DNA from: Perna viridis
Taxonomy: Eukaryota
Assembly: GCA_037379345.1 (NCBI GenBank)
Contig: CM074518.1
Location: 45,783,586 to 45,847,585 of the forward strand
Direction of reading: 5' to 3'
Length of the DNA stretch: 64,000 bases
The position numbers and the translations under genes were made by a program. The notes under the pieces were generated by a model. The model saw only the letters and a list, made by a program, of their open reading frames with translations. It did not search any database and was not told the origin of the DNA. Of the stretch, positions 1-64,000 are shown one piece after another (positions within the stretch are counted from its first letter, which is position 1; each line of letters opens with the position of its first letter).

Positions 1-395
1 CTTTAACTGCCCAAGTCATTCTTTTTTCAAAACTCATTTCTCTGAAATTCTAAAAAAATAAATTTAAATATAAATTTAATATGGACATTAGGTGTTCAGC
101 ACAGTCGGTGTTGAGGAAGGACATTTACATCACTGGCCTATTTACCTATATCTGTATATATATAGAACCAATCATACTATCGCATTTCTGTGCTTTTGTG
201 ATACGGACTCTTCAAATGTATATTTGGGTTGTATCCGGTATATCGTATTCATTTAGTAGAGATCGACGTGTCTTGGATATATCGCTTTATGACCAAATTC
301 GAGCGCTCTCTGTACAAAGTGGCATGCACGATGATAGGCTACGTGATCAATAACAGATGATGTACGAGACTAATCTATCAATTCGAATATTTCAG

Positions 396-546
396 GATAT
401 AGATATATACACTGCTACCAAGGATGATCTCAAATTTGACGCCCCGTTCCATCTCCAATGTAAGGAGGGTAGCAAAATAAGTGGACTGTGCACATACTTC
501 AATGTTGAATTCAATAACTGTACACCACAAATCGGTTTCACTACAG
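396..546 (+). CDS. PRMT1-like exon (DIDIYT...YFNVEF...GFTT)
   Basis: ttcag acceptor ending at 395, gtaaaa donor at 547; resembles PRMT1 EVDIYT...YFNIEF...GFST. Confidence 0.88.
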
Positions 547-3500
547 GTAAAAAACAAAATCAGTCAACCTTAACTCTAATCAGGGATCAGTTTTTCCTCT
601 GATAATTACAAATCAGCCAACCATGATATTGATCATTGGATCATTTGTTCCGTTTAATCAAAAACTAGCCAAACATAAAATGCATTGCAGAACAGATTTT
701 CTTCTGGTTATTTCATTAATCAGTCAATCATGACATTATACTTATATTCCTCTGATAGATTTGACAACAGTAAATATATTCATTCGACGATCGTTCACAC
801 GGATTTGATAATTTAAGTAAAATGAAATACGAATTACCGTTTTTATTAAAAAATAACTTTATAGTGATGTATCATTTGGTTGTAGTGTAAAGGCTTGAAA
901 AGGGTAGAAATACTTAAGTTTCAAACGACTAGAATTTCGTGGATGAAACGAAGCTAGGAAAAAGAAAAGAAGAAAGCAAAGAAAAAAGGGGGGAGATCGC
1001 ATAACGCAAAAGAATACGTTTCGTCTTGTTTATACCTGAGTATCTGACAAGTATCACTGACATGATCTCTACTAAAATGACAAGACGTTCTTCAAAGACT
1101 TAAATCACAAGTATTCAAATCTCTAAGAAAAAACGTTGGGAATATAAAGCTAAACATCAGCAGAAACAAATATACGGCAATGTTAAAGTATGTTTTACTG
1201 TTATTTAGAAATTATTGCGAAAAATGGTATTACTTAAAATCGCAATAATCAGAAGTCGCATTTTGAAATTATCGAGATATGTAATGCGAGATTTTTCTCA
1301 AATTCGCATGAATTATAATCGCTTTTGCGACTGAATAAATTCAGAATTTACGATATGTGATTTAACGTCCTTAAAACAGATCAGTAAAAAGACCAGTAAT
1401 TATTTTACACATGTAAAAAAGTATCAAAAATACGACTTTAGTATAATTTATTGTAATATACAATGAAAGAAACCTAGACATAGCACATGTTATTGAATAT
1501 GAAATTCCTATAAGCTCCAGAGGCAACATTAACCCACTGGTCACAGACCGTATTTCCTTGTCACGGTGGAAATATTGACGTCATCACTGGAGACGTACTG
1601 TATGGAGTGTTTGACCTGAAATATTCTAAGCATAACGAGGTATGTAAGAGTCATAAACGGAACCAAGGTTATAGCGGTAATCAAAAGAATGTAATCCTGG
1701 GACAAAGACCAGACACGGAAAACAGACATATACAACAAAGAACATAAAGTAACTAAAATCATACATACAAAGTAACAAAAGCGAATGAGCAACTCGGACT
1801 CCACTAAAAACTGGGAGCATGGACCAGGTGCACCGGTAGGGTAAGCGTCCTCTGCTTTTCTAGAAACACCCACCGAGTTGCTCATAAAAAGTCAAGTCCG
1901 GGGTAGACAAACGAGGAAAGGAAAACTATGACCCGTTGAATAAATCAGTATTCATGGTGCAGATGGATACACCATAATGATCGACGAGTTCATGATGACG
2001 ACCATCAAACTTCTGTAGTGATGACTTCAATCTTGTAGCAACATAACCCTATTCCAGAAGCTCTAGCGCAATACAAAAAGTCAGCATAGTTTCGGCAAGC
2101 TGTGGCATAACGTATGAGTTGTGATATGAACACTCCATATGCAGGTGCTGAATGGAAGAAAGGAAAGTTGACAATTCTGAATGAAAAGTCATCAAGTTTT
2201 TCTAAAGTTTGGTCAATAATTTTCCTTTACCATCGATTTCTAAGTGTAGGTCAAGATATGAGGCTGACTCCACAGTGTCTGTAGTATCCTTTATCTCAAG
2301 TTCTTTGGGGTAGATGCGATGTATCAAATCCCCGAAATCAGGATTGTTTAAAGATAATACGTCATCTATAGCGGAAACTGAGATGTAAATCACCAATGCC
2401 AATAATCGAAATGAAAAGGGGTAATAGTTTTTTTTGTATTATGACTTAAGGTAGTAGACCTGGGGTAAAGGGAGGTAATCAAAATTGAAATTATTTTAGT
2501 CACTAGAGCGTTTGAATGACTTCTAATATGCAAGCTTCAAAGTGATACCGATGTTAAAGGGAAATAACTCCAAGAAAGGGTTCAACTTCTAGAACAAAGA
2601 TGCCAGCGCCAGTAACTGCTCTTTTGAAGTATTGATTGAATGTTTCAAATGGGTACATTGAGCAGACCCATCGAAATTTTTTTAAGCACATCTGACATTC
2701 GGTCAGACACAAGGTGATGACTTGTCTGACCGAACGACAATTTGACTGACCGAAAGGACGAAATGACGTGTAGCGAATGAACCGGAAGTTACATATTATT
2801 GTTTACAATCAAATTGATTGACTATTTCGGTAGACTGTAGACTAATTCACGTAATTATTAAAACGTTCTAGTTTTATTATTCACAAAAACCTCTTCAGTT
2901 TTGAGAAAATCTTCTTTAACGTAAGAAAAAAGCATCGGACACCCGGGCCGACAAGCAACGTGTATTTACCGGACCCGGGACAATTTTACCGGACAGGTCC
3001 GACGGTCCGGCAGGTTTCGATGGGTCTGCATTGAGGAATATATTTTATGAGGTGGGAAAACATTTGAAATGATACTACCTTTTGATATAATATTAAAATT
3101 GAAATATGAAATGATCTCTGTCATGAGACAATACGGCTAACCAATAACATTGCCAGTTCTTAACCTTTTAGAGTTTAAAAAAATATACATTTTCTTTAAT
3201 TCCTTGTAAGACTTTAAGCTTTCTGTTTTCACTTTATTGCTTTAAAGTTTGTTCAGCATATGACTGTATCTAGCATTGAACTACGTTTAGCATATATAAG
3301 TTTGTCTCTTCGTGCAGTATAAATATTTGTGTGACATTAATTTGCAACAGTAGTTGACTCAAGCTGTGCCTGACAATACTCTTTCCTCAAAATAAGTCAT
3401 CATAATTTGATACTTTGTAACCTTATTGAATATTAACAGAATTTTAGCCATAATGATTAATTATAAAAAATATATATCAATGCCTTACCCTACTATCATT

Positions 3501-5856
3501 AAACGTTTGTTTGTTTGTTTGTTGGGGTTTAACGTCCGAGCAGCAATATTTCAGCTATATTCAAACGATGAACATGAAATGATGATAAAATGAAAAAGGG
3601 ACGGGACACAAGGACAATGGGGGGTCGACAAATTTTGATTGCCACTGGAGATAGGGAGAGGTGGGTAGGGTCAGGTAATTTAGCCTCCTGTGGCGGAGCC
3701 CTATGGTTCCTACTCCTGGAGAATACCACAGTAGGGTTCTTTAACGTGCGAGGAACGTGGAATCTTTCCCAACACGGTGCACCACTACGGTTTGCAGTCA
3801 GGTTTTCCGTATTATAGCCTGACAACCCTAGCATGTAACACGCCAGGGGTACCCCATTCCACCACCTGGGGCACACATCCCAGTTGCTCTGTGAGCAGAG
3901 CGCCCTAGCCCCCGGCTAGGGTTCTGAGAGCACTATTAAGTCGCCTTTTACGACAAGCTTAGCGCTGCTGCAGGCCTATTCTTTTAACCCCCGGACATGC
4001 ACGGGGGTACTATCATTAAAACATTTAAAGAAAACTACACGGTGAATTTTTCTGAAAATTTATTTATTGATTTGCATATGAATAGTCCATATAATATCAG
4101 TTCTGTACGAAAATTGAATAATAAATTGTTGGCAAAATAGAGGTTTTTATATAAACCAATCGCTGAAAATGACCCCCCTTTTTTATTTTGGTAAATTAAA
4201 AGCCTAGTATCTCTTTTACAAAATGGAAAGAATAGAATTGGATATTAAATCTGATATATTAATTCTTTTAAAGTGTATTTGACTTAATATTCAGGTCTTT
4301 ATTTAAATGTATTGTCAAATGACCCTAAAATACCAGATATGGTTCAGTTTGGCCAATGATTCAGATAAAAAAAATAGCAATATTTTAGTCTTCATTGTTC
4401 AAAATCTGCAGGTGAATTTTCTTAAAAATGTGACAAATGATGCGCCGCAGTTATTGTTGTATAATGTACAAATTTGAAGAAAATTGAATCATGGGAAAAT
4501 TTTGGGGGTACCCCAGGTCTACTACTTTAACTTGATCAATTTTTACAATAGTTCTTTTTCCCATTCAGTGGAATATATTACTATTAATTCACGACCTGTT
4601 AACTGATTAAAGTACTCGAAGTAAAACTACAGGTAGTAAGAAGCACTTATTTGTTCTGCATTTCACAATACAAGTAGCAACAAAAACAAAAAAAATCCAA
4701 ACACCTACATTTAAATACCACTCCATATAAACTTCAGACACTGCCAATTGCAAAGGTGGTTCATACTGCAGTAAAAAAACACACCGGACAAACGATTCTG
4801 TTTCAATCAGCATACATTATAATTCTATATAACATCGTCATTTTCTGCATACAGACCTGTAATTTGGAGACAACCACGCTTCATCTCTCATTTAAAGCTA
4901 AAACAAGAACGTTAACTCTTGCAAATTGCCAATTTTATGAACTATCTTTATAATTTTTATTTGGAGAATGCATCAACCAAATGAGACACTAAGACTGGTT
5001 ATACACAACCAAATTTGCTACATATGATAATCATATGTTTTAGAACATATGGTTATCATATGAATCGAGCGTGATATGATAATCAAATGATTCATGTTTC
5101 ATATGATCATCACATGATTATCATAAATTATGATAATCTTATGTGTTTTTTTTACAAACATATGATTATCATATGTTTAACATATAGGAATCATATGATA
5201 ACCATGCCTATGCATATCGTATGTAAATTACAAATGTGAGACTCGTATGATAACCATAGAATTATCATATGAATCGAGCACCATGATATGTGGGACATTT
5301 GGCTGTGTATTGTCTGTGATATGTGGGACATTTGGCTGTGTATTATCTGTGTATGAATAAGAAATAGAAGTACTAAGGAATCTAGTGTTTTTTTCACAAA
5401 TCAGCCCCTGTCTGATGTTTATGAAGACTGTTACTACACACAACTCTTGTGCTCTATTTAAGCACTCATTTGTAAAAACAAAGCAAACAAATAAACAAAC
5501 CATGACACATACATATCATTTAACTACCTCAAATCGTTTTTAAGTTGTACGACGTATGTACACACGGATGGACAGACAAAATAACGCACAGCGATACACG
5601 AATGTCCGTCAAAAGATAATCGTATAAAAAGATTGATGTAGAAAAAATAAAATTTAAAAAAAATCAAAGTACAAATACAATACACATCCTTTTAAAAAGC
5701 ACTTGAGTTATATTTCCATTCTTTAAAAATAAATAATTGATTATTCTACTTGTGTTTCAGAGGTTTTTGTACATACATTTAGATTTATCTCTAGAAAGTT
5801 CGGCATGTAAAGAGAAAAACAGAACTGTTTTCACAAGAAAAGAGTTTTGGATATAA
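396..5856 (+). CDS. PRMT1/PRMT8-like protein arginine N-methyltransferase, 3' part (last three exons: 396-546, 1515-1639, 5761-5856); 5' part lies outside the window
   Basis: Spliced translation DIDIYTATKDDLKFDAPFHLQCK...YFNVEF...GFTT/APEATLTHWSQTVF.../RFLYIHLDL...FWI* matches the type I PRMT beta-barrel and THW loop. All introns are GT-AG and the phases are consistent (0,1,0). Confidence 0.85.
1515..1639 (+). CDS. PRMT1-like exon with THW loop (APEATLTHWSQTVFPCHGGNIDVITGDVLYGVFDLKYSKHNE)
   Basis: taag acceptor, gtatgt donor at 1640, THW motif; not in the ORF track. Confidence 0.85.
1646..2374 (-). mobile_element. Penelope-like retroelement (Naiad-type), 5'-truncated copy
   Basis: RT C-terminal peptide IDDVLSLNNPDFGDLIHRIYPKELEIKDTT... 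plus the family 3' UTR. Confidence 0.8.
2663..3028. mobile_element. MITE with 14-bp TIRs and a 7-bp TSD
   Basis: cagacccatcgaaa / tttcgatgggtctg; cattgag duplicated at 2656-2662 and 3029-3035. Confidence 0.8.
3504..4007 (-). mobile_element. SINE-like retroelement, copy 1, with (CAAA)n tail
   Basis: 13-bp TSD tactatcattaaa (3491-3503, 4008-4020); homologous to 24831-25339; contains a gcacgttaaagaaccc core. Confidence 0.85.
5001..5349. mobile_element. MITE-like element with palindrome-rich interior and a 33-bp duplication of its right end
   Basis: TIR atacacaaccaaat / atttggctgtgtat; repeated catatgataatcatatg-type motifs; 5284-5316 repeated at 5317-5349. Confidence 0.6.
5761..5856 (+). CDS. 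PRMT1-like terminal exon (RFLYIHLDLSLESSACKEKNRTVFTRKEFWI*)
   Basis: tgtgtttcag acceptor, phase 0; resembles the PRMT1 RDLDFTIDL... last exon; AATAAA at 6166. Confidence 0.75.
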   Translation, partial: RFLYIHLDLSLESSACKEKNRTVFTRKEFWI

Positions 5857-6165
5857 TATTATACAGAAAAGAAGAATTGAAGAAATTGAAGAAAAAAAAC
5901 GCTTTTCATTTGAAGCTTAAATGTTAAAGCACATTATTACTCTGTATATTGAAGGACTTTGTTACCTTTAAAAATGTCAAGTAGATCAAAACTAGTACAC
6001 GGTATTACACGGATCATTCTTTTCTCTCGTCTTGCAAAATCATACAGAAGTATGTATTTTCAATAGGTAAATATTATGTGAAAAGAGGCAAAAATATTTT
6101 TTTAAATTATTCAAAAATACACAATTAACGTCAATGTTTATTACAAAAACTCTTCAATGCTTTCT

Positions 6166-6171
6166 AATAAA
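6166..6171 (+). terminator. putative polyadenylation signal of the PRMT-like gene
   Basis: AATAAA about 310 nt after the stop codon. Confidence 0.4.
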
Positions 6172-6594
6172 TAAAAAAAAACCATCTTATCATGCTGAAT
6201 AAACACTGTCGTATCTAATTGAATTTTCTTTCGCATTGTACTTTCCTCTGTTTGACCTTAAGTTGAGTATTAGATATCTAGATTACACAGCTGATTATTA
6301 TATTATTGACCCAACAAATTGGTCAGTCATAAAATTATGATTATTGTCACTCGCTGACATATTCAATGTCGGACAAACACAAGAAATCAAGCGTTTTATG
6401 ACAAAGTTGTAGGATCGGGATTAATGTGTTGTTTTATTTCCCCCCTCGCGGAACAATGTGAACATCCCGTCTAAAATGTAGTCAGTGGGAGAAACAATAT
6501 CACCAAATGCAAAGCAAAACATCTCGGGATTATTTTATTTGTGCAAAATGAAGGATTATACAATTATATAATTAATTCTATCTTAAACTGTACA

Positions 6595-6787
6595 ATGGCA
6601 GCGGACCTTCTACCTTTCATGTCTTTAGTGGCTAATTTACGATGTAATCTGATACCACATGTACACAATCAGCATTATTTCTTTCAACCTTACAACGACG
6701 GAAAATATAAAGGGTACACTCTTCAATGTTGCCCTAAAGGGAAAGTGTTCATGGAAAAATACTGCAGTTGTCTCCCCCCATTCGCAG
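6595..6787 (+). CDS. Gene A putative first exon, Cys module (CNLIPH...LQCCPKGKVFMEKYCSC)
   Basis: ATG at 6595, phase-1 donor gtttgt at 6788; Cys spacing resembles the third chitin-binding-like module of both genes. Confidence 0.6.
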
Positions 6788-9700
6788 GTTTGTTTTCATA
6801 AATAATCTAATCTTAACTTAAAATATAGAAAATTAACCAAACTGACACGCATATACAGAAGTAAAGGAAAGGGATTTATTTTTCAATCTATATTTTTGTT
6901 GGCTGTTTTAAAAAAAATAAATATATATAATCCAACGTGTATATAAGCTCTTCTTTCGAAATTTCTTTTTTTAAATGATATTTTTTCTCATTTACACATG
7001 TGTGAACAAAATCGAAAACACTGCTTATACTGAATTATTTATAAATTAAGAAGTTTAATTGCAACGAACTAATGGATCACCTTGTCTCATCGAAATGATG
7101 GCGAGAAATCATGTCAGTGCTATAAATAAAATGAATTAAAATGTATTCAAAACGTATTTTAATAGTCATTAATATTAACATTTCCAGGTTTGTTATTGAA
7201 TGCATTCAACTTTTTAGATAAAACATTTGAACGACAATCCATGAGAACGAAACCAGTCAAAACCGCAATAATCTTAACATTAGTTTATGTATTCTTGTAT
7301 GTCAATCATCAGGGTATTATAAAACAAAGTACCGGTATAATGCCGACAGTGTATTCCAATAAATGCTATCCGTTTCATTCACGGGGAATGATTTAGAGGG
7401 GTAATAAAGTATATATTGGTCATAGTTTTCCTGGTCACTGGTTTAGTTTATGGCTCTAAATATGTCAGACCCCTTGAAACAGGAAAGGAGATTTTTTGTA
7501 ATGCATGATATGAGAACACGACGACAAGAATATTGTTTAATGAATAAATGTATCGCACAAGCACAACATGATATGGCATCACAAAGATTGTGAAGAATGA
7601 CAAGTACCGAACAATGGATGGCAGAAAACAAATCACATGATATAAAAGTTGTTGTTTTCCAGGCAGTGTTAAAAATATTTTTTGGAATTATCTAGTGAGC
7701 TTTTCAACGTGTCATAGTTTTCCTTTCCTCTTTCGTCTACCCCGGACTTCACTTTTTATGAGCAATTCGGCGGGTGCTCCCAGTTTTTAGTGGAGTCCGA
7801 GTTCCTCATTTGCTTTTGTTACTTTGTATGTTTTGTTTTAGTTACTTTATGTTCATTGTTGTGTATATCTGTTTTCCATGTCTTTTCTTTGTCCCTTGAC
7901 TACATTCTTTTGATTACCACTAGAACCTTTGTTTCCTTGATTACTCTTTCAGAAGTAAAATTGATAAAGTACATTTAGTTTTGTAGTATTTGGACATAAA
8001 CATATATTTGTAGGCTTTTTTTTAAATTAAAAAAATGCAAATAGGGCTCGTCAATACAAAATGATATTCAGCTTCGACACAATTTATATATCTTCATCTA
8101 TATTACAATAAAAATCAACTGCAACTGCAATATACTACCAAGTATATTTGACAAAAGACTGAAATTTAGATTACGTAAATATTTTTCATGTTCAAAGTTG
8201 AATTTACTTCAAGTGCAACTTTTCACAATCCCTTACAGATTCTTATTGATCATGGAAAAACTGTTTCTTGATTCTTAATTTGATCTATTCAAGATATATT
8301 TTACAGTTCCCTTGATTACTCTTTAATTGCATATCTGTAGTTTTAATATTCTACTAAGTGATGCACGCTATTCCTGAGAACAATCAGAAATAATTTCCAC
8401 AAATGAAGTTAAATAGTACAAATTGAGATACACACAGGCTTAGAAACAATGTTTCGGATTTAATATAAAGTCCGCAAATTTAAACAAATATTAATAAGAA
8501 GAAAATTAAATTTTTAAAAATGTTTTTGATATAATAAAGTTTCGTCTGTCGCCAAAACATCTACAATGCCCAATTAATATTGGAAATTGACAAACGATTT
8601 ACTAAAAAATGTTTTCCCAGTCGTAAAAAGCATTCATACGAAAATATTGTGCATACATCAATACAAAAACATAACCATTGTACAAAAACAAATACAAGGA
8701 ACAACATCGATTGAACGTAATTCATTTTCAAAGAATTCATTACATTGAAATTTATGTAAACAGGAATGCAGTACACATACAGAATAACATCGTGTATACA
8801 CCACCAATCTTATTTTTAAAATGGAGTTAATATGGTGAAAAATATTAATTCTTTTATATAAATTTTCCTTCCCAAGGTTCGGTCAATTGACAAATATGAT
8901 AAAGGGATTATGTTTGGCTTCTTACCTTGTGTTGGTCAGAACTCAAAGATAGAAAATTAACTAAATAATTTTGTTTTTTGATGAATTCGTAAAACCATCT
9001 CCCTTTAAAAGTGGATTAAAACTTTATTCATTTGATATGATGTATATGATAGTAATTCTGTCGTCGGTTCCTTTTTCTCTTGCGTCTACCCCGGACGTGA
9101 CATTTTATTAGCAACTAGGCTGGTGTTACTAGAAGCAGATGAGTTTTTTTGTTGAGTTTGGATTATTAATTTACTTCAGTTTCTTTGTACATGTTTGTTT
9201 TTACTAATTTAATGTGTGTGTATATTTCCCCTGTCTATTTGTTTATCCTTTAAATATGTTTTTTTTTAATTCCGCGTGAGTCTTTGTTTCTTTGATCACT
9301 CTTTTAACTTTATCAAAAGTTCGGTTATATGATGTATAGGTAATATTGTAATGAAAATGATTTTTGTCATATATAAAGCGACGATAATATAAGATTAATG
9401 AACTACATACATCAACTTAACTTAACATTAAAAACTTGATTTCCACACAATAAATATTTCTCTACAGGTTCTATTACGAAAATGTATATTCACTTGTGAT
9501 TTAAATCAGTTGTACAAAAATGGCTAAATAATATTCTTGTATATAGTTTAAGCACCAGTTGATTCGCCAGTAACATTTTGTTTGAGAACATAAGTTGATA
9601 TTGTCATTAAGTGTAAGGATAATAAACAAAAATATTGCGTTTGCAAAATAATAAAAAAACTATAGGGATACAATTCAAGACAGCCGTGGACAGACGTGGC

Positions 9701-12700
9701 GATCTGAGGGTCCGTAACATATGGTATGTAATTCCAGTCGGTAATATACAATAGGTCCCTGCCTTTAGTGTTTTCATTCCTTCAGCACTGTTATGGGTAT
9801 TAAAATGAAGTTATTGTTGTTTTTCATTTTATATTAATCATTGTATGAGTTCTACAACTGATTTCTGCCTATGGATTGACTATTGTACTAGAACTCGGTC
9901 TAGATAAACTAAAAGGACCATTTATCCTATAAATTCGAAACCTGCTCCTTTTAAAAACCAGACAGATCCTTTGATATGGCTGGTAGTAAATACATTTTAT
10001 GCCACCATTTTTTTTGTTTCAATGTTCACTTATTATGATGTCAGATAGAGCAGGGATTTTTCTGCTTTGAAAGTGGATTACTCGGAGAATAAGTTTAAAG
10101 TTCATAGAGAATTTAACCAAATTATGAGTAGCTTAAAGAGTTATTTTCCATTACTTCGGTATTATTTCATTTTATTTTCATAATTTCAGTTAATTACAAA
10201 TTAAAGCTCTTTTTTCAATTTCTAATTGATGATATTTTTTGAAAACATAATTTGCCATCCAACGCATGAGTACGCTCGTATTGACTTATTGGTCTTAAAA
10301 CTTTCAACAAGGTATATCAATAACAACTTTGTTAAACTAATAGGTAAGTTATTTCAGTAATATATCACAATGGATGACATTCTACTGGTTCAAGACTGGT
10401 ACATGTTCTACTCCTACACTTTGTTTTACAGGCCGCCGTCGAAGACCGGTTAATACTGTTCCATATAGTCCGAGTAAGTTAGATATTTATGGTCATTGGC
10501 CAGGCGAGATTTAATGTGGATGTTAGTTCAGAATAAGAAAAATCGTATTTTATCTTGTTTTGTGGATGTAAATGTATATTTCTAACCAGATTAAAAGAAC
10601 AACAACAGAATGCATGTGGTGTTAAAGGTTAAATTATTTTCTTAAAGACGTACGCATTTAAATTTACCACGAAATTGCTCATGTCGATATTGTAGACAGT
10701 CAACTCAAACACATACAAAACAGTGATAAACTGAAAAAACATAGTGGTCAACGCGACCAAATGAAAGTTAAAGTATTAAAACATAGTTCAGCTCTGTTAT
10801 TCAAAGATGGCACCGAAAAGAGAAACAACAATAGAAAAACAACTTGTACATTGAAAGCATTAAGCACACAGAAAATTGAGATAGTGTACAATAAGATTTA
10901 GGAACTGCTTTAAGTTTTGCTTTGACAAGATGCATGACGTGATTAAGTGTTTTGATTTATTATCGCTCATATTGTAATAACGTCTAAGTAAGAATGAATG
11001 TATAATTGTATTAAATTTCTTTTTTTTTCAGTGCCTTACATGAAATCCAAATCATCATCAAATGTGAATACATTGACAGACAACGCAATTCAGAATCAGC
11101 AAAGAAAAGTAAAAAACACAATTTCAAAGACAAGCAAAAATCTACACCAAAAGCTAAAACCATCAATCGTACCTAATGTTTACAATAAGTTAAAAAAAAG
11201 ATTTCCACCTTTGAACAAAAAACATTTCATCCAAAAGTATTCAATCAATAACAAAAGAAGGAAGCTTTTTCTTAATGATATAAAATCCCAAAGTAAGAAG
11301 TTCAGTAAAAAGTTAAAATTCTTCAAAAGTAAAGGAAACTTTAAACAAAGCAAAAAACAACCAAAAACAATGAATACTTTTCAAGAACCTTTTCTCCCCG
11401 TCTCCAGCATCGATTCCCGATTTAGTCTCGAAAGACAACAATTAGACTTTGTACGTAACAATATTGAAGCACGACTGTCGGATCGCCCATTTTTTTCAAC
11501 AAACAATTTCGGTGGTCATAATCAACGAACTTTTCAAAATACCATACCATTCGGTACAAATTTTAATTCCAATGGCGGTGGTAGCGCACTAGATCTGGAA
11601 GTATCACGTGATATTGCCAAGCCTGATGCAATCTTTGAAGTTTCTACCGACAACTTGTCTAATCAAGATACTCTAATTGACACGCGAACGAATGCCAATT
11701 CTCAAGGAAACGGTGATAATTTCGGTACTACCGGTGGCGTTGAAACTTTTAACGACCTTAATCTAAACAACAGGCTTGTCGGTGATACTTTCAATGGCCT
11801 AGGGGATTTAGGGATAGAAACATCAACAGAAAATACAGGCGGAATTGATACCCCGATGTCTGTAGGGGATAATGGAAGTCCAGGCGACCTTTTTATAGGT
11901 GACAATCAGCTACCTAGCTCTATTTTTGGGATCGACGGTAGCGCCTTTAGTGAAAACGTCAATCCTGGGTCAGCAGATCTAGGTATTGCTGAACAGACCG
12001 TCACACAATTTGGGGATGAATCGGCAGTTGGAATTGTAGATAACTCAAACCTGGACGGAATCTTTTCCGCCATTACGGGAACAGGAATTATCGGGAACAA
12101 TAAATTTGGTTCAATGATCAGTGATAGTTTTGGTAGCAGCGGTTCAGCCATTGGTTTCGATGGCAACAGTGGATTTCTCCCCTTACCTGATGGAAATGAC
12201 CCAACGGTAAAAAATGGAAATGCACCTAGTACAGAAAATATAGGATTTAGGTTAAAAGAATTCCAAAACATGAACAATAGAGAAAACAACTTTCAATCAG
12301 GTAAAAAGGATAAAAGTAGAAGCAGTCAAACTAGCAAACCAATAAAACATGTTTTGTTTTCTGGATTTGGTGCAAATGAAAATGCTTTCCTTAAGAATAA
12401 TGAAGCTTCAACTGCTCTTTCTGAAAAAGGAATAAATGTAGCTGGTGGAATTGCTAATTTAAAAGTAAATCCTAGTGGGAACATGAATTTGAAGAATGTC
12501 GGTGATAGCACGTTTCTACCGGTAGGAACAACCGGCATCATTAACAATAGTGAATTTAGGGCAGAAAGGCTTTCTCAAGTAAAGAAAATTGCACCAAATA
12601 TTAGAATTATAACCAGTGGCAACAATGATATCCGTGGTGTTACAGAAAAGACTATTATCCTGTCTAATACCAATGAAATACCAACTGCACCTCTCGCGGA

Positions 12701-15700
12701 TACAATGTTTCCTGATTTTGTTCCACCACAGCCTAGAATTCCAGTTTCATTGAAAAAACTAAAGCTTGAAATGGACAATCCTGTAGTAGCGGGATCTTTA
12801 AGAAAAACTAAACAAGAGATTAAAAAGCAAGAATCCCAGACATTAGTTTTCCAAGAGCCTTTGCCTGTTGGTAAGTAATATTAATATTATGTTATGCCTG
12901 ATGGTAAGTAGTATTAGTAGCACGTTATGCTGTGGGTACGTAGTATTAGTAGCATGTTATGTCAACTAGTATCCTTTCAGTTATTATGTTGATGGTAAAG
13001 TTCACAAATAAAGTAAAATGGTAAAGTCTAAAGGAATCTACCAACCAGCAAACTTAATGGGTATCGGATCGTCCAGTCATGACGATGCAGCACAAACAAA
13101 AATATATAAGTCTAAAGGTATTGTACAACTATACCGATAAAGATGTTAACACACTATAATAAAATATATATTGGGCAAAATTTTCAGTCAACAAATGACC
13201 TTCAATGCCTTAAATAAATTGAGTGTGTATGAAAGTAACCTAATCAGGTGAATACCTGTGACGTATAAAATTTTATCGACAGTTACAAAGATCTTGAACA
13301 TTGTGTTGTGTTGTGTGTTGATCTTCAATACTGAACTATAAAACTACAAATATTTACAAACACTGTTATAAGAAACTATACAAAATAGGAAAAACTTAAT
13401 GTTTTTTGTTACTTCCGTGTGGGTGTAAAACACGGAGTTCTTTTATCCAAAATCCCTCCCGTTTCACTCTCTGTAGATCGCTCCAGATCGTGTTTTGTTC
13501 CACGATGAAGATTTTCATTTTGTTCATTTTGTTGAAATCATCGAGGCAGTGGTTAGGTAATCTGAAGTGTTGACTCACTGGGAGTAAAGGCTTTTTTGTT
13601 AGGTCGCTCCTGTGTCCGTTCAAGCGCTTGTGAAAAGGCTGTTTAGATTCACCAACATATTGAAGGCCACAGATGGGACAGTGGAGCAAATATATTACAT
13701 TAGCACTCTTGCAGTGTACGTTGCAAAATATTTTGTAGCGTTTCCCGGTGACTGTGCTGGTGAATGATGACGAGTGGTGCATTTGGTTGCAACATTCACA
13801 CCTTTTGTCACCACATGAGCGACTCTCGCCTTGAGTCAAGTTGAGCTTAGATATTTCAGCCCTCACAAATGGACTACGCAAACTGTCTGGCTGTCTGAAA
13901 GCAATCATAGGTGGTTCAGGAAAGACTTTCGATAATGTTGAGTTTCTCTCGACAGAGGCCCAGTGCTCACGAATGGTGTTGTGGCTGTTTTTAAGGCAGA
14001 GGTGGTATGTTAGAACACAAGGGGTTCTTTTACATTTTTTCTTTGCCTTGTACTATAATAGACTACTTCTTGGGATATTGTGAATTGTTTGGAACCCTTC
14101 TTTGATGGTTTTGTATCTATATCCCCTTCTTCTTAAATTGTTCTTCAGTTGACCTTTTTTTAAGGATTCGTCATTTGAACAAATGCGTCTTAGCCTAAGA
14201 GCTTGACTAAATGGTATACATATATATATATGACATGCATCATTAATTTGATCCTCTATCCTACATAATAACACCTAGATGAACTGTCCCGTACTACCAT
14301 ACATCGTGTACTAAGTTACAGCCCTAGATCAATCCTACGAGATTGACCCGACCAGCGAAAGCTATATTTTTATATAGCCTAGCTGGCCGAGTTGTCTAGG
14401 GGGCTTGACTTAGTGCAGGCGGTGTTGCCATAGATGTCACAGCGGTACGAGTTCGAGTCCCGCGGAGGGAACGACCAAAAATTTGCATCGCAAATTTGAC
14501 AGTTCTAACATCGTTGAGAATTTTTCAGACCTTGGGACAAGTAAGATATGTAAAGTTAACTTTATTTACACTCTCTATTGCAATGGAATTGGTTATCTCC
14601 AACAGACAATGCATTCTTTAAAAGCATTATCTAAAACAACATTAAGGTTTCTATTTAGGTGCTTTTGAAATTTAAAAATAGCAATTAATTTTCTTTTTTT
14701 CTATCATAATCACACTTGTCTGGTTCTGATAAAAATAACTTAGATACAACTTCATAATTACTAGAAAATGAACTTTTTTATTATTGGATTAGTGTACTTT
14801 ATACGCTAGTATTAAGCATTGCCCTGAATTCCTGAACAGTTGTTTTTGTTGTCGTGTTGTTTTAGATATTTGTCATGGATGTAAAATGGATGGTGGTGTC
14901 GGCTATACGAATCATCCAACGTCATGTGACCGCTTTGTAGTCTGTTATCCGACATATGGAGGAACTATGAAACCAGTCACTCAACTTTGTCCCTATGGAT
15001 TATTTTGGAGCCAGTCTGCTCTTACTTGTAAATTGTCTAGAGACGTATATTGTCCGCACGGTAATAAATTTAAGTTGAATTTAAAAAGGTGTTAGGTACA
15101 TTTATCGAAAGTTTTGGAGAACATGATGTTACAACGTTTTGTATTGTTTCCAAATTGTGAAATTAAATAATTTTAAATGATATGTTACAAACCTGATGAC
15201 TCAAAATGAAGTCTTTCATAGAGGTAAACAGTAAAAATGAAATAATAACAAACAGTAGTCATCTCGATTGATATCTCCTATTTGAATACAGTAAGTGGTA
15301 CCGATAGAGGTAGAAATTAAACTTGGGTATAAAAAGAACAATTTTCGTTCGTCATATTATTAGCTAAATAGCCATTCAGTGGACAAGCCAGGTATAAAAC
15401 CCATAAAATCCGTACCCAGTAACTATATAATTATTAAACGAATTTACCCCATCGATGACCTACACATGCAGTCAAACTGGAAAAACAATGATAGTAATTT
15501 GACTGGGAATTGCTAAAACGGGGACCTGATATAAAATGCCGACCGTGTATATGAATAACATGGTTCGTCTCAACGTGGTGCTAATACTGGGAAGTTATAT
15601 TAGAGGTTTTTTTTCAGAGTAGGAGTAATTTCTGTTTCAGAGATCTGCAAGTTCCAATCAGACAAATACCAATATGCCAGTAGGCGTACTTGTCGATCGT

Positions 15701-18700
15701 TCTGGGAGTGTCAGGCAGGCAAATCAGTACCAAAATGTTGTCCCTGGGGATATTCCTTCCTGGATGGTATTGGCTGTATTGAAGACCCATCGTGTGAGAT
15801 TCCTGATATTGCCTGTAACTTGAATCCTAAGGATTATATCATTGAATGGGGAGGTAACTCAATTCCTGTTAAATATTCTTCCATATTGAAAAAGTAATTA
15901 TTGTAGTGAATATCAAAATAATAAAAATATTCACTTGTCAAATTGTGTTTGGAGACAATACATTTTTTAAGGTTGTTCTTTCACGAATAAACCTTTTCTC
16001 ACACTTTATTGTTATTATTGGTTTGCATATAAGGTGAAAAACAACAACAAACAAAAAACACTAGACATCTCAATACATCATGTGTCGATTTCTCAAAAAG
16101 TCGTGTGAAATTAATCGTACATTATGACGTCACAATGCTATTTTAGGTTGTGACGTCATTATTTACTTGCTTATCTACTTTAAACTTACGATTTTGTGAA
16201 ATTGACGCCTAAAGAATGAAAGGAGATAATGAGATATTATTTGTTTGTTTTCTTTTTCCATTTTTGATTTTTTTTTATAATTATTTAGCATTTAATATGA
16301 ATTATAACAGCATACAACACTTTGAAAGAAGTAGTGTATTAATGGTATAGTCGATCTTAGTTAATAAATGTCATGTCTTAAGTGCTATGAATATATGCCG
16401 TTTTTATAACAATAAAACCCTTTTCTTAATCTTTGTTTCATAGATAACCTTTTTCATCTCAACTTTGAATTTTATATAACGAAAATTGGAAATAATGAAT
16501 ATGTCAAAGAGACAAGAATTCCACGGGAAAGAAAAATGACAGCCCGAGGCCACCCATGGGTCTCCAATAAACGACGAGGAAACCCGCAGACCACAGGCCA
16601 GGCTGCAGCTTGTCCCAAAACAATATTTTACACAAGTACAGGGAGATAGTTGCCCCTATATACTCAGCAACATAAAAGTATACAGAAAGCGAAAACGTTA
16701 TATTGATTAAATATCGGTAAAAAAAAAACCAAGGCGTTAACAATGGGATAATTCAGATACGTAAAAAAATACAAAACATGGCCTAAACGTTAACGTACTG
16801 TTGATTACTCACCAAAGTCTCGTTACATTAATGTAACAAATGTTAAGCTGGCCAAATATCTTCAAGGGGTGTGTGATAAAAGACAAATCGTTGGCAAGAG
16901 AGGTGAATATGAAAGAAGGCTGGGTACTTTCTGGGTAAAGGAAAACTGTCCACCAGGATGGATGTATCAGATTGAACTGTGTGAATGCACAAGAATATCA
17001 GAATTAGAACCACCAACATATACCTTTGAAGGACACAGTGAGTTAAGTTCATACAATATAATCACCTTCGTTTCTTATTAACGATAGTTTTCAAGTTTAA
17101 GACGGTCAGAACTAACCGCAATTTTAGTATTTTTGCATATTTCAGAATAAGAGGACCGCTTCAGTTATATCACTTTGTTCAATACGATGCAAAATTTACG
17201 GTATATTCTTGGATAGAGATTATACACAACACGTTGAATGATACTTGGTGTTTCTTTCTGTGAGAAGGTTAGTTGAAAATAGTTTTTACGTAATACAAAG
17301 AAAATCCGATTAATCAGTTTTAGATATATTGATTAGTTGTATATGTAAGTTTGTTTCCATTTTTGTCATGTAATATATATTTCATTTCAGCGTGTGTCCC
17401 CGAGGTTTATCTCCCTTTCACCACAGATTTCTTAGACTATTCCGGAAACAATGTTTATGTTAGAGTTGACAATGCTAGCCTATCTTCCGGTGCAGCATGC
17501 TTTGATGGAAAGAGCGCACTTGCTGTACCAGCATTTGCAAATATGGATTATGGAGATACATTTTACCTTCACGTACGCTATAAACAGCGTAACCCCGGAA
17601 ATGACCTTCAGACCCTTGTTTTTAACGGAGACTGTGAGAAACGTCATTCTTTTATGCTAGGAACAAAATCAGTTGGGAATTATCTTTCTTTAGTCAGTAG
17701 TTTAAATGAAGAAAAGAAGATGTCAGTGAAATCAAAGGTAAATGAGTAAAATTATATTCATATACTCCAATGTCCTGACTTAATTCAGTCTAAACAGTCT
17801 AAATGTGTTCGTACCTTTTACACAAGCAGTATATATCCTGCCTATTATGCTAACGTTTAAATATTTGACCCAGAATACTACCTACCAAATCTGGTTTATG
17901 TTGCAGTTCAAGGCGGTAGGATTTCTCTATGGTTTTTAGTTATATTATTCAATTTGTCTCAACTTCACTTTTATATTCTTCCTATGTTTTGAATATTTCA
18001 TTATTAAGTTCTAGACTATACATATAACACTGGCGTTAAGCTACTTGAATTAGATAACGTAGATTTTCAGTATTCGTAAGTACTGAGTATTTAGTCATTG
18101 TCAACTTGATTTTTCATGATTAGGTATTGATCTAGAATTGAGTGATGACAATGAATAGTAAACGGTAATAAATTTAGGTACGAGTATTTTCCAAAGTCAA
18201 AAGAATTCATTTTAAGATCCACAATTACCCGAGTTACAGTGCATATCATTAAAACAGTGTCCGGTTTAACAAAGATTCGATATGGACTATTTTCATTTTT
18301 TTCAGCTTTAAATGAAATCAATGGAAAAATATTTTAATCAGAACTTTGATTTAAGACATCATTATTCTGAAAACGTTAACAGTATGTGGCGTTTAGGTTG
18401 CATATACTTAAAGAAGCTGATGCTATAAATAAGGTTAATTTTTACGATAATGGTCTGAACGATTTACTAGATCTTAAGTTTGCTAAAATAGTAATATCAA
18501 TGATCAAAGAAATGATTGTATTTATTTGAAGAGGATATCTAACGATAAATTAATTTTTCCACGAAGCACAAATAATACCTATATACATTTATGTATAAAA
18601 ACGTATCAAATGGCTCAGGATACTACAAACATAAAACGAATACATTTACTGGTTTTCAAGAAGCAACTAAATTATTCATCTACTTCTACGACTATACTTG

Positions 18701-21700
18701 AGTGTGATTGTCAAACGGGGGTATACACAATTGCTAACAAAGACACGCGCTAACAAAATAATCCTTATTACCAATTATTTGTGTCCCAGGTCTTAATAGT
18801 TGCAATAAAATTGTACACGATGAACGATAAATATTCTTATTAAAGAAAATTATATCATTGCTAAAATAAATCTTGATAAAACTGATAGAATTATTTTATC
18901 AGCACAATTATTAATTTTCCAAGCACAACTCGGAGACGTCTTGGTAGAAATTCATAATCCAAAATTCACAATCGTTTAGTATTGATGAATGGCTTGTGTA
19001 ATCAACTGTTTCTGTTAACATGTCATCATCTGCTTCAAACTTAGTGTAACAAAAGACGTTCTAAGCTGGCTTTTATAGTTTTAAATGAGAGTGCAGAATG
19101 TATGGAAGTCATAAATAATTGGCATTTATTTTAATTCTTCCGAATAGTATTTTATCATGCAGACTACGGGCTGGGGCCCTTTAAGTTAAAGACACGATTT
19201 GAATATTCAATGTCACGTAATACTTTCGTTTGCTTCATACTATGTCTGGAAATGACATTTTTATTCAATACATGAAGCTCGTTCTAGATATAAAGCATGC
19301 TAATTGATTTCTCTACAAATAAATTAAAAATTGTGAATATTAATCCGACCACATAATTGTAACTTTCCTCTCTGAGGAGAATGTAATGAATTATTTTAAA
19401 ATTGGAAACCATTTTTTCTGATCTACTTTTGTGCATGCACAATTGTTATTTCTAATATTTGACGATAAGTTACTGGTTTTTGGTTGTTGACGATAGAATT
19501 ATGGAATGTATGACGTCCATTTAAAAAAAAAGTAAGATAGAAGAACTTTTTATTTGTTTTATTAATGGTAATATGGGATTGGGTTTGAACTTGTTAATTA
19601 TTTAAAATGATTTAATTTTATATGATATTTTGACCTATATAATGAAATGCCATGTGACCGCATGCAGGTAGTTTTGGGAGGTTATTGATTAAAAAATAGA
19701 TGATTATTTTGCACTTGAATTCAAAGCGAATAGTAATAAATTTGTCTTCTTTGATTTAAACGTAATTTATACTGTAACAAATATGATTGGGCAGCAGGCT
19801 AAGCCGTTTCAGGCCCTCTTCATAAAACAAAATCTATTTATATATCTTATTATCAATTTATTTGGTTCAAAACACATTAATGAGACATATAATAAAAATA
19901 AAGAGACGGTATATCCTAAAAAGTAAGAATGGTATTTTGAGAATAAAATTTCAGTGTAAGATAAAATTAATGACTTTATGTATGCAGATTTGTACATGAA
20001 AAAAAACTGCACAACATTTTCTTCGATTATCAACACATTTCAAAGTATTGAATACAAATAAAATAAAGAGGTTATTATCAGCATTGAAACTGTGCAATTA
20101 AATTAAGATGAAGTGATCATGATAGCAACAAGTGTTTTCATTCTGAGAAAATAACACCTACATTCGGGATTAGAGAATTAAAAAAAAACACTAATATAAA
20201 ACAAGCAAAAAAGAAAAAAAAACAACAAAGGACAAAAAAAAAAAAAACAACGCTAAAAGATGACAAAATATAGATATAAGGATAAAAGAAATGTTTTCTA
20301 AACAAACAAAAAATGTTTTATAGAATTGAAATTCGAGATGATGGGATTAGATAGTGACTAAAAGTACAAATGTAGCTTCCAAAGGTCAAATGAAATGTCT
20401 TGATGTTTTGAATGTTAATGTTACGCAGCCTTATAGAACCTTCTTTTCTTCTTATAAACTCTGGAACTTCTTAAACTATGCTTACATTTTCTGCTAAACT
20501 AAGACTAATCACCCCGAATCACAAATATTCCAGAGTTACATCAATATTTCTAGATAAGAAAGATAATTAATAAACTTCTTGTAACAAGATAAACAGAATG
20601 ATGAAAGACAAAATGTTCATTTTCTTCACATTCATACTCACATTTTTGTCAAGAAGAATCATTTGGTAAAAATTCATTGAACAGATGATAATTCAATTTA
20701 CTAGGTTCATTTGCAAATCGAAAGAAGAATATTATAACACCATAAGCATAATAACTGGGAGGTTTTTTAGGCGTATACTTCAGCACCTGCGTAAGGAGTG
20801 TTCATATCACAACTCATATGTTATGCCTGAGCTTGTCGTAACTACGCAGACTTTTTTTTCATCGCACTAGACTTCTTACAATTAGACTTCTGAAGCATGG
20901 TTATGTAGCTACAATATTGAAGTCATCACTACAGAAGTTTCATGGTCGTCATCATGAACTCATGGATCGTTATGGTGTATCCATCTGCACCAAGAAAACT
21001 GGTTTTTCAACGTGTCATAGTTTTCCTTTCCTCTTTCATCTACCCCGGACTTGACTTTGTATGAGCAACTCGGCGGGTGTTTCTAGAAAAGCAGAGGACA
21101 CTTACCCTACCGGTGCACCGGTCCAGGCTCCCAGTTTTTAGTGGAGTCCGAGTTCTCATTTACTTTTGTCACTCTGTTTGTATTTATTTTAGTAACTGTA
21201 TGTTCTTTGTTGTATTTGTTTTCCATGTCTGGTATTTGTCCCTGGGTTACATTCTTTCGATTTCCCCTAGAATCTTGGTTCCCTTGATTACTCTTGCACT
21301 AATATGGTACTAGTGTCAGGATCCAGCATCCTCGGTGCTAGAGTAAAGTTCATCCGAAAGCTTAATAGTAGAAGGAATTTAACTTTTGTATTAAGACACC
21401 GTTTTATATAGAGTCAATACTATTTTTTGAAAATTTTACATTAGATGATAAGTGGGGAAAACATATGAACGAAATCGCGCAGTTAAGAAGAGACATAACG
21501 ATACAGTATTTTGTAAAAAAAACCGTATGCTGTAACTTTGACCTTATTCAGGCACCAAAGGTCTGGCTTAGTAGACGCAAGGTTGTCCATGAGTTATGTA
21601 TTTCTAAGAGTAATCAAGGGAACCAAGGTTATAGCGGTAATCAAAAGAATGTAATCCATGGACAAAGACCAGACATGGAAAACAGACATACACAACAAAG

Positions 21701-24700
21701 AACATAAAGTAATTAAAATTATACATACAAAGTAACAAAAGCAAATGAGCAACTCGGACTCCACTAAAAACTGGGAGTGATATCAAATGTGGTCGAAACA
21801 TTTCTCTTAATTAATTTAAAAAAGCAAAATACGTTGTCGCAAGTCCTTATATGTATCTTTTCTCTTCATTTTGACTGTCAACACATGATGAGCTTGAAAT
21901 TTCATAAATATAAATGTATTGGTTTTCATTAAAAGCCAGCACCATTCATGAGTTTTAAAGGTTCAAATGAAATTTTCTATTTCTCCGAAGTTTTACTTTG
22001 AATAGTAAATATAACAATTTATGCTATATACAGTTCTACAAATACGAAATACACAAGTTTTACCAGTAAGCGAAATAAATGCTTCGCACATAAATATCGA
22101 GAACAAATGCTTGCTTGTTTATTTCAATACAAAACCTCGTGAAACATGATTGGGCAATATAACCGTGTATTTGCGCCGAAGCCATGTAATCATTTCCGGA
22201 AAGGAACTGAAGAATTCCAAAATTGACGCCGTAAACATTACCAAGTCGACAGATGCAGATAATTAACAAATACATTTTATTTGATGTTTAAACTGCCAGA
22301 TGGATAGTATGCAGATGATATAAAATGTATGAATTACAATAATACTTGAATTAATGAAGATAAATTTGAATGTAAGATGTAAATGAACTTGTTCTAATTT
22401 TGTTGACATTTTGTCGATATTAGAAATTGTTCATATCAAATGAATTTCTTAAGGAATGCATTTTGTATGTACAGGCACACAAAGATGGCTGAAATATTCA
22501 TTAGAGTTAACGCGTTAGTGAAAGTTCGTGCTATATAATAGCTGTGCGGAACAAATTTTAATGCACTAATCCTATATTATCAAATTTGTATTTAATAAAA
22601 CCATATTGGTTTTAAGGATTTTGCACTTGAAAATGGCTTATCCTCGTGATGGTGATATTAATATTTGAACTGAGTCTACTTAGCATTAAACACTTTCTAT
22701 TCGGCTGTAACTGTTTCATGTCCCTATATTAATAGAAAAAAGGAAAAGAGAACAACAAATGCATCATTTATAAAAACAATAAATACTTACAGAGATCACC
22801 AAAAGGTCTTCAATAAGTGTAAAAACACCTTTAAGTAAGCTCTGAAAGGTCTCGACTTTAAAAGTAATAAACCTCATGGTAATAGAATGATGACACTTAT
22901 TCAAAATAAATTCAAAAGTCAAATAACGACACGAAAACACATACATGACTGTGGACAGGTGCATGTCAGCAGTGGGGATTAAACTAGTTTTATAAGGCCT
23001 TAACAAACCCCTTTTATATAAGGTCAAAAATAAACTGAAACAAAAAATAAAACACACGATAAAATTCACTCAGTAATATATCCCATTCCTCGTCATGGAA
23101 TACCTCATCATGGAACATTTCTATAGACAAAATGGGATATTAATTAAAAAAAAAAAGCTGGCGCTCACTAAAAAATAGCTCAGAACATATTCAAGAGTTA
23201 TCAAGGGTACCGAGATTCTAGCGGATAACTTCTGTAGTGATGACTTCAATCTTCTACAATAAGTATATTTAAGGTGTATTATCTGTGGGTTATGCATTTG
23301 GTTGTTTTACTTGATTTTTTAATATCTGGCTAATTAGTTTTAATGCTTTTATGGTCTCATCACCGTTTTTTTTTAATTTTTGGAGTTGTCGATACGACTT
23401 AACGATACACTTTTATCAAATGATCTAATCATATTAGATATTACTAATTATGTTCACGGAATGAGAAACAAGTAGTCTAAAGGAAAGAGATATAAACTAC
23501 ACGGACAAATGAGGAATAATATCTGAATTTTAACATTGTAGAAAAAAATAACAGACTGGAGGGATGTTTGGATAAAGTTTGAGAGGGGAGAACTTATTAT
23601 ACAATCCAATGACCACACCGAAATGATGCCGATGAAAGGTAAGAAGACTTCTACAAATTATAACACTTACATGGTGTCAATTGAAAGATTTGAATTGACG
23701 TCTACAACCCAATGACAATTTTAAAATGATGCCAAAGACGTATATATTCGTATGAAAGTTTTATTTAATATTCTGGATCATAGTAAAGCACATCGTATAC
23801 TTTTCAGTCCATTTTTTGTCTAAAAAATTGAAAACAGTTCAAAATGGCAATGAAATAAAATAATTTTGTAGTTATTTGTAACTAACGATTAATCATTGAG
23901 CTAACACTCATATTATATACCCGTTTTTGTTTCAATACCAATTCACGACAATGCAAGTCGTTTTACGAGAAGCAGAATTACCGCATGTGGTTTGTTTATT
24001 AAATGTAAGAAAAAAGTAAAAAAAAAATAATACTCAAACGATGAATTTTTCTATTTGCTCTCTACTTGTATTTAAAGCTGTTATTCAAACCGTTGTCGAG
24101 CTTCGGATGCTACCTTAAGTTCACGACCGTTACTGTTTACAGGAAAGGTGTAAAAGGACTTACATATATTTAAAAAATATGTGTAGAAGCTCTACAGCTG
24201 AAGGTGCATTAATTTTACTTTCAAATCAAAGAAAATCATAAATCAGAATTGTTAGGAAACGGAAATAGAAAAGGTGTTCCGAAATATTTCAAAAATGCAT
24301 TTCAAAACCATAAAACTATTCAATTGTTTAAATCTGTGCAATCAAATAACCGCACCAAAACAATGACGCCGCTAAATTGAAAGTTGTTTGTTAGTTGGAG
24401 CCAGTATTGCAAACAATGTGGGGATAAATCATTTTTATTTTGATCAATTATATTTTAATAAGTGCAAGTATGCAGAAATGGTTAAAGGATTTAAATGAAT
24501 CATGTTTTGAAAACAAATTTTGACAACAAACTTTCAACCAATTGAAACATTAACATGTAGACACTATATACAATGTATTAGGGCATAAATAATATTGTAC
24601 GTATATACTTATGACAGTACATACAAGTTTTAAGTCATATTTAGTTTCATTGTGTATTCTGAGGTGTTTATTTCCTTTGCACATTAAATTCGTTTGAAAG

Positions 24701-27700
24701 ATATTATTTACATGTTTATACAACTCTTTTTCCTTATACATGTAAATGAAACTTAATAAATTTAATTCTTTAATACCATAGTGCTCTGTTGCAGATAAAA
24801 AAGGACTGTTATCTATGTTTCTCTTGTTCATCCGCCCCGTGCAGGTCCGGGTGTTAAAAGAATAGGCCTGCAGCAGCGCTAAGCTTGTCGTATAAGACGA
24901 CTAAATAGTGCTCAGAAACCTAGCCGGGGGCTAGGCGCTCTGCCCACAGAGCAACTGGGATGTGTCCCCCAGGTGGTGGAATGGGGTACCCCTGGCGTGT
25001 TACATGCTGGGGTTGTCAGGCTATAATACGGAAAACCTGACCGCAAACCATAGTGGTGCACCGTGTTGGGAAAGATGCCACCTTCCTCGCACGTTAAAGA
25101 ACCCTGCTGTGGTATTCGATAGGAGTAGGAACCTTTGCGCTCCGTCACAGGAGGCTAAATTGCCCGATCTTACCCATCCCCCCTTTTCCGAGTGGCAATC
25201 AAAATTTGTCGACCCTATTATCCTTGTGACCTATCCTTTTCTTTCATTTCATGTTCATCATATCATCCATTTCATGTTCATTGTCTGAATATAGCTGAAA
25301 TATTGCTGCTCGGACGTTAAACCCCAACAAACAAACAAACTTGTTCAACCTGTTTGTTATTTTACGATTGGTAGAAAATTGAAATCGTTGATTAGTTTTC
25401 TATTTGTCAGTTCGTATCTTGACACTTTTTGTGTCATTTATCCTTTGCAAATTGAAGCCTTGCAACTAAAATTCAAATAATACTGGTAGTAAATACCTAT
25501 TGTACCAGCTGGAAAGTATCTTATTGTCTTCCCAAACTTCTGCCTATTGTACCAACTGGAATGTATCCTATTGTACCAGATGGAAAGTATCCAATTGTAC
25601 CTGCTGGTATGTATCCTATTGTACCAGCAGGTATGTATCTTATTGTACCAACTGGAATGTATCCTATTGTACCTGTTGGAATGTTCCTATTATACCAGCT
25701 GGAATGTATCTTATTGTACCAGCTGGTATATATCCTATTGTACCAGCTGGAAGGTATCCTATTCCCTCCCAAACTTCTTCCTATTGTACCAACTGGAATG
25801 TATCATATTCCCTTCCCAAACTTCTGCCGTATTGCCCATGCATTGTCCTATTACGTCGGAAACATATTCAATTTGTAAAAGTTATTTAATATGTTCTCTT
25901 TGTTTAGCTTTCCTTCATGAGCATTGAAACAAAACATCTCAAACATTGCAAAATATAAAAATCTTTCCAGAACTCTTCAACCTTATAAATATTCTAAAAA
26001 ATAAATGAAAAGACGTATTAAAACAAAATAAAATAAGTTACAATAGTGAAAGAGAACCACATAGTGAGCATCCACATGGAAATTACACATGGCTTATTCT
26101 AATTAAATCCTGTTGCACCTGCATATAGAGTTTTTCATATTGCAACTCAAACGTTATACCAGAGCATACCGAAACCACGTGAACTTTAAGTACCGCGCTA
26201 GAGTTCTCACAATTAGGCTACTGGAACAGGGTAATGTTTTTTATGCTGCCCATTTGTGTTTGAACATTTCGAGAAAAAAAAACAATCGGAATGGAAGCAA
26301 AATGTTAAGCGCGCTATAAAACCAGGTTAAACCCACCTTTCATTTTGAAATGCCTGTACCAAGTCAGGACCATTGCGATGATTTCCAAATGTCGGTTTTA
26401 CCCTGATATTGTCATTTGTTATACTGACTTCCTTTTTGGCTGTTTGACTACTGTTATGACTGCCAGTTCGATATTTTTTTTCTTACCCTTCATTTGCTAT
26501 AGGATTAAAGCCATCATTACTAATGTTTTCTGTAGGTCATATAACTCGTTGGTCATTACAGTGTATTTATCTGCACAATGAGAACCGATTTGTTCACCGT
26601 GTTTTTCTTTTCATCTTTCGTCCACCCCAGCTTGCTCTACCGGTGTACCTGATTGGTGTTTAGTTTTTAGGAAAGTCCATCCTGTGCTGCTCATTTACGT
26701 TTGTTCTTTTGGTTATTTCCTGTCTTTGTTGTTTGCGTCTACTTTTTATGTTCAGTCGTTATCCCTGGTCTATATTATTTTCTTTTAATTATCGTTCTCT
26801 TGGGTTTCCTTCCCATATTCTAGTCGCCATATAGTAATGGTGTAAAAGAAAAGTATTCGATAAACTCGGTATATTTTATTACAATAGGTGCCATAGCAAG
26901 GTCAGAGTGTGGCATGAAGATTGGCTGGGGAAAAGGATTTAAAAACTTTGTTGGCTGTATTGACGAGGTATGTTACCATTACTGTAGTAATTTGATAAAG
27001 ATGTATTGTGGTATGAACGATTCTAAGAATATAAATACAAAAACAATCATATAAAAAAGAAAATATAAGGCAGAAACTGTAAACGAAACATTGTTTTATG
27101 TAAAAAATGATTATTAAAATTGTTAAGTATTTGCAGCTACTCAAATCTTAAAGCTCAAGATTAAAATTTACTTTCGTCATTGGAAGGTTGCATTCAATAG
27201 ACATTTAATAATGCTGTATAATGTGTAAAAGTTTACAATTTGAAGGAATAAATGTTTTGTTTGTTGTGCGGTAGGACGACCTACCATCATTTTAGTAGGT
27301 ATTTGATACAAATAGCCAGTAAATTTATTTGCCAAATGGATTAAAACTTTTGCCGAATCTGTTTGTCGCTGGCTTGTCACCGAGCAGTCTAGGGTTAGAT
27401 TTTCAGGGGCTAAAATATAATTTTGCGAGTCAAATCAACCTTTCCCGTTACATTGCATTGAATGAATTGATCTGATTGGAATTAAATGTGATGATACTTT
27501 TTTTTTATATATATTTAGTATTATCAATATAACTAAACGTGTTTTTGTACGTATTCTGTCATTCAAATATTAGACAGCGGTTCATAAAGAAAAGCAACAT
27601 TGTCATAATAAGTTCAGAAAAACTCCAACGATGAAATAATACTTCATATAAATCAAAAGCTAATTTAAAATTAGAATTGTCGATACCTAGCATGTATTAC

Positions 27701-27828
27701 CTGTACAACGAATGTGTTTCTAAGAATCAATTATCGAACCCTGTAACAAACGTCTCAAATAAGCGGGTTTTTTTTTTGCTTTCCAGATTTCAATACATAG
27801 ATGTCAACCTTCAAGAAAAAAAAACTAG
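6595..27828 (+). CDS. Gene A: Pif/LamG3-like chitin-binding plus laminin-G shell-matrix-type protein without VWA, with a large low-complexity domain (exons 6595-6787, 10432-10473, 11032-12870, 14866-15060, 15641-15853, 16867-17037, 17391-17737, 23542-23638, 26888-26967, 27787-27828; about 1072 aa)
   Basis: All junctions are GT-AG with compatible phases and sum to 3219 nt, open to a stop. The C-terminal half aligns module by module with gene B. The first exon is less certain. Confidence 0.78.
7703..7948 (+). mobile_element. Naiad-type PLE 3' end fragment with an internal deletion
   Basis: Homologous to the other copies; ends in cttgattactctt. Confidence 0.75.
9066..9303 (+). mobile_element. 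degenerate Naiad-type PLE 3' end fragment
   Basis: gtctaccccggac ... ttgatcactctt similarity to the family 3' UTR. Confidence 0.55.
10432..10473 (+). CDS. Gene A 42-nt micro-exon (GRRRRPVNTVPYSP)
   Basis: ttgttttacag acceptor, gtaagt donor, phase 1 to 1. Confidence 0.7.
11032..12870 (+). CDS. Gene A low-complexity exon (Lys-rich block, then Gly/Asp/Asn-rich block)
   Basis: 626-codon ORF; polypyrimidine acceptor ending at 11031, gtaagt donor at 12871. Confidence 0.88.
13396..14215 (-). mobile_element. Penelope-like retroelement fragment: RT thumb, Cys linker and C-terminal GIY-YIG endonuclease
   Basis: IPFSQALRLRRICS; CGDKRCECC; NVIYLLHCPICGLQYVGES...RLNGH; REGFWI..L....PHG. Frame-broken; lies in a gene A intron. 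Confidence 0.88.
14376..14530 (+). mobile_element. tRNA-derived (Pol III A/B box) repeat head
   Basis: A-box-like tggccgagttg at 14384 and B-box gagttcgagtcc at 14449; no intact cloverleaf seen. Confidence 0.55.
14866..15060 (+). CDS. Gene A chitin-binding type-2 (peritrophin-A-like) exon
   Basis: DICHGCKMDGGVGYTNHPTSCDRFVVC...CPYGLFWSQSALTC; 195 nt, the same size as gene B exon 4. Confidence 0.9.
15641..15853 (+). CDS. Gene A second Cys-rich chitin-binding-like exon
   Basis: EICKFQ...CRSFWECQAGKSVPKCCPWGYSFLDGIGC; tttcag acceptor and gtaact donor; not in the ORF track. Confidence 0.87.
16485..16690. repeat. fragment resembling a bivalve non-autonomous Helitron-type repeat
   Basis: GC-richer block gagacaag...ggccacccatgggtctcc...gcagcttgtccc; recognised only by recalled resemblance. 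Confidence 0.35.
16867..17037 (+). CDS. Gene A third chitin-binding-like exon
   Basis: VCDKRQIVG...WVKENCPPGWMYQIELCEC; gtgagt donor at 17038. Confidence 0.85.
17391..17737 (+). CDS. Gene A laminin-G (concanavalin-like) domain, first exon
   Basis: CVPEVYLPF...DYSGN...ACFDGKS...LVFNGDC, typical of Pif-family LamG. Confidence 0.9.
19752..19830 (-). mobile_element. 3' end fragment of the CR1-type LINE family found at 53370-57840
   Basis: gattgggcagcaggctaagcc is shared with 53404-53424. Confidence 0.6.
20778..21295 (+). mobile_element. Naiad-type PLE, 5'-truncated copy
   Basis: RT C-terminal remnant plus the 3' UTR ending cttgattactctt. Confidence 0.8.
21606..21778 (-). mobile_element. Naiad-type PLE 3' end fragment
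   Basis: Inverted copy of the 3' UTR, starting aagagtaatcaagg. Confidence 0.8.
23542..23638 (+). CDS. Gene A LamG exon (KKITDWRDVWIKFERGELIIQ...)
   Basis: ttgtag acceptor, gtaaga donor, phase 0 to 1; parallels gene B TGNWNEAYYVHDG. Confidence 0.75.
24831..25339 (+). mobile_element. SINE-like retroelement, copy 2, with (CAAA)n tail
   Basis: 8-bp TSD cttgttca (24823-24830, 25340-25347); homologous to 3504-4007. Confidence 0.85.
25496..25830. repeat. 24-bp minisatellite (cctattgtaccagctggaatgtat) with interspersed variant units
   Basis: About 11 standard units plus 3 cctattccctcccaaacttct-type units. Confidence 0.9.
26888..26967 (+). CDS. Gene A LamG exon (GAIARSECGMKIGWGKGFKNFVGCIDE)
   Basis: LamG C-terminal IG...F.G.ID motif; phase 1 to 0; gtatgt donor. 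Confidence 0.85.
27787..27828 (+). CDS. Gene A terminal exon (ISIHRCQPSRKKN*)
   Basis: ttttccag acceptor; parallels gene B VAIYLCRP; AATAAA at 27939. Confidence 0.8.
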   Translation: MSIHRCQPSRKKN

Positions 27829-28830
27829 TCATTTGCTGATGTGGTCAGCCTACACAAAGACAATATGTTCAACTAAGTGTCAATATCGAATTCGCAGACA
27901 ATTTATGTCCTACTTGTTACATAAGTGAGCCAATTCATAATAAATCATTATTTAAGCATGCAACATTTTATGGAAATGATTTTTGATGACAATTTTATCG
28001 CGAGCGTTTTGTTTTGTTTTGTTTTTGTTTTTGTTGTAATTTAAAAAAAAAATTTATTAAGCTCGCTATTTAAATTCTGTATTCAAATGAGCTTCTATGA
28101 TAGATAAAATAACGCTTAAGGAATACACACCTATGCTCTAATAACAATGTCATTTCTTCCAATAGAATTTGCTACATCTTATCATTAAAACATTTTTAAG
28201 ATCATTTTATATACATAAATTTATGTAACCGTTAAATATTGATAGTGCCTTGAAGTAGGTAGGTAGTACTGAATTGATCATGTGAAAGACATTGACAGAT
28301 TTGTGAATGTTTAAACATTTCAGGTTTTCTTGTTTCTATGGTTTCCAACTGACAAAATATTTATAGTACTTTAAAATGTGTTTATTTATATTGTTGCATG
28401 CAGTTTTATTATTGCAACATTGTCAACGCCTCATAAAAACTAAGGTGCCGAATATTATTGTATTTTCACATTTCTATTGAATTTAATTATCTCTCGATCC
28501 GTTTTATACCAAAATATTGCTTGTGAGATTTTTTTTTGTTCTCGGGAGAAAATAAGTTTTGATTTTATTGTAATGTCATCATAAAAAGTAATTTCTCGAC
28601 TTATCGAATAAAGATTAGGAGAATTTGAACTTGGATTGTACATTTTATTGTTTTTAGAAAAGAAAGAAAGAGAGTCAAACTTTAAAACTCATAAGTTATC
28701 ATATTTCTCCAATATCGAATATTTATTGCTGTAATTTTCAGCAAGACAATTAAGAAATCTTATAATGGCAATGTGAGAAACTCTTTTATGCTGAGAAAGG
28801 AATTTGTTTTGAAAATTCTCAATTTTTCCC

Positions 28831-29061
28831 TACACAGGCAAATATTTTGCACATGAAATTCATGTGAAATTCACATGAAATTAACATGATTTTCATGTGA
28901 AATTCACTAACACGAATTTCATGTGAACATTTCGTGTAAATTTCACGTGAAGGCTTCATTCACTGGAATTTCATATGAACTCTGTCACTTTGTTTGCTCA
29001 ATGCAGGTGAAAATCATGTGAAATTCGTGTGAAAATCATGTGAAATAATTTTGCCTGTGTA
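28831..29061. mobile_element. MITE with 12-bp TIRs and an interior of cacatgaaattcatgtg-type palindromes
   Basis: tacacaggcaaa / tttgcctgtgta. Confidence 0.75.
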
Positions 29062-31594
29062 TGATATATATGACTTATGAAAAAACAGTTGATTACAGTA
29101 TGAATACGTTCGAATGATTTATAGAACAACATACTGTGAATTGTCTTTATTATTGGTCCATAATAGGGTAAATCGGTCTATAATACTTACTACACTTTTT
29201 GGACTGGTCCATTATGATATCCTAATAAGAGGTTAACAAAAGCAATTCCTGTTAATCCAGTTAAAATGGTAGAGGTATTTTCCATTTCAATTTTGAACTG
29301 AGCCTATAGACAATGTTTTGTTAATGAAACTTCGTGTACACGTTGACCTATAAGACAAATAATAAATTTCAGCTGGTTCATAAATGTATATAAGTACTTC
29401 TCCGTATTGAAATGTCAAATTTAGTTGAAATGCACTATGGAAAAATGGCGGGAAAATTTCCCCGAACTTTTTCCTTGAATAAGCAGTCAAAAAATATCTA
29501 CGTCACAGATGCTTCAGGATAAATTTAAATAGCTTTAAAGTTGTTTTCTAGATGTATTGATTATATTTGAGGCAAAATGACCAAATCTGAGATATATGAT
29601 GTGCCACCCATTGCCTGATTCTTACACAGAATGGTACTTAACAATTTGTTGTTTAAAAAAATCCTTTCCTCGGTGTTTAAATCGTAAGCCTATACACTTT
29701 TCCTCGAAAAAAATAATTCTCACTTCGTACATAATTACCAATAAACAAAAACTTGTATATACTTAGATGATAAGAAAATGTGTTTTTTAACAAATGTAAT
29801 TGAGCTAACTATCAAACACGATAAATACAAGAACAGTTTTTTTTTAGTTTTTTTATTTATATACAAAGATATATTTAAAATACCCATGCAATGAAAGGGT
29901 GTCTGAAGTATACAGTTTCATGTATTCTTGGAATTGATAATCCACCCATTATTAGTGAACATTTATAGTTGAGAAGAATAAAACAAAAACGGGAATAGTT
30001 TTATCGTACACGAAATACATTCGAAAACATTTTCCATATTATACAGACTAACGGAAGGACTAATTCATCATTTTGGACTTCTTTATTACCTGTACATGAT
30101 AACATACTACTTATCCAGGTTAATAGGTCAAGTAATTAGTGTAATACGTGATGGAAACTGTAAACTATGTCAAATGGGCAACAAAAACAACAATATAATA
30201 ATGATGATAATAATAATAATTATAATCATTTTACTGATGAAGAGTGCAAAATATCGTGATAGGTTCCATATTTGTTCAGTTTATCATTATCATCATTATT
30301 ATATAATGCTTACTAAGCCTTTGGTCAAATATCAAATCTCAAACCTGGCTGTTCTTAAAATTGAATAAAATTAATTATGAATATGACAATACAAAATGCC
30401 CAGAAAAGATATTAATTTGTTACAAAATATGATTCTAGCACTCACATGATTATGTTTCTAATATTAAATCAATAAACCTCTATTATCATTTCTAAAAAAA
30501 AGTGTTATACTGCACGATTTTTATTTGCTTATTATTTTGTATAAATTTCTGCCGGTCCATTTCACGCTATATGAACCGCAAGTAAAATCAAATGGACCGC
30601 CTCTCTATCACATTCAGAACGTATCGTCATACCTCAAAAAGTGTATTTTCTTCAAGTAATATATATTTAACAGGCATAAAATAGCATATGAAAAATAGTG
30701 TATGGTGTCGAGATTCAAATTGCATGAAATGGATTAGTTGTTCGCCCCAGAAAAGTTTTTGGCGACCAACCCGTCCATATAAGGCTATTTGACCCACAGT
30801 GTCAATAGCTATTTACTAATTGCACAATACTGATTAGTCAAACAAAACTTTCAAAGGAGATAAGAAATTAAACAACACTTACTTTCCCAATTCAAACGCG
30901 TATATTTATTGAATTCAGTCCCAGAGAACACTGATAATTACAAATATGCTCAGAATCGCTGTTTCCATTAACCTTTAAAAAATAGAAAATAACCAAGAAA
31001 ACAAGCTTCAAGTATAATATAATGGAACAAGAAACTTTCTAATTTTAATGATGTCAAGACAGAAAGCATTTCGTTCAATATTTTTACACATTTATGTTTT
31101 ATTCTCTTGAGAATGCCATTTCAATATTTTTAAAGATATGTGGAGCGAAAAACGAATTCACATTTTTCAACAACGGATTGTGATTATGATTTCTGACGAA
31201 AATATTTGATTATAATTCTGTGGAGAGTTTACACTACAAATTTTGCAATACGACTGACTTTATTTTACTTTTAGGTAAAAAAAAGTGTGTGTTTGAGTTC
31301 ACACATTTTTCAAATTGTCGAAAAAAGATTTATCACATTACCTTGGCATTTTGAAAAATATCAAGGAAATATTTGCAATTTAAAGGGTTTTAGGTGCATT
31401 CAAAGTTTTTTTCTATGAAATTTAAACGGGGATGCGTACTTTCATTTTTGCAGTAGTATAGTTAATTACATTAAAACACAATGTATTGTAACACATTTTC
31501 AACGAGGGCATGCCTGATACAAACAAGCTCTTCTTTGAGAGAGGTGATATTGTTGGTAGTACATCTCCTACAAAACAGTATGAAATGTAGTTTT

Positions 31595-32098
31595 CAACAT
31601 CCCTTCAGCACCTGCGTATGGAGTGTTTATATCACAACTCACACGTTATGCCAGAGCTTGTCGATATTACGCAGACTTTTTGTATCGTGCTAGAATGCTA
31701 ATAAATAGGCTTCTGGAACAGGGTTATGTTGCTACAAGATTGAAGTCATCACTACAGAAGTTTTATGGTCGTCATCATGAAGTCGTGGATCGTTATGGTG
31801 TATCCATCTGCACCATGAAAACTGATTTATTCAACGTCTCATAGTTTTCCTTTCCTCTTTCGTCTACACTGGACTTGGCTTTTTATGAGCAGTTCGGTGG
31901 GTGTTTCTAGAAAAGCAGAGGACGCTTACCCTACCGGTGCACCTGGTCCATGCTCCCAGTTTTTAGTGGAGTCCGAGTTGCTCATTTACTTTTGTTAGTT
32001 TGTATGTATGATTTTAGTTACTTTATGTTCTTTGTTGTGTATGTCTGTTTTCTGCATTTTTTTGATTACCGCTATTACCTTGGTTCCCTTGATTACTC
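31595..32098 (+). mobile_element. Naiad-type PLE, 5'-truncated copy
   Basis: FISQLTRYARAC...KFYGRHH...MKTDLFNVS* plus the 3' UTR. Confidence 0.85.
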
Positions 32099-34350
32099 GT
32101 TCTACGAAAATAAAACCCATAACATGAAATGAACTTTATTTTCTCGCGTCTAATATTCGAAAATAAACTGGAGATTTTACACAGAAAAGCCACAAGTGAC
32201 GGAAAACAATCCAAGAATTAAAAATAAAACAAACAGGATTATAAGACGGACTTTAAAATAGTTGCAACGCATATCATCACAAGTACTACTAAATGCTATT
32301 AGTTCAATATGAAACACAAAGTTCATATTTTCTCCGGATGTTCAAAATTCAGCAAACTGGTTTACCACAAACCAGAAACTAAACAGCTCAGACGACGTCC
32401 TTTATAGTTTAAGGTCATGAAACTTTTCAAATGATGAACTGAAATGGAATTTATTGTTTTTATCATATTGAAAACATTCCTCTCCGCAAGTGCAGAATGT
32501 TGGATTGGGTTTGTAAGACACTTGAAATCGCACATCCTTCTCATAACCTTAAATAACTGTCTACATGTCCTAAAACAAGAATTCCATAATTGAACACATC
32601 ACTCGGATTTTAACAATTTCTTAATTGAAATTGTCACGTTTCTCGTCACTAAGAATTTACAACAACACTGCAAACAACATGGAGTCAAAGAAATAAAAAT
32701 GCTATAAAGTGTGAAACCTTCCGAAAAGAAGCAATACTATCAACAATATACAACACTGCCAAGATAAATATAGTAACGTCAACCATGGGATGATTCAAAT
32801 ACGTCAAAATCCCACAACACGGCCTTAATATGAACACATGCAACAGAGACGATCTATATACACAATGTAGCGAACCAAATAAAATACACATAAAAACTAA
32901 AGATAATGGAAACAAAAATGTAACATAGAGCACTAGTAATATAACTCAATATTTCCAAGAAAAAAATGGGAGTGACTTCATGTACTCCGGAACTGTGATA
33001 AGTTTACCCGTTGACTAAATGTGTAGACTGCTTTTGATCATTTTGTAAGGCGTAGTGATACTTGTGGTCAGGTAAAAATGTCATAAGCAACATATCTGCA
33101 AAATATCACTATTTTTGTCAAGTATTTAGTATTTGAGCATCTGTTTCTACACGGTTGGAGAGAAAGGCATGCTAAATAAAACATGCGTTTCATCTTAATT
33201 AGATCACCGAAATACGTCCTGGACAATACCTTGACACATTGATCCTAGGCATGAAAACCAGTTTCTTTTATTATCTACAAATCGATATCGCAAAAGAACG
33301 AACATTAAGATGGTGTCCATGGAAGACCTAGTTTGTGGGTGGCACAAACTGAAGTTTTCTGAAACGCAAAAAAGAATGTAGGCTTGAAATGTAATGAAAT
33401 TATAAGAATGACATAGATTATAAAGAAAACAATGTAAAATTTGAAATTAGGGGAAATCTATTCATAATTATGTTGGAGTATTAGGGAATTTTAACATATA
33501 TCTTAGTCAATGAAAAATTCCTGTTATCTCTGATATGACAATAAGTTTGGCATTCGAACAAAACAAATGTGAAATAAGTTTTGTTATGCAGCGCCTTTTT
33601 AATCAGGAACTGTCTGTTTTCTACATGATAGTCTGTTAATATCATAAGTCATACATTAGAAATAGTAAATTAATGCTAAATTACTAATGCAATAACCTGT
33701 TTAAACTGCTGCAAATGACATTGTTCAGGTAAAAACAATGACATTTACTAAGAAATTTCGTTTAATAAAGCGTGCTTTTGTGCTTAAAGTTGTAATGGGA
33801 GTCTATGCAAAAGCCAGGCAGTGGATGGAAAATGAAAAAAAACCTGACGCAGGAAAAATAGTTAAATTTTGAGTTACATCTTATTCAAATGTCTAGAAAC
33901 CTATCCTTTGTAGAAAGATAAAAAATGCCAAATATTATTCGTACCCTGCATGTTTGATAAAAGGACATATTCCTCAAGTCACAATTTCTTTCGCGTCAAT
34001 TCGCTGACAGTTAACTGACGGTATAAGTTTCAAAATAAAGAACACATACAAAACCTTTATTAAATATACAAAGACAAACAGAATAGGCATACAGTATTTC
34101 ATACATTTAATGTTTTCAATGAATCATGAAAGGAAAACTAAAGAGGACAGAGATGAACAAAAACAAAAATTATAGAGCTTTAATTTCAGGTTTTAAGAAT
34201 ATGATCACATTCAAACATGTTATCCTACATGCACAAGCTCTAACGGATGGCGTTAAATTTGTTGACAGTCCTCCCAATCTCGGGTAAAAGTGAACGATTT
34301 AATGCGATGTTTTTTTTTCGATTGTCACACCGACAACTGATTTCAATAGT

Positions 34351-34890
34351 TGACGTATTATCTTTAAACAATCCTAATTTCGGGGCTTTGATACATCGCA
34401 TCTACCCAAAAGAACTTAAGATAAAGAATACTACAGACACTTTGAAGTCAGCCCCATATCTTGACCTACACTTAGAAATCGATGGTAAAAGAAAACTATT
34501 GACCAAACTTTACGACAAACGTGATGACTTTTCATTCAAAATTATTAAGTTTCCTTTCGTCTGTGGCAACATCCCTTCAGCACCTACGTATGGAGTTTTC
34601 ATATCACAACTCATACGTTATGCCAGAGCTGGTCGAAACTAAGCAGACTTTTTGTATCGCGCTAGAACTCTAACAAAGTCATCACTACAGAAGTTTTATG
34701 GTCGTCATAATGAAGTCGTGGATCGTTATTGTGTATCCATCTGCACCATGAAAACTGATTTATTCAACGGGTCATAGATTTCCTTTCCTCGTTTGTCTAC
34801 CCCGGACTTGACTTTGTATGAGCAACTCGGCGGGTGTTTCTAGAAAAGCAGAGGACGCTTACCCTACCGGTGCACCTGGTCCATGCTCCC
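34351..34890 (+). mobile_element. Naiad-type PLE fragment, truncated at both ends
   Basis: DVLSLNNPNFG...YDKRDDFSF...NIPSAPTYGVFISQLIRYARA. Confidence 0.85.
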
Positions 34891-35551
34891 AATAAAGGAC
34901 TCCAAGATAGAGGAGCTTATCATAAGTAAAATAAATGTTTATTAACTCAAGGTAACAGCGAGTTAAAACCTTAAGAGCAAGGCATTTGATCGTTCGATAT
35001 TAAATTTCAACGTAAGAATCATCGTGATGAATAAATAATCAATAGAAAAAAATGTGCAATGCTTAGATCTCGAAAATGATAGTTTATCGTTAAAAGTGAC
35101 CAATTTAACCAGATGATTAATTTCACAAATTTCTGCAAAAGTACATTTTGGGAAGTTTCATACGACTTTAAACTCTAAAATAATAGGCCTTTCTTTAGAT
35201 GTGACCACTTTTAACATGATAATTACATGCAATTGTGTAAAAGTACACCAGTTTGCTGTCTTCGCCATATTTGCACGTATTAAATCATCTTATCTCTCCG
35301 TCATTAATTGCAAGGCCCGATTTTCTACTCGAAAGGTTGAATAAAGCCAAGATGTTATACTCCCACTATTGTATCGTTTCACTTCATTTGTATACGTCAA
35401 AATGTACTAACACCACAAACCATTTGTCAAAATATATTCGAATACAGTAATGTATCACCATTGCATGTAATGTGCTATTTTTAGAACAATTGTAATGCAA
35501 ACGTGAAAACTACCACCTATTTGGGATCTTTAATTTGCTAACCTGAGATTA

Positions 35552-35581
35552 TGACGTAACGTTTGCCGCGGATTTACGTCA
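35552..35581. promoter_or_regulatory. inverted pair of CRE/bZIP-like octamers upstream of gene B
   Basis: TGACGTAA (35552-35559) and its reverse complement TTACGTCA (35574-35581), about 160-190 nt before the ATG. Confidence 0.35.
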
Positions 35582-35737
35582 CAAATATAGGCTTATTGAC
35601 TACTTTGGGTCGGACAAGGAAATATTAGTTTGCAAAATAATTGAAAAGATTTTGGTATATATTTGGCTTTTGATTCAACCTTAATCATAATTCAAAAGGT
35701 TTAACTTATAGCAGACCATCTTTATTTAAATTTAACA

Positions 35738-35816
35738 ATGTTTGGAAATTTGAAAAGCAATGTGCTCTGTACATTATGCAGTATAATATTATTCATAAGC
35801 GTTGTATCTTCAAAAG
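35738..35816 (+). CDS. Gene B exon 1, signal peptide (MFGNLKSNVLCTLCSIILFISVVSSK)
   Basis: Hydrophobic core; gtatgt donor, phase 1. Confidence 0.8.
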
Positions 35817-38800
35817 GTATGTGTTAAGTAAGGTATAATTGTTATCCTTATGTATAAATTAGTAGATTATATTTACATTTATATTAGATCTTTTGAACCC
35901 ATAATTAATGAAAAATTTAATGCAATAAACATTTGAACTGACACTAATGTTAAGATGTTTTTACTTAAAAAAATGGGTCGAAAAAAATACAAAAACTGGA
36001 ACAATCGAAATATCTTAGTTTTATAATGATCCATTTTCATTTTTTTAATTGCATTAATTGAAATTAAAAACCTTTTCTAGGAAATTAGAAATCGAATTAA
36101 AACGTAACATTTTAATTAAATATATACTGCCTAAATTCAACATAATTATCAAATGTTTTCATTCGAAACAATGACTGTCAATGAACTTAAAAGAAAATCA
36201 ATCTATATATTTTTTTTTCAGGATGCCAGAAAAACATGGATGTCCTTTTTGTGGTTGATACATCAAACAATTTATCAGGGATAAAATTCAGTATTTTAAA
36301 ACAAACATTGATAATGTTATCGGATGATTTAAACGTTGGTATAAAGGGCGCGCGAATGGGTGTCATAGCTTATAGCGACAAAGTTACTACAGAAATCCGA
36401 CTCACGAGAAATAAACAAAAACTAAAGAAACAAATCAGAAGAATAAAACAAACTGGACCTGTTGTTAATACCACGGCTGGTATTGAAGACATGCTTAAAG
36501 TGTTCATAGACCAGTATAAAACAAGAGGTGTTCCGAAAGTGGGGGTTGTAATTTTAAGTGACAACTCAATCGACCCTGGTCAGGCAATTCAGATGGCGTT
36601 TCAAGTAAAAGAAGATGGTGTTAATATGCACGCAATCAGCGTTTCTGATTCTGTCCAAGTAATGGAACTGATGGGCATTGCATCCGACCAAAATCAAAAT
36701 GTGTATTCGTTCACCAACCCATCGGGTTTATTGACATCGAAAGAGCGTGTCGTCTCTTCGCTTTGTACCGGTAAGTTTATACTAGGATATATGCTCTCAG
36801 CATTTTCATTAGCCGTTTATCCTGCTTGAAAAGAAATAATGATACTGTATTACAATGTTTCAATTGTGGATTATTATAAGATATTTCATATAAAAAAAAC
36901 TTATGTACATATATAATGTATGCATGTTCTCAACTTAGTAATTCTATGTTATAGATAAGAATCCTACATCGCACTCATTGGAAAGATATTTATTGATTTC
37001 AAAATGCTTGCATCGTAGAAATGTAGAATATTTAAATTTTTAATTTTTGATGATTCATTTTCTTTTCATTTTAGTGCAATCTTTGGCACCAGAAACAACA
37101 ACATCAACAACAACAACGACAACTGCCACCACCACCACAACAACCACAACTACTACAACAACACCACCACCCACATCAACAGATCACCCCCAAATTTCAA
37201 CAATGGCTCCGACAGCAGGTAAAATTCATTGTAGCGTATCAACTTCTCTTAACTCATTTTCAGTATAATTGAGTATAGTCATGCCTCATTTTTTTCATTA
37301 TTTACATGTTAATATTACATCATATCATCAATGCATTGGTCTGACTTTCATATCAATTCCTACGAAAATATAATTTTAGTTATTCAGAAATAATGAAAAC
37401 GATAAGTTTTTATTTTTAACAATATGGGAGAAGCAAGAATTAAACCAAATTGACGTGACAAGAAATAAATTTTCTTCTTAAAAAATTCAAGCCATTTGTA
37501 TGTATGCAGTGTCGTGGATTCTCAAATTTCTACATTTTCGTCCACTTAAAGATAAGCTCATATACATCGAAATATATTTTATTAGGTCCTTGTGAAAACT
37601 GCAAGTTATCAAATGGGGTAGGATTTAACCCCCATCCTGAGGACTGTGATAAATTCACTCAGTGTTACTTCGGAGCAAACAAGGAAAGTCTAGCTGTATA
37701 TAGACAGTGCCCGTTCGGACAATACTGGTCTCAGAACAGGCTCAGCTGTATGCCTGCATCAGAAGTGCAATGCTTAAAAGGTTGGTGGCAGTTATTATAT
37801 GATAAACACAACTTATCTTTAAATTAAAAAAAATATTTTACAATGTTATGTTATAAAATATTCACTTATAATATCCCAGATTATTGTTCACATATATTTA
37901 AGCAAGAAATTGAATTAAAATGTAAACGAATTCAAGTTATGAAAGTATTTTACATATATCCATGCATTATTGTATTTTAAATTAAAGCAATGCACCCTTT
38001 GATGTATGAAAGCGCTCCATCTTTTTTCGAATATTCGATGAATATAACATAAAAGAAATACTGCAAAACCCCTTGAAATTTAACAATGTTTCAAATCTTT
38101 CTGAAATTCTAAATTGTGTGAAATGCTACTTGTATGTTATATTGTCAACATAAAAATAAATTGGCTTTAGATTGGTTTGATAGGAATATGCTGTCAAACA
38201 GCAAACTTGTTATGAAAGCGATGTTAATTAACATACTTTACATTTCTCTCCTTTCAGAAAAATGTGCTCTCCCCGGTCTACTATCTTACCCATACAGAAC
38301 TATTACTAACAACCGTGCATACTGGCAGTGCTACCTTGGGATGTCAAGGGGTATGTGCTGTCCCGAAGGATTTATTTACAAGCAATATCAAGGCTGCGAA
38401 GAGTACGATGGACCAACAGACCCTTGTCCACCAACCATACATCACGAGGGCTCATGTGATTCCAGGCCAATACTTGATGATCAAGGATGGTATGAACAAT
38501 ATGCTCCTGGTCACGGTTGGATAAAAATGCCGTGCGCACCTGGTACACATTATAATCCCGCAGATTGTCAGTGCTCCTTCCACACTTCATTCATTCCAGG
38601 ACACAAAGGTTTGTATTTTCACATTTTTGTATTGTAGGAAGGCAAAAAGCTAAAGCACATTTATATGATAAAAATGCTTTTCCATAACGATACAATATCT
38701 ATATACACACATAGAATAAACTGCAGTTACAGTTACTATTTAATATATATGAACATTTCGTTATTATTACCATTTGTATTTCATATCGAAAATTTTGTAA

Positions 38801-41165
38801 TCTGAATGCATGTGCAAAAAAGCCACTGTTTGATGATCTTTAAAAATCTGTCGCTGTTCGAAGAAAACAATATCTTTATCATTAGTTTGTTTTCCCTACA
38901 GAATGCAAACCAGAAGTATTTATATCTTTCGGTAATGACACCAACGACCATTCCGGAAAGAACAACGCCATAGATAACATGGGCGTGACAGTAGATGGAA
39001 GCGGATATGGCTATTTCGATGGAAAGTCTAAATTGGTTATTAAACGATTCGCAAATTTCGAAACATACACAGACTTTGTCGTCAAAATGAGATACTTCCA
39101 TTCAGGCAGTGACAGACTTGAAGCACTTTTGAGTAATGGTGATGATTGTTGTGATCACGTGCCTTCTGTTGCTATGGTGAAGAGCAGAAGAAATATACAT
39201 TACATGGCCAAATGTGAAAATGAGGCCGTTACAACATTCCATACACCTGCAATGGTAAGAATATAAATACAAAGCATATTCCTTCAAAATATTGTTAAAA
39301 CTAAGAAATGCGAAAAAATGAAATTAAACATAGATTATAATATCAGTAGTAAAATCTGGTCTTAAAGTTTCACAGAGCGCAGAGGTCTTTGTGCAATTTA
39401 GTTTGGTGACATTTGTCTAAATCGGATGTTCTTTTTCCTCTTTCTCTCTCTGTGATTGGAAATTACCGAACATTATTAGTAACCCGGCATTAGTCCGAAA
39501 AAGACATTATGGAGACTTGTGTATAATGTTTAAGGTTCTGCTAAAGTCAATATCTAGGACATTTCTTAATGAAATGTTTTCATTCATAGTTTTAATAATG
39601 CATTAAATTAAGCACTGAAACATTGCTAAATGCATCTTTATATGTATATGACACACAAGCACAAGTCAAGCCTAGGAACATATGTTTTATAACTTCTATA
39701 TAACATTTCATTAAGGAATTTCTTAGATATTGACTTTGGCTGAACCTTAATGTGCTGATAAACAAATGTCTATATCTAAAATTGACAATACCTGAGTTTG
39801 TTTAGAACTTACTTTTAACAGAAGCGCTTCGCTTCTTACAAACTGCCGTAAACGTATTAATATTCGCGTAGTGTACCAGCGAAACACAACATAACGCTAA
39901 TTATTTTTTTTGAAACTTGGTACCGACAAATATGTTCACTTGACAAAATTAGCAATGTTATAAAATTTATTTAAATACAATAAAACGTATTTCATATTGA
40001 TACGAGATAGGCATAAACGTTTACTAAGTAACCTTTTGTAAAAGGACTGCCACAGCATGAAAATGCAAGTTTCAACATTGAAATGACAACGAAAGTTGAC
40101 TGAAATATAAAAAAAAACAATTATATATTTTGCAAATTCCGATATGCTGCACACGTGTTTCAGGGAGAAACTTCTCATCAGCAGCATTAAAATTTATGAT
40201 TTAATTAATTTCCATACTATTCACTTGTATATCTAGTATTTTATGATGTGAAAAATAAAAAAAAAACTGGTATTTTGTCATAATTACAATTTATTACAAT
40301 ATTAATCTAATTTCGCTTGCTTCATAGAAATGTGAATATGAAGTAGTACATGTACATTTTAATTTTGACCTTGAATAATCATAACAACATAAATCAAAAA
40401 GTACATTTGAGTCTTTATATCTTAATTTTTGCTGCAAGGCAAGGGAAGAATGTTTTAAGTACTTATAGCTACATAAGACAATCTTGAAACAATGAGATCA
40501 TCCATGAACTTTTATCAAATATTTATTACTTGTCTGGCTCACATAGTTAACGTGTCGTGCTATGTACATAAATCACCGTCTTGATAGTTTGATTTTAATA
40601 TTTCTTTTAAATATAGAAATGTATTATTCTATATAACAATAATTACATTAATCTTTTGAAAGAAATTCATTTTTCATAACTACAATGGCCATTAATACAT
40701 CAAATTGTATTTTAAAATTTATGTTTGACGTCATTCTAAAACTTATCTTAAAGTTGTATTGAAAGATAAATGACAATAGTTTGACAAATGTATGTCTTCA
40801 AATGTCGGCTTAGTATGTCAGTGTCTAAAAATATTTTTTTTACAAAACAAGATATTTCAAAAATAAAGATGTGACATTGGGCAACCATGGCGGTATCCTT
40901 TTTAATTTGTATTATAACATACCAGATTCAGTAGATAAAATGAGCATCTGTTTTGTAGACCGGTAATTGGAATGAAGCATATTATGTTCATGATGGATAC
41001 AAGCTAGAGGGGAGAAACAATGGTATCTTGAGTGACGCGTGGGCGATTGGAAAACTACAGAAAAGTCAAGCCGCTCTCCAAATCGGACATGGAAGATTAT
41101 TCCAAAATTTTAAAGGATATATGGATTATGTAGCCATATATCTATGCCGGCCTGCTTATCTATAG
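35738..41165 (+). CDS. Gene B: Pif/BMSP-family shell matrix protein with signal peptide, VWA, Thr-rich linker, chitin-binding modules and LamG (exons 35738-35816, 36222-36770, 37075-37218, 37586-37780, 38258-38608, 38902-39254, 40959-41165; 625 aa)
   Basis: GT-AG junctions with consistent phases, 1878 nt open; the VWA-ChtBD2-LamG order is diagnostic of molluscan Pif-like proteins. Confidence 0.9.
36222..36770 (+). CDS. Gene B exon 2, VWA domain
   Basis: C...DVLFVVDTS...RMGVIAYS...T..G...KVGVVILSD...AISV...C. Confidence 0.92.
37075..37218 (+). CDS. Gene B exon 3, poly-Thr/Pro mucin-like linker
   Basis: ACN-rich open exon, phase 1 to 1. Confidence 0.85.
37586..37780 (+). CDS. Gene B exon 4, chitin-binding type-2 domain
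   Basis: GPCENCKLSNGVGFNPHPEDCDKFTQC...CPFGQYWSQNRLSC. Confidence 0.92.
38258..38608 (+). CDS. Gene B exon 5, two Cys-rich chitin-binding-like modules
   Basis: RAYWQC...CCPEG...GC and CDSRP...WIKMPCAPGTHYNPADCQC. Confidence 0.9.
38902..39254 (+). CDS. Gene B exon 6, LamG first part
   Basis: ECKPEVFISF...DHSGK...YFDGKSKL...RFAN...LLSNGDDC. Confidence 0.9.
39534..39746. mobile_element. MITE with imperfect TIRs of about 45 bp and TTAA flanks, in the last intron of gene B
   Basis: ggttctgctaaagtcaatatctagg... / ...cttagatattgactttggctgaacc. Confidence 0.75.
40959..41165 (+). CDS. Gene B exon 7, LamG C-terminus
   Basis: TGNWNEAYYVHDG...LQIGHG...NFKGYMDYVAIYLCRPAYL*; not in the ORF track. Confidence 0.9.
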   Translation, partial: TGNWNEAYYVHDGYKLEGRNNGILSDAWAIGKLQKSQAALQIGHGRLFQNFKGYMDYVAIYLCRPAYL

Positions 41166-41823
41166 ATGATTGAAATCCTTGAAAAATGGGAAAAAAAATG
41201 TGACATTTTTAATGAAAAGAATATCAGGCAAACTTATGTAAAATCAACATTATGCATATGCAAATCTATAAATCTTAATGACACAGATTTGGGTCGTCAT
41301 ATTACTGCAAGAAATAAACAATTTCCTTACTGATTTTCAGAAAACAAATCTTGTAGGCATTAATCAATTCTCGTTTGCAACGAGTTTTGTTTAATTTGCA
41401 TGCATTATCAATTTCGTCAAACCGAATTGAAAGATTTTGTCTTTACCTGTTGGAATTGAAGAATCATATCCTGAAAATAAATCTCTAGTTTGAAGCACCA
41501 TTGTGTACCGTTTGCCTGAATATTGAAAGAGAATAACATATTTTGTTTTATCAGTATTGTAATTAACAGTATGAAGAATGTGTTATACTTGAAATGTGTC
41601 TTTCTTTCCTAAACGAATGAGAAAGATCGTCTCTATTTTTCTGTGATAAATTTTGTCGTGTGTATATATATTCGTGTCCCAGTTACAGTGTGCGTAACTT
41701 TATTTATTTATTTATTTTTATACATTTTTATTGTTTCTATTAAAAAATGAATTTATTGTATAATACCTAGATAATTAATTAAAGATCTTGTTTATAATAA
41801 AATATATTAACTTTCAAGTACTT

Positions 41824-41963
41824 TTTAATTCTATGTATATATACAAGCCTGAAACAAACCGCACTTTCGGTTTCGAATTGAAGAATTCAGATGTTTAATT
41901 CTATGTATATATACAAGCCTGAAACAAACCGCACTTTCGGTTTCGAATTGAAGAATTCAGATG
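41824..41963. repeat. perfect 70-bp tandem duplication
   Basis: 41824-41893 is identical to 41894-41963. Confidence 0.9.
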
Positions 41964-44671
41964 TTTATTAGTTTACTTTCTATGACTGTAATGTCATTAA
42001 AATACATGTTTTGCGATGCCAATATCATGATTTATTTTAACCTTGAATTTAACAAAAATATTTGGTTTTTTTTTTTTAAATACCATTGATTTTACTTTGT
42101 GGTTCCTCATTTTTTCCCCCTTTTTAGTGAAATGAAGCTTTTTATAATACTGAGTAATACATCAACAAATTCCATAAAATTGCATTAAAAATTACTTTGG
42201 TTTGACGTCATTTCAAAATATCAGTACTCAGGGTCACTCAGGGTCTTGCCATTCACTTATTGTAGATAAAACAAGTTTGGTCCTTCCCTGACATTAGCAA
42301 AAAAAAGAACAACAGAAATATCCTGAATTGTTGCCAAATTTACGTTTCCATGTACTAGACATTATTGTAATTCACGATGTTTAACAAGAAAATGACATCA
42401 TGATGTGTTTTTTACACCAGCCTTAATACCACAAAAACCAGTAAAAATAAGCTATTGTTCTATGAATTTGGAAGTAAAAACCTGTAAAATCATCTAAAAA
42501 GACAACGGGTGATGTCATTTTAATCAGTAAGTCTATTGTTCTTCAGAAATTTACCTAAAGCACTTTACCTATTGATAACAAATAACTTCCGTGTGCATGA
42601 CTCGATTAAGTATGCAAGTTGTAGCAAAAACGCCCTTCAATAAAACCACGACGGCGAAAACCCTGCTGGTTTCATTATGATGTAATTTTAATTCAATCAC
42701 ATCAAATTTGTTAAGTTAAATAAGGCATGCTTGTCTGTTATAACCGCATAAACCAACAAGATATAAAATGATAACGATTTTCTCAATAAAACCTACCGCA
42801 ACCACTATTTCCGTTTTTTTTTAATGTCAATAAAAACAAAGTAACTTCATTGAGCAACCCGATGCCACAAAAGCACGTTTTAACTACCGCAGAACTCGTT
42901 CTAATTCGGCTAATGAACAACAATTTGACAGCTGAAAAATTCCTCGTATAATTATTTAATCATTTATAATATAGTAAATGCAATCAAATTTATGATATCT
43001 CGTATATACATATTTTTTTTTGTTTCATATTTTTATTTGTTATAACATTTTTAAATAGAAAAAGGGTGTCCCACAATGATACTGAACACAAACTGTAAAA
43101 AACGCTTATGAATTAAAGTAATATAAAAATTAACAAAACATATCATCACAAATCAGGAAGAGAAATAGTATATATTACATGAAATGGCGGATCAAAGAAT
43201 AAACTGGAAAATAAAATAAGTTAAACAATAACTCTATATTTAAATATTTATACTGTATTTGAATTTGCTTTTTTTAATTATTTTTTCATTGTGTGGGTTA
43301 ATTATAAGAGGTTATCGTTTCTTCATATGCTGTCATAAGTGCTTTTCAAACAGTAGCAATAACAGTTTCCTGTAGATAATCTAAACTTAAGGATATTTAT
43401 ACCAAAAAATATGTCTGAGAAACATTGTTGTTATATCCATAAACTCTACGGTATTTTATTTCAATTATAGATATATCAATTGGATTGTAACATCAGAAAG
43501 CATTTACAACCTCAAATACTCTTAACTATAAAACCGCGTTTTATATCCAAGTGTTGATAAATAACTGCACTTGCAGCATATCGATATTTGCAACATATAT
43601 GGTTGGTATTGATGTATCTAGTTCTCTGCTTTTTGTTGCTGTATGAGGAACGTGCTCCACGACTAATTAAAACTGTAAAAAAATTCAAACTCTTACCCCA
43701 TAATATTGCCTTATTTACATAACAAAAAAAAAAAAAAAAAAAAAGCCATTTAACTTTAAACCGAGTAACCTTTTATCATGAATATGAAATCATAACCTGT
43801 GGATTTGTTATGTACTAACAGAATACCACAAAATGTGACACATTTTTAAAACAAGGACACAACAACCTTTACTGTTTCTACTATAGAGGAAACATGTAGT
43901 ACATTATTTCCCGCACTTCACAATAAAGGCATAGCTGGGGCTTGTTAGGTTACATTTGCACGTACGCTTAACAGATGCGGGTGCTGTAACATGGTATAAA
44001 TGTGATTAAGCTCATCATTTTGTTATTGAATATATGTGCCATTACACATTATTTTTACCTATTGTATGGACCTAAGGGTATCCAAGATTAAGGGTAGGAC
44101 ATTATTTAGTGGAAAGAAATTTCACGGGAAAAAATGCATATTTTCCTCAATATCAGGGGCGAATAATGCCGAGTTCTACCCTATAAATGTGAACAAGAGA
44201 GCCACCCGGAGCGTCACTCATTTTTAATCAAAGACTGAAGTCTTCAGAGTCGCCAATCGTCAAATATTCTCTGTCACTGATTTTGACTTACTTTCAACAT
44301 CCGAAATGCTACGTTACGAATGTGATATGCTCTAAAATCGGGTGACTTCCGCTAAAAAATCTTGGTTTCCTTGATATGATTGCGTACTTTTTCGTAACCG
44401 TGATGACCTGAATGTTTTAAATGCTAGAAACTACTTATTCCACTTCCCATAAGCTTCAATGCTAATTTCACAAATTTCAATGGCTTAGCTTCTCAGGACT
44501 TTACCTTAATTTTAACCTGCAGAGGACTATATATCTGCATGATTCCACACATGTCAGCTCACAATCCTCAGCATTGTCATGTGCGGTTAGCAGACTTGCA
44601 GTGTAGTAAAGGTCACTAGAGGTGAAGGGTCTATAAATAGCATGGGAAATCCCAGTGTTTTCACAATAATC

Positions 44672-46866
44672 CTTGAATAATCCAAAAACCTGTTCAAACC
44701 AGACAAGTCCCTTAACACACGTCTTAACAAAACAGATTTCATATTCAAAAAGGGGCTTAGTTAATCAGCGTATATCGTTTGAATTAAGGATGGAAGAGTT
44801 GAAGCACAAGTCCACGAAAGATGAACTTAATGATTTACTTATCTATTGTACAAAGTAACACGGAAAAAAATTCCTTGAGACGAAGAGAGACAGTGTTTCG
44901 CTTGCTGTATAACAAATAGAAATATCAAGAATAATTTACTTTGTATTGAAACTCACTTTCAGATGTTGAAATCTTACCCCACCTTCTGCATGGTACAAAT
45001 TAAATGTATTTCACGATGAAAGTTCCGCAATATTTTTGATGAGTGTATCATTAATACTTATGGGTCTGTTTGTTGACAAGCAGCAACGAAATAATCAACG
45101 GGTCATTGTTTTCCTTTCTTCATTTGTCTACCCCGCACTTGACTTTTTATGAGCAACTCGGTGGGTGTTTCTAGAAAAGCAGAGGACGCTTACCCTACCG
45201 GTGCACCTGGTCCATGCTCCCAGTTTTTAAAGGAGTCCGAGTTGCTCATTTGCTTTTGTTACTTTGTATGTATGATTTTAGTTACTTTATGTTCTTTGTC
45301 GTGTATGTCTGTTTTCCATGTCTGGTCTTTGTCCCAGGATTACATTCTTTTGATTATCGCTAGAACCTAGGTTCTCTTGATTACTCTTTCACATGATAGG
45401 GGTATGTTTAGAAATCAGTATGGAGATTAGGCTTCACATCACAAGAAGCAAAATGCACTTATAAAATGTAGTAATGTTTTTCCGTTTCAGAAACAGTCTT
45501 AATTTTTGAAATAAAATGATAACCTTTTACACAGAGCTATGAGGAACAGGGGGTAAATCCAATGCTAACCGATCATTTCATCTTTTAATATAAACTTCCC
45601 GTTCTAATACAACAAAAAAAAAAACAACAACAAAAAAAAAAAACAACAACAAAAAAAGCATAGACATGTGTATGATGATTTAAAAGAGGTACATTGTAGC
45701 GATCATTGGGTCCCTTATGATATTGATCAGGGAACCAACTTAGGAACCAGATTAAGCAGCTGGCAATAAATATTCATAAATATCGGCGTGGTAATGTTAA
45801 TATATCATTTCATGTAAACTTTCCGTTCTCGTACAAGCAAGAAACACTCGTAGAACACACATATATGATACTTTAAGAAGTATATTTTTTATCTCGTATG
45901 AAGCCAGAACTATTACGCAATGGCGGTAAATAAGGCGAGGATCTGCAACATTTCGTGGCGTATAACTACTTATTTATTGAAATCGTATGCGAATATTAAG
46001 TACTAAAATTACGAGTGCAGAAGTCGCTGACAATATTAGCGACTTACAAATGTGTCCTTTTGGGTGTGTGTCACATATTACAGAATTTGCATGATTATTA
46101 CAAAGACTGATACTTAAATCTTTGCACTTTTTAACCTATTTGACAAGATTTTTTTAAAGCATTCTCCATGATTTTTTCTGAAATTTTCAATATCATAAAC
46201 AGTTGGTTTTTTTTTTCTAAAACCATCCGGGAAGTGACAAGGCAAAATCTTGTAAACTGGTATTTTAAACATTCTGTGCAAGTCAGTACCTATATTTGAA
46301 TAAACCACAAAATTCCTTTTCGATGATTTACTGGATAAAAATATTCCAGAAAATATAATAAATCATTTTATGTGATGAGTTGAAGGTCATCTTCTTAAGA
46401 AACTGTACTAATACATAAGTAGTTTTATTTCGTTGCTGCTTGTCACTAGAAGTATAGGTTCATTAAAGAATCAAACAGACCCATAATGATACAATCATCA
46501 AAAAATATTGCGGAACTTTCATAGTGAAATACATTTAATTTGTACCATGCAGAAGGTGAGGTAAGATTTCAACATCTGAAAGTGAGTTTCAATACAAAGT
46601 AAATTATTCTTGATATTTCTATTTGTTATACAGCAAGCGAAACACTGTCTCTCTTCGTCTCAAGGAATTTTTTTCCGTGTTACTTTGTACAATAGATAAG
46701 TAAATCATTAAGTTCATCTTTCGTGGACTTGTGCTTCAACTCTTCCATCCTTAATTCAAACGATATACGCTGATTAACTAAGCCCCTTTTTGAATATGAA
46801 ATCTGTTTTGTTAAGACGTGTGTTAAGGGACTTGTCTGGTTTGAACAGATTTTTGGATTATTCAAG
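44672..46866. repeat. long inverted duplication (arms about 44672-45094 and 46424-46866)
   Basis: The same spurious peptide appears on opposite strands (ORFs 44673+ and 46680-); near-identical arms of about 420 bp. Confidence 0.85.
45095..45388 (+). mobile_element. Naiad-type PLE 3' end fragment
   Basis: Family 3' UTR with the 13-bp stem intact. Confidence 0.8.
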
Positions 46867-47003
46867 GTTCGGTTAAAAGTGTCTGCTTTGAACAAGTTTT
46901 TGGGTTATTCAAGGTTCGGTTAAAAGTGTCTGGTTTGAACAGGTTTTTGGATTATTCAAGGTTCGGTTAAAAGTGTCTGGTTTGAACAGGTTTTTGGTTC
47001 GGT
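46834..47003. repeat. 47-bp tandem repeat, about 3.5 copies
   Basis: gtctggtttgaacag...ggttcggttaaaagt starting at 46834, 46881, 46928 and 46975. Confidence 0.85.
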
Positions 47004-48911
47004 TGTCAGGTTTCTCTGTGTAAATTTTGAACATCAGTAATCAGTACATATTTCTACGTTGCATTGAAAGGTCTTTCTATAATCTTTGATTGAATCTAAA
47101 AAATAAAATTAGAAATGTGCGTAATGTCAATAGTACAGATACACTAAGTGTTACAATGAAATCATTTATGTATTAAAATATTGAACTAAAGCATCCTTTA
47201 TGGTATGTTCATCTTCAAATGTAGTGTTCGAACAATTATATGCCACTTTACATTCTATGATTGAAGAAAACAAAGTCAAGTACGGTGAAATCCGGTGAAA
47301 ACTAATCACATTTTGACTTAGATTTGTATTTAGTTAATATCATATATCATTACCTTTTATAGATAACCTTTATATGTAGGCAATAAATTGAACATACAAT
47401 ACATTAATTGTTATTTATTTTACCTTTCAATCGTGAAATAAAGGCTCCCGACCAATCAAATCAAAGGATAAGAAGTACATAAGACTCTGTAGCACCTGGT
47501 AGAAGAAGTGGAATTATCTCCCTTTAGTAAATTTAAAATATATCCATTTTTTAAATTCAAACATTTTTTTATCTGTTTGCTTAAAGAAATCAAAAATAAA
47601 ATTTATTTTCGTTCACAAAATAAATAAACAAAGTTATATGCATATTTAATTAGTATATGTTGAATAAAGTAAAAAACAATCACACATTGGTTTTATGTTT
47701 TACACTATTATACGTATATAGCAACTAAAAGTAATTTCTGGTTAGAGATGCATCTACCACAAAGTATGATACACTATTTGTTCTCTTCGTGTGGATCAGT
47801 TGTATTTTGATATATATTAGATGAACGAATTACCGGAAACGCAATATTTTACAGGTGAAAGAATTTTCATGACCATATCATAATATTGGTACGCTCCCAA
47901 AGGGAGCGTAAATGGCTGTATTATCAACTGGGTCACGTATACTTATGGGCATGTAAATTCAGGAACTTAAAAACAGTATAATGGCAGCTTCATTTTCGTA
48001 CACTCCGAAAAATTTCATTGAGAACAGAACCAGTCTCAGTAGCGTTTTTGATTAAGTTCAAAAGAAATCATATTTTTTCCAAGATACGGATTGTCAAATA
48101 GTCAACAGAAGGCGCTCCAATATTTAGGACAGTACTATTACCCATAATTCCATGCGATTGCCAAAACGACCCAAAGACATTTCGGACCACGACAATCGAA
48201 CCAATAACCGTGACTCGCGCAATAAAGTATATATATGGTTGTATTATCAACTTGGTTCTGTATACTTATGTCAAGAAAAAAACATCAATATCCGGTTTTT
48301 ACCTGCATTTTCAACAGCATAATGGCAGCTTCATTTGCGTATACTTGTATGTGTGCGATTGAGAACCAAACCAGTCTAAAAAATATTTGCTAGTTTCGAT
48401 AATTAAATACAAATCAAATCATAGCTTTTCCAAAATAGGGTTGGCCTTATAGTCTGCAGTATGGCGCCCAGATATTTACGAAAATTACGTAATCAATATT
48501 ACCCAAAATTCTCGGGTCATAAATATTGCGAAACGAAAATGAACCACAACGAAACGAAAATAATCGATAAAAGAAAGAATCGAAACGAATCAATTAAATA
48601 AAATGAATCAAATCGTTATAAAAACATAATTTAACTGTACAAAATGAAACAGAATGAAGTGAAACTAACTGCAATAAAAGAAATCTTTTAAGACGTCTCG
48701 CAAATTAAAGAACCATAATGTTAACCAGGGCCGGACGATTCGACCAAAAGATATTTCGGACCATGACAACCAATAATTCCTTATGAATGCCAGACATTTT
48801 GGCCAATAGACATATCAATCCATGACAATTAGCATAATGCATTAGGACAAATATATATCATTACAAAATTTACCATACTTGAAGGTTATGAGTATAATAT
48901 ATCAAACAGAG

Positions 48912-49100
48912 CATGAGGAATGAACCAGCAATCTTAATCAACATTCGTTTCTTCATCACTTGGCTGATAACCAAAACTGTCCGCACTGTTGGGACCACAT
49001 TGAAGATAATCATCATTTCTTGTTCTCTTGCACTTACTATGCTTACCACAGGAGGTCATTGGAGTCTGTCTGCTTAGACCTTAACATTATATTGCTGATA
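48912..49100 (+). mobile_element. LINE ORF2 C-terminal zinc-finger fragment
   Basis: LNQHSFLHHLADNQNCPHCWDHIEDNHHFLFSCTYY..R, the same pattern as CPFCSSPCEDNFHYFFDCPAY in the CR1 copy. Confidence 0.65.
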
Positions 49101-49538
49101 GACATTTAATTTTTCATAAAATATTAATTTAAAAAAAATTACTAATTTATTGATCTATTCATCTGCATTATAAATGACATATTTATCAAGCACTTTAATT
49201 TGATTATTGCTAGATATTAAAAATCATTTCAAATCAATTCCATCTTCCTTAATGAAGGAATCGGTGCATGATGTCTAGTAAACATGAAATAGGCAGAAAA
49301 TACCTCTTTTGTCAAGATCGAGTTAATAATTTTCAATCTTTGAACTTTATCCATCAATGTTTACAAAAAATGTATATTGATAATATTCTAAAATTAAAAA
49401 AAAAAATAAAAAAAGAGTTTAATTTCAAGATAATGGAAAAGTTATGCATTATAATTTAAATTGCACAGAGAATTACTATTAGAAATTTTTCTAAAGTAAA
49501 ATGTTAATTTAAATACAAAAGTGTTTGAATATAATCAT

Positions 49539-49671
49539 NNNNNNNNNNNNNNNNNNNNNNNNNNNNNNNNNNNNNNNNNNNNNNNNNNNNNNNNNNNNNN
49601 NNNNNNNNNNNNNNNNNNNNNNNNNNNNNNNNNNNNNNNNNNNNNNNNNNNNNNNNNNNNNNNNNNNNNNN
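49539..49671. other. assembly gap (133 N)
   Basis: run of N. Confidence 1.
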
Positions 49672-50405
49672 CTATCTGCATGTTGTATATGTTGCCTTGT
49701 ATAGAGAGGATATATATAGGCCTTGCCAATCCTATTCAATTTATTTATTGAATAAAATATGTTTAAATCATCAACTCAGAGCTGACAAAAATCATCAAAC
49801 TAAGTTGTTTTTTTATTATAAATGTTACTTCGGGAGCGTTAAAAGGTTTCACCTTCGTCACATTAGTTTATGGTTTATCATTCTAGGAGTCTTTTTTAAA
49901 GGACATAGAGATCCAGCTTTGACCAAATATCCTTTTCCTGAATGAATATATGACAACTTTTACTTAAAACTTGAAAGTGAAAATATGCAATACAAATAAC
50001 ATTATTATTGAGTTTTCTTCCACATTTATGATAATGCCCTCACCCAATTATTTGAGTAGGGAGAATAATGCTTATTGGTCCCATCCTTTGCCTGAAGCCT
50101 AATAGAGAGACGAACTAGGACCATGGAAACTATCTGAATGAATTTTATTTGGACTTTGGGTCCGATTGGTGTTATGTTCATAAAAAGACTTTTAACAAAT
50201 ATCTTATTTACACGGGCTTTCTTACTATTTAGGGTTCGGCTTAGAAAAGATTCACTGTAGTTGAAAGAAAGCCGCAAAACATGTATTTTACCAATCGTAT
50301 AAATAATTAAGATTGACCAAAACATTGCAATATGTAAGATGTCGCATAGTTGCTGTAAACGTGAACATAATAATTCTAAAATTTTGAAATGATTCAACAT
50401 GCTTC

Positions 50406-51935
50406 AAGAGTAATCAAGAGAACCAAGGTTATAGCAGTAATCAAAGAAATGTAATCCTGGGACAAAGACCAGACATGGAAAACAGACATACACAACAAAG
50501 AACATAAAATAACTAAAATCATACATACAAAGTAACAAAAGTAAATGAGCAACTCGGACTCCACTAAAAACTGGGAGCATGGACCAGGTTCACCTTCGGG
50601 GTAAACGTCCTCTGCTTTTCTAGAAACACCCGCCAAGTTGCTCATAAAAAGTCAAGTCCGGGGTAGACGAAGGAGGAAAGGAAAACTATGACACGTTGAA
50701 CAAATCATTTTTCATGGCGCAGATGGATACACCATAACGAGTTCATGATGACGACCATAAAACTTTTGTAGTAATAGCTTCAATCTTATAGCGACATAAC
50801 CCTGTTCCAGAAGCCTATTTATTAGAATTCTAGCGCGTTACAAAAAGTCTGCGTAGTCTCGGCAAGCTCTGGCATAACGTGTGAGTTGTGATATGAACAT
50901 TCCATACGCAGATGCTGAAGGGATGTTGCCACAAATGAATGGAAAGTTGACAATATTGAATGAAAAGTCATCACGTTTGTGGTAAAGTTTGGTCAATAGT
51001 TTTCCTTTACCATCGATTTCTAAGTGTAGGTCAAAATATGAGGCTGACTTTACATTGTCTGTAGTATCCTTTATCTCAAGTTCTTTGGGGTAGATGCGAT
51101 GTATCAAATCCCCCAAATTAGGATTGTTTAAAGATAATACGTCATCTATATAACAGAAACTGAGATTAAAGGATCTAGCCAAACGATATTCTTTCTTTCT
51201 GATCAGATCAGCTATAAAGTCAGCCTCATAAGAGTGAAGGAATATGTCAGCAAGTAGAAGAGCACAATTGATTCCCATTGGAATGCCGACCGTTTGTTGA
51301 AAAACGCGTCCACCACACTGGACAAATATGTTGTCGATTAAAAATTTCCAGTATTTTTTTAAAATTTTCTTCTGTATATTTGAAAGATGATTTGAATTAT
51401 TTCTTACTAAGTATGAGGAATCTCTACCAAAACCAGTATATTTGTATCTAGGTGTACCATCTTTTATGGAAAGACAACGATGTATAATGTTTTTAAGTCG
51501 GGATTTTAACTAAGTATGTGGAATAGAAGTATACAGTGTTGAAAAATCATAGGTTTTAACACTATTTTAGTCAGATAATAGTCTTGAACTGATTGTCTAC
51601 AAAAGATCTGTCGAATTTTTCAGGATCCACATTGAAATAATATCACTATGGGAGTAACAAGTGTTGTGGTAGGACTGCAAACCATCTTTGACATCTGTGA
51701 GTATAGAAGTTAAATGTTTAGAAAGAGGTTTGGTGGTACATTTTGCAGATCCAGCTATATAACGTTCTTTGTGTGGATTCTTGTGGAGTTTAGGAATCCA
51801 GTACATAGACGGAAAATCACAGTTATCGTCCCTGAAAGAGAGACCAAAAGAGGATAGCACAGATTTATGGTTTTCCACAATTCCTTCTTTCTTCAAGCAC
51901 TTTTTCAAAAAAGACTTTTGTGTTGTACTGCTATC
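50406..51935 (-). mobile_element. longest Naiad-type Penelope-like retroelement copy (degenerate RT)
   Basis: MYWIPKLHK...RYIAGS; GIPMGINCA.LLAD; YIDDVLSLNN; NFPF..GNIP; ORF ends after the thumb, with no C-terminal GIY-YIG. Confidence 0.88.
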
Positions 51936-53369
51936 ACTTCCATCTTGTTATTTTTTTGTTGTTGTTGTTTGTTTGGTGACCTTTCATGTATTTAAAAACC
52001 TAGGTTTAAATAATTATGTTGATCTCAATATTGTCAAATGGAAAAAAGTTGACTACTAGAATGAAAGCGGCTTCGATATTTATTCCGATATTTCAAACAC
52101 AAATATAATGTGGGCCATGGATTATTTACAGTGACGTATCTCACCATTTGAAATGGCAACAGCCTCAATGGAAACGTTGATAAAATAATTTTACATGTGT
52201 TTTTTTAAGATATGGAACTAGTTCATGGATGTGGAAGAGGACCTAGGTATTGTACAGCTGACTTGACTTTGTGAAAGCTATTTCAAAGGGAACGACTAGG
52301 GCGAGAGCACATTAACAAGCCACACTATCTGCACATTTTCACAAAACATAGAAACAGCCATCCCTAGAGATATCGTTCTCTTATATATCCTGTTAAATAA
52401 AAAAAAACATATATTTGCAATACATTTATCATTGTTTCATAATTATAGCAAAGGGAATAGATATAATGAAACGCAATAAATGTACCATTGTATAAATTTT
52501 ATAAAAATAGTGAATACTTACAGAAATTAGCAAAGTTCTTCAGTAAGTGTAAACACACCTTTAAGTAAGCTCTGAAAGACCCCGACAACAACAAAAAATA
52601 AAACCCACAATATAAGAGAGATGGCACTTTTTTAAAATAAACTAAAAAGTCAAATAACGACGCGAAGACAAATTCATGACCAACATTGTCGAATCATGAA
52701 ACACGCTCCATTTATCTTTTTTTTCGCGAATTATTTGGTTCTATATGCAAATGGCTACATTTAAACAGGAACGTTATACAACCTACTACTATCAAGCAGA
52801 CCACAATACTAATATTTATAATGCTAACCATATAAAAGTTTTGGAGGTTTACAATACCATTACGTTTCATACCATCGTAAAACTGTAATGATATAAAGTA
52901 TGTTTTAATTCAAACATTATTTGGTTGTATGTTGTCGTTAATTTTTTCTGTCTTTCATTTACATGTAATTACAAATACATCAACTGAAAAAAGTATGATT
53001 ATCGTGTTTTTATACTAAGTTATGTAGAAGACGGCGACACTGGTAGTTTTTTTCTGTATCATAAAATGTCTTCAATGACAATCACCTTGTTACACTCAGT
53101 AAAACATAAACAGTGAACGGCAAAAACATTCAATTTAAGTATTTAATTTAAAGACCAGGCAGGGAGTAATTAATCATATCTCCAGATGATCGTTGAAACT
53201 ATTATAATGCATTTGTTACGTCTTTAAAACAACTTTTACTGTGTTCATTTCCTTGAGTCTGCTATATATTATGGGATATGTTTTGACTGGTTTTACAATA
53301 AAAGTGTTGGCGGGAAATTTGTCCCGTACTTTTCTGTAGTAGAACACAACCAAATTTAAGTGTTCAGTT

Positions 53370-56300
53370 TAAACAATATTTTATTTAGTATAAAGCTGAA
53401 ATGGATTGGGCAGCAGGCTAAGCCTATAAAGCCCTCTCCATGATACAAGGTACAAAATTACAATTATCAATATAACACAACAGTTGATATATGAATTATA
53501 AATCAATAGACATGTGGCAGCAGGCCATGGCCATTTTGGACAATGGATTTTAGAGTAACATATATAAACACAAGTAGTGCATAGACTATAAATAATTTGA
53601 ATTATTACTGATTATTTGTCACTATATGAAATGACCTATTGCTAATGCCTTTTATTACATAGAAACTGTAAATTTTAATTTCTGAATTAAAGTAGCTAGG
53701 ATAATTACATAGGCCAACAACAGTTATCTTCATCAGTATATTAATGGTGTTAATATTGTGAGAGAGAGAACAAAACAAAAGAAAGAAGAAAGGAAGTTTC
53801 AAGTGAAATGAAAAGGACCAAATACAAGAGAGGGAAAAATATAAATATTACAGACACTAGAAATGTAAATAATAAGCTATTTGATATGAATTGAAAATGA
53901 AAATAAAAAGAACAAAGATGTAAAGTATATACAAATAGTAGACATAGTTGATGTTTTGAGGTTTACAATATCATTTAACTAGATAAAATAGTGTCAAACA
54001 AATCTATTTGAATCTCTACTATACTGATGAACTTGTTTAATAATAAACATGTTGTTCTCATAATTCAAGTTTGGGTCACCAAATAACAGGAGATCAAGAT
54101 CAACATCTACATCCACGTGTGACAGATTTTCAAAAAGAATGTTTCTAATATCAATATATGCTGGGCAGTCAAAGAAGTAATGAAAATTATCCTCACATGG
54201 ACTTGAGCAGAATGGACAAGAGGGATCATCTACTAAGAAATCATGAAAACAAGTGGAATTTTTAATCACTGGCTTCATTTCTCAACTGACAAAGCATGAT
54301 ATTGAATTTCCTTATTCCATAGTCAAAGTGCTTTGGTGGAGTATTGTGTTTATATTTTTATTAAGTTTCACTTTGAATGAACTTACAGTTGGTGAATTCT
54401 TACTTTCATTATCAAGTTCATTCCATTATCTAATAGAAGCAGGCAAAAAACTATTATAATAAGATGATGTCCTGCATTGAGGCAGAATAAAGTTTTGACC
54501 TTCCTGTCGCAAGGCATAATTATATTGCCTTGAATAATATGAAGCGACCATTTCTTGCATGTAGTCAGGTGTAAGACCATTTATTATCTTGCAAAATGTT
54601 GTAAGTTTATGTTTTTGCAACTTCCAATTTGCATGGTTTTGGATATTTAAGCCAAAATGAAAATGATGGTCAACTTGCTCAATTTCTTCTCCACCTTGAC
54701 CAAAGTGAATAACGGGGAAGTTTATATTTCTTCGTGAAAAAGTCATGCTCTCAGTTTTCGACAGGTTAAAATTCACAGCCCTATTATTTGCCCTTGAATT
54801 AACATGCCCGAGATCATTTGTCAAAAATTAAGTAACATAATTAACCTTATTAACAATTATTGCAAATAGTGAGGTATCATCAGCGAAAAGTCGAATGAGA
54901 TTGCTTATATCATCAACAGTACTATTTACGTATATCAAGAATAAGAAGGGTCCGAGTACTGAACCTTGTGGTACACCTGCTGAGATACCCTGTGTACTAG
55001 AGGCAAACCCATCAAGAACAACCTTTTGACATCTATCATTCAAAGAGGCAGCAATCTATTGACAAGATAATGATGAATACCTTAAGACTTAAGCTTATGT
55101 ATTAAGCCTCTGTGTCAAACCTTATCAAAGGATGTAGATCTATCGCAGAAAATAAATCTGACATCTTTGCCCTGGTCAAGGTTGGAAATAATAATATTAT
55201 AAATCTCAAGGAGCTGATTTACAGTACTATCACCAGGTTGAAACCCTGACTGATATTTAATAAGTAAGTTATTAAACTTCATGTATTTGAAAAGGTGCTT
55301 AAATAGTACCTTCTCCATAATCTTTGAAACAATACTAGTAAGAGAAGTGGGTCGGTAGTTTAAAGTATCATGAGATCTACCTTTACTCTTATAAATAGGC
55401 GTAACATGAGAAATTTCCACGCGTGAGGTACCCGTTTCAAACGAAGAGAGTAGTTAAAAAGTTTTGTGAGGGATTTAAATAACCCCAATTTAACCTCTTT
55501 CAATACTCGAGGTGAAATACCATCAGGACCAGCTGGTTTGTTTTGGTCTAAAATCTTCAATTGGTCAAGAACTTCATTTTCATTATGATAAATTCCTCCA
55601 TCATAACTGGAGGATCTGGTATATCACCAGGTAACTCAGGTTCATTATCAATCATTGATATATTACAAAAATGAGTATTCAGTACCTCAGCCTTGTCAGT
55701 CGGATGAAGCAGTATTTGACCATCAGATTTTCAATGGGGAGTTGGTTGATGAATCTTTGACAATTTAGAGACTGATTTTAAAATTCGCCAGTATCAGTAA
55801 GTTCACTAGTTAATCTATATTGTTCTTTTGATTTTCTAACCATGTCTGTTACTTCATTTCTCAATTCCCATATATTTTGCCAATGAATAGGGTTTTCAGA
55901 GGATTTAGCTTTGCAGTGGATTCTATTCCTCTGTCTCATCTTCCTACGTATAGCATTTTTCATGAAAAATTGTGACCTCTTTGGTGGAAATAAATCTGTT
56001 CACATTGTGGGTATAAGCATTGACAAAATTATAATACATATCATCAATGTTATTGCAATTATCAAACTCTTCATCCCAATCAATATGGTTTAACTGTTCT
56101 AATTGTTCGTTTATATGGCAGTTGTTTAAAATTTATATCAGCCACAATAACAGAATGGGAACTACAAAACGGACTTCTACTTCTACTTCTATAGATTTAA
56201 CCATACTTCTGTTGTTTACGGTCAATTCTAGCAGGTTTTTGAAAACCATCTAGTTTAATATTATCATCAGGAATAGTGTCAATGAGATTCGGTAATAGCA

Positions 56301-57840
56301 ATAATATCATGGTCGACAGCTTCAATCAAGTCAATCTTAGGTAGGAGACTACAAACATTGTTATGAACAATGGATATATTTTTTAAGTGGATGGAAGATG
56401 GTGGTCATGGATTTGGTTGTATCCCTTGTCTTACAAGTAGATAACCAATAATATATAATACAAAGTCATTAGTGTTATAGTGATGATAAAGTATGGTTGA
56501 ATGACACACTCTTAGTGAACACTTACCAGTAAACTTTACTCTAAGACTAATCATAACTATCAAAACTGAAAAATTTAGACATTGCTGAAAGTGACCATAT
56601 AAACCGGATTATAAACAATACAAAATAATATGATCTATAACCTAATTGACAATAAACGTACATCATGCCCACTTGTTGAGTAAACTATTCATTTAAATAT
56701 ATAATAACTAAATAAACATATTTACACAAACAAACAATTGAAATAAATTCATGTATATTGATTGAAGATAACATATATCTTCAAAAATATAGCCATGATT
56801 GTGCTGTTATTTTAGATACACATATTTGATAATAGGTTAGATCAATATTGTTTTGTTACTAAATATAGAATAACACGTGTTGAGAAGCACATGGTGTTGT
56901 TTACAACTCAGTTCATTCGAAATTGTAATATAAAAACTATGTAGAGTTAATACAGCTGATGAATCAGACTATTTTTTGTCTTTTTGGTTATCAAGAGTCT
57001 CCTTCGTCGACATTTGGTTGTACGTTTATATTCAGTGGTGGAGTTTGAACAGATGCCACATTTTGATCATCCGGGGAGTCAACATCGATATTTTGGGTTT
57101 CAGGTTCCCTGACTACTTTGGCATACGACTTTGGCTTGACCTCTTCCTCGCGAGTTTTTGCAGGTTTGTTTTTAATTGGCAAAATTGGCTGAAAATGTAA
57201 CTCATTTGGGCGTGTACACATAATAATTTGATCGTTTTTGTGTTTGATGAAGATCTTGCCATCAAAAGTCCATGTATCTTTTATGTGATCTTTGTTTCTT
57301 AGCCATCGAGCGTTATATGCTAGTTCTGATCTTTTCCTTGTGAGATCTTCATACACAAGATAGCTTGTTCCATTTTCCTTGTTGAAATCGTGCATGATCT
57401 TTTTGGCACGAAGCAACTTCTGACGGCTCTTATAAGACACAAATCCAGCTATTATTTCACGTTCTTTAGTATTGTCAGTATCAGATCTTGGTGGACCCAC
57501 TCTATGTGATCTATCAATTTCTTCTGGTTTTAATTCTACTTTTAGAATTTTCTGAGCGAATATTTCATCATCAGTGCTCTCTCTCTCTTTTTTTTCAGGA
57601 ACGCCTGCAATGCGTATTGATTGGCATTTTCTGTACTGTTCTAGATCATCATTTGTCCATTCAATTCGTAGCATTTTTGTTCAAATTCTTTTAGCTTCTC
57701 CGTCATCAATTTGACATTTTCACGTGCGGAGTTAAAATAGAGGATACTTGTTTATCTAGTAATGGAAGAAGATGTCAAACTATTTTGGATTTAATGTAAG
57801 GTATTTCACAGAGCGATTCAACGAACTTGTCCATTACACT
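53370..57840 (-). mobile_element. degenerate near-full-length CR1-type LINE (ORF1 56991-57674; ORF2 APE-RT-ZnF fragments about 53994-56440)
   Basis: ORF1 LEQY...IRIAGVPE...IDRSHRVG...YEDLT; ORF2 HNNVCSL/ITESH, GPDGIS, NYRP.SL, GVPQGSVLGP, LFADDT and a terminal Cys finger; many frameshifts. Confidence 0.9.
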
Positions 57841-57899
57841 CTGTTCGCTTAACAAACCAAGTTATTCCGCCTCGTAGCCAGACAGGTACAGACAGATAG

Positions 57900-60800
57900 A
57901 TAACCATCTATGGGCCTCAATCAAAAAACATTTGAAGTTCACTTTTATTTGATGAATGCACATAGTGTGTGGTAAAAAGCTGAAAATATACAAAAAAGGG
58001 TTTTCCTAAATAATTGTCCAATCAAAATTATCATACATTCAAAATATCAAAGATATTTATCAGAATCAAAATACAGATAACAAATAATACATCACACAAT
58101 ATTTTAAAGAAAAGTGTTATGAAATAAACTTGAATTATCTCCCTTTATGATGCAGGAGTAAGATCAATTTTTCAAAAAGGAAAGTCTCCCCCTCAAAGTA
58201 TCTCAAAATATCTCAAAACTGGTGAAGGGAATGTGGGATGCATAAATAATTATGATATATCATATTTTACGTCACAATATCATTAATACTGCAAGTGGAA
58301 TGAAAACAACTCAAAATACCTATCATAAACTATAAAGGCATGGCTTATCTAGGCAAAATGTAAGAAAACAACATGTGTGCCAATTGTGTAAAAAATATCA
58401 TTAATTTCTCTTTTCCCATCAAAAATATATATGCAACTATAAAATATAAGCATTAAAGATAAAAATAAGACTTGCATAGTGGTCTGTCATGAAAAGATTG
58501 ACTCCAAAAATCTCGATGGAAAACGCATTGGTTCAATGCTCTGACTTATGTGGTTCACATGTAATCTCAAACCCGGAAACAGGAAATGACTCAAAAATGA
58601 AAGTAAAAGTATAATATCCAAAATAGAAATCAAGCGTACCCTAGGGTCATGAAATAGGACATAGGAATAGGTTAATTATAAGAACATGTAAATATATCAA
58701 ATGTTAGATATAACCAATGAAAATATAACTAAACAATACCTATTGGGACAAGGGAAAAATATCAAAATTGTAATTGAGAACATTACACTCCCCGTCTGAT
58801 ATGAAAATATCACTACTTAAAATTGAATGCAAAGACACAAAGAGACATCCCAAACATATAGTTTACCTAACTATAGTTAATCATAAAAAAAAACAAAAAC
58901 CATAATACAACAAATGTAAAAAATAAAGTCCATGATTCACAGTTCTCACAAAGTTCACACCTCATTATGGCTTAAAAGAATAGTTTGTGTGATAGGTCTC
59001 ACATACACACGAGGTTGACCATCTTTTATTGTCCTTAACAAAACTTTTCGAACGTGACTGTCTTTACTTGGAAACACATGCTCGACAATAGCAAGAGGCC
59101 AAAAGTTTCTATGTTGTTCATTGTCTTTTAGAATCACAATGTCACCTTCTTTTATATCGATTTGAGTCTGTTGCCACTTCCTTCTAAGTTGTAATGTTTG
59201 CAAATATTGTCGTTGCCACCGAGTCCAAAATTGGTCTGCCATAATTTGAACTAGTTTCCACTTTGAAGTATACACATCTCGGATGTTTAGATTGCTAAAG
59301 TTTTCAACACATGCATCTGTTTTAGTAGTTAATAGATAATTAGGTGACAAAACATCAGGAAATCTTGCATCAGTTGAAATAGGAATCAACGGACGAGAGT
59401 TCATTATGGCTGTTGTCTCTGCCATAAATGTACTTAGAACCTCATGTGCTAGCTTCTTGTGTTTATTTTCATACAAGATTGAATCAATGATGCGACGTGC
59501 TATTCCAATGAGTCTTTCCCAGGAGCCTATCATGTGAGACGAATATGGTGTGTTCAACCTCCAAACAGTACCTTGATTGTTGAGAAAGGTCTTAACTTCT
59601 TTGTCTTCTACACATATTGTAGGGATACCAAGTTCTTTGGCGCCTCCAACAAAATTTGACCCTCTATCTGAAAAGATTTCTTTCACTGGCTCTAATTGAA
59701 ATGAAACGTCTCAATGCGTTGATAAAGCATGAGGTGCTCATATCCTCAATGACTTCTATATGAACTGCTCTACTAGAGAGACAACAAAACAAAACAGCCC
59801 ATCGTTTTGAATTTGAACTGCCACCTCTTGTATGGCGCGTAACTACCTCCCAAGGTCCAAAACAGTCTATTCCAACATAAGTAAAAGGTGGACAAGTTGC
59901 CAATCTTGCTTCTGGTAGATCTGACATCTTTTGAATTTTAACTTTGCCTCGAAATCTTTTGCACAAAACACATTTTGAAATTTCTGAATATACTATTCGT
60001 TTTGCTCCAATAATCCAAAATCCTTCACTTCTGATTTTACCTTCAGTTAAATGTCGACCTTGATGTCGAATGAGTTCATGACAATGTGAAGCAATAAGTT
60101 TGGCTATATAATGTGAACCCGGAACAAGGATAGGGTGTTTCTCTATAACGGAGAGAGTTGAATATTTGAGTCTACCACCTACACAAAGAATTCCATGATC
60201 ATTGAAGAAGGGGTCAAGCTTAAGTATCGAACTAGATTTGTGAACAGGTCTGTTAAGCTTCAAATTCTCAATTTCCTTTTCATACAATTCATTCTGAACT
60301 TGTTTGAGGATGAACATTTCTGTTTGTTTCCTAAAATTTGGATCGTTTTTACTTACAACCACTTTTTGACCATTCCGTTTTGATTTCCATAATTGTATGA
60401 ACTGTCTCAGATGTGATATTGCGCGTACAAGCGATTTCCATGAAGAAAACTTGCAAAAACGATGACTTCCAATTGCTAAGTTTTGTATACTGACTTTCAA
60501 CGCAACTACTTCCGGACGGATATCTTTATCCTGATTTGGTTCAATTAAGGGATAGGTTTCTGTTTGTGAATCACCACAGTTTTCAGAGAGTAACCATGTA
60601 ACCTTTAGTCCATCTTTCGACGAGAGTCATATTGGCTGTGTTTGAAAATCTTGTACTGATATCAGCGGTGTTCTTTTCTGATGCATCATAGGACCATTGT
60701 GACGGTTTTGAGACTTTATGTATTTTTTCAACACGATTTGAAACATAAGTGAAGAATCTTCGAGTTGTATTGCAAATATAACCTAAAGTTATTTGACAGT

Positions 60801-63800
60801 CTGTGTAGTAGTGAAATACATCATGAGATAGATTCATATGATCATAAATAGCTTCTCCTAGATCAGTAGCAAGTACAGCACTGCATAGTTCCAATCTGGG
60901 TATTGTGTGACCCTTTACTGGTGCAAGTTTTGACTTTCCCATAATGAAGCCTAAAAAAGCAGTACTATTATTGTCAATTGCTTTCAGATAGGCAACTGCA
61001 GATATTGCTTGTTCCCTCGCGTCACAAAAGATGTGGATTTCAGGATTGTGTACAGACGATATTGAAATAGGAAAGATCATGCGTGGGATTTTAAAGCTAT
61101 CTAACGATTTAAGTGATGCAAGCCACAAGTTCCATTTTTCCTCATGATCAGGACTTAGAGGTTCATCCCAATCAGTGCCAGGGGGAATAACTGGACGGAG
61201 GAGAATCTTTCCACTAATAGTAACAGGTGCAATGAAACCTAATGGATCAAACAAACTATTGTTTGTTGATAGCATGCTTCGACGGGTAGCTGGTCTGTCA
61301 ATGATATGGTGTTGAAACACAAAACTGTCAGACTGAAGGTTCCAAGATAGTCCTAAACTTCGATGGGTAGGTAACATGTCATGACACAGATCTAGAATTT
61401 TAAGCTCTTTACCAAGATCATCATTTGGGAAGGCTTTCATAACTTCTACGCTGTTAGATACAATTTTATGAAATCGGATGTGTTCATTTTGCTTCAATTC
61501 GTCCTGCGTTCTTTTCACAAGATCAATTGCATATTCGGCATTTGTAACAGAGGTTAGACCGTCATCAACATAAAAATCATTCGAAACAAAGTTTTTGACG
61601 TCATTCTCAGAATTCGAGGCGGCAAGTCGTATACCATAAGTTGCAGGAGAAGGTGTATTGCCATATACATGAGACGTCATTCGGTACTCAATGAGTGGTT
61701 GATTGAAATCATTGTTCTGGTACCAAAAGAATCTCAAATAGTCTCTATGATTCTCTAATACACGGAAACGGTAAAACATTTGTTCAATATCGCCAGTTAT
61801 GGCTACTTCATTCAAACGAAAACGCGAAAGAATACCAATCAAGCTATTGGTAAGATCAGGTCCTGTCATTAAAAGACTGTTTAGTGATACACCCTCATAA
61901 ACAGCTGATGAATCAAATACACCTCGGATTTCATTCGGTTTCTTTGGGTGGTACACCCCAAATAAAGGAAGATACCAACATTCTCCAGCAAAGGTAGTTG
62001 GTGCTGTTTCTGCTGCACCGCTCTTTAATACTTTATCCATAAAGGTCATGAACTGATCACGCTTCAAAGGATTTTTATGCAAGTTTCTATCAAGTATCAG
62101 TGCTCTTTTGTGGGCTTGTTGGCGATTGTTAGGTACAGGTGGTTTAGGTTGTTTGAACGGTAGTGGTGCTGTCCAGAAACCTGTTTCATCCTTAACAAAA
62201 CTACTTTTCATCAGAGAAACAAATTGCTTATCTTCAACAGAAAGATCAATTTTGTTGTCATTTGGAGTTTTTGCAAATATTTCATCCTGAATATCAAGTT
62301 TAGGTTGACTGATTTCAAAGTTGTACTCACATAGTGGAAATGTTGTATGCCTACCATTGCTGAGAACATTTGTCTTACGAACATTAATAGAAGATGGTGC
62401 ATGTACCTTACCAAGACAGACTTCTCCCATGACAACCCAACCAAGTGGGAGTTTCTGTGCAAAAGGTTGACCTTTACCTCCAAGGATTTGATCTTGAACA
62501 TGGTGGATCTCAGGAATGTCACACCATATAAGAAGTTCAACTTTGACATTAGTATCTAGTTCAGGTAAGTATTGAGCTATTCTACTGAGATGTGAGTGTG
62601 CTGAGGCAACGTCAGCTGTTGCTATTTCAGGTAAGTCATTAGGAATACTTTCACATTCAATTACGTCAGGTAGATCAAAAGAGCATTTGTTGTTTACTGA
62701 TTTGACAACTAACCCGTTGACAAGCCTACCAGTTAAGGTGGATTACCGGAACATGAAGACATATTAAATGTTTCTGATGTACCTACAACACCAAGTTTAT
62801 CTAATAGATTAGGCGACGCTAGAGATTTATTGCTCTGGTCATCTATGGCAGCGTATACTCTAACAGAGTTTTCGGGTGCGGTAACATGAACGTCCACGAA
62901 GAAAATTTCCGCATAATGTAGTACATTTTGTAGAAACAATGTCTTTGACTGATTCCCCGCCATGATTGTTTGAAGTTTCATTGTGTGAATTCAATGACTT
63001 ATCTATATGCAGTGCAGTGGGGTGGCGTGTATTTCCACAAATCTGACATTTAACAGAAACCGTACTGTTTACAGCTACATGTTCACTCGATTGGCAGCAT
63101 TTGAAGCAAATGTTCTTTTCACGAAGAAATTTCTTACGGTCTTGAAAGGTAAGCTTTCTAAAGCTGCGACAATCATTTAAAGAATGACCCGCTTTATGTA
63201 ACGGACAGCGTACTAAACTACTTGAGGTAACGTCTAATCTTCTAGAAACAACAGAAGTACGAGGTTTGGTAGTGCCTACTTGATTAGTGCTGGTGTATGC
63301 AAAAGCTGGATCATTTCGAATATTACAGGTATCTCTAATGAAGCTGACAAAAACACTGAACGGAGGGAATATAACAGAATGTGATTTTTTGTAAGCTGAA
63401 GCAACAGTTGTCCATTTCTCTTGCAAAAAGTGTGGCAGTTTAGAAATAATAGGAATAACACCAGATGATGAGTTGTAATAACTGAGCAAAGTAGCGTATT
63501 GTGGATTTAACATCGCTGATTCTATCTCCGTAAGAATGTCTAACAAATCATAGAGTTTTTGTGATTGACGGAAACGAGTTAAGCTTTCGTTTTAGGGCAC
63601 TTTTTATCATTTCGGGTCTTCCGTATCGTTCAAACAAACGTTCATAAATTCGCTGAAGTCCTTTAACAGGATCATGAGCATTGGCAACACGGATAATTGA
63701 TGCGAATTTCGAAGATTCAGACCCTAATCACTTTACAAGAAGATCTATTTCTTCAAATTGAGAAACGCCTAATTCTCGGGTAATACTTCGAAATGAAGCT

Positions 63801-64000
63801 CGCCAAGATTTAAATGACTCAGGTTTATCGTCAAATTTCACAAATCTGGACAGCAGAAAGTCTTTTCTGAAAATAAGTTTCGAAATATCGGACATGGCAT
63901 TATTTGTAGTCTGACTTTGTGGTATTTGACTGTTTTGTACGCTATTCAAGAATGGCAACTGTTTCTGTTGATAATCCATTTCTACCGTGTTTGTTTTTGG
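57900..64000 (-). mobile_element. degenerate Bel-Pao LTR retrotransposon (gag-protease-RT-RNase H-integrase), truncated by the window edge; 3' LTR starts at 58787
   Basis: Three gag Cys/His knuckles, protease IDDQS, RT FYVDDGL, RNase H HIFCDA...IPRLEL, integrase GIDCFGP/SDRGSNF/WERLI; PPT gacggggag followed by TG. The left LTR boundary is uncertain. Confidence 0.9.

What the first reader, a model, noticed from the sequence alone, without database searches (positions are those of the whole stretch)
6595..27828. VWA-less Pif-like protein with a very large charge-blocked disordered domain
Seen: gene A shares the chitin-binding x3 plus LamG C-terminus of gene B. In place of the VWA and Thr linker it has an extra Cys module, an RRRR micro-exon and a 613-aa exon with no Cys or Trp. 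Known: Pif/BMSP proteins are VWA-ChtBD2-LamG shell-matrix proteins, and in pearl-oyster Pif the charged low-complexity Pif80 part is C-terminal. Inference: an independently evolved low-complexity module placed N-terminal to the chitin-binding core, a candidate new biomineral or chitin-scaffold protein architecture.
Basis: partly seen in the sequence, partly recalled or inferred. Interest (0 to 1): 0.75.

Follow-up and report, generated by a model that had tools for sequence, protein, structure and literature searches.

The report
Mussel chitin-binding protein with disordered head
This is an intact mussel gene for a chitin-binding, lectin-tailed matrix protein that carries a 610-residue floppy segment where its relatives carry a VWA domain; the layout is real, but it is already predicted in other mussels and belongs to a described protein class.

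Summary
Gene A (6595-27828, + strand) is a 10-exon, 1072-codon gene with GT-AG introns and consistent phases. It encodes a 5-Cys module, a 42-nt RRRR micro-exon (refined to 10432-10473), a 613-codon exon without Cys or Trp, three CBM14-type modules and a complete ConA/LamG-like domain. No VWA-like sequence lies in window 1-30000.

The novelty claim is only partly supported.
- Predicted proteins of four Mytilus species, RefSeq models in three, have the same layout. One M. galloprovincialis isoform skips exactly the 14-residue micro-exon.
- An oyster protein groups with the folded core and also has a Cys-free basic head.
- VWA-less ChtBD2x3-Laminin_G_3 proteins ("LamG3/Pif-like") and low-complexity regions N-terminal to the chitin-binding domains are already described.
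- At least three other ChtBD-LamG loci in this genome have their own giant Cys-free exons upstream and no VWA-like frame of 110 aa or more in the 20 kb read. This scan noted such a cluster earlier on another piece of the genome (s1-771665).

The long exon is predicted disordered (pLDDT 33.7) and evolves much faster than the folded parts. Three RNA runs gave essentially no reads, so splicing and tissue remain unshown in this species. Function is inferred: a chitin-anchored matrix protein with a polyampholyte payload.

The parts
6595..6787 (+). Exon 1: ATG, weakly hydrophobic N-terminus, 5-Cys module; ends in phase 1 (donor GTTTGT)
   Evidence: tblastn to M. edulis P0005 residues 1-65, 57% identity, E=2e-22. 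Splice and phase table. Single copy in the genome. No Pfam family at E<=1.
10432..10473 (+). Exon 2: 42-nt cassette micro-exon encoding (G)RRRRPVNTVPYSP; phase 1 to 1
   Evidence: Acceptor AG and donor GTAAGT read directly. Same length and position as the 14 residues present in M. galloprovincialis isoform X1 and absent from X2.
11032..12870 (+). Exon 3: 1839 nt (613 codons including the split ones), no Cys or Trp, rich in N/S/G/K; basic block followed by an acidic block; predicted disordered
   Evidence: tblastn to P0005 147-777, E=4.7e-37. 3 hits (2 true relatives) among 1.84 billion representatives. AF2 mean pLDDT 33.7 with 0 of 612 residues at 70 or above. Single copy in the genome.
14866..15060 (+). 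Exon 4: first chitin-binding module (CB1, CBM_14)
   Evidence: Pfam CBM_14 7.9e-7, 29.5 bits against a cut-off of 22.1. 84-85% identical to P0005. 38% identical to gene B 37576-37782.
15641..15853 (+). Exon 5: second, degenerate chitin-binding-like module (CB2)
   Evidence: Pfam CBM_14 E=0.0084, below the cut-off. 67-68% identical to P0005. 36% identical to gene B 38287-38403.
16867..17037 (+). Exon 6: third Cys-rich module (CB3-like)
   Evidence: 64% identical to P0005 915-972. 39% identical to gene B 38509-38577. No Pfam hit at E<=1.
17391..17737 (+). Exon 7: first 115 residues of the LamG/ConA-like domain; phase 1 to 0
   Evidence: 71% identical to P0005 973-1087. 10 matches of this exon in the genome, itself and gene B among them. 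Structure of the orthologous domain.
23542..23638 (+). Exon 8: middle part of the LamG-like domain
   Evidence: 73% identical to P0005 1088-1120. Splice table.
26888..26967 (+). Exon 9: C-terminal strands of the LamG-like domain (GAIARSECGMKIGWGKG...CIDE)
   Evidence: 82% identical to P0005 1120-1152. Splice table.
27787..27828 (+). Exon 10: 13-residue tail (ISIHRCQPSRKKN) and TAG stop
   Evidence: Read directly. Matches the Mytilus tail VSIHRCHPEVTVNKS. Splice table.
36191..39263 (+). Context, neighbour gene B: VWA exon (36191-36826), Thr-rich linker (about 37044-37265), CB modules (37576-37782, 38287-38598), first LamG-like exon (38904-39170)
   Evidence: Pfam VWA 4e-25 and CBM_14 1.6e-7. 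Thr-rich frame. Paralogy to gene A.

Best explanation
Gene A is an intact, single-copy, 10-exon gene. It encodes a protein of about 1072 residues built on the mollusc 'three chitin-binding modules plus LamG3/ConA-like lectin domain' chassis shared with Pif/BMSP-type shell-matrix proteins. It belongs to the VWA-less branch of that kind.

It is the counterpart of uncharacterised predicted proteins in Mytilus (for example LOC143082597). For the folded core it also matches Saccostrea LOC133185170.

Proposed mechanism (inferred):
- The protein is secreted.
- The C-terminal chassis anchors it to chitin or another polysaccharide.
- The N-terminal exon of about 610 residues is Cys-free and disordered. 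A Lys-rich block (+29 over 120 residues) is followed by an Asp/Asn/Gly/Ser/Phe-rich acidic block. It projects from the fibre as a polyampholyte payload that recruits charged matrix partners or ions, or forms a hydrated gel. In VWA-bearing relatives that partner-binding role falls to the VWA domain.
- The 42-nt micro-exon is a cassette. In this species it carries RRRR, a possible proprotein-convertase site.

Shown here: gene structure, domain identities, fold of the tail, predicted disorder, orthology, rate difference. Inferred: secretion, chitin binding, matrix or shell role, cleavage.
For: - Gene model: canonical GT-AG at all 9 introns and consistent phases; CDS 3219 nt.
- Collinearity: all eight window exons that tblastn found align in order with P0005 residues 1-1152. 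The micro-exon and the tail exon match by position and length.
- Same layout in 5 of the 6 Mytilus models aligned: the four full-length models with the Cys module, plus truncated P0003. P0009 has a different N-terminus.
- Isoform X2 lacks exactly the micro-exon.
- CB1 passes the Pfam cut-off, CB2 is sub-threshold and CB3 is undetected. PMC11291548's Fig. 2 legend likewise sorts the family's CBM_14 matches into three grades by e-value (CBM_14, CBM_14L1, CBM_14L2).
- Tail: AF2 pLDDT 89.1, pTM 0.86. Foldseek E=1e-9, TM 0.75-0.78, to the lectin-like sub-domain of clostridial toxin receptor-binding regions and NTNH. VIA-align Z=18.4 to a carbohydrate-binding domain of an arabinanase, 14.7 to neurexin LNS, 13.2 to laminin LG.
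- Long exon: pLDDT 33.7, with 0 of 612 residues at 70 or above.
- Rates: the long region is 34% identical between the window and M. edulis, against 64-88% for the folded exons. Between M. edulis and M. coruscus the figures are 74.6% and 95.5%.
- Conserved islands among the mussel sequences, for example EPFLPxxSID...LDFxxNxIExRL and EKTxxLSxTxxIP...PxIPxSLxK.
- Tree: gene A with Mytilus 93/93, then with the oyster protein 87/90.
- Chitin-binding plus Laminin_G_3 proteins without a listed VWA occur in a mytilid shell proteome (PMC6641155, table passages).
Against: - No transcript evidence in this species. Three raw RNA runs (19-25% of each read) gave depth 0 on every exon bin of 10300-16299, apart from traces of 0.19 and 0.09 in one bin (11300-11499). 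All substantial coverage fell on the intronic repeat 12900-14699. None of the 18 small runs guessed to be RNA holds the exon's words.
- The N-terminus is only weakly hydrophobic and starts MAAD. A signal peptide was judged by eye only.
- The RRRR is not conserved: Mytilus has HQTRG, HQPRG or HQSWG.
- The mussel and oyster long regions show no significant similarity (best E=0.2 and 2.1). Conservation of the payload beyond mussels is therefore positional and compositional only.
- The disorder call rests on a 6-sequence alignment.
- No chitin-binding, shell-proteome or localisation data exist for this orthogroup.
- Placement inside the published LamG3/Pif-like clade was not tested.
Confidence: 0.65

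Rival explanations
1. Same gene and protein, but not a biomineral protein. It would be a chitin-associated extracellular matrix or mucin-like protein of a non-shell structure such as the gut lining, gill skeletal rods, periostracum, byssus gland or a larval-only structure.
For: - CBM_14 is the peritrophin-A domain.
- LamG3/Pif-like genes persist in shell-less octopods and are highly expressed in arm epithelia of argonauts (passages).
- Essentially no reads in three RNA runs of unknown tissue.
- No paper or shell proteome text names these accessions.
Against: - Related ChtBD2+Laminin_G_3 proteins are found in mytilid nacre and myostracum.
- Its paralogue family is the Pif/BMSP shell-matrix family.
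- Nothing here measures tissue, so this rival is simply untested.
Confidence: 0.25
2. One reading: gene A is a local tandem duplicate of the neighbouring VWA-bearing gene B, in which the VWA and Thr linker were replaced by a newly evolved low-complexity module. That would make it a lineage-specific new architecture.
For: - The two genes lie about 8 kb apart on the same strand.
- They share the exon plan and 36-44% identity in four patches.
Against: - On the LamG-exon tree, gene A groups with Mytilus (93/93) and an oyster protein (87/90), not with gene B.
- In the own-genome search, four other loci match the LamG exon with better E-values than gene B, at 38-40% identity against gene B's 41%.
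- The oyster relative already lacks VWA and has a Cys-free basic head.
- The tree uses one 115-residue exon and its backbone is unresolved, so an ancient tandem origin is not excluded.
Confidence: 0.1
3. In this species the locus is silent or decaying, or the long frame is not part of the mature mRNA, for example a retained or unrelated open frame.
For: Depth zero on all exons in three RNA runs, and no RNA holder among the listed runs.
Against: - A 626-codon open frame has chance probability about 1e-18.
- All exons are intact with canonical sites and matching phases.
- Both ends of the exon are conserved with Mytilus, and the join ...EPLP(V/T)|DIC(H/L)GC is identical in position to that of the full-length Mytilus models.
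- No frameshifts or stops.
Confidence: 0.08

Closest known systems
Mytilus predicted proteins: LOC143082597 isoforms X1/X2 (XP_076114458.1, XP_076114459.1, M. galloprovincialis), XP_071120170.1 and CAG2232534.1 (M. edulis), XP_063400773.1 (M. trossulus), CAC5395142.1 (M. coruscus, truncated)
   Same: Same order of parts: 5-Cys module, 14-residue cassette, Cys-free region of about 700 residues, CB1-3, complete LamG-like domain, short tail. Collinear with the window exon by exon.
   Different: The long region is only 34% identical over 518 alignable columns and is about 90 residues longer in Mytilus. There is no RRRR in the cassette. All are named 'uncharacterized' or 'unnamed', and none is studied in any paper I could find.
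LamG3/Pif-like proteins (Argonauta, Nautilus, Pinctada, Lymnaea and others; bioRxiv 10.1101/2021.07.10.451900, passages read)
   Same: No VWA. Three consecutive ChtBD2 modules followed by an uninterrupted Laminin_G_3-type domain. Treated there as a third group beside Pif and BMSP.
   Different: As described there, they consist of a signal peptide, ChtBD2 x3 and LamG3 only. Gene A adds a 5-Cys module, a cassette micro-exon and a disordered region of about 610 residues in front. Clade membership was not tested here.
Pif (Pinctada fucata Pif97/Pif80) and BMSP (Mytilus galloprovincialis)
   Same: Chitin-binding modules followed by LG sequence, and a charged low-complexity region in the same protein.
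   Different: Pif has one VWA and BMSP has four. Their low-complexity regions lie almost exclusively inside the LG domain, between its N- and C-terminal parts (zone 4). Both are cleaved into two proteins. Gene A has no VWA, an uninterrupted LG domain and an N-terminal low-complexity region with no sequence similarity to them that I could detect.
PifN and PifS1 subfamilies of Pif/BMSP (PMC11291548, sections 12-13 read)
   Same: A long low-complexity insert directly N-terminal to the chitin-binding modules (zone 3) or at the N-terminus (zone 1). Neighbour gene B, with its Thr-rich linker, fits the zone-3 description.
   Different: They keep the VWA domain, which defines the family in that paper.
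Sibling loci in the same genome (C8:33.08 Mb; C9:35.58-35.60 Mb; earlier finding s1-771665)
   Same: A single giant Cys-poor exon (601, 1742 and about 1880 residues) lies upstream of a ChtBD-LamG chassis, with no VWA-like frame of 110 aa or more in the 20 kb read. One exon ends ...FQEPLAPS, like gene A's ...FQEPLPV.
   Different: Their long exons differ in composition (S/T/N-, Q/T/S- and V/Q/T/D-rich) and did not match gene A's exon in the own-genome search. Two carry a clear signal peptide within the exon. None has the 5-Cys module. Their gene models were not built and the frames were not scanned against Pfam.

Membership tests
Pif/BMSP family as delimited in PMC11291548 (VWA-domain clade) | At least one VWA domain | tested here: not met
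   No Pfam VWA in any gene A exon tested or in orthologue P0005. tblastn of gene B's VWA exon against window 1-30000 gave best E=2.1.
Pif/BMSP family as delimited in PMC11291548 (VWA-domain clade) | CBM_14 chitin-binding module(s) downstream | tested here: met
   CB1: 29.5 bits against a cut-off of 22.1. CB2: E=0.0084.
Pif/BMSP family as delimited in PMC11291548 (VWA-domain clade) | LG domain sequence after the CB modules, usually split by an insert | tested here: met
   The LG-like domain is present but uninterrupted: 189 residues, pLDDT 89.1, ConA/LamG-like fold. The split form is described.
LamG3/Pif-like (VWA-less group) | Three consecutive ChtBD2 modules | tested here: inconclusive
   CB1 passes Pfam, CB2 is sub-threshold and CB3 is not detected. 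All three align with gene B's Cys-rich modules. SMART was not available.
LamG3/Pif-like (VWA-less group) | Laminin_G_3 (PF13385) domain at the C-terminus | tested here: met
   By fold. By sequence only sub-threshold: Laminin_G_3 23.6 bits against a cut-off of 27.6 in oyster P0017, and Laminin_G_2 E=0.041 in P0005. Atlas neighbours are all Laminin_G_3 at score 0.89, a lead only.
LamG3/Pif-like (VWA-less group) | Absence of VWA | tested here: met
LamG3/Pif-like (VWA-less group) | Signal peptide (secreted) | not testable with these tools
   No signal-peptide predictor was available. The N-terminus MAADLLPFMSLVANL is weakly hydrophobic (read by eye).
LamG3/Pif-like (VWA-less group) | Falls in the published LamG3/Pif-like clade | not tested
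   No named reference sequences of that clade could be fetched.
Intrinsically disordered or low-complexity shell-matrix region | No stable fold, biased composition | tested here: met
   pLDDT 33.7, with 0 of 612 residues at 70 or above. N 12%, S 10%, G 9%, K 8%, no C or W. Caveats: shallow alignment, and 26% of residues are I/L/V/F/M.

The most novel reading that the evidence does not exclude
Pteriomorph bivalves keep a set of genes in which one conserved chitin-anchoring chassis (CB x3 plus LamG3) is fused, always through a single giant phase-1 exon, to unrelated and fast-evolving disordered 'payloads'. Gene A would be the oldest traceable such fusion, shared by mussels and oysters. Its payload keeps short conserved motifs (FxEP(F)LP, LDFxxNxIExRL, EKTxxLS...IPVSL) that act as docking sites. 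A 42-nt cassette exon, which in this species encodes RRRR, would switch a convertase cleavage that releases the N-terminal 5-Cys module. That would make the family a natural system of chitin-tethered, exchangeable polyampholyte brushes rather than a set of VWA-based scaffolds.
Probability: 0.2. Interest if true: 0.55.

Novelty: new variant of a known kind. Interest (0 to 1): 0.3.

Why it matters
Classifications of the Pif/BMSP shell-matrix family start from the VWA domain, so VWA-less relatives with large disordered heads are left out by design. This orthogroup is conserved across mussels. An oyster protein matches its folded core and its general plan. It shows that the chitin-binding/LamG chassis is reused with very different N-terminal payloads. 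If the protein is in the shell or periostracum, its charge-blocked tail with a few conserved motifs would be a tractable model for how disordered regions are tethered to chitin during matrix assembly. As things stand it is an uncharacterised member of a described class, not a new kind of system.

Tried and rejected
1. RNA evidence. One read-laying run on 10300-16299 with three raw RNA runs and one DNA run showed essentially no exon coverage, so it tests nothing about splicing.

2. Search with the long exon against 1.84 billion representatives. It gave 3 hits: one spurious low-complexity bird protein (P0001) and two true relatives.

3. Atlas search of the disordered region gave no usable hit.

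4. Profile of five full-length relatives against PDB sequences. The only hit was a CBM14 fungal effector at E=0.18, and no LG hit by sequence. I therefore used structure prediction.

5. Pfam on single exons found no LamG.

6. Cys module against CB2 gave no alignment. Against CB3 it gave a 19-residue match at E=0.019. I do not call the module a chitin-binding domain.

7. Mussel against oyster long regions showed no significant similarity. I do not claim the payload itself is conserved beyond mussels.

8. Accession search in papers found 0 papers. Supplementary tables were closed. Those of PMC11291548 (S5-S7), of the Perna viridis proteome (PMC6641155) and of the M. coruscus proteome papers could list this protein, and I could not see them.

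9. The word-index protein searches returned very few relatives. Their blanks say little.

10. I considered an 'FG-repeat-like' reading of the central block and dropped it. The window has only 11 FG/GF dipeptides and the Mytilus sequences have 3-5.

Exons were handled one by one, and the natural Mytilus and oyster proteins served as full-length proxies.

Full report
WHAT IS THERE. The window is AT-rich eukaryotic DNA (GC about 0.29-0.39) with many repeats. On the + strand between 6595 and 27828 lies a complete gene. I defined its exons from three sources: open frames, splice sites read directly, and tblastn of natural relatives against the window.

The ten exons are 6595-6787, 10432-10473, 11032-12870, 14866-15060, 15641-15853, 16867-17037, 17391-17737, 23542-23638, 26888-26967 and 27787-27828. 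All nine introns are GT-AG. Phases are consistent from ATG to TAG, and the coding length is 3219 nt, that is 1072 codons plus stop. I checked phases by arithmetic and did not join the exons.

THE LONG EXON.
- The open frame 10998-12875 has 626 codons. At the window's stop frequency (0.064) such a frame has probability about 1e-18.
- The exon (11032-12870) has a polypyrimidine/AG acceptor and a GTAAGT donor.
- Its 612 whole codons hold no Cys and no Trp. They are rich in Asn (71), Ser (61), Gly (54) and Lys (51).
- Residues 1-120 carry net charge +29 and residues 201-400 carry net charge -23.
- AlphaFold2 with a six-sequence alignment gives mean pLDDT 33.7, with no residue at 70 or above. It shows only low-confidence helices in the Lys-rich block and at a conserved motif. 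This fits disorder, with two caveats: the alignment is shallow, and 26% of residues are I/L/V/F/M.
- No Pfam family matches.

THE MICRO-EXON. Its donor must be the GTAAGT at 10474, giving 10432-10473 (42 nt, phase 1 to 1). A shorter exon ending at the first GT would break the frame. It encodes (G)RRRRPVNTVPYSP.

RELATIVES.
- A full HMMER scan of 1.84 billion representatives with the long exon found 3 proteins at E<=0.001. One is a spurious low-complexity bird protein. The others are a single-exon fragment from an unnamed ENA contig (P0002) and Mytilus coruscus CAC5395142.1 (P0003).
- P0003 led to M. edulis CAG2232534.1 (P0005, 1161 aa). Its 90%-identity cluster holds RefSeq models of M. galloprovincialis (LOC143082597, isoforms X1 and X2), M. 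edulis and M. trossulus.
- P0005 is collinear with the window. Identities are Cys module 57%, long region 27-34% with many gaps, CB1 84-85%, CB2 67-68%, CB3 64%, and LamG pieces 71-88%.
- In the alignment of six Mytilus models, isoform X2 lacks exactly 14 residues at the position of the micro-exon. The 42-nt exon is therefore a modelled cassette there, and the window's copy has the same length and phase.
- The window's organism is, by these identities, a mytilid outside the M. edulis group. This is an inference.

THE FOLDED PARTS.
- CB1 passes Pfam CBM_14 (29.5 bits against a cut-off of 22.1). CB2 is sub-threshold (E=0.0084). CB3 is not detected. The Fig. [quoted passage not shown]
- The tail was not recognised by Pfam on single exons. 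It is only weakly recognised in full relatives: Laminin_G_2 at E=0.041 in P0005, and Laminin_G_3 at 6.5e-5 (23.6 bits against a cut-off of 27.6) in the oyster relative.
- I folded the 189-residue tail of P0005 with a 15-row alignment that included the window's exons 7 and 8 and nine other LamG-exon matches from this genome, gene B's among them. The result was pLDDT 89.1 and pTM 0.86, an all-beta sandwich.
- Foldseek matched the lectin-like sub-domain of clostridial neurotoxin receptor-binding regions and NTNH (E=1e-9, TM 0.75-0.78).
- The Foldseek-independent search gave Z=18.4 to a carbohydrate-binding domain of an arabinanase, 15-16 to sialic-acid-binding CBM40, 14.7 to neurexin LNS, 13.8 to agrin LG and 13.2 to laminin LG.
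- The tail is therefore a complete, uninterrupted ConA/LamG-like domain.
- The N-terminal 5-Cys module has no Pfam match and is single-copy in the genome. It shows only a 19-residue resemblance to CB3 (E=0.019).

NO VWA. Gene B's VWA exon finds nothing in window 1-30000 (best E=2.1). The Mytilus and oyster relatives have none either.

GENE B. It has VWA (4e-25), a Thr-rich linker, CBM_14 modules and the first LamG-like exon.

HOW OLD, AND HOW UNUSUAL.
- A region search with the CB-LG core of P0005 found Saccostrea echinata LOC133185170 (P0017, 733 aa; 40% identity over 98% of the core). Its first 341 residues are Cys-free and basic, with no VWA and no Cys module in that model.
- An unnamed Logan protein (P0018) is a 1069-residue, Cys-free, strongly basic single open frame. 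Its C-terminal part matches P0017's head.
- A tree of the first LamG exon had 13 rows and kept 118 columns. It groups the window with Mytilus (93/93) and then with the oyster protein (87/90). Gene B and the other paralogues fall outside on an unresolved backbone. No rows were left out; L005 is short.
- The mussel and oyster long regions show no significant similarity. What is shared beyond mussels is the plan, not the sequence.
- Within this genome the LamG exon has 10 matches. Upstream of three of them (C8:33.08 Mb; C9:35.579 and 35.595 Mb) lie Cys-poor open frames of 601, 1742 and about 1880 residues, with no VWA-like frame of 110 aa or more in the 20 kb read. Four others show VWA-like frames; two of these also have long inserts of 399 and 700 residues, and one a 394-residue acidic frame upstream of the VWA. 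I did not run Pfam on these frames or build their gene models.

LITERATURE.
- PMC11291548 (sections 12-13 and passages read) defines the Pif/BMSP family through VWA. It describes low-complexity regions in four zones, including upstream of VWA and between VWA and CB, and describes the LG domain as usually split by the insert.
- bioRxiv 10.1101/2021.07.10.451900 (passages read) describes VWA-less 'Laminin G3/Pif-like' proteins with three ChtBD2 and one Laminin_G_3. It treats them as a third group found across conchiferans and in shell-less octopods.
- The Perna viridis shell proteome paper (table passages read) lists ChtBD2+Laminin_G_3 and ChtBD2+LamG proteins in nacre and myostracum.
- A search for six accession numbers of the Mytilus relatives found no paper. 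Supplements were closed.

EXPRESSION. Three raw RNA runs of the same species label gave depth 0 on all exon bins of 10300-16299, apart from traces (0.19 and 0.09) in one bin. Their reads fell on the intronic repeat at 12900-14699. The 18 small runs guessed to be RNA hold none of the exon's words. This neither supports nor refutes the model, and tissues are unknown to me.

VERDICT. The architecture, however, is not new. It is predicted in four Mytilus species, an oyster relative has a comparable plan, it belongs to a described VWA-less class, and it is one of several similar genes in this genome.

The most likely function is a secreted, chitin-anchored matrix protein whose disordered polyampholyte head replaces the VWA as the interaction module. 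This is inferred from domains only.

Noticed in passing
window 13396-13908 (- strand), inside intron 3 of gene A; repeat spans about 12900-14700: A 170-aa open frame that looks like the GIY-YIG endonuclease of a Penelope-like retroelement (by eye, not tested). This stretch has very high summed DNA word depth, and it is where nearly all of the reads from the three RNA runs fell.
   Followed up: partly
   Followed up: no
window 56991-63546 (- strand): A run of long open frames (227, 243, 278, 615 and 228 aa) that look like gag, reverse transcriptase/RNase H and integrase of an LTR retrotransposon (by eye; no family search run).
   Followed up: no
window 25456-25927: A short-period tandem repeat open in all three + frames (IVPAGMYP-like units), inside intron 8 of gene A.
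   Followed up: no
window 11375-11400 and 12845-12870; L024 near 5850: The motif F-x-E-P-(F)-L-P occurs twice in gene A's long exon (TFQEPFLPV near its start, VFQEPLPV at its very end) and at both places in Mytilus. A similar FQEPLAPS ends the unrelated 1742-residue exon of a paralogue on contig C9. It could be a shared linker or docking motif.
   Followed up: partly
P0011 versus P0006 (M. galloprovincialis LOC143082597 X1/X2): The two RefSeq isoforms differ only by the 14-residue cassette. In the window the homologous cassette carries RRRR, a possible convertase site that Mytilus lacks.
   Followed up: partly
P0002 (unnamed ENA contig, 861 aa): A third version of the long exon, from an unidentified relative. 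Its centre is filled with His-rich repeats (GHSQHT-like), while both conserved ends are kept. This shows how freely the middle of the exon is remodelled.
   Followed up: partly
window 49539-49671: A run of 133 N (assembly gap or mask), left untouched.
   Followed up: no
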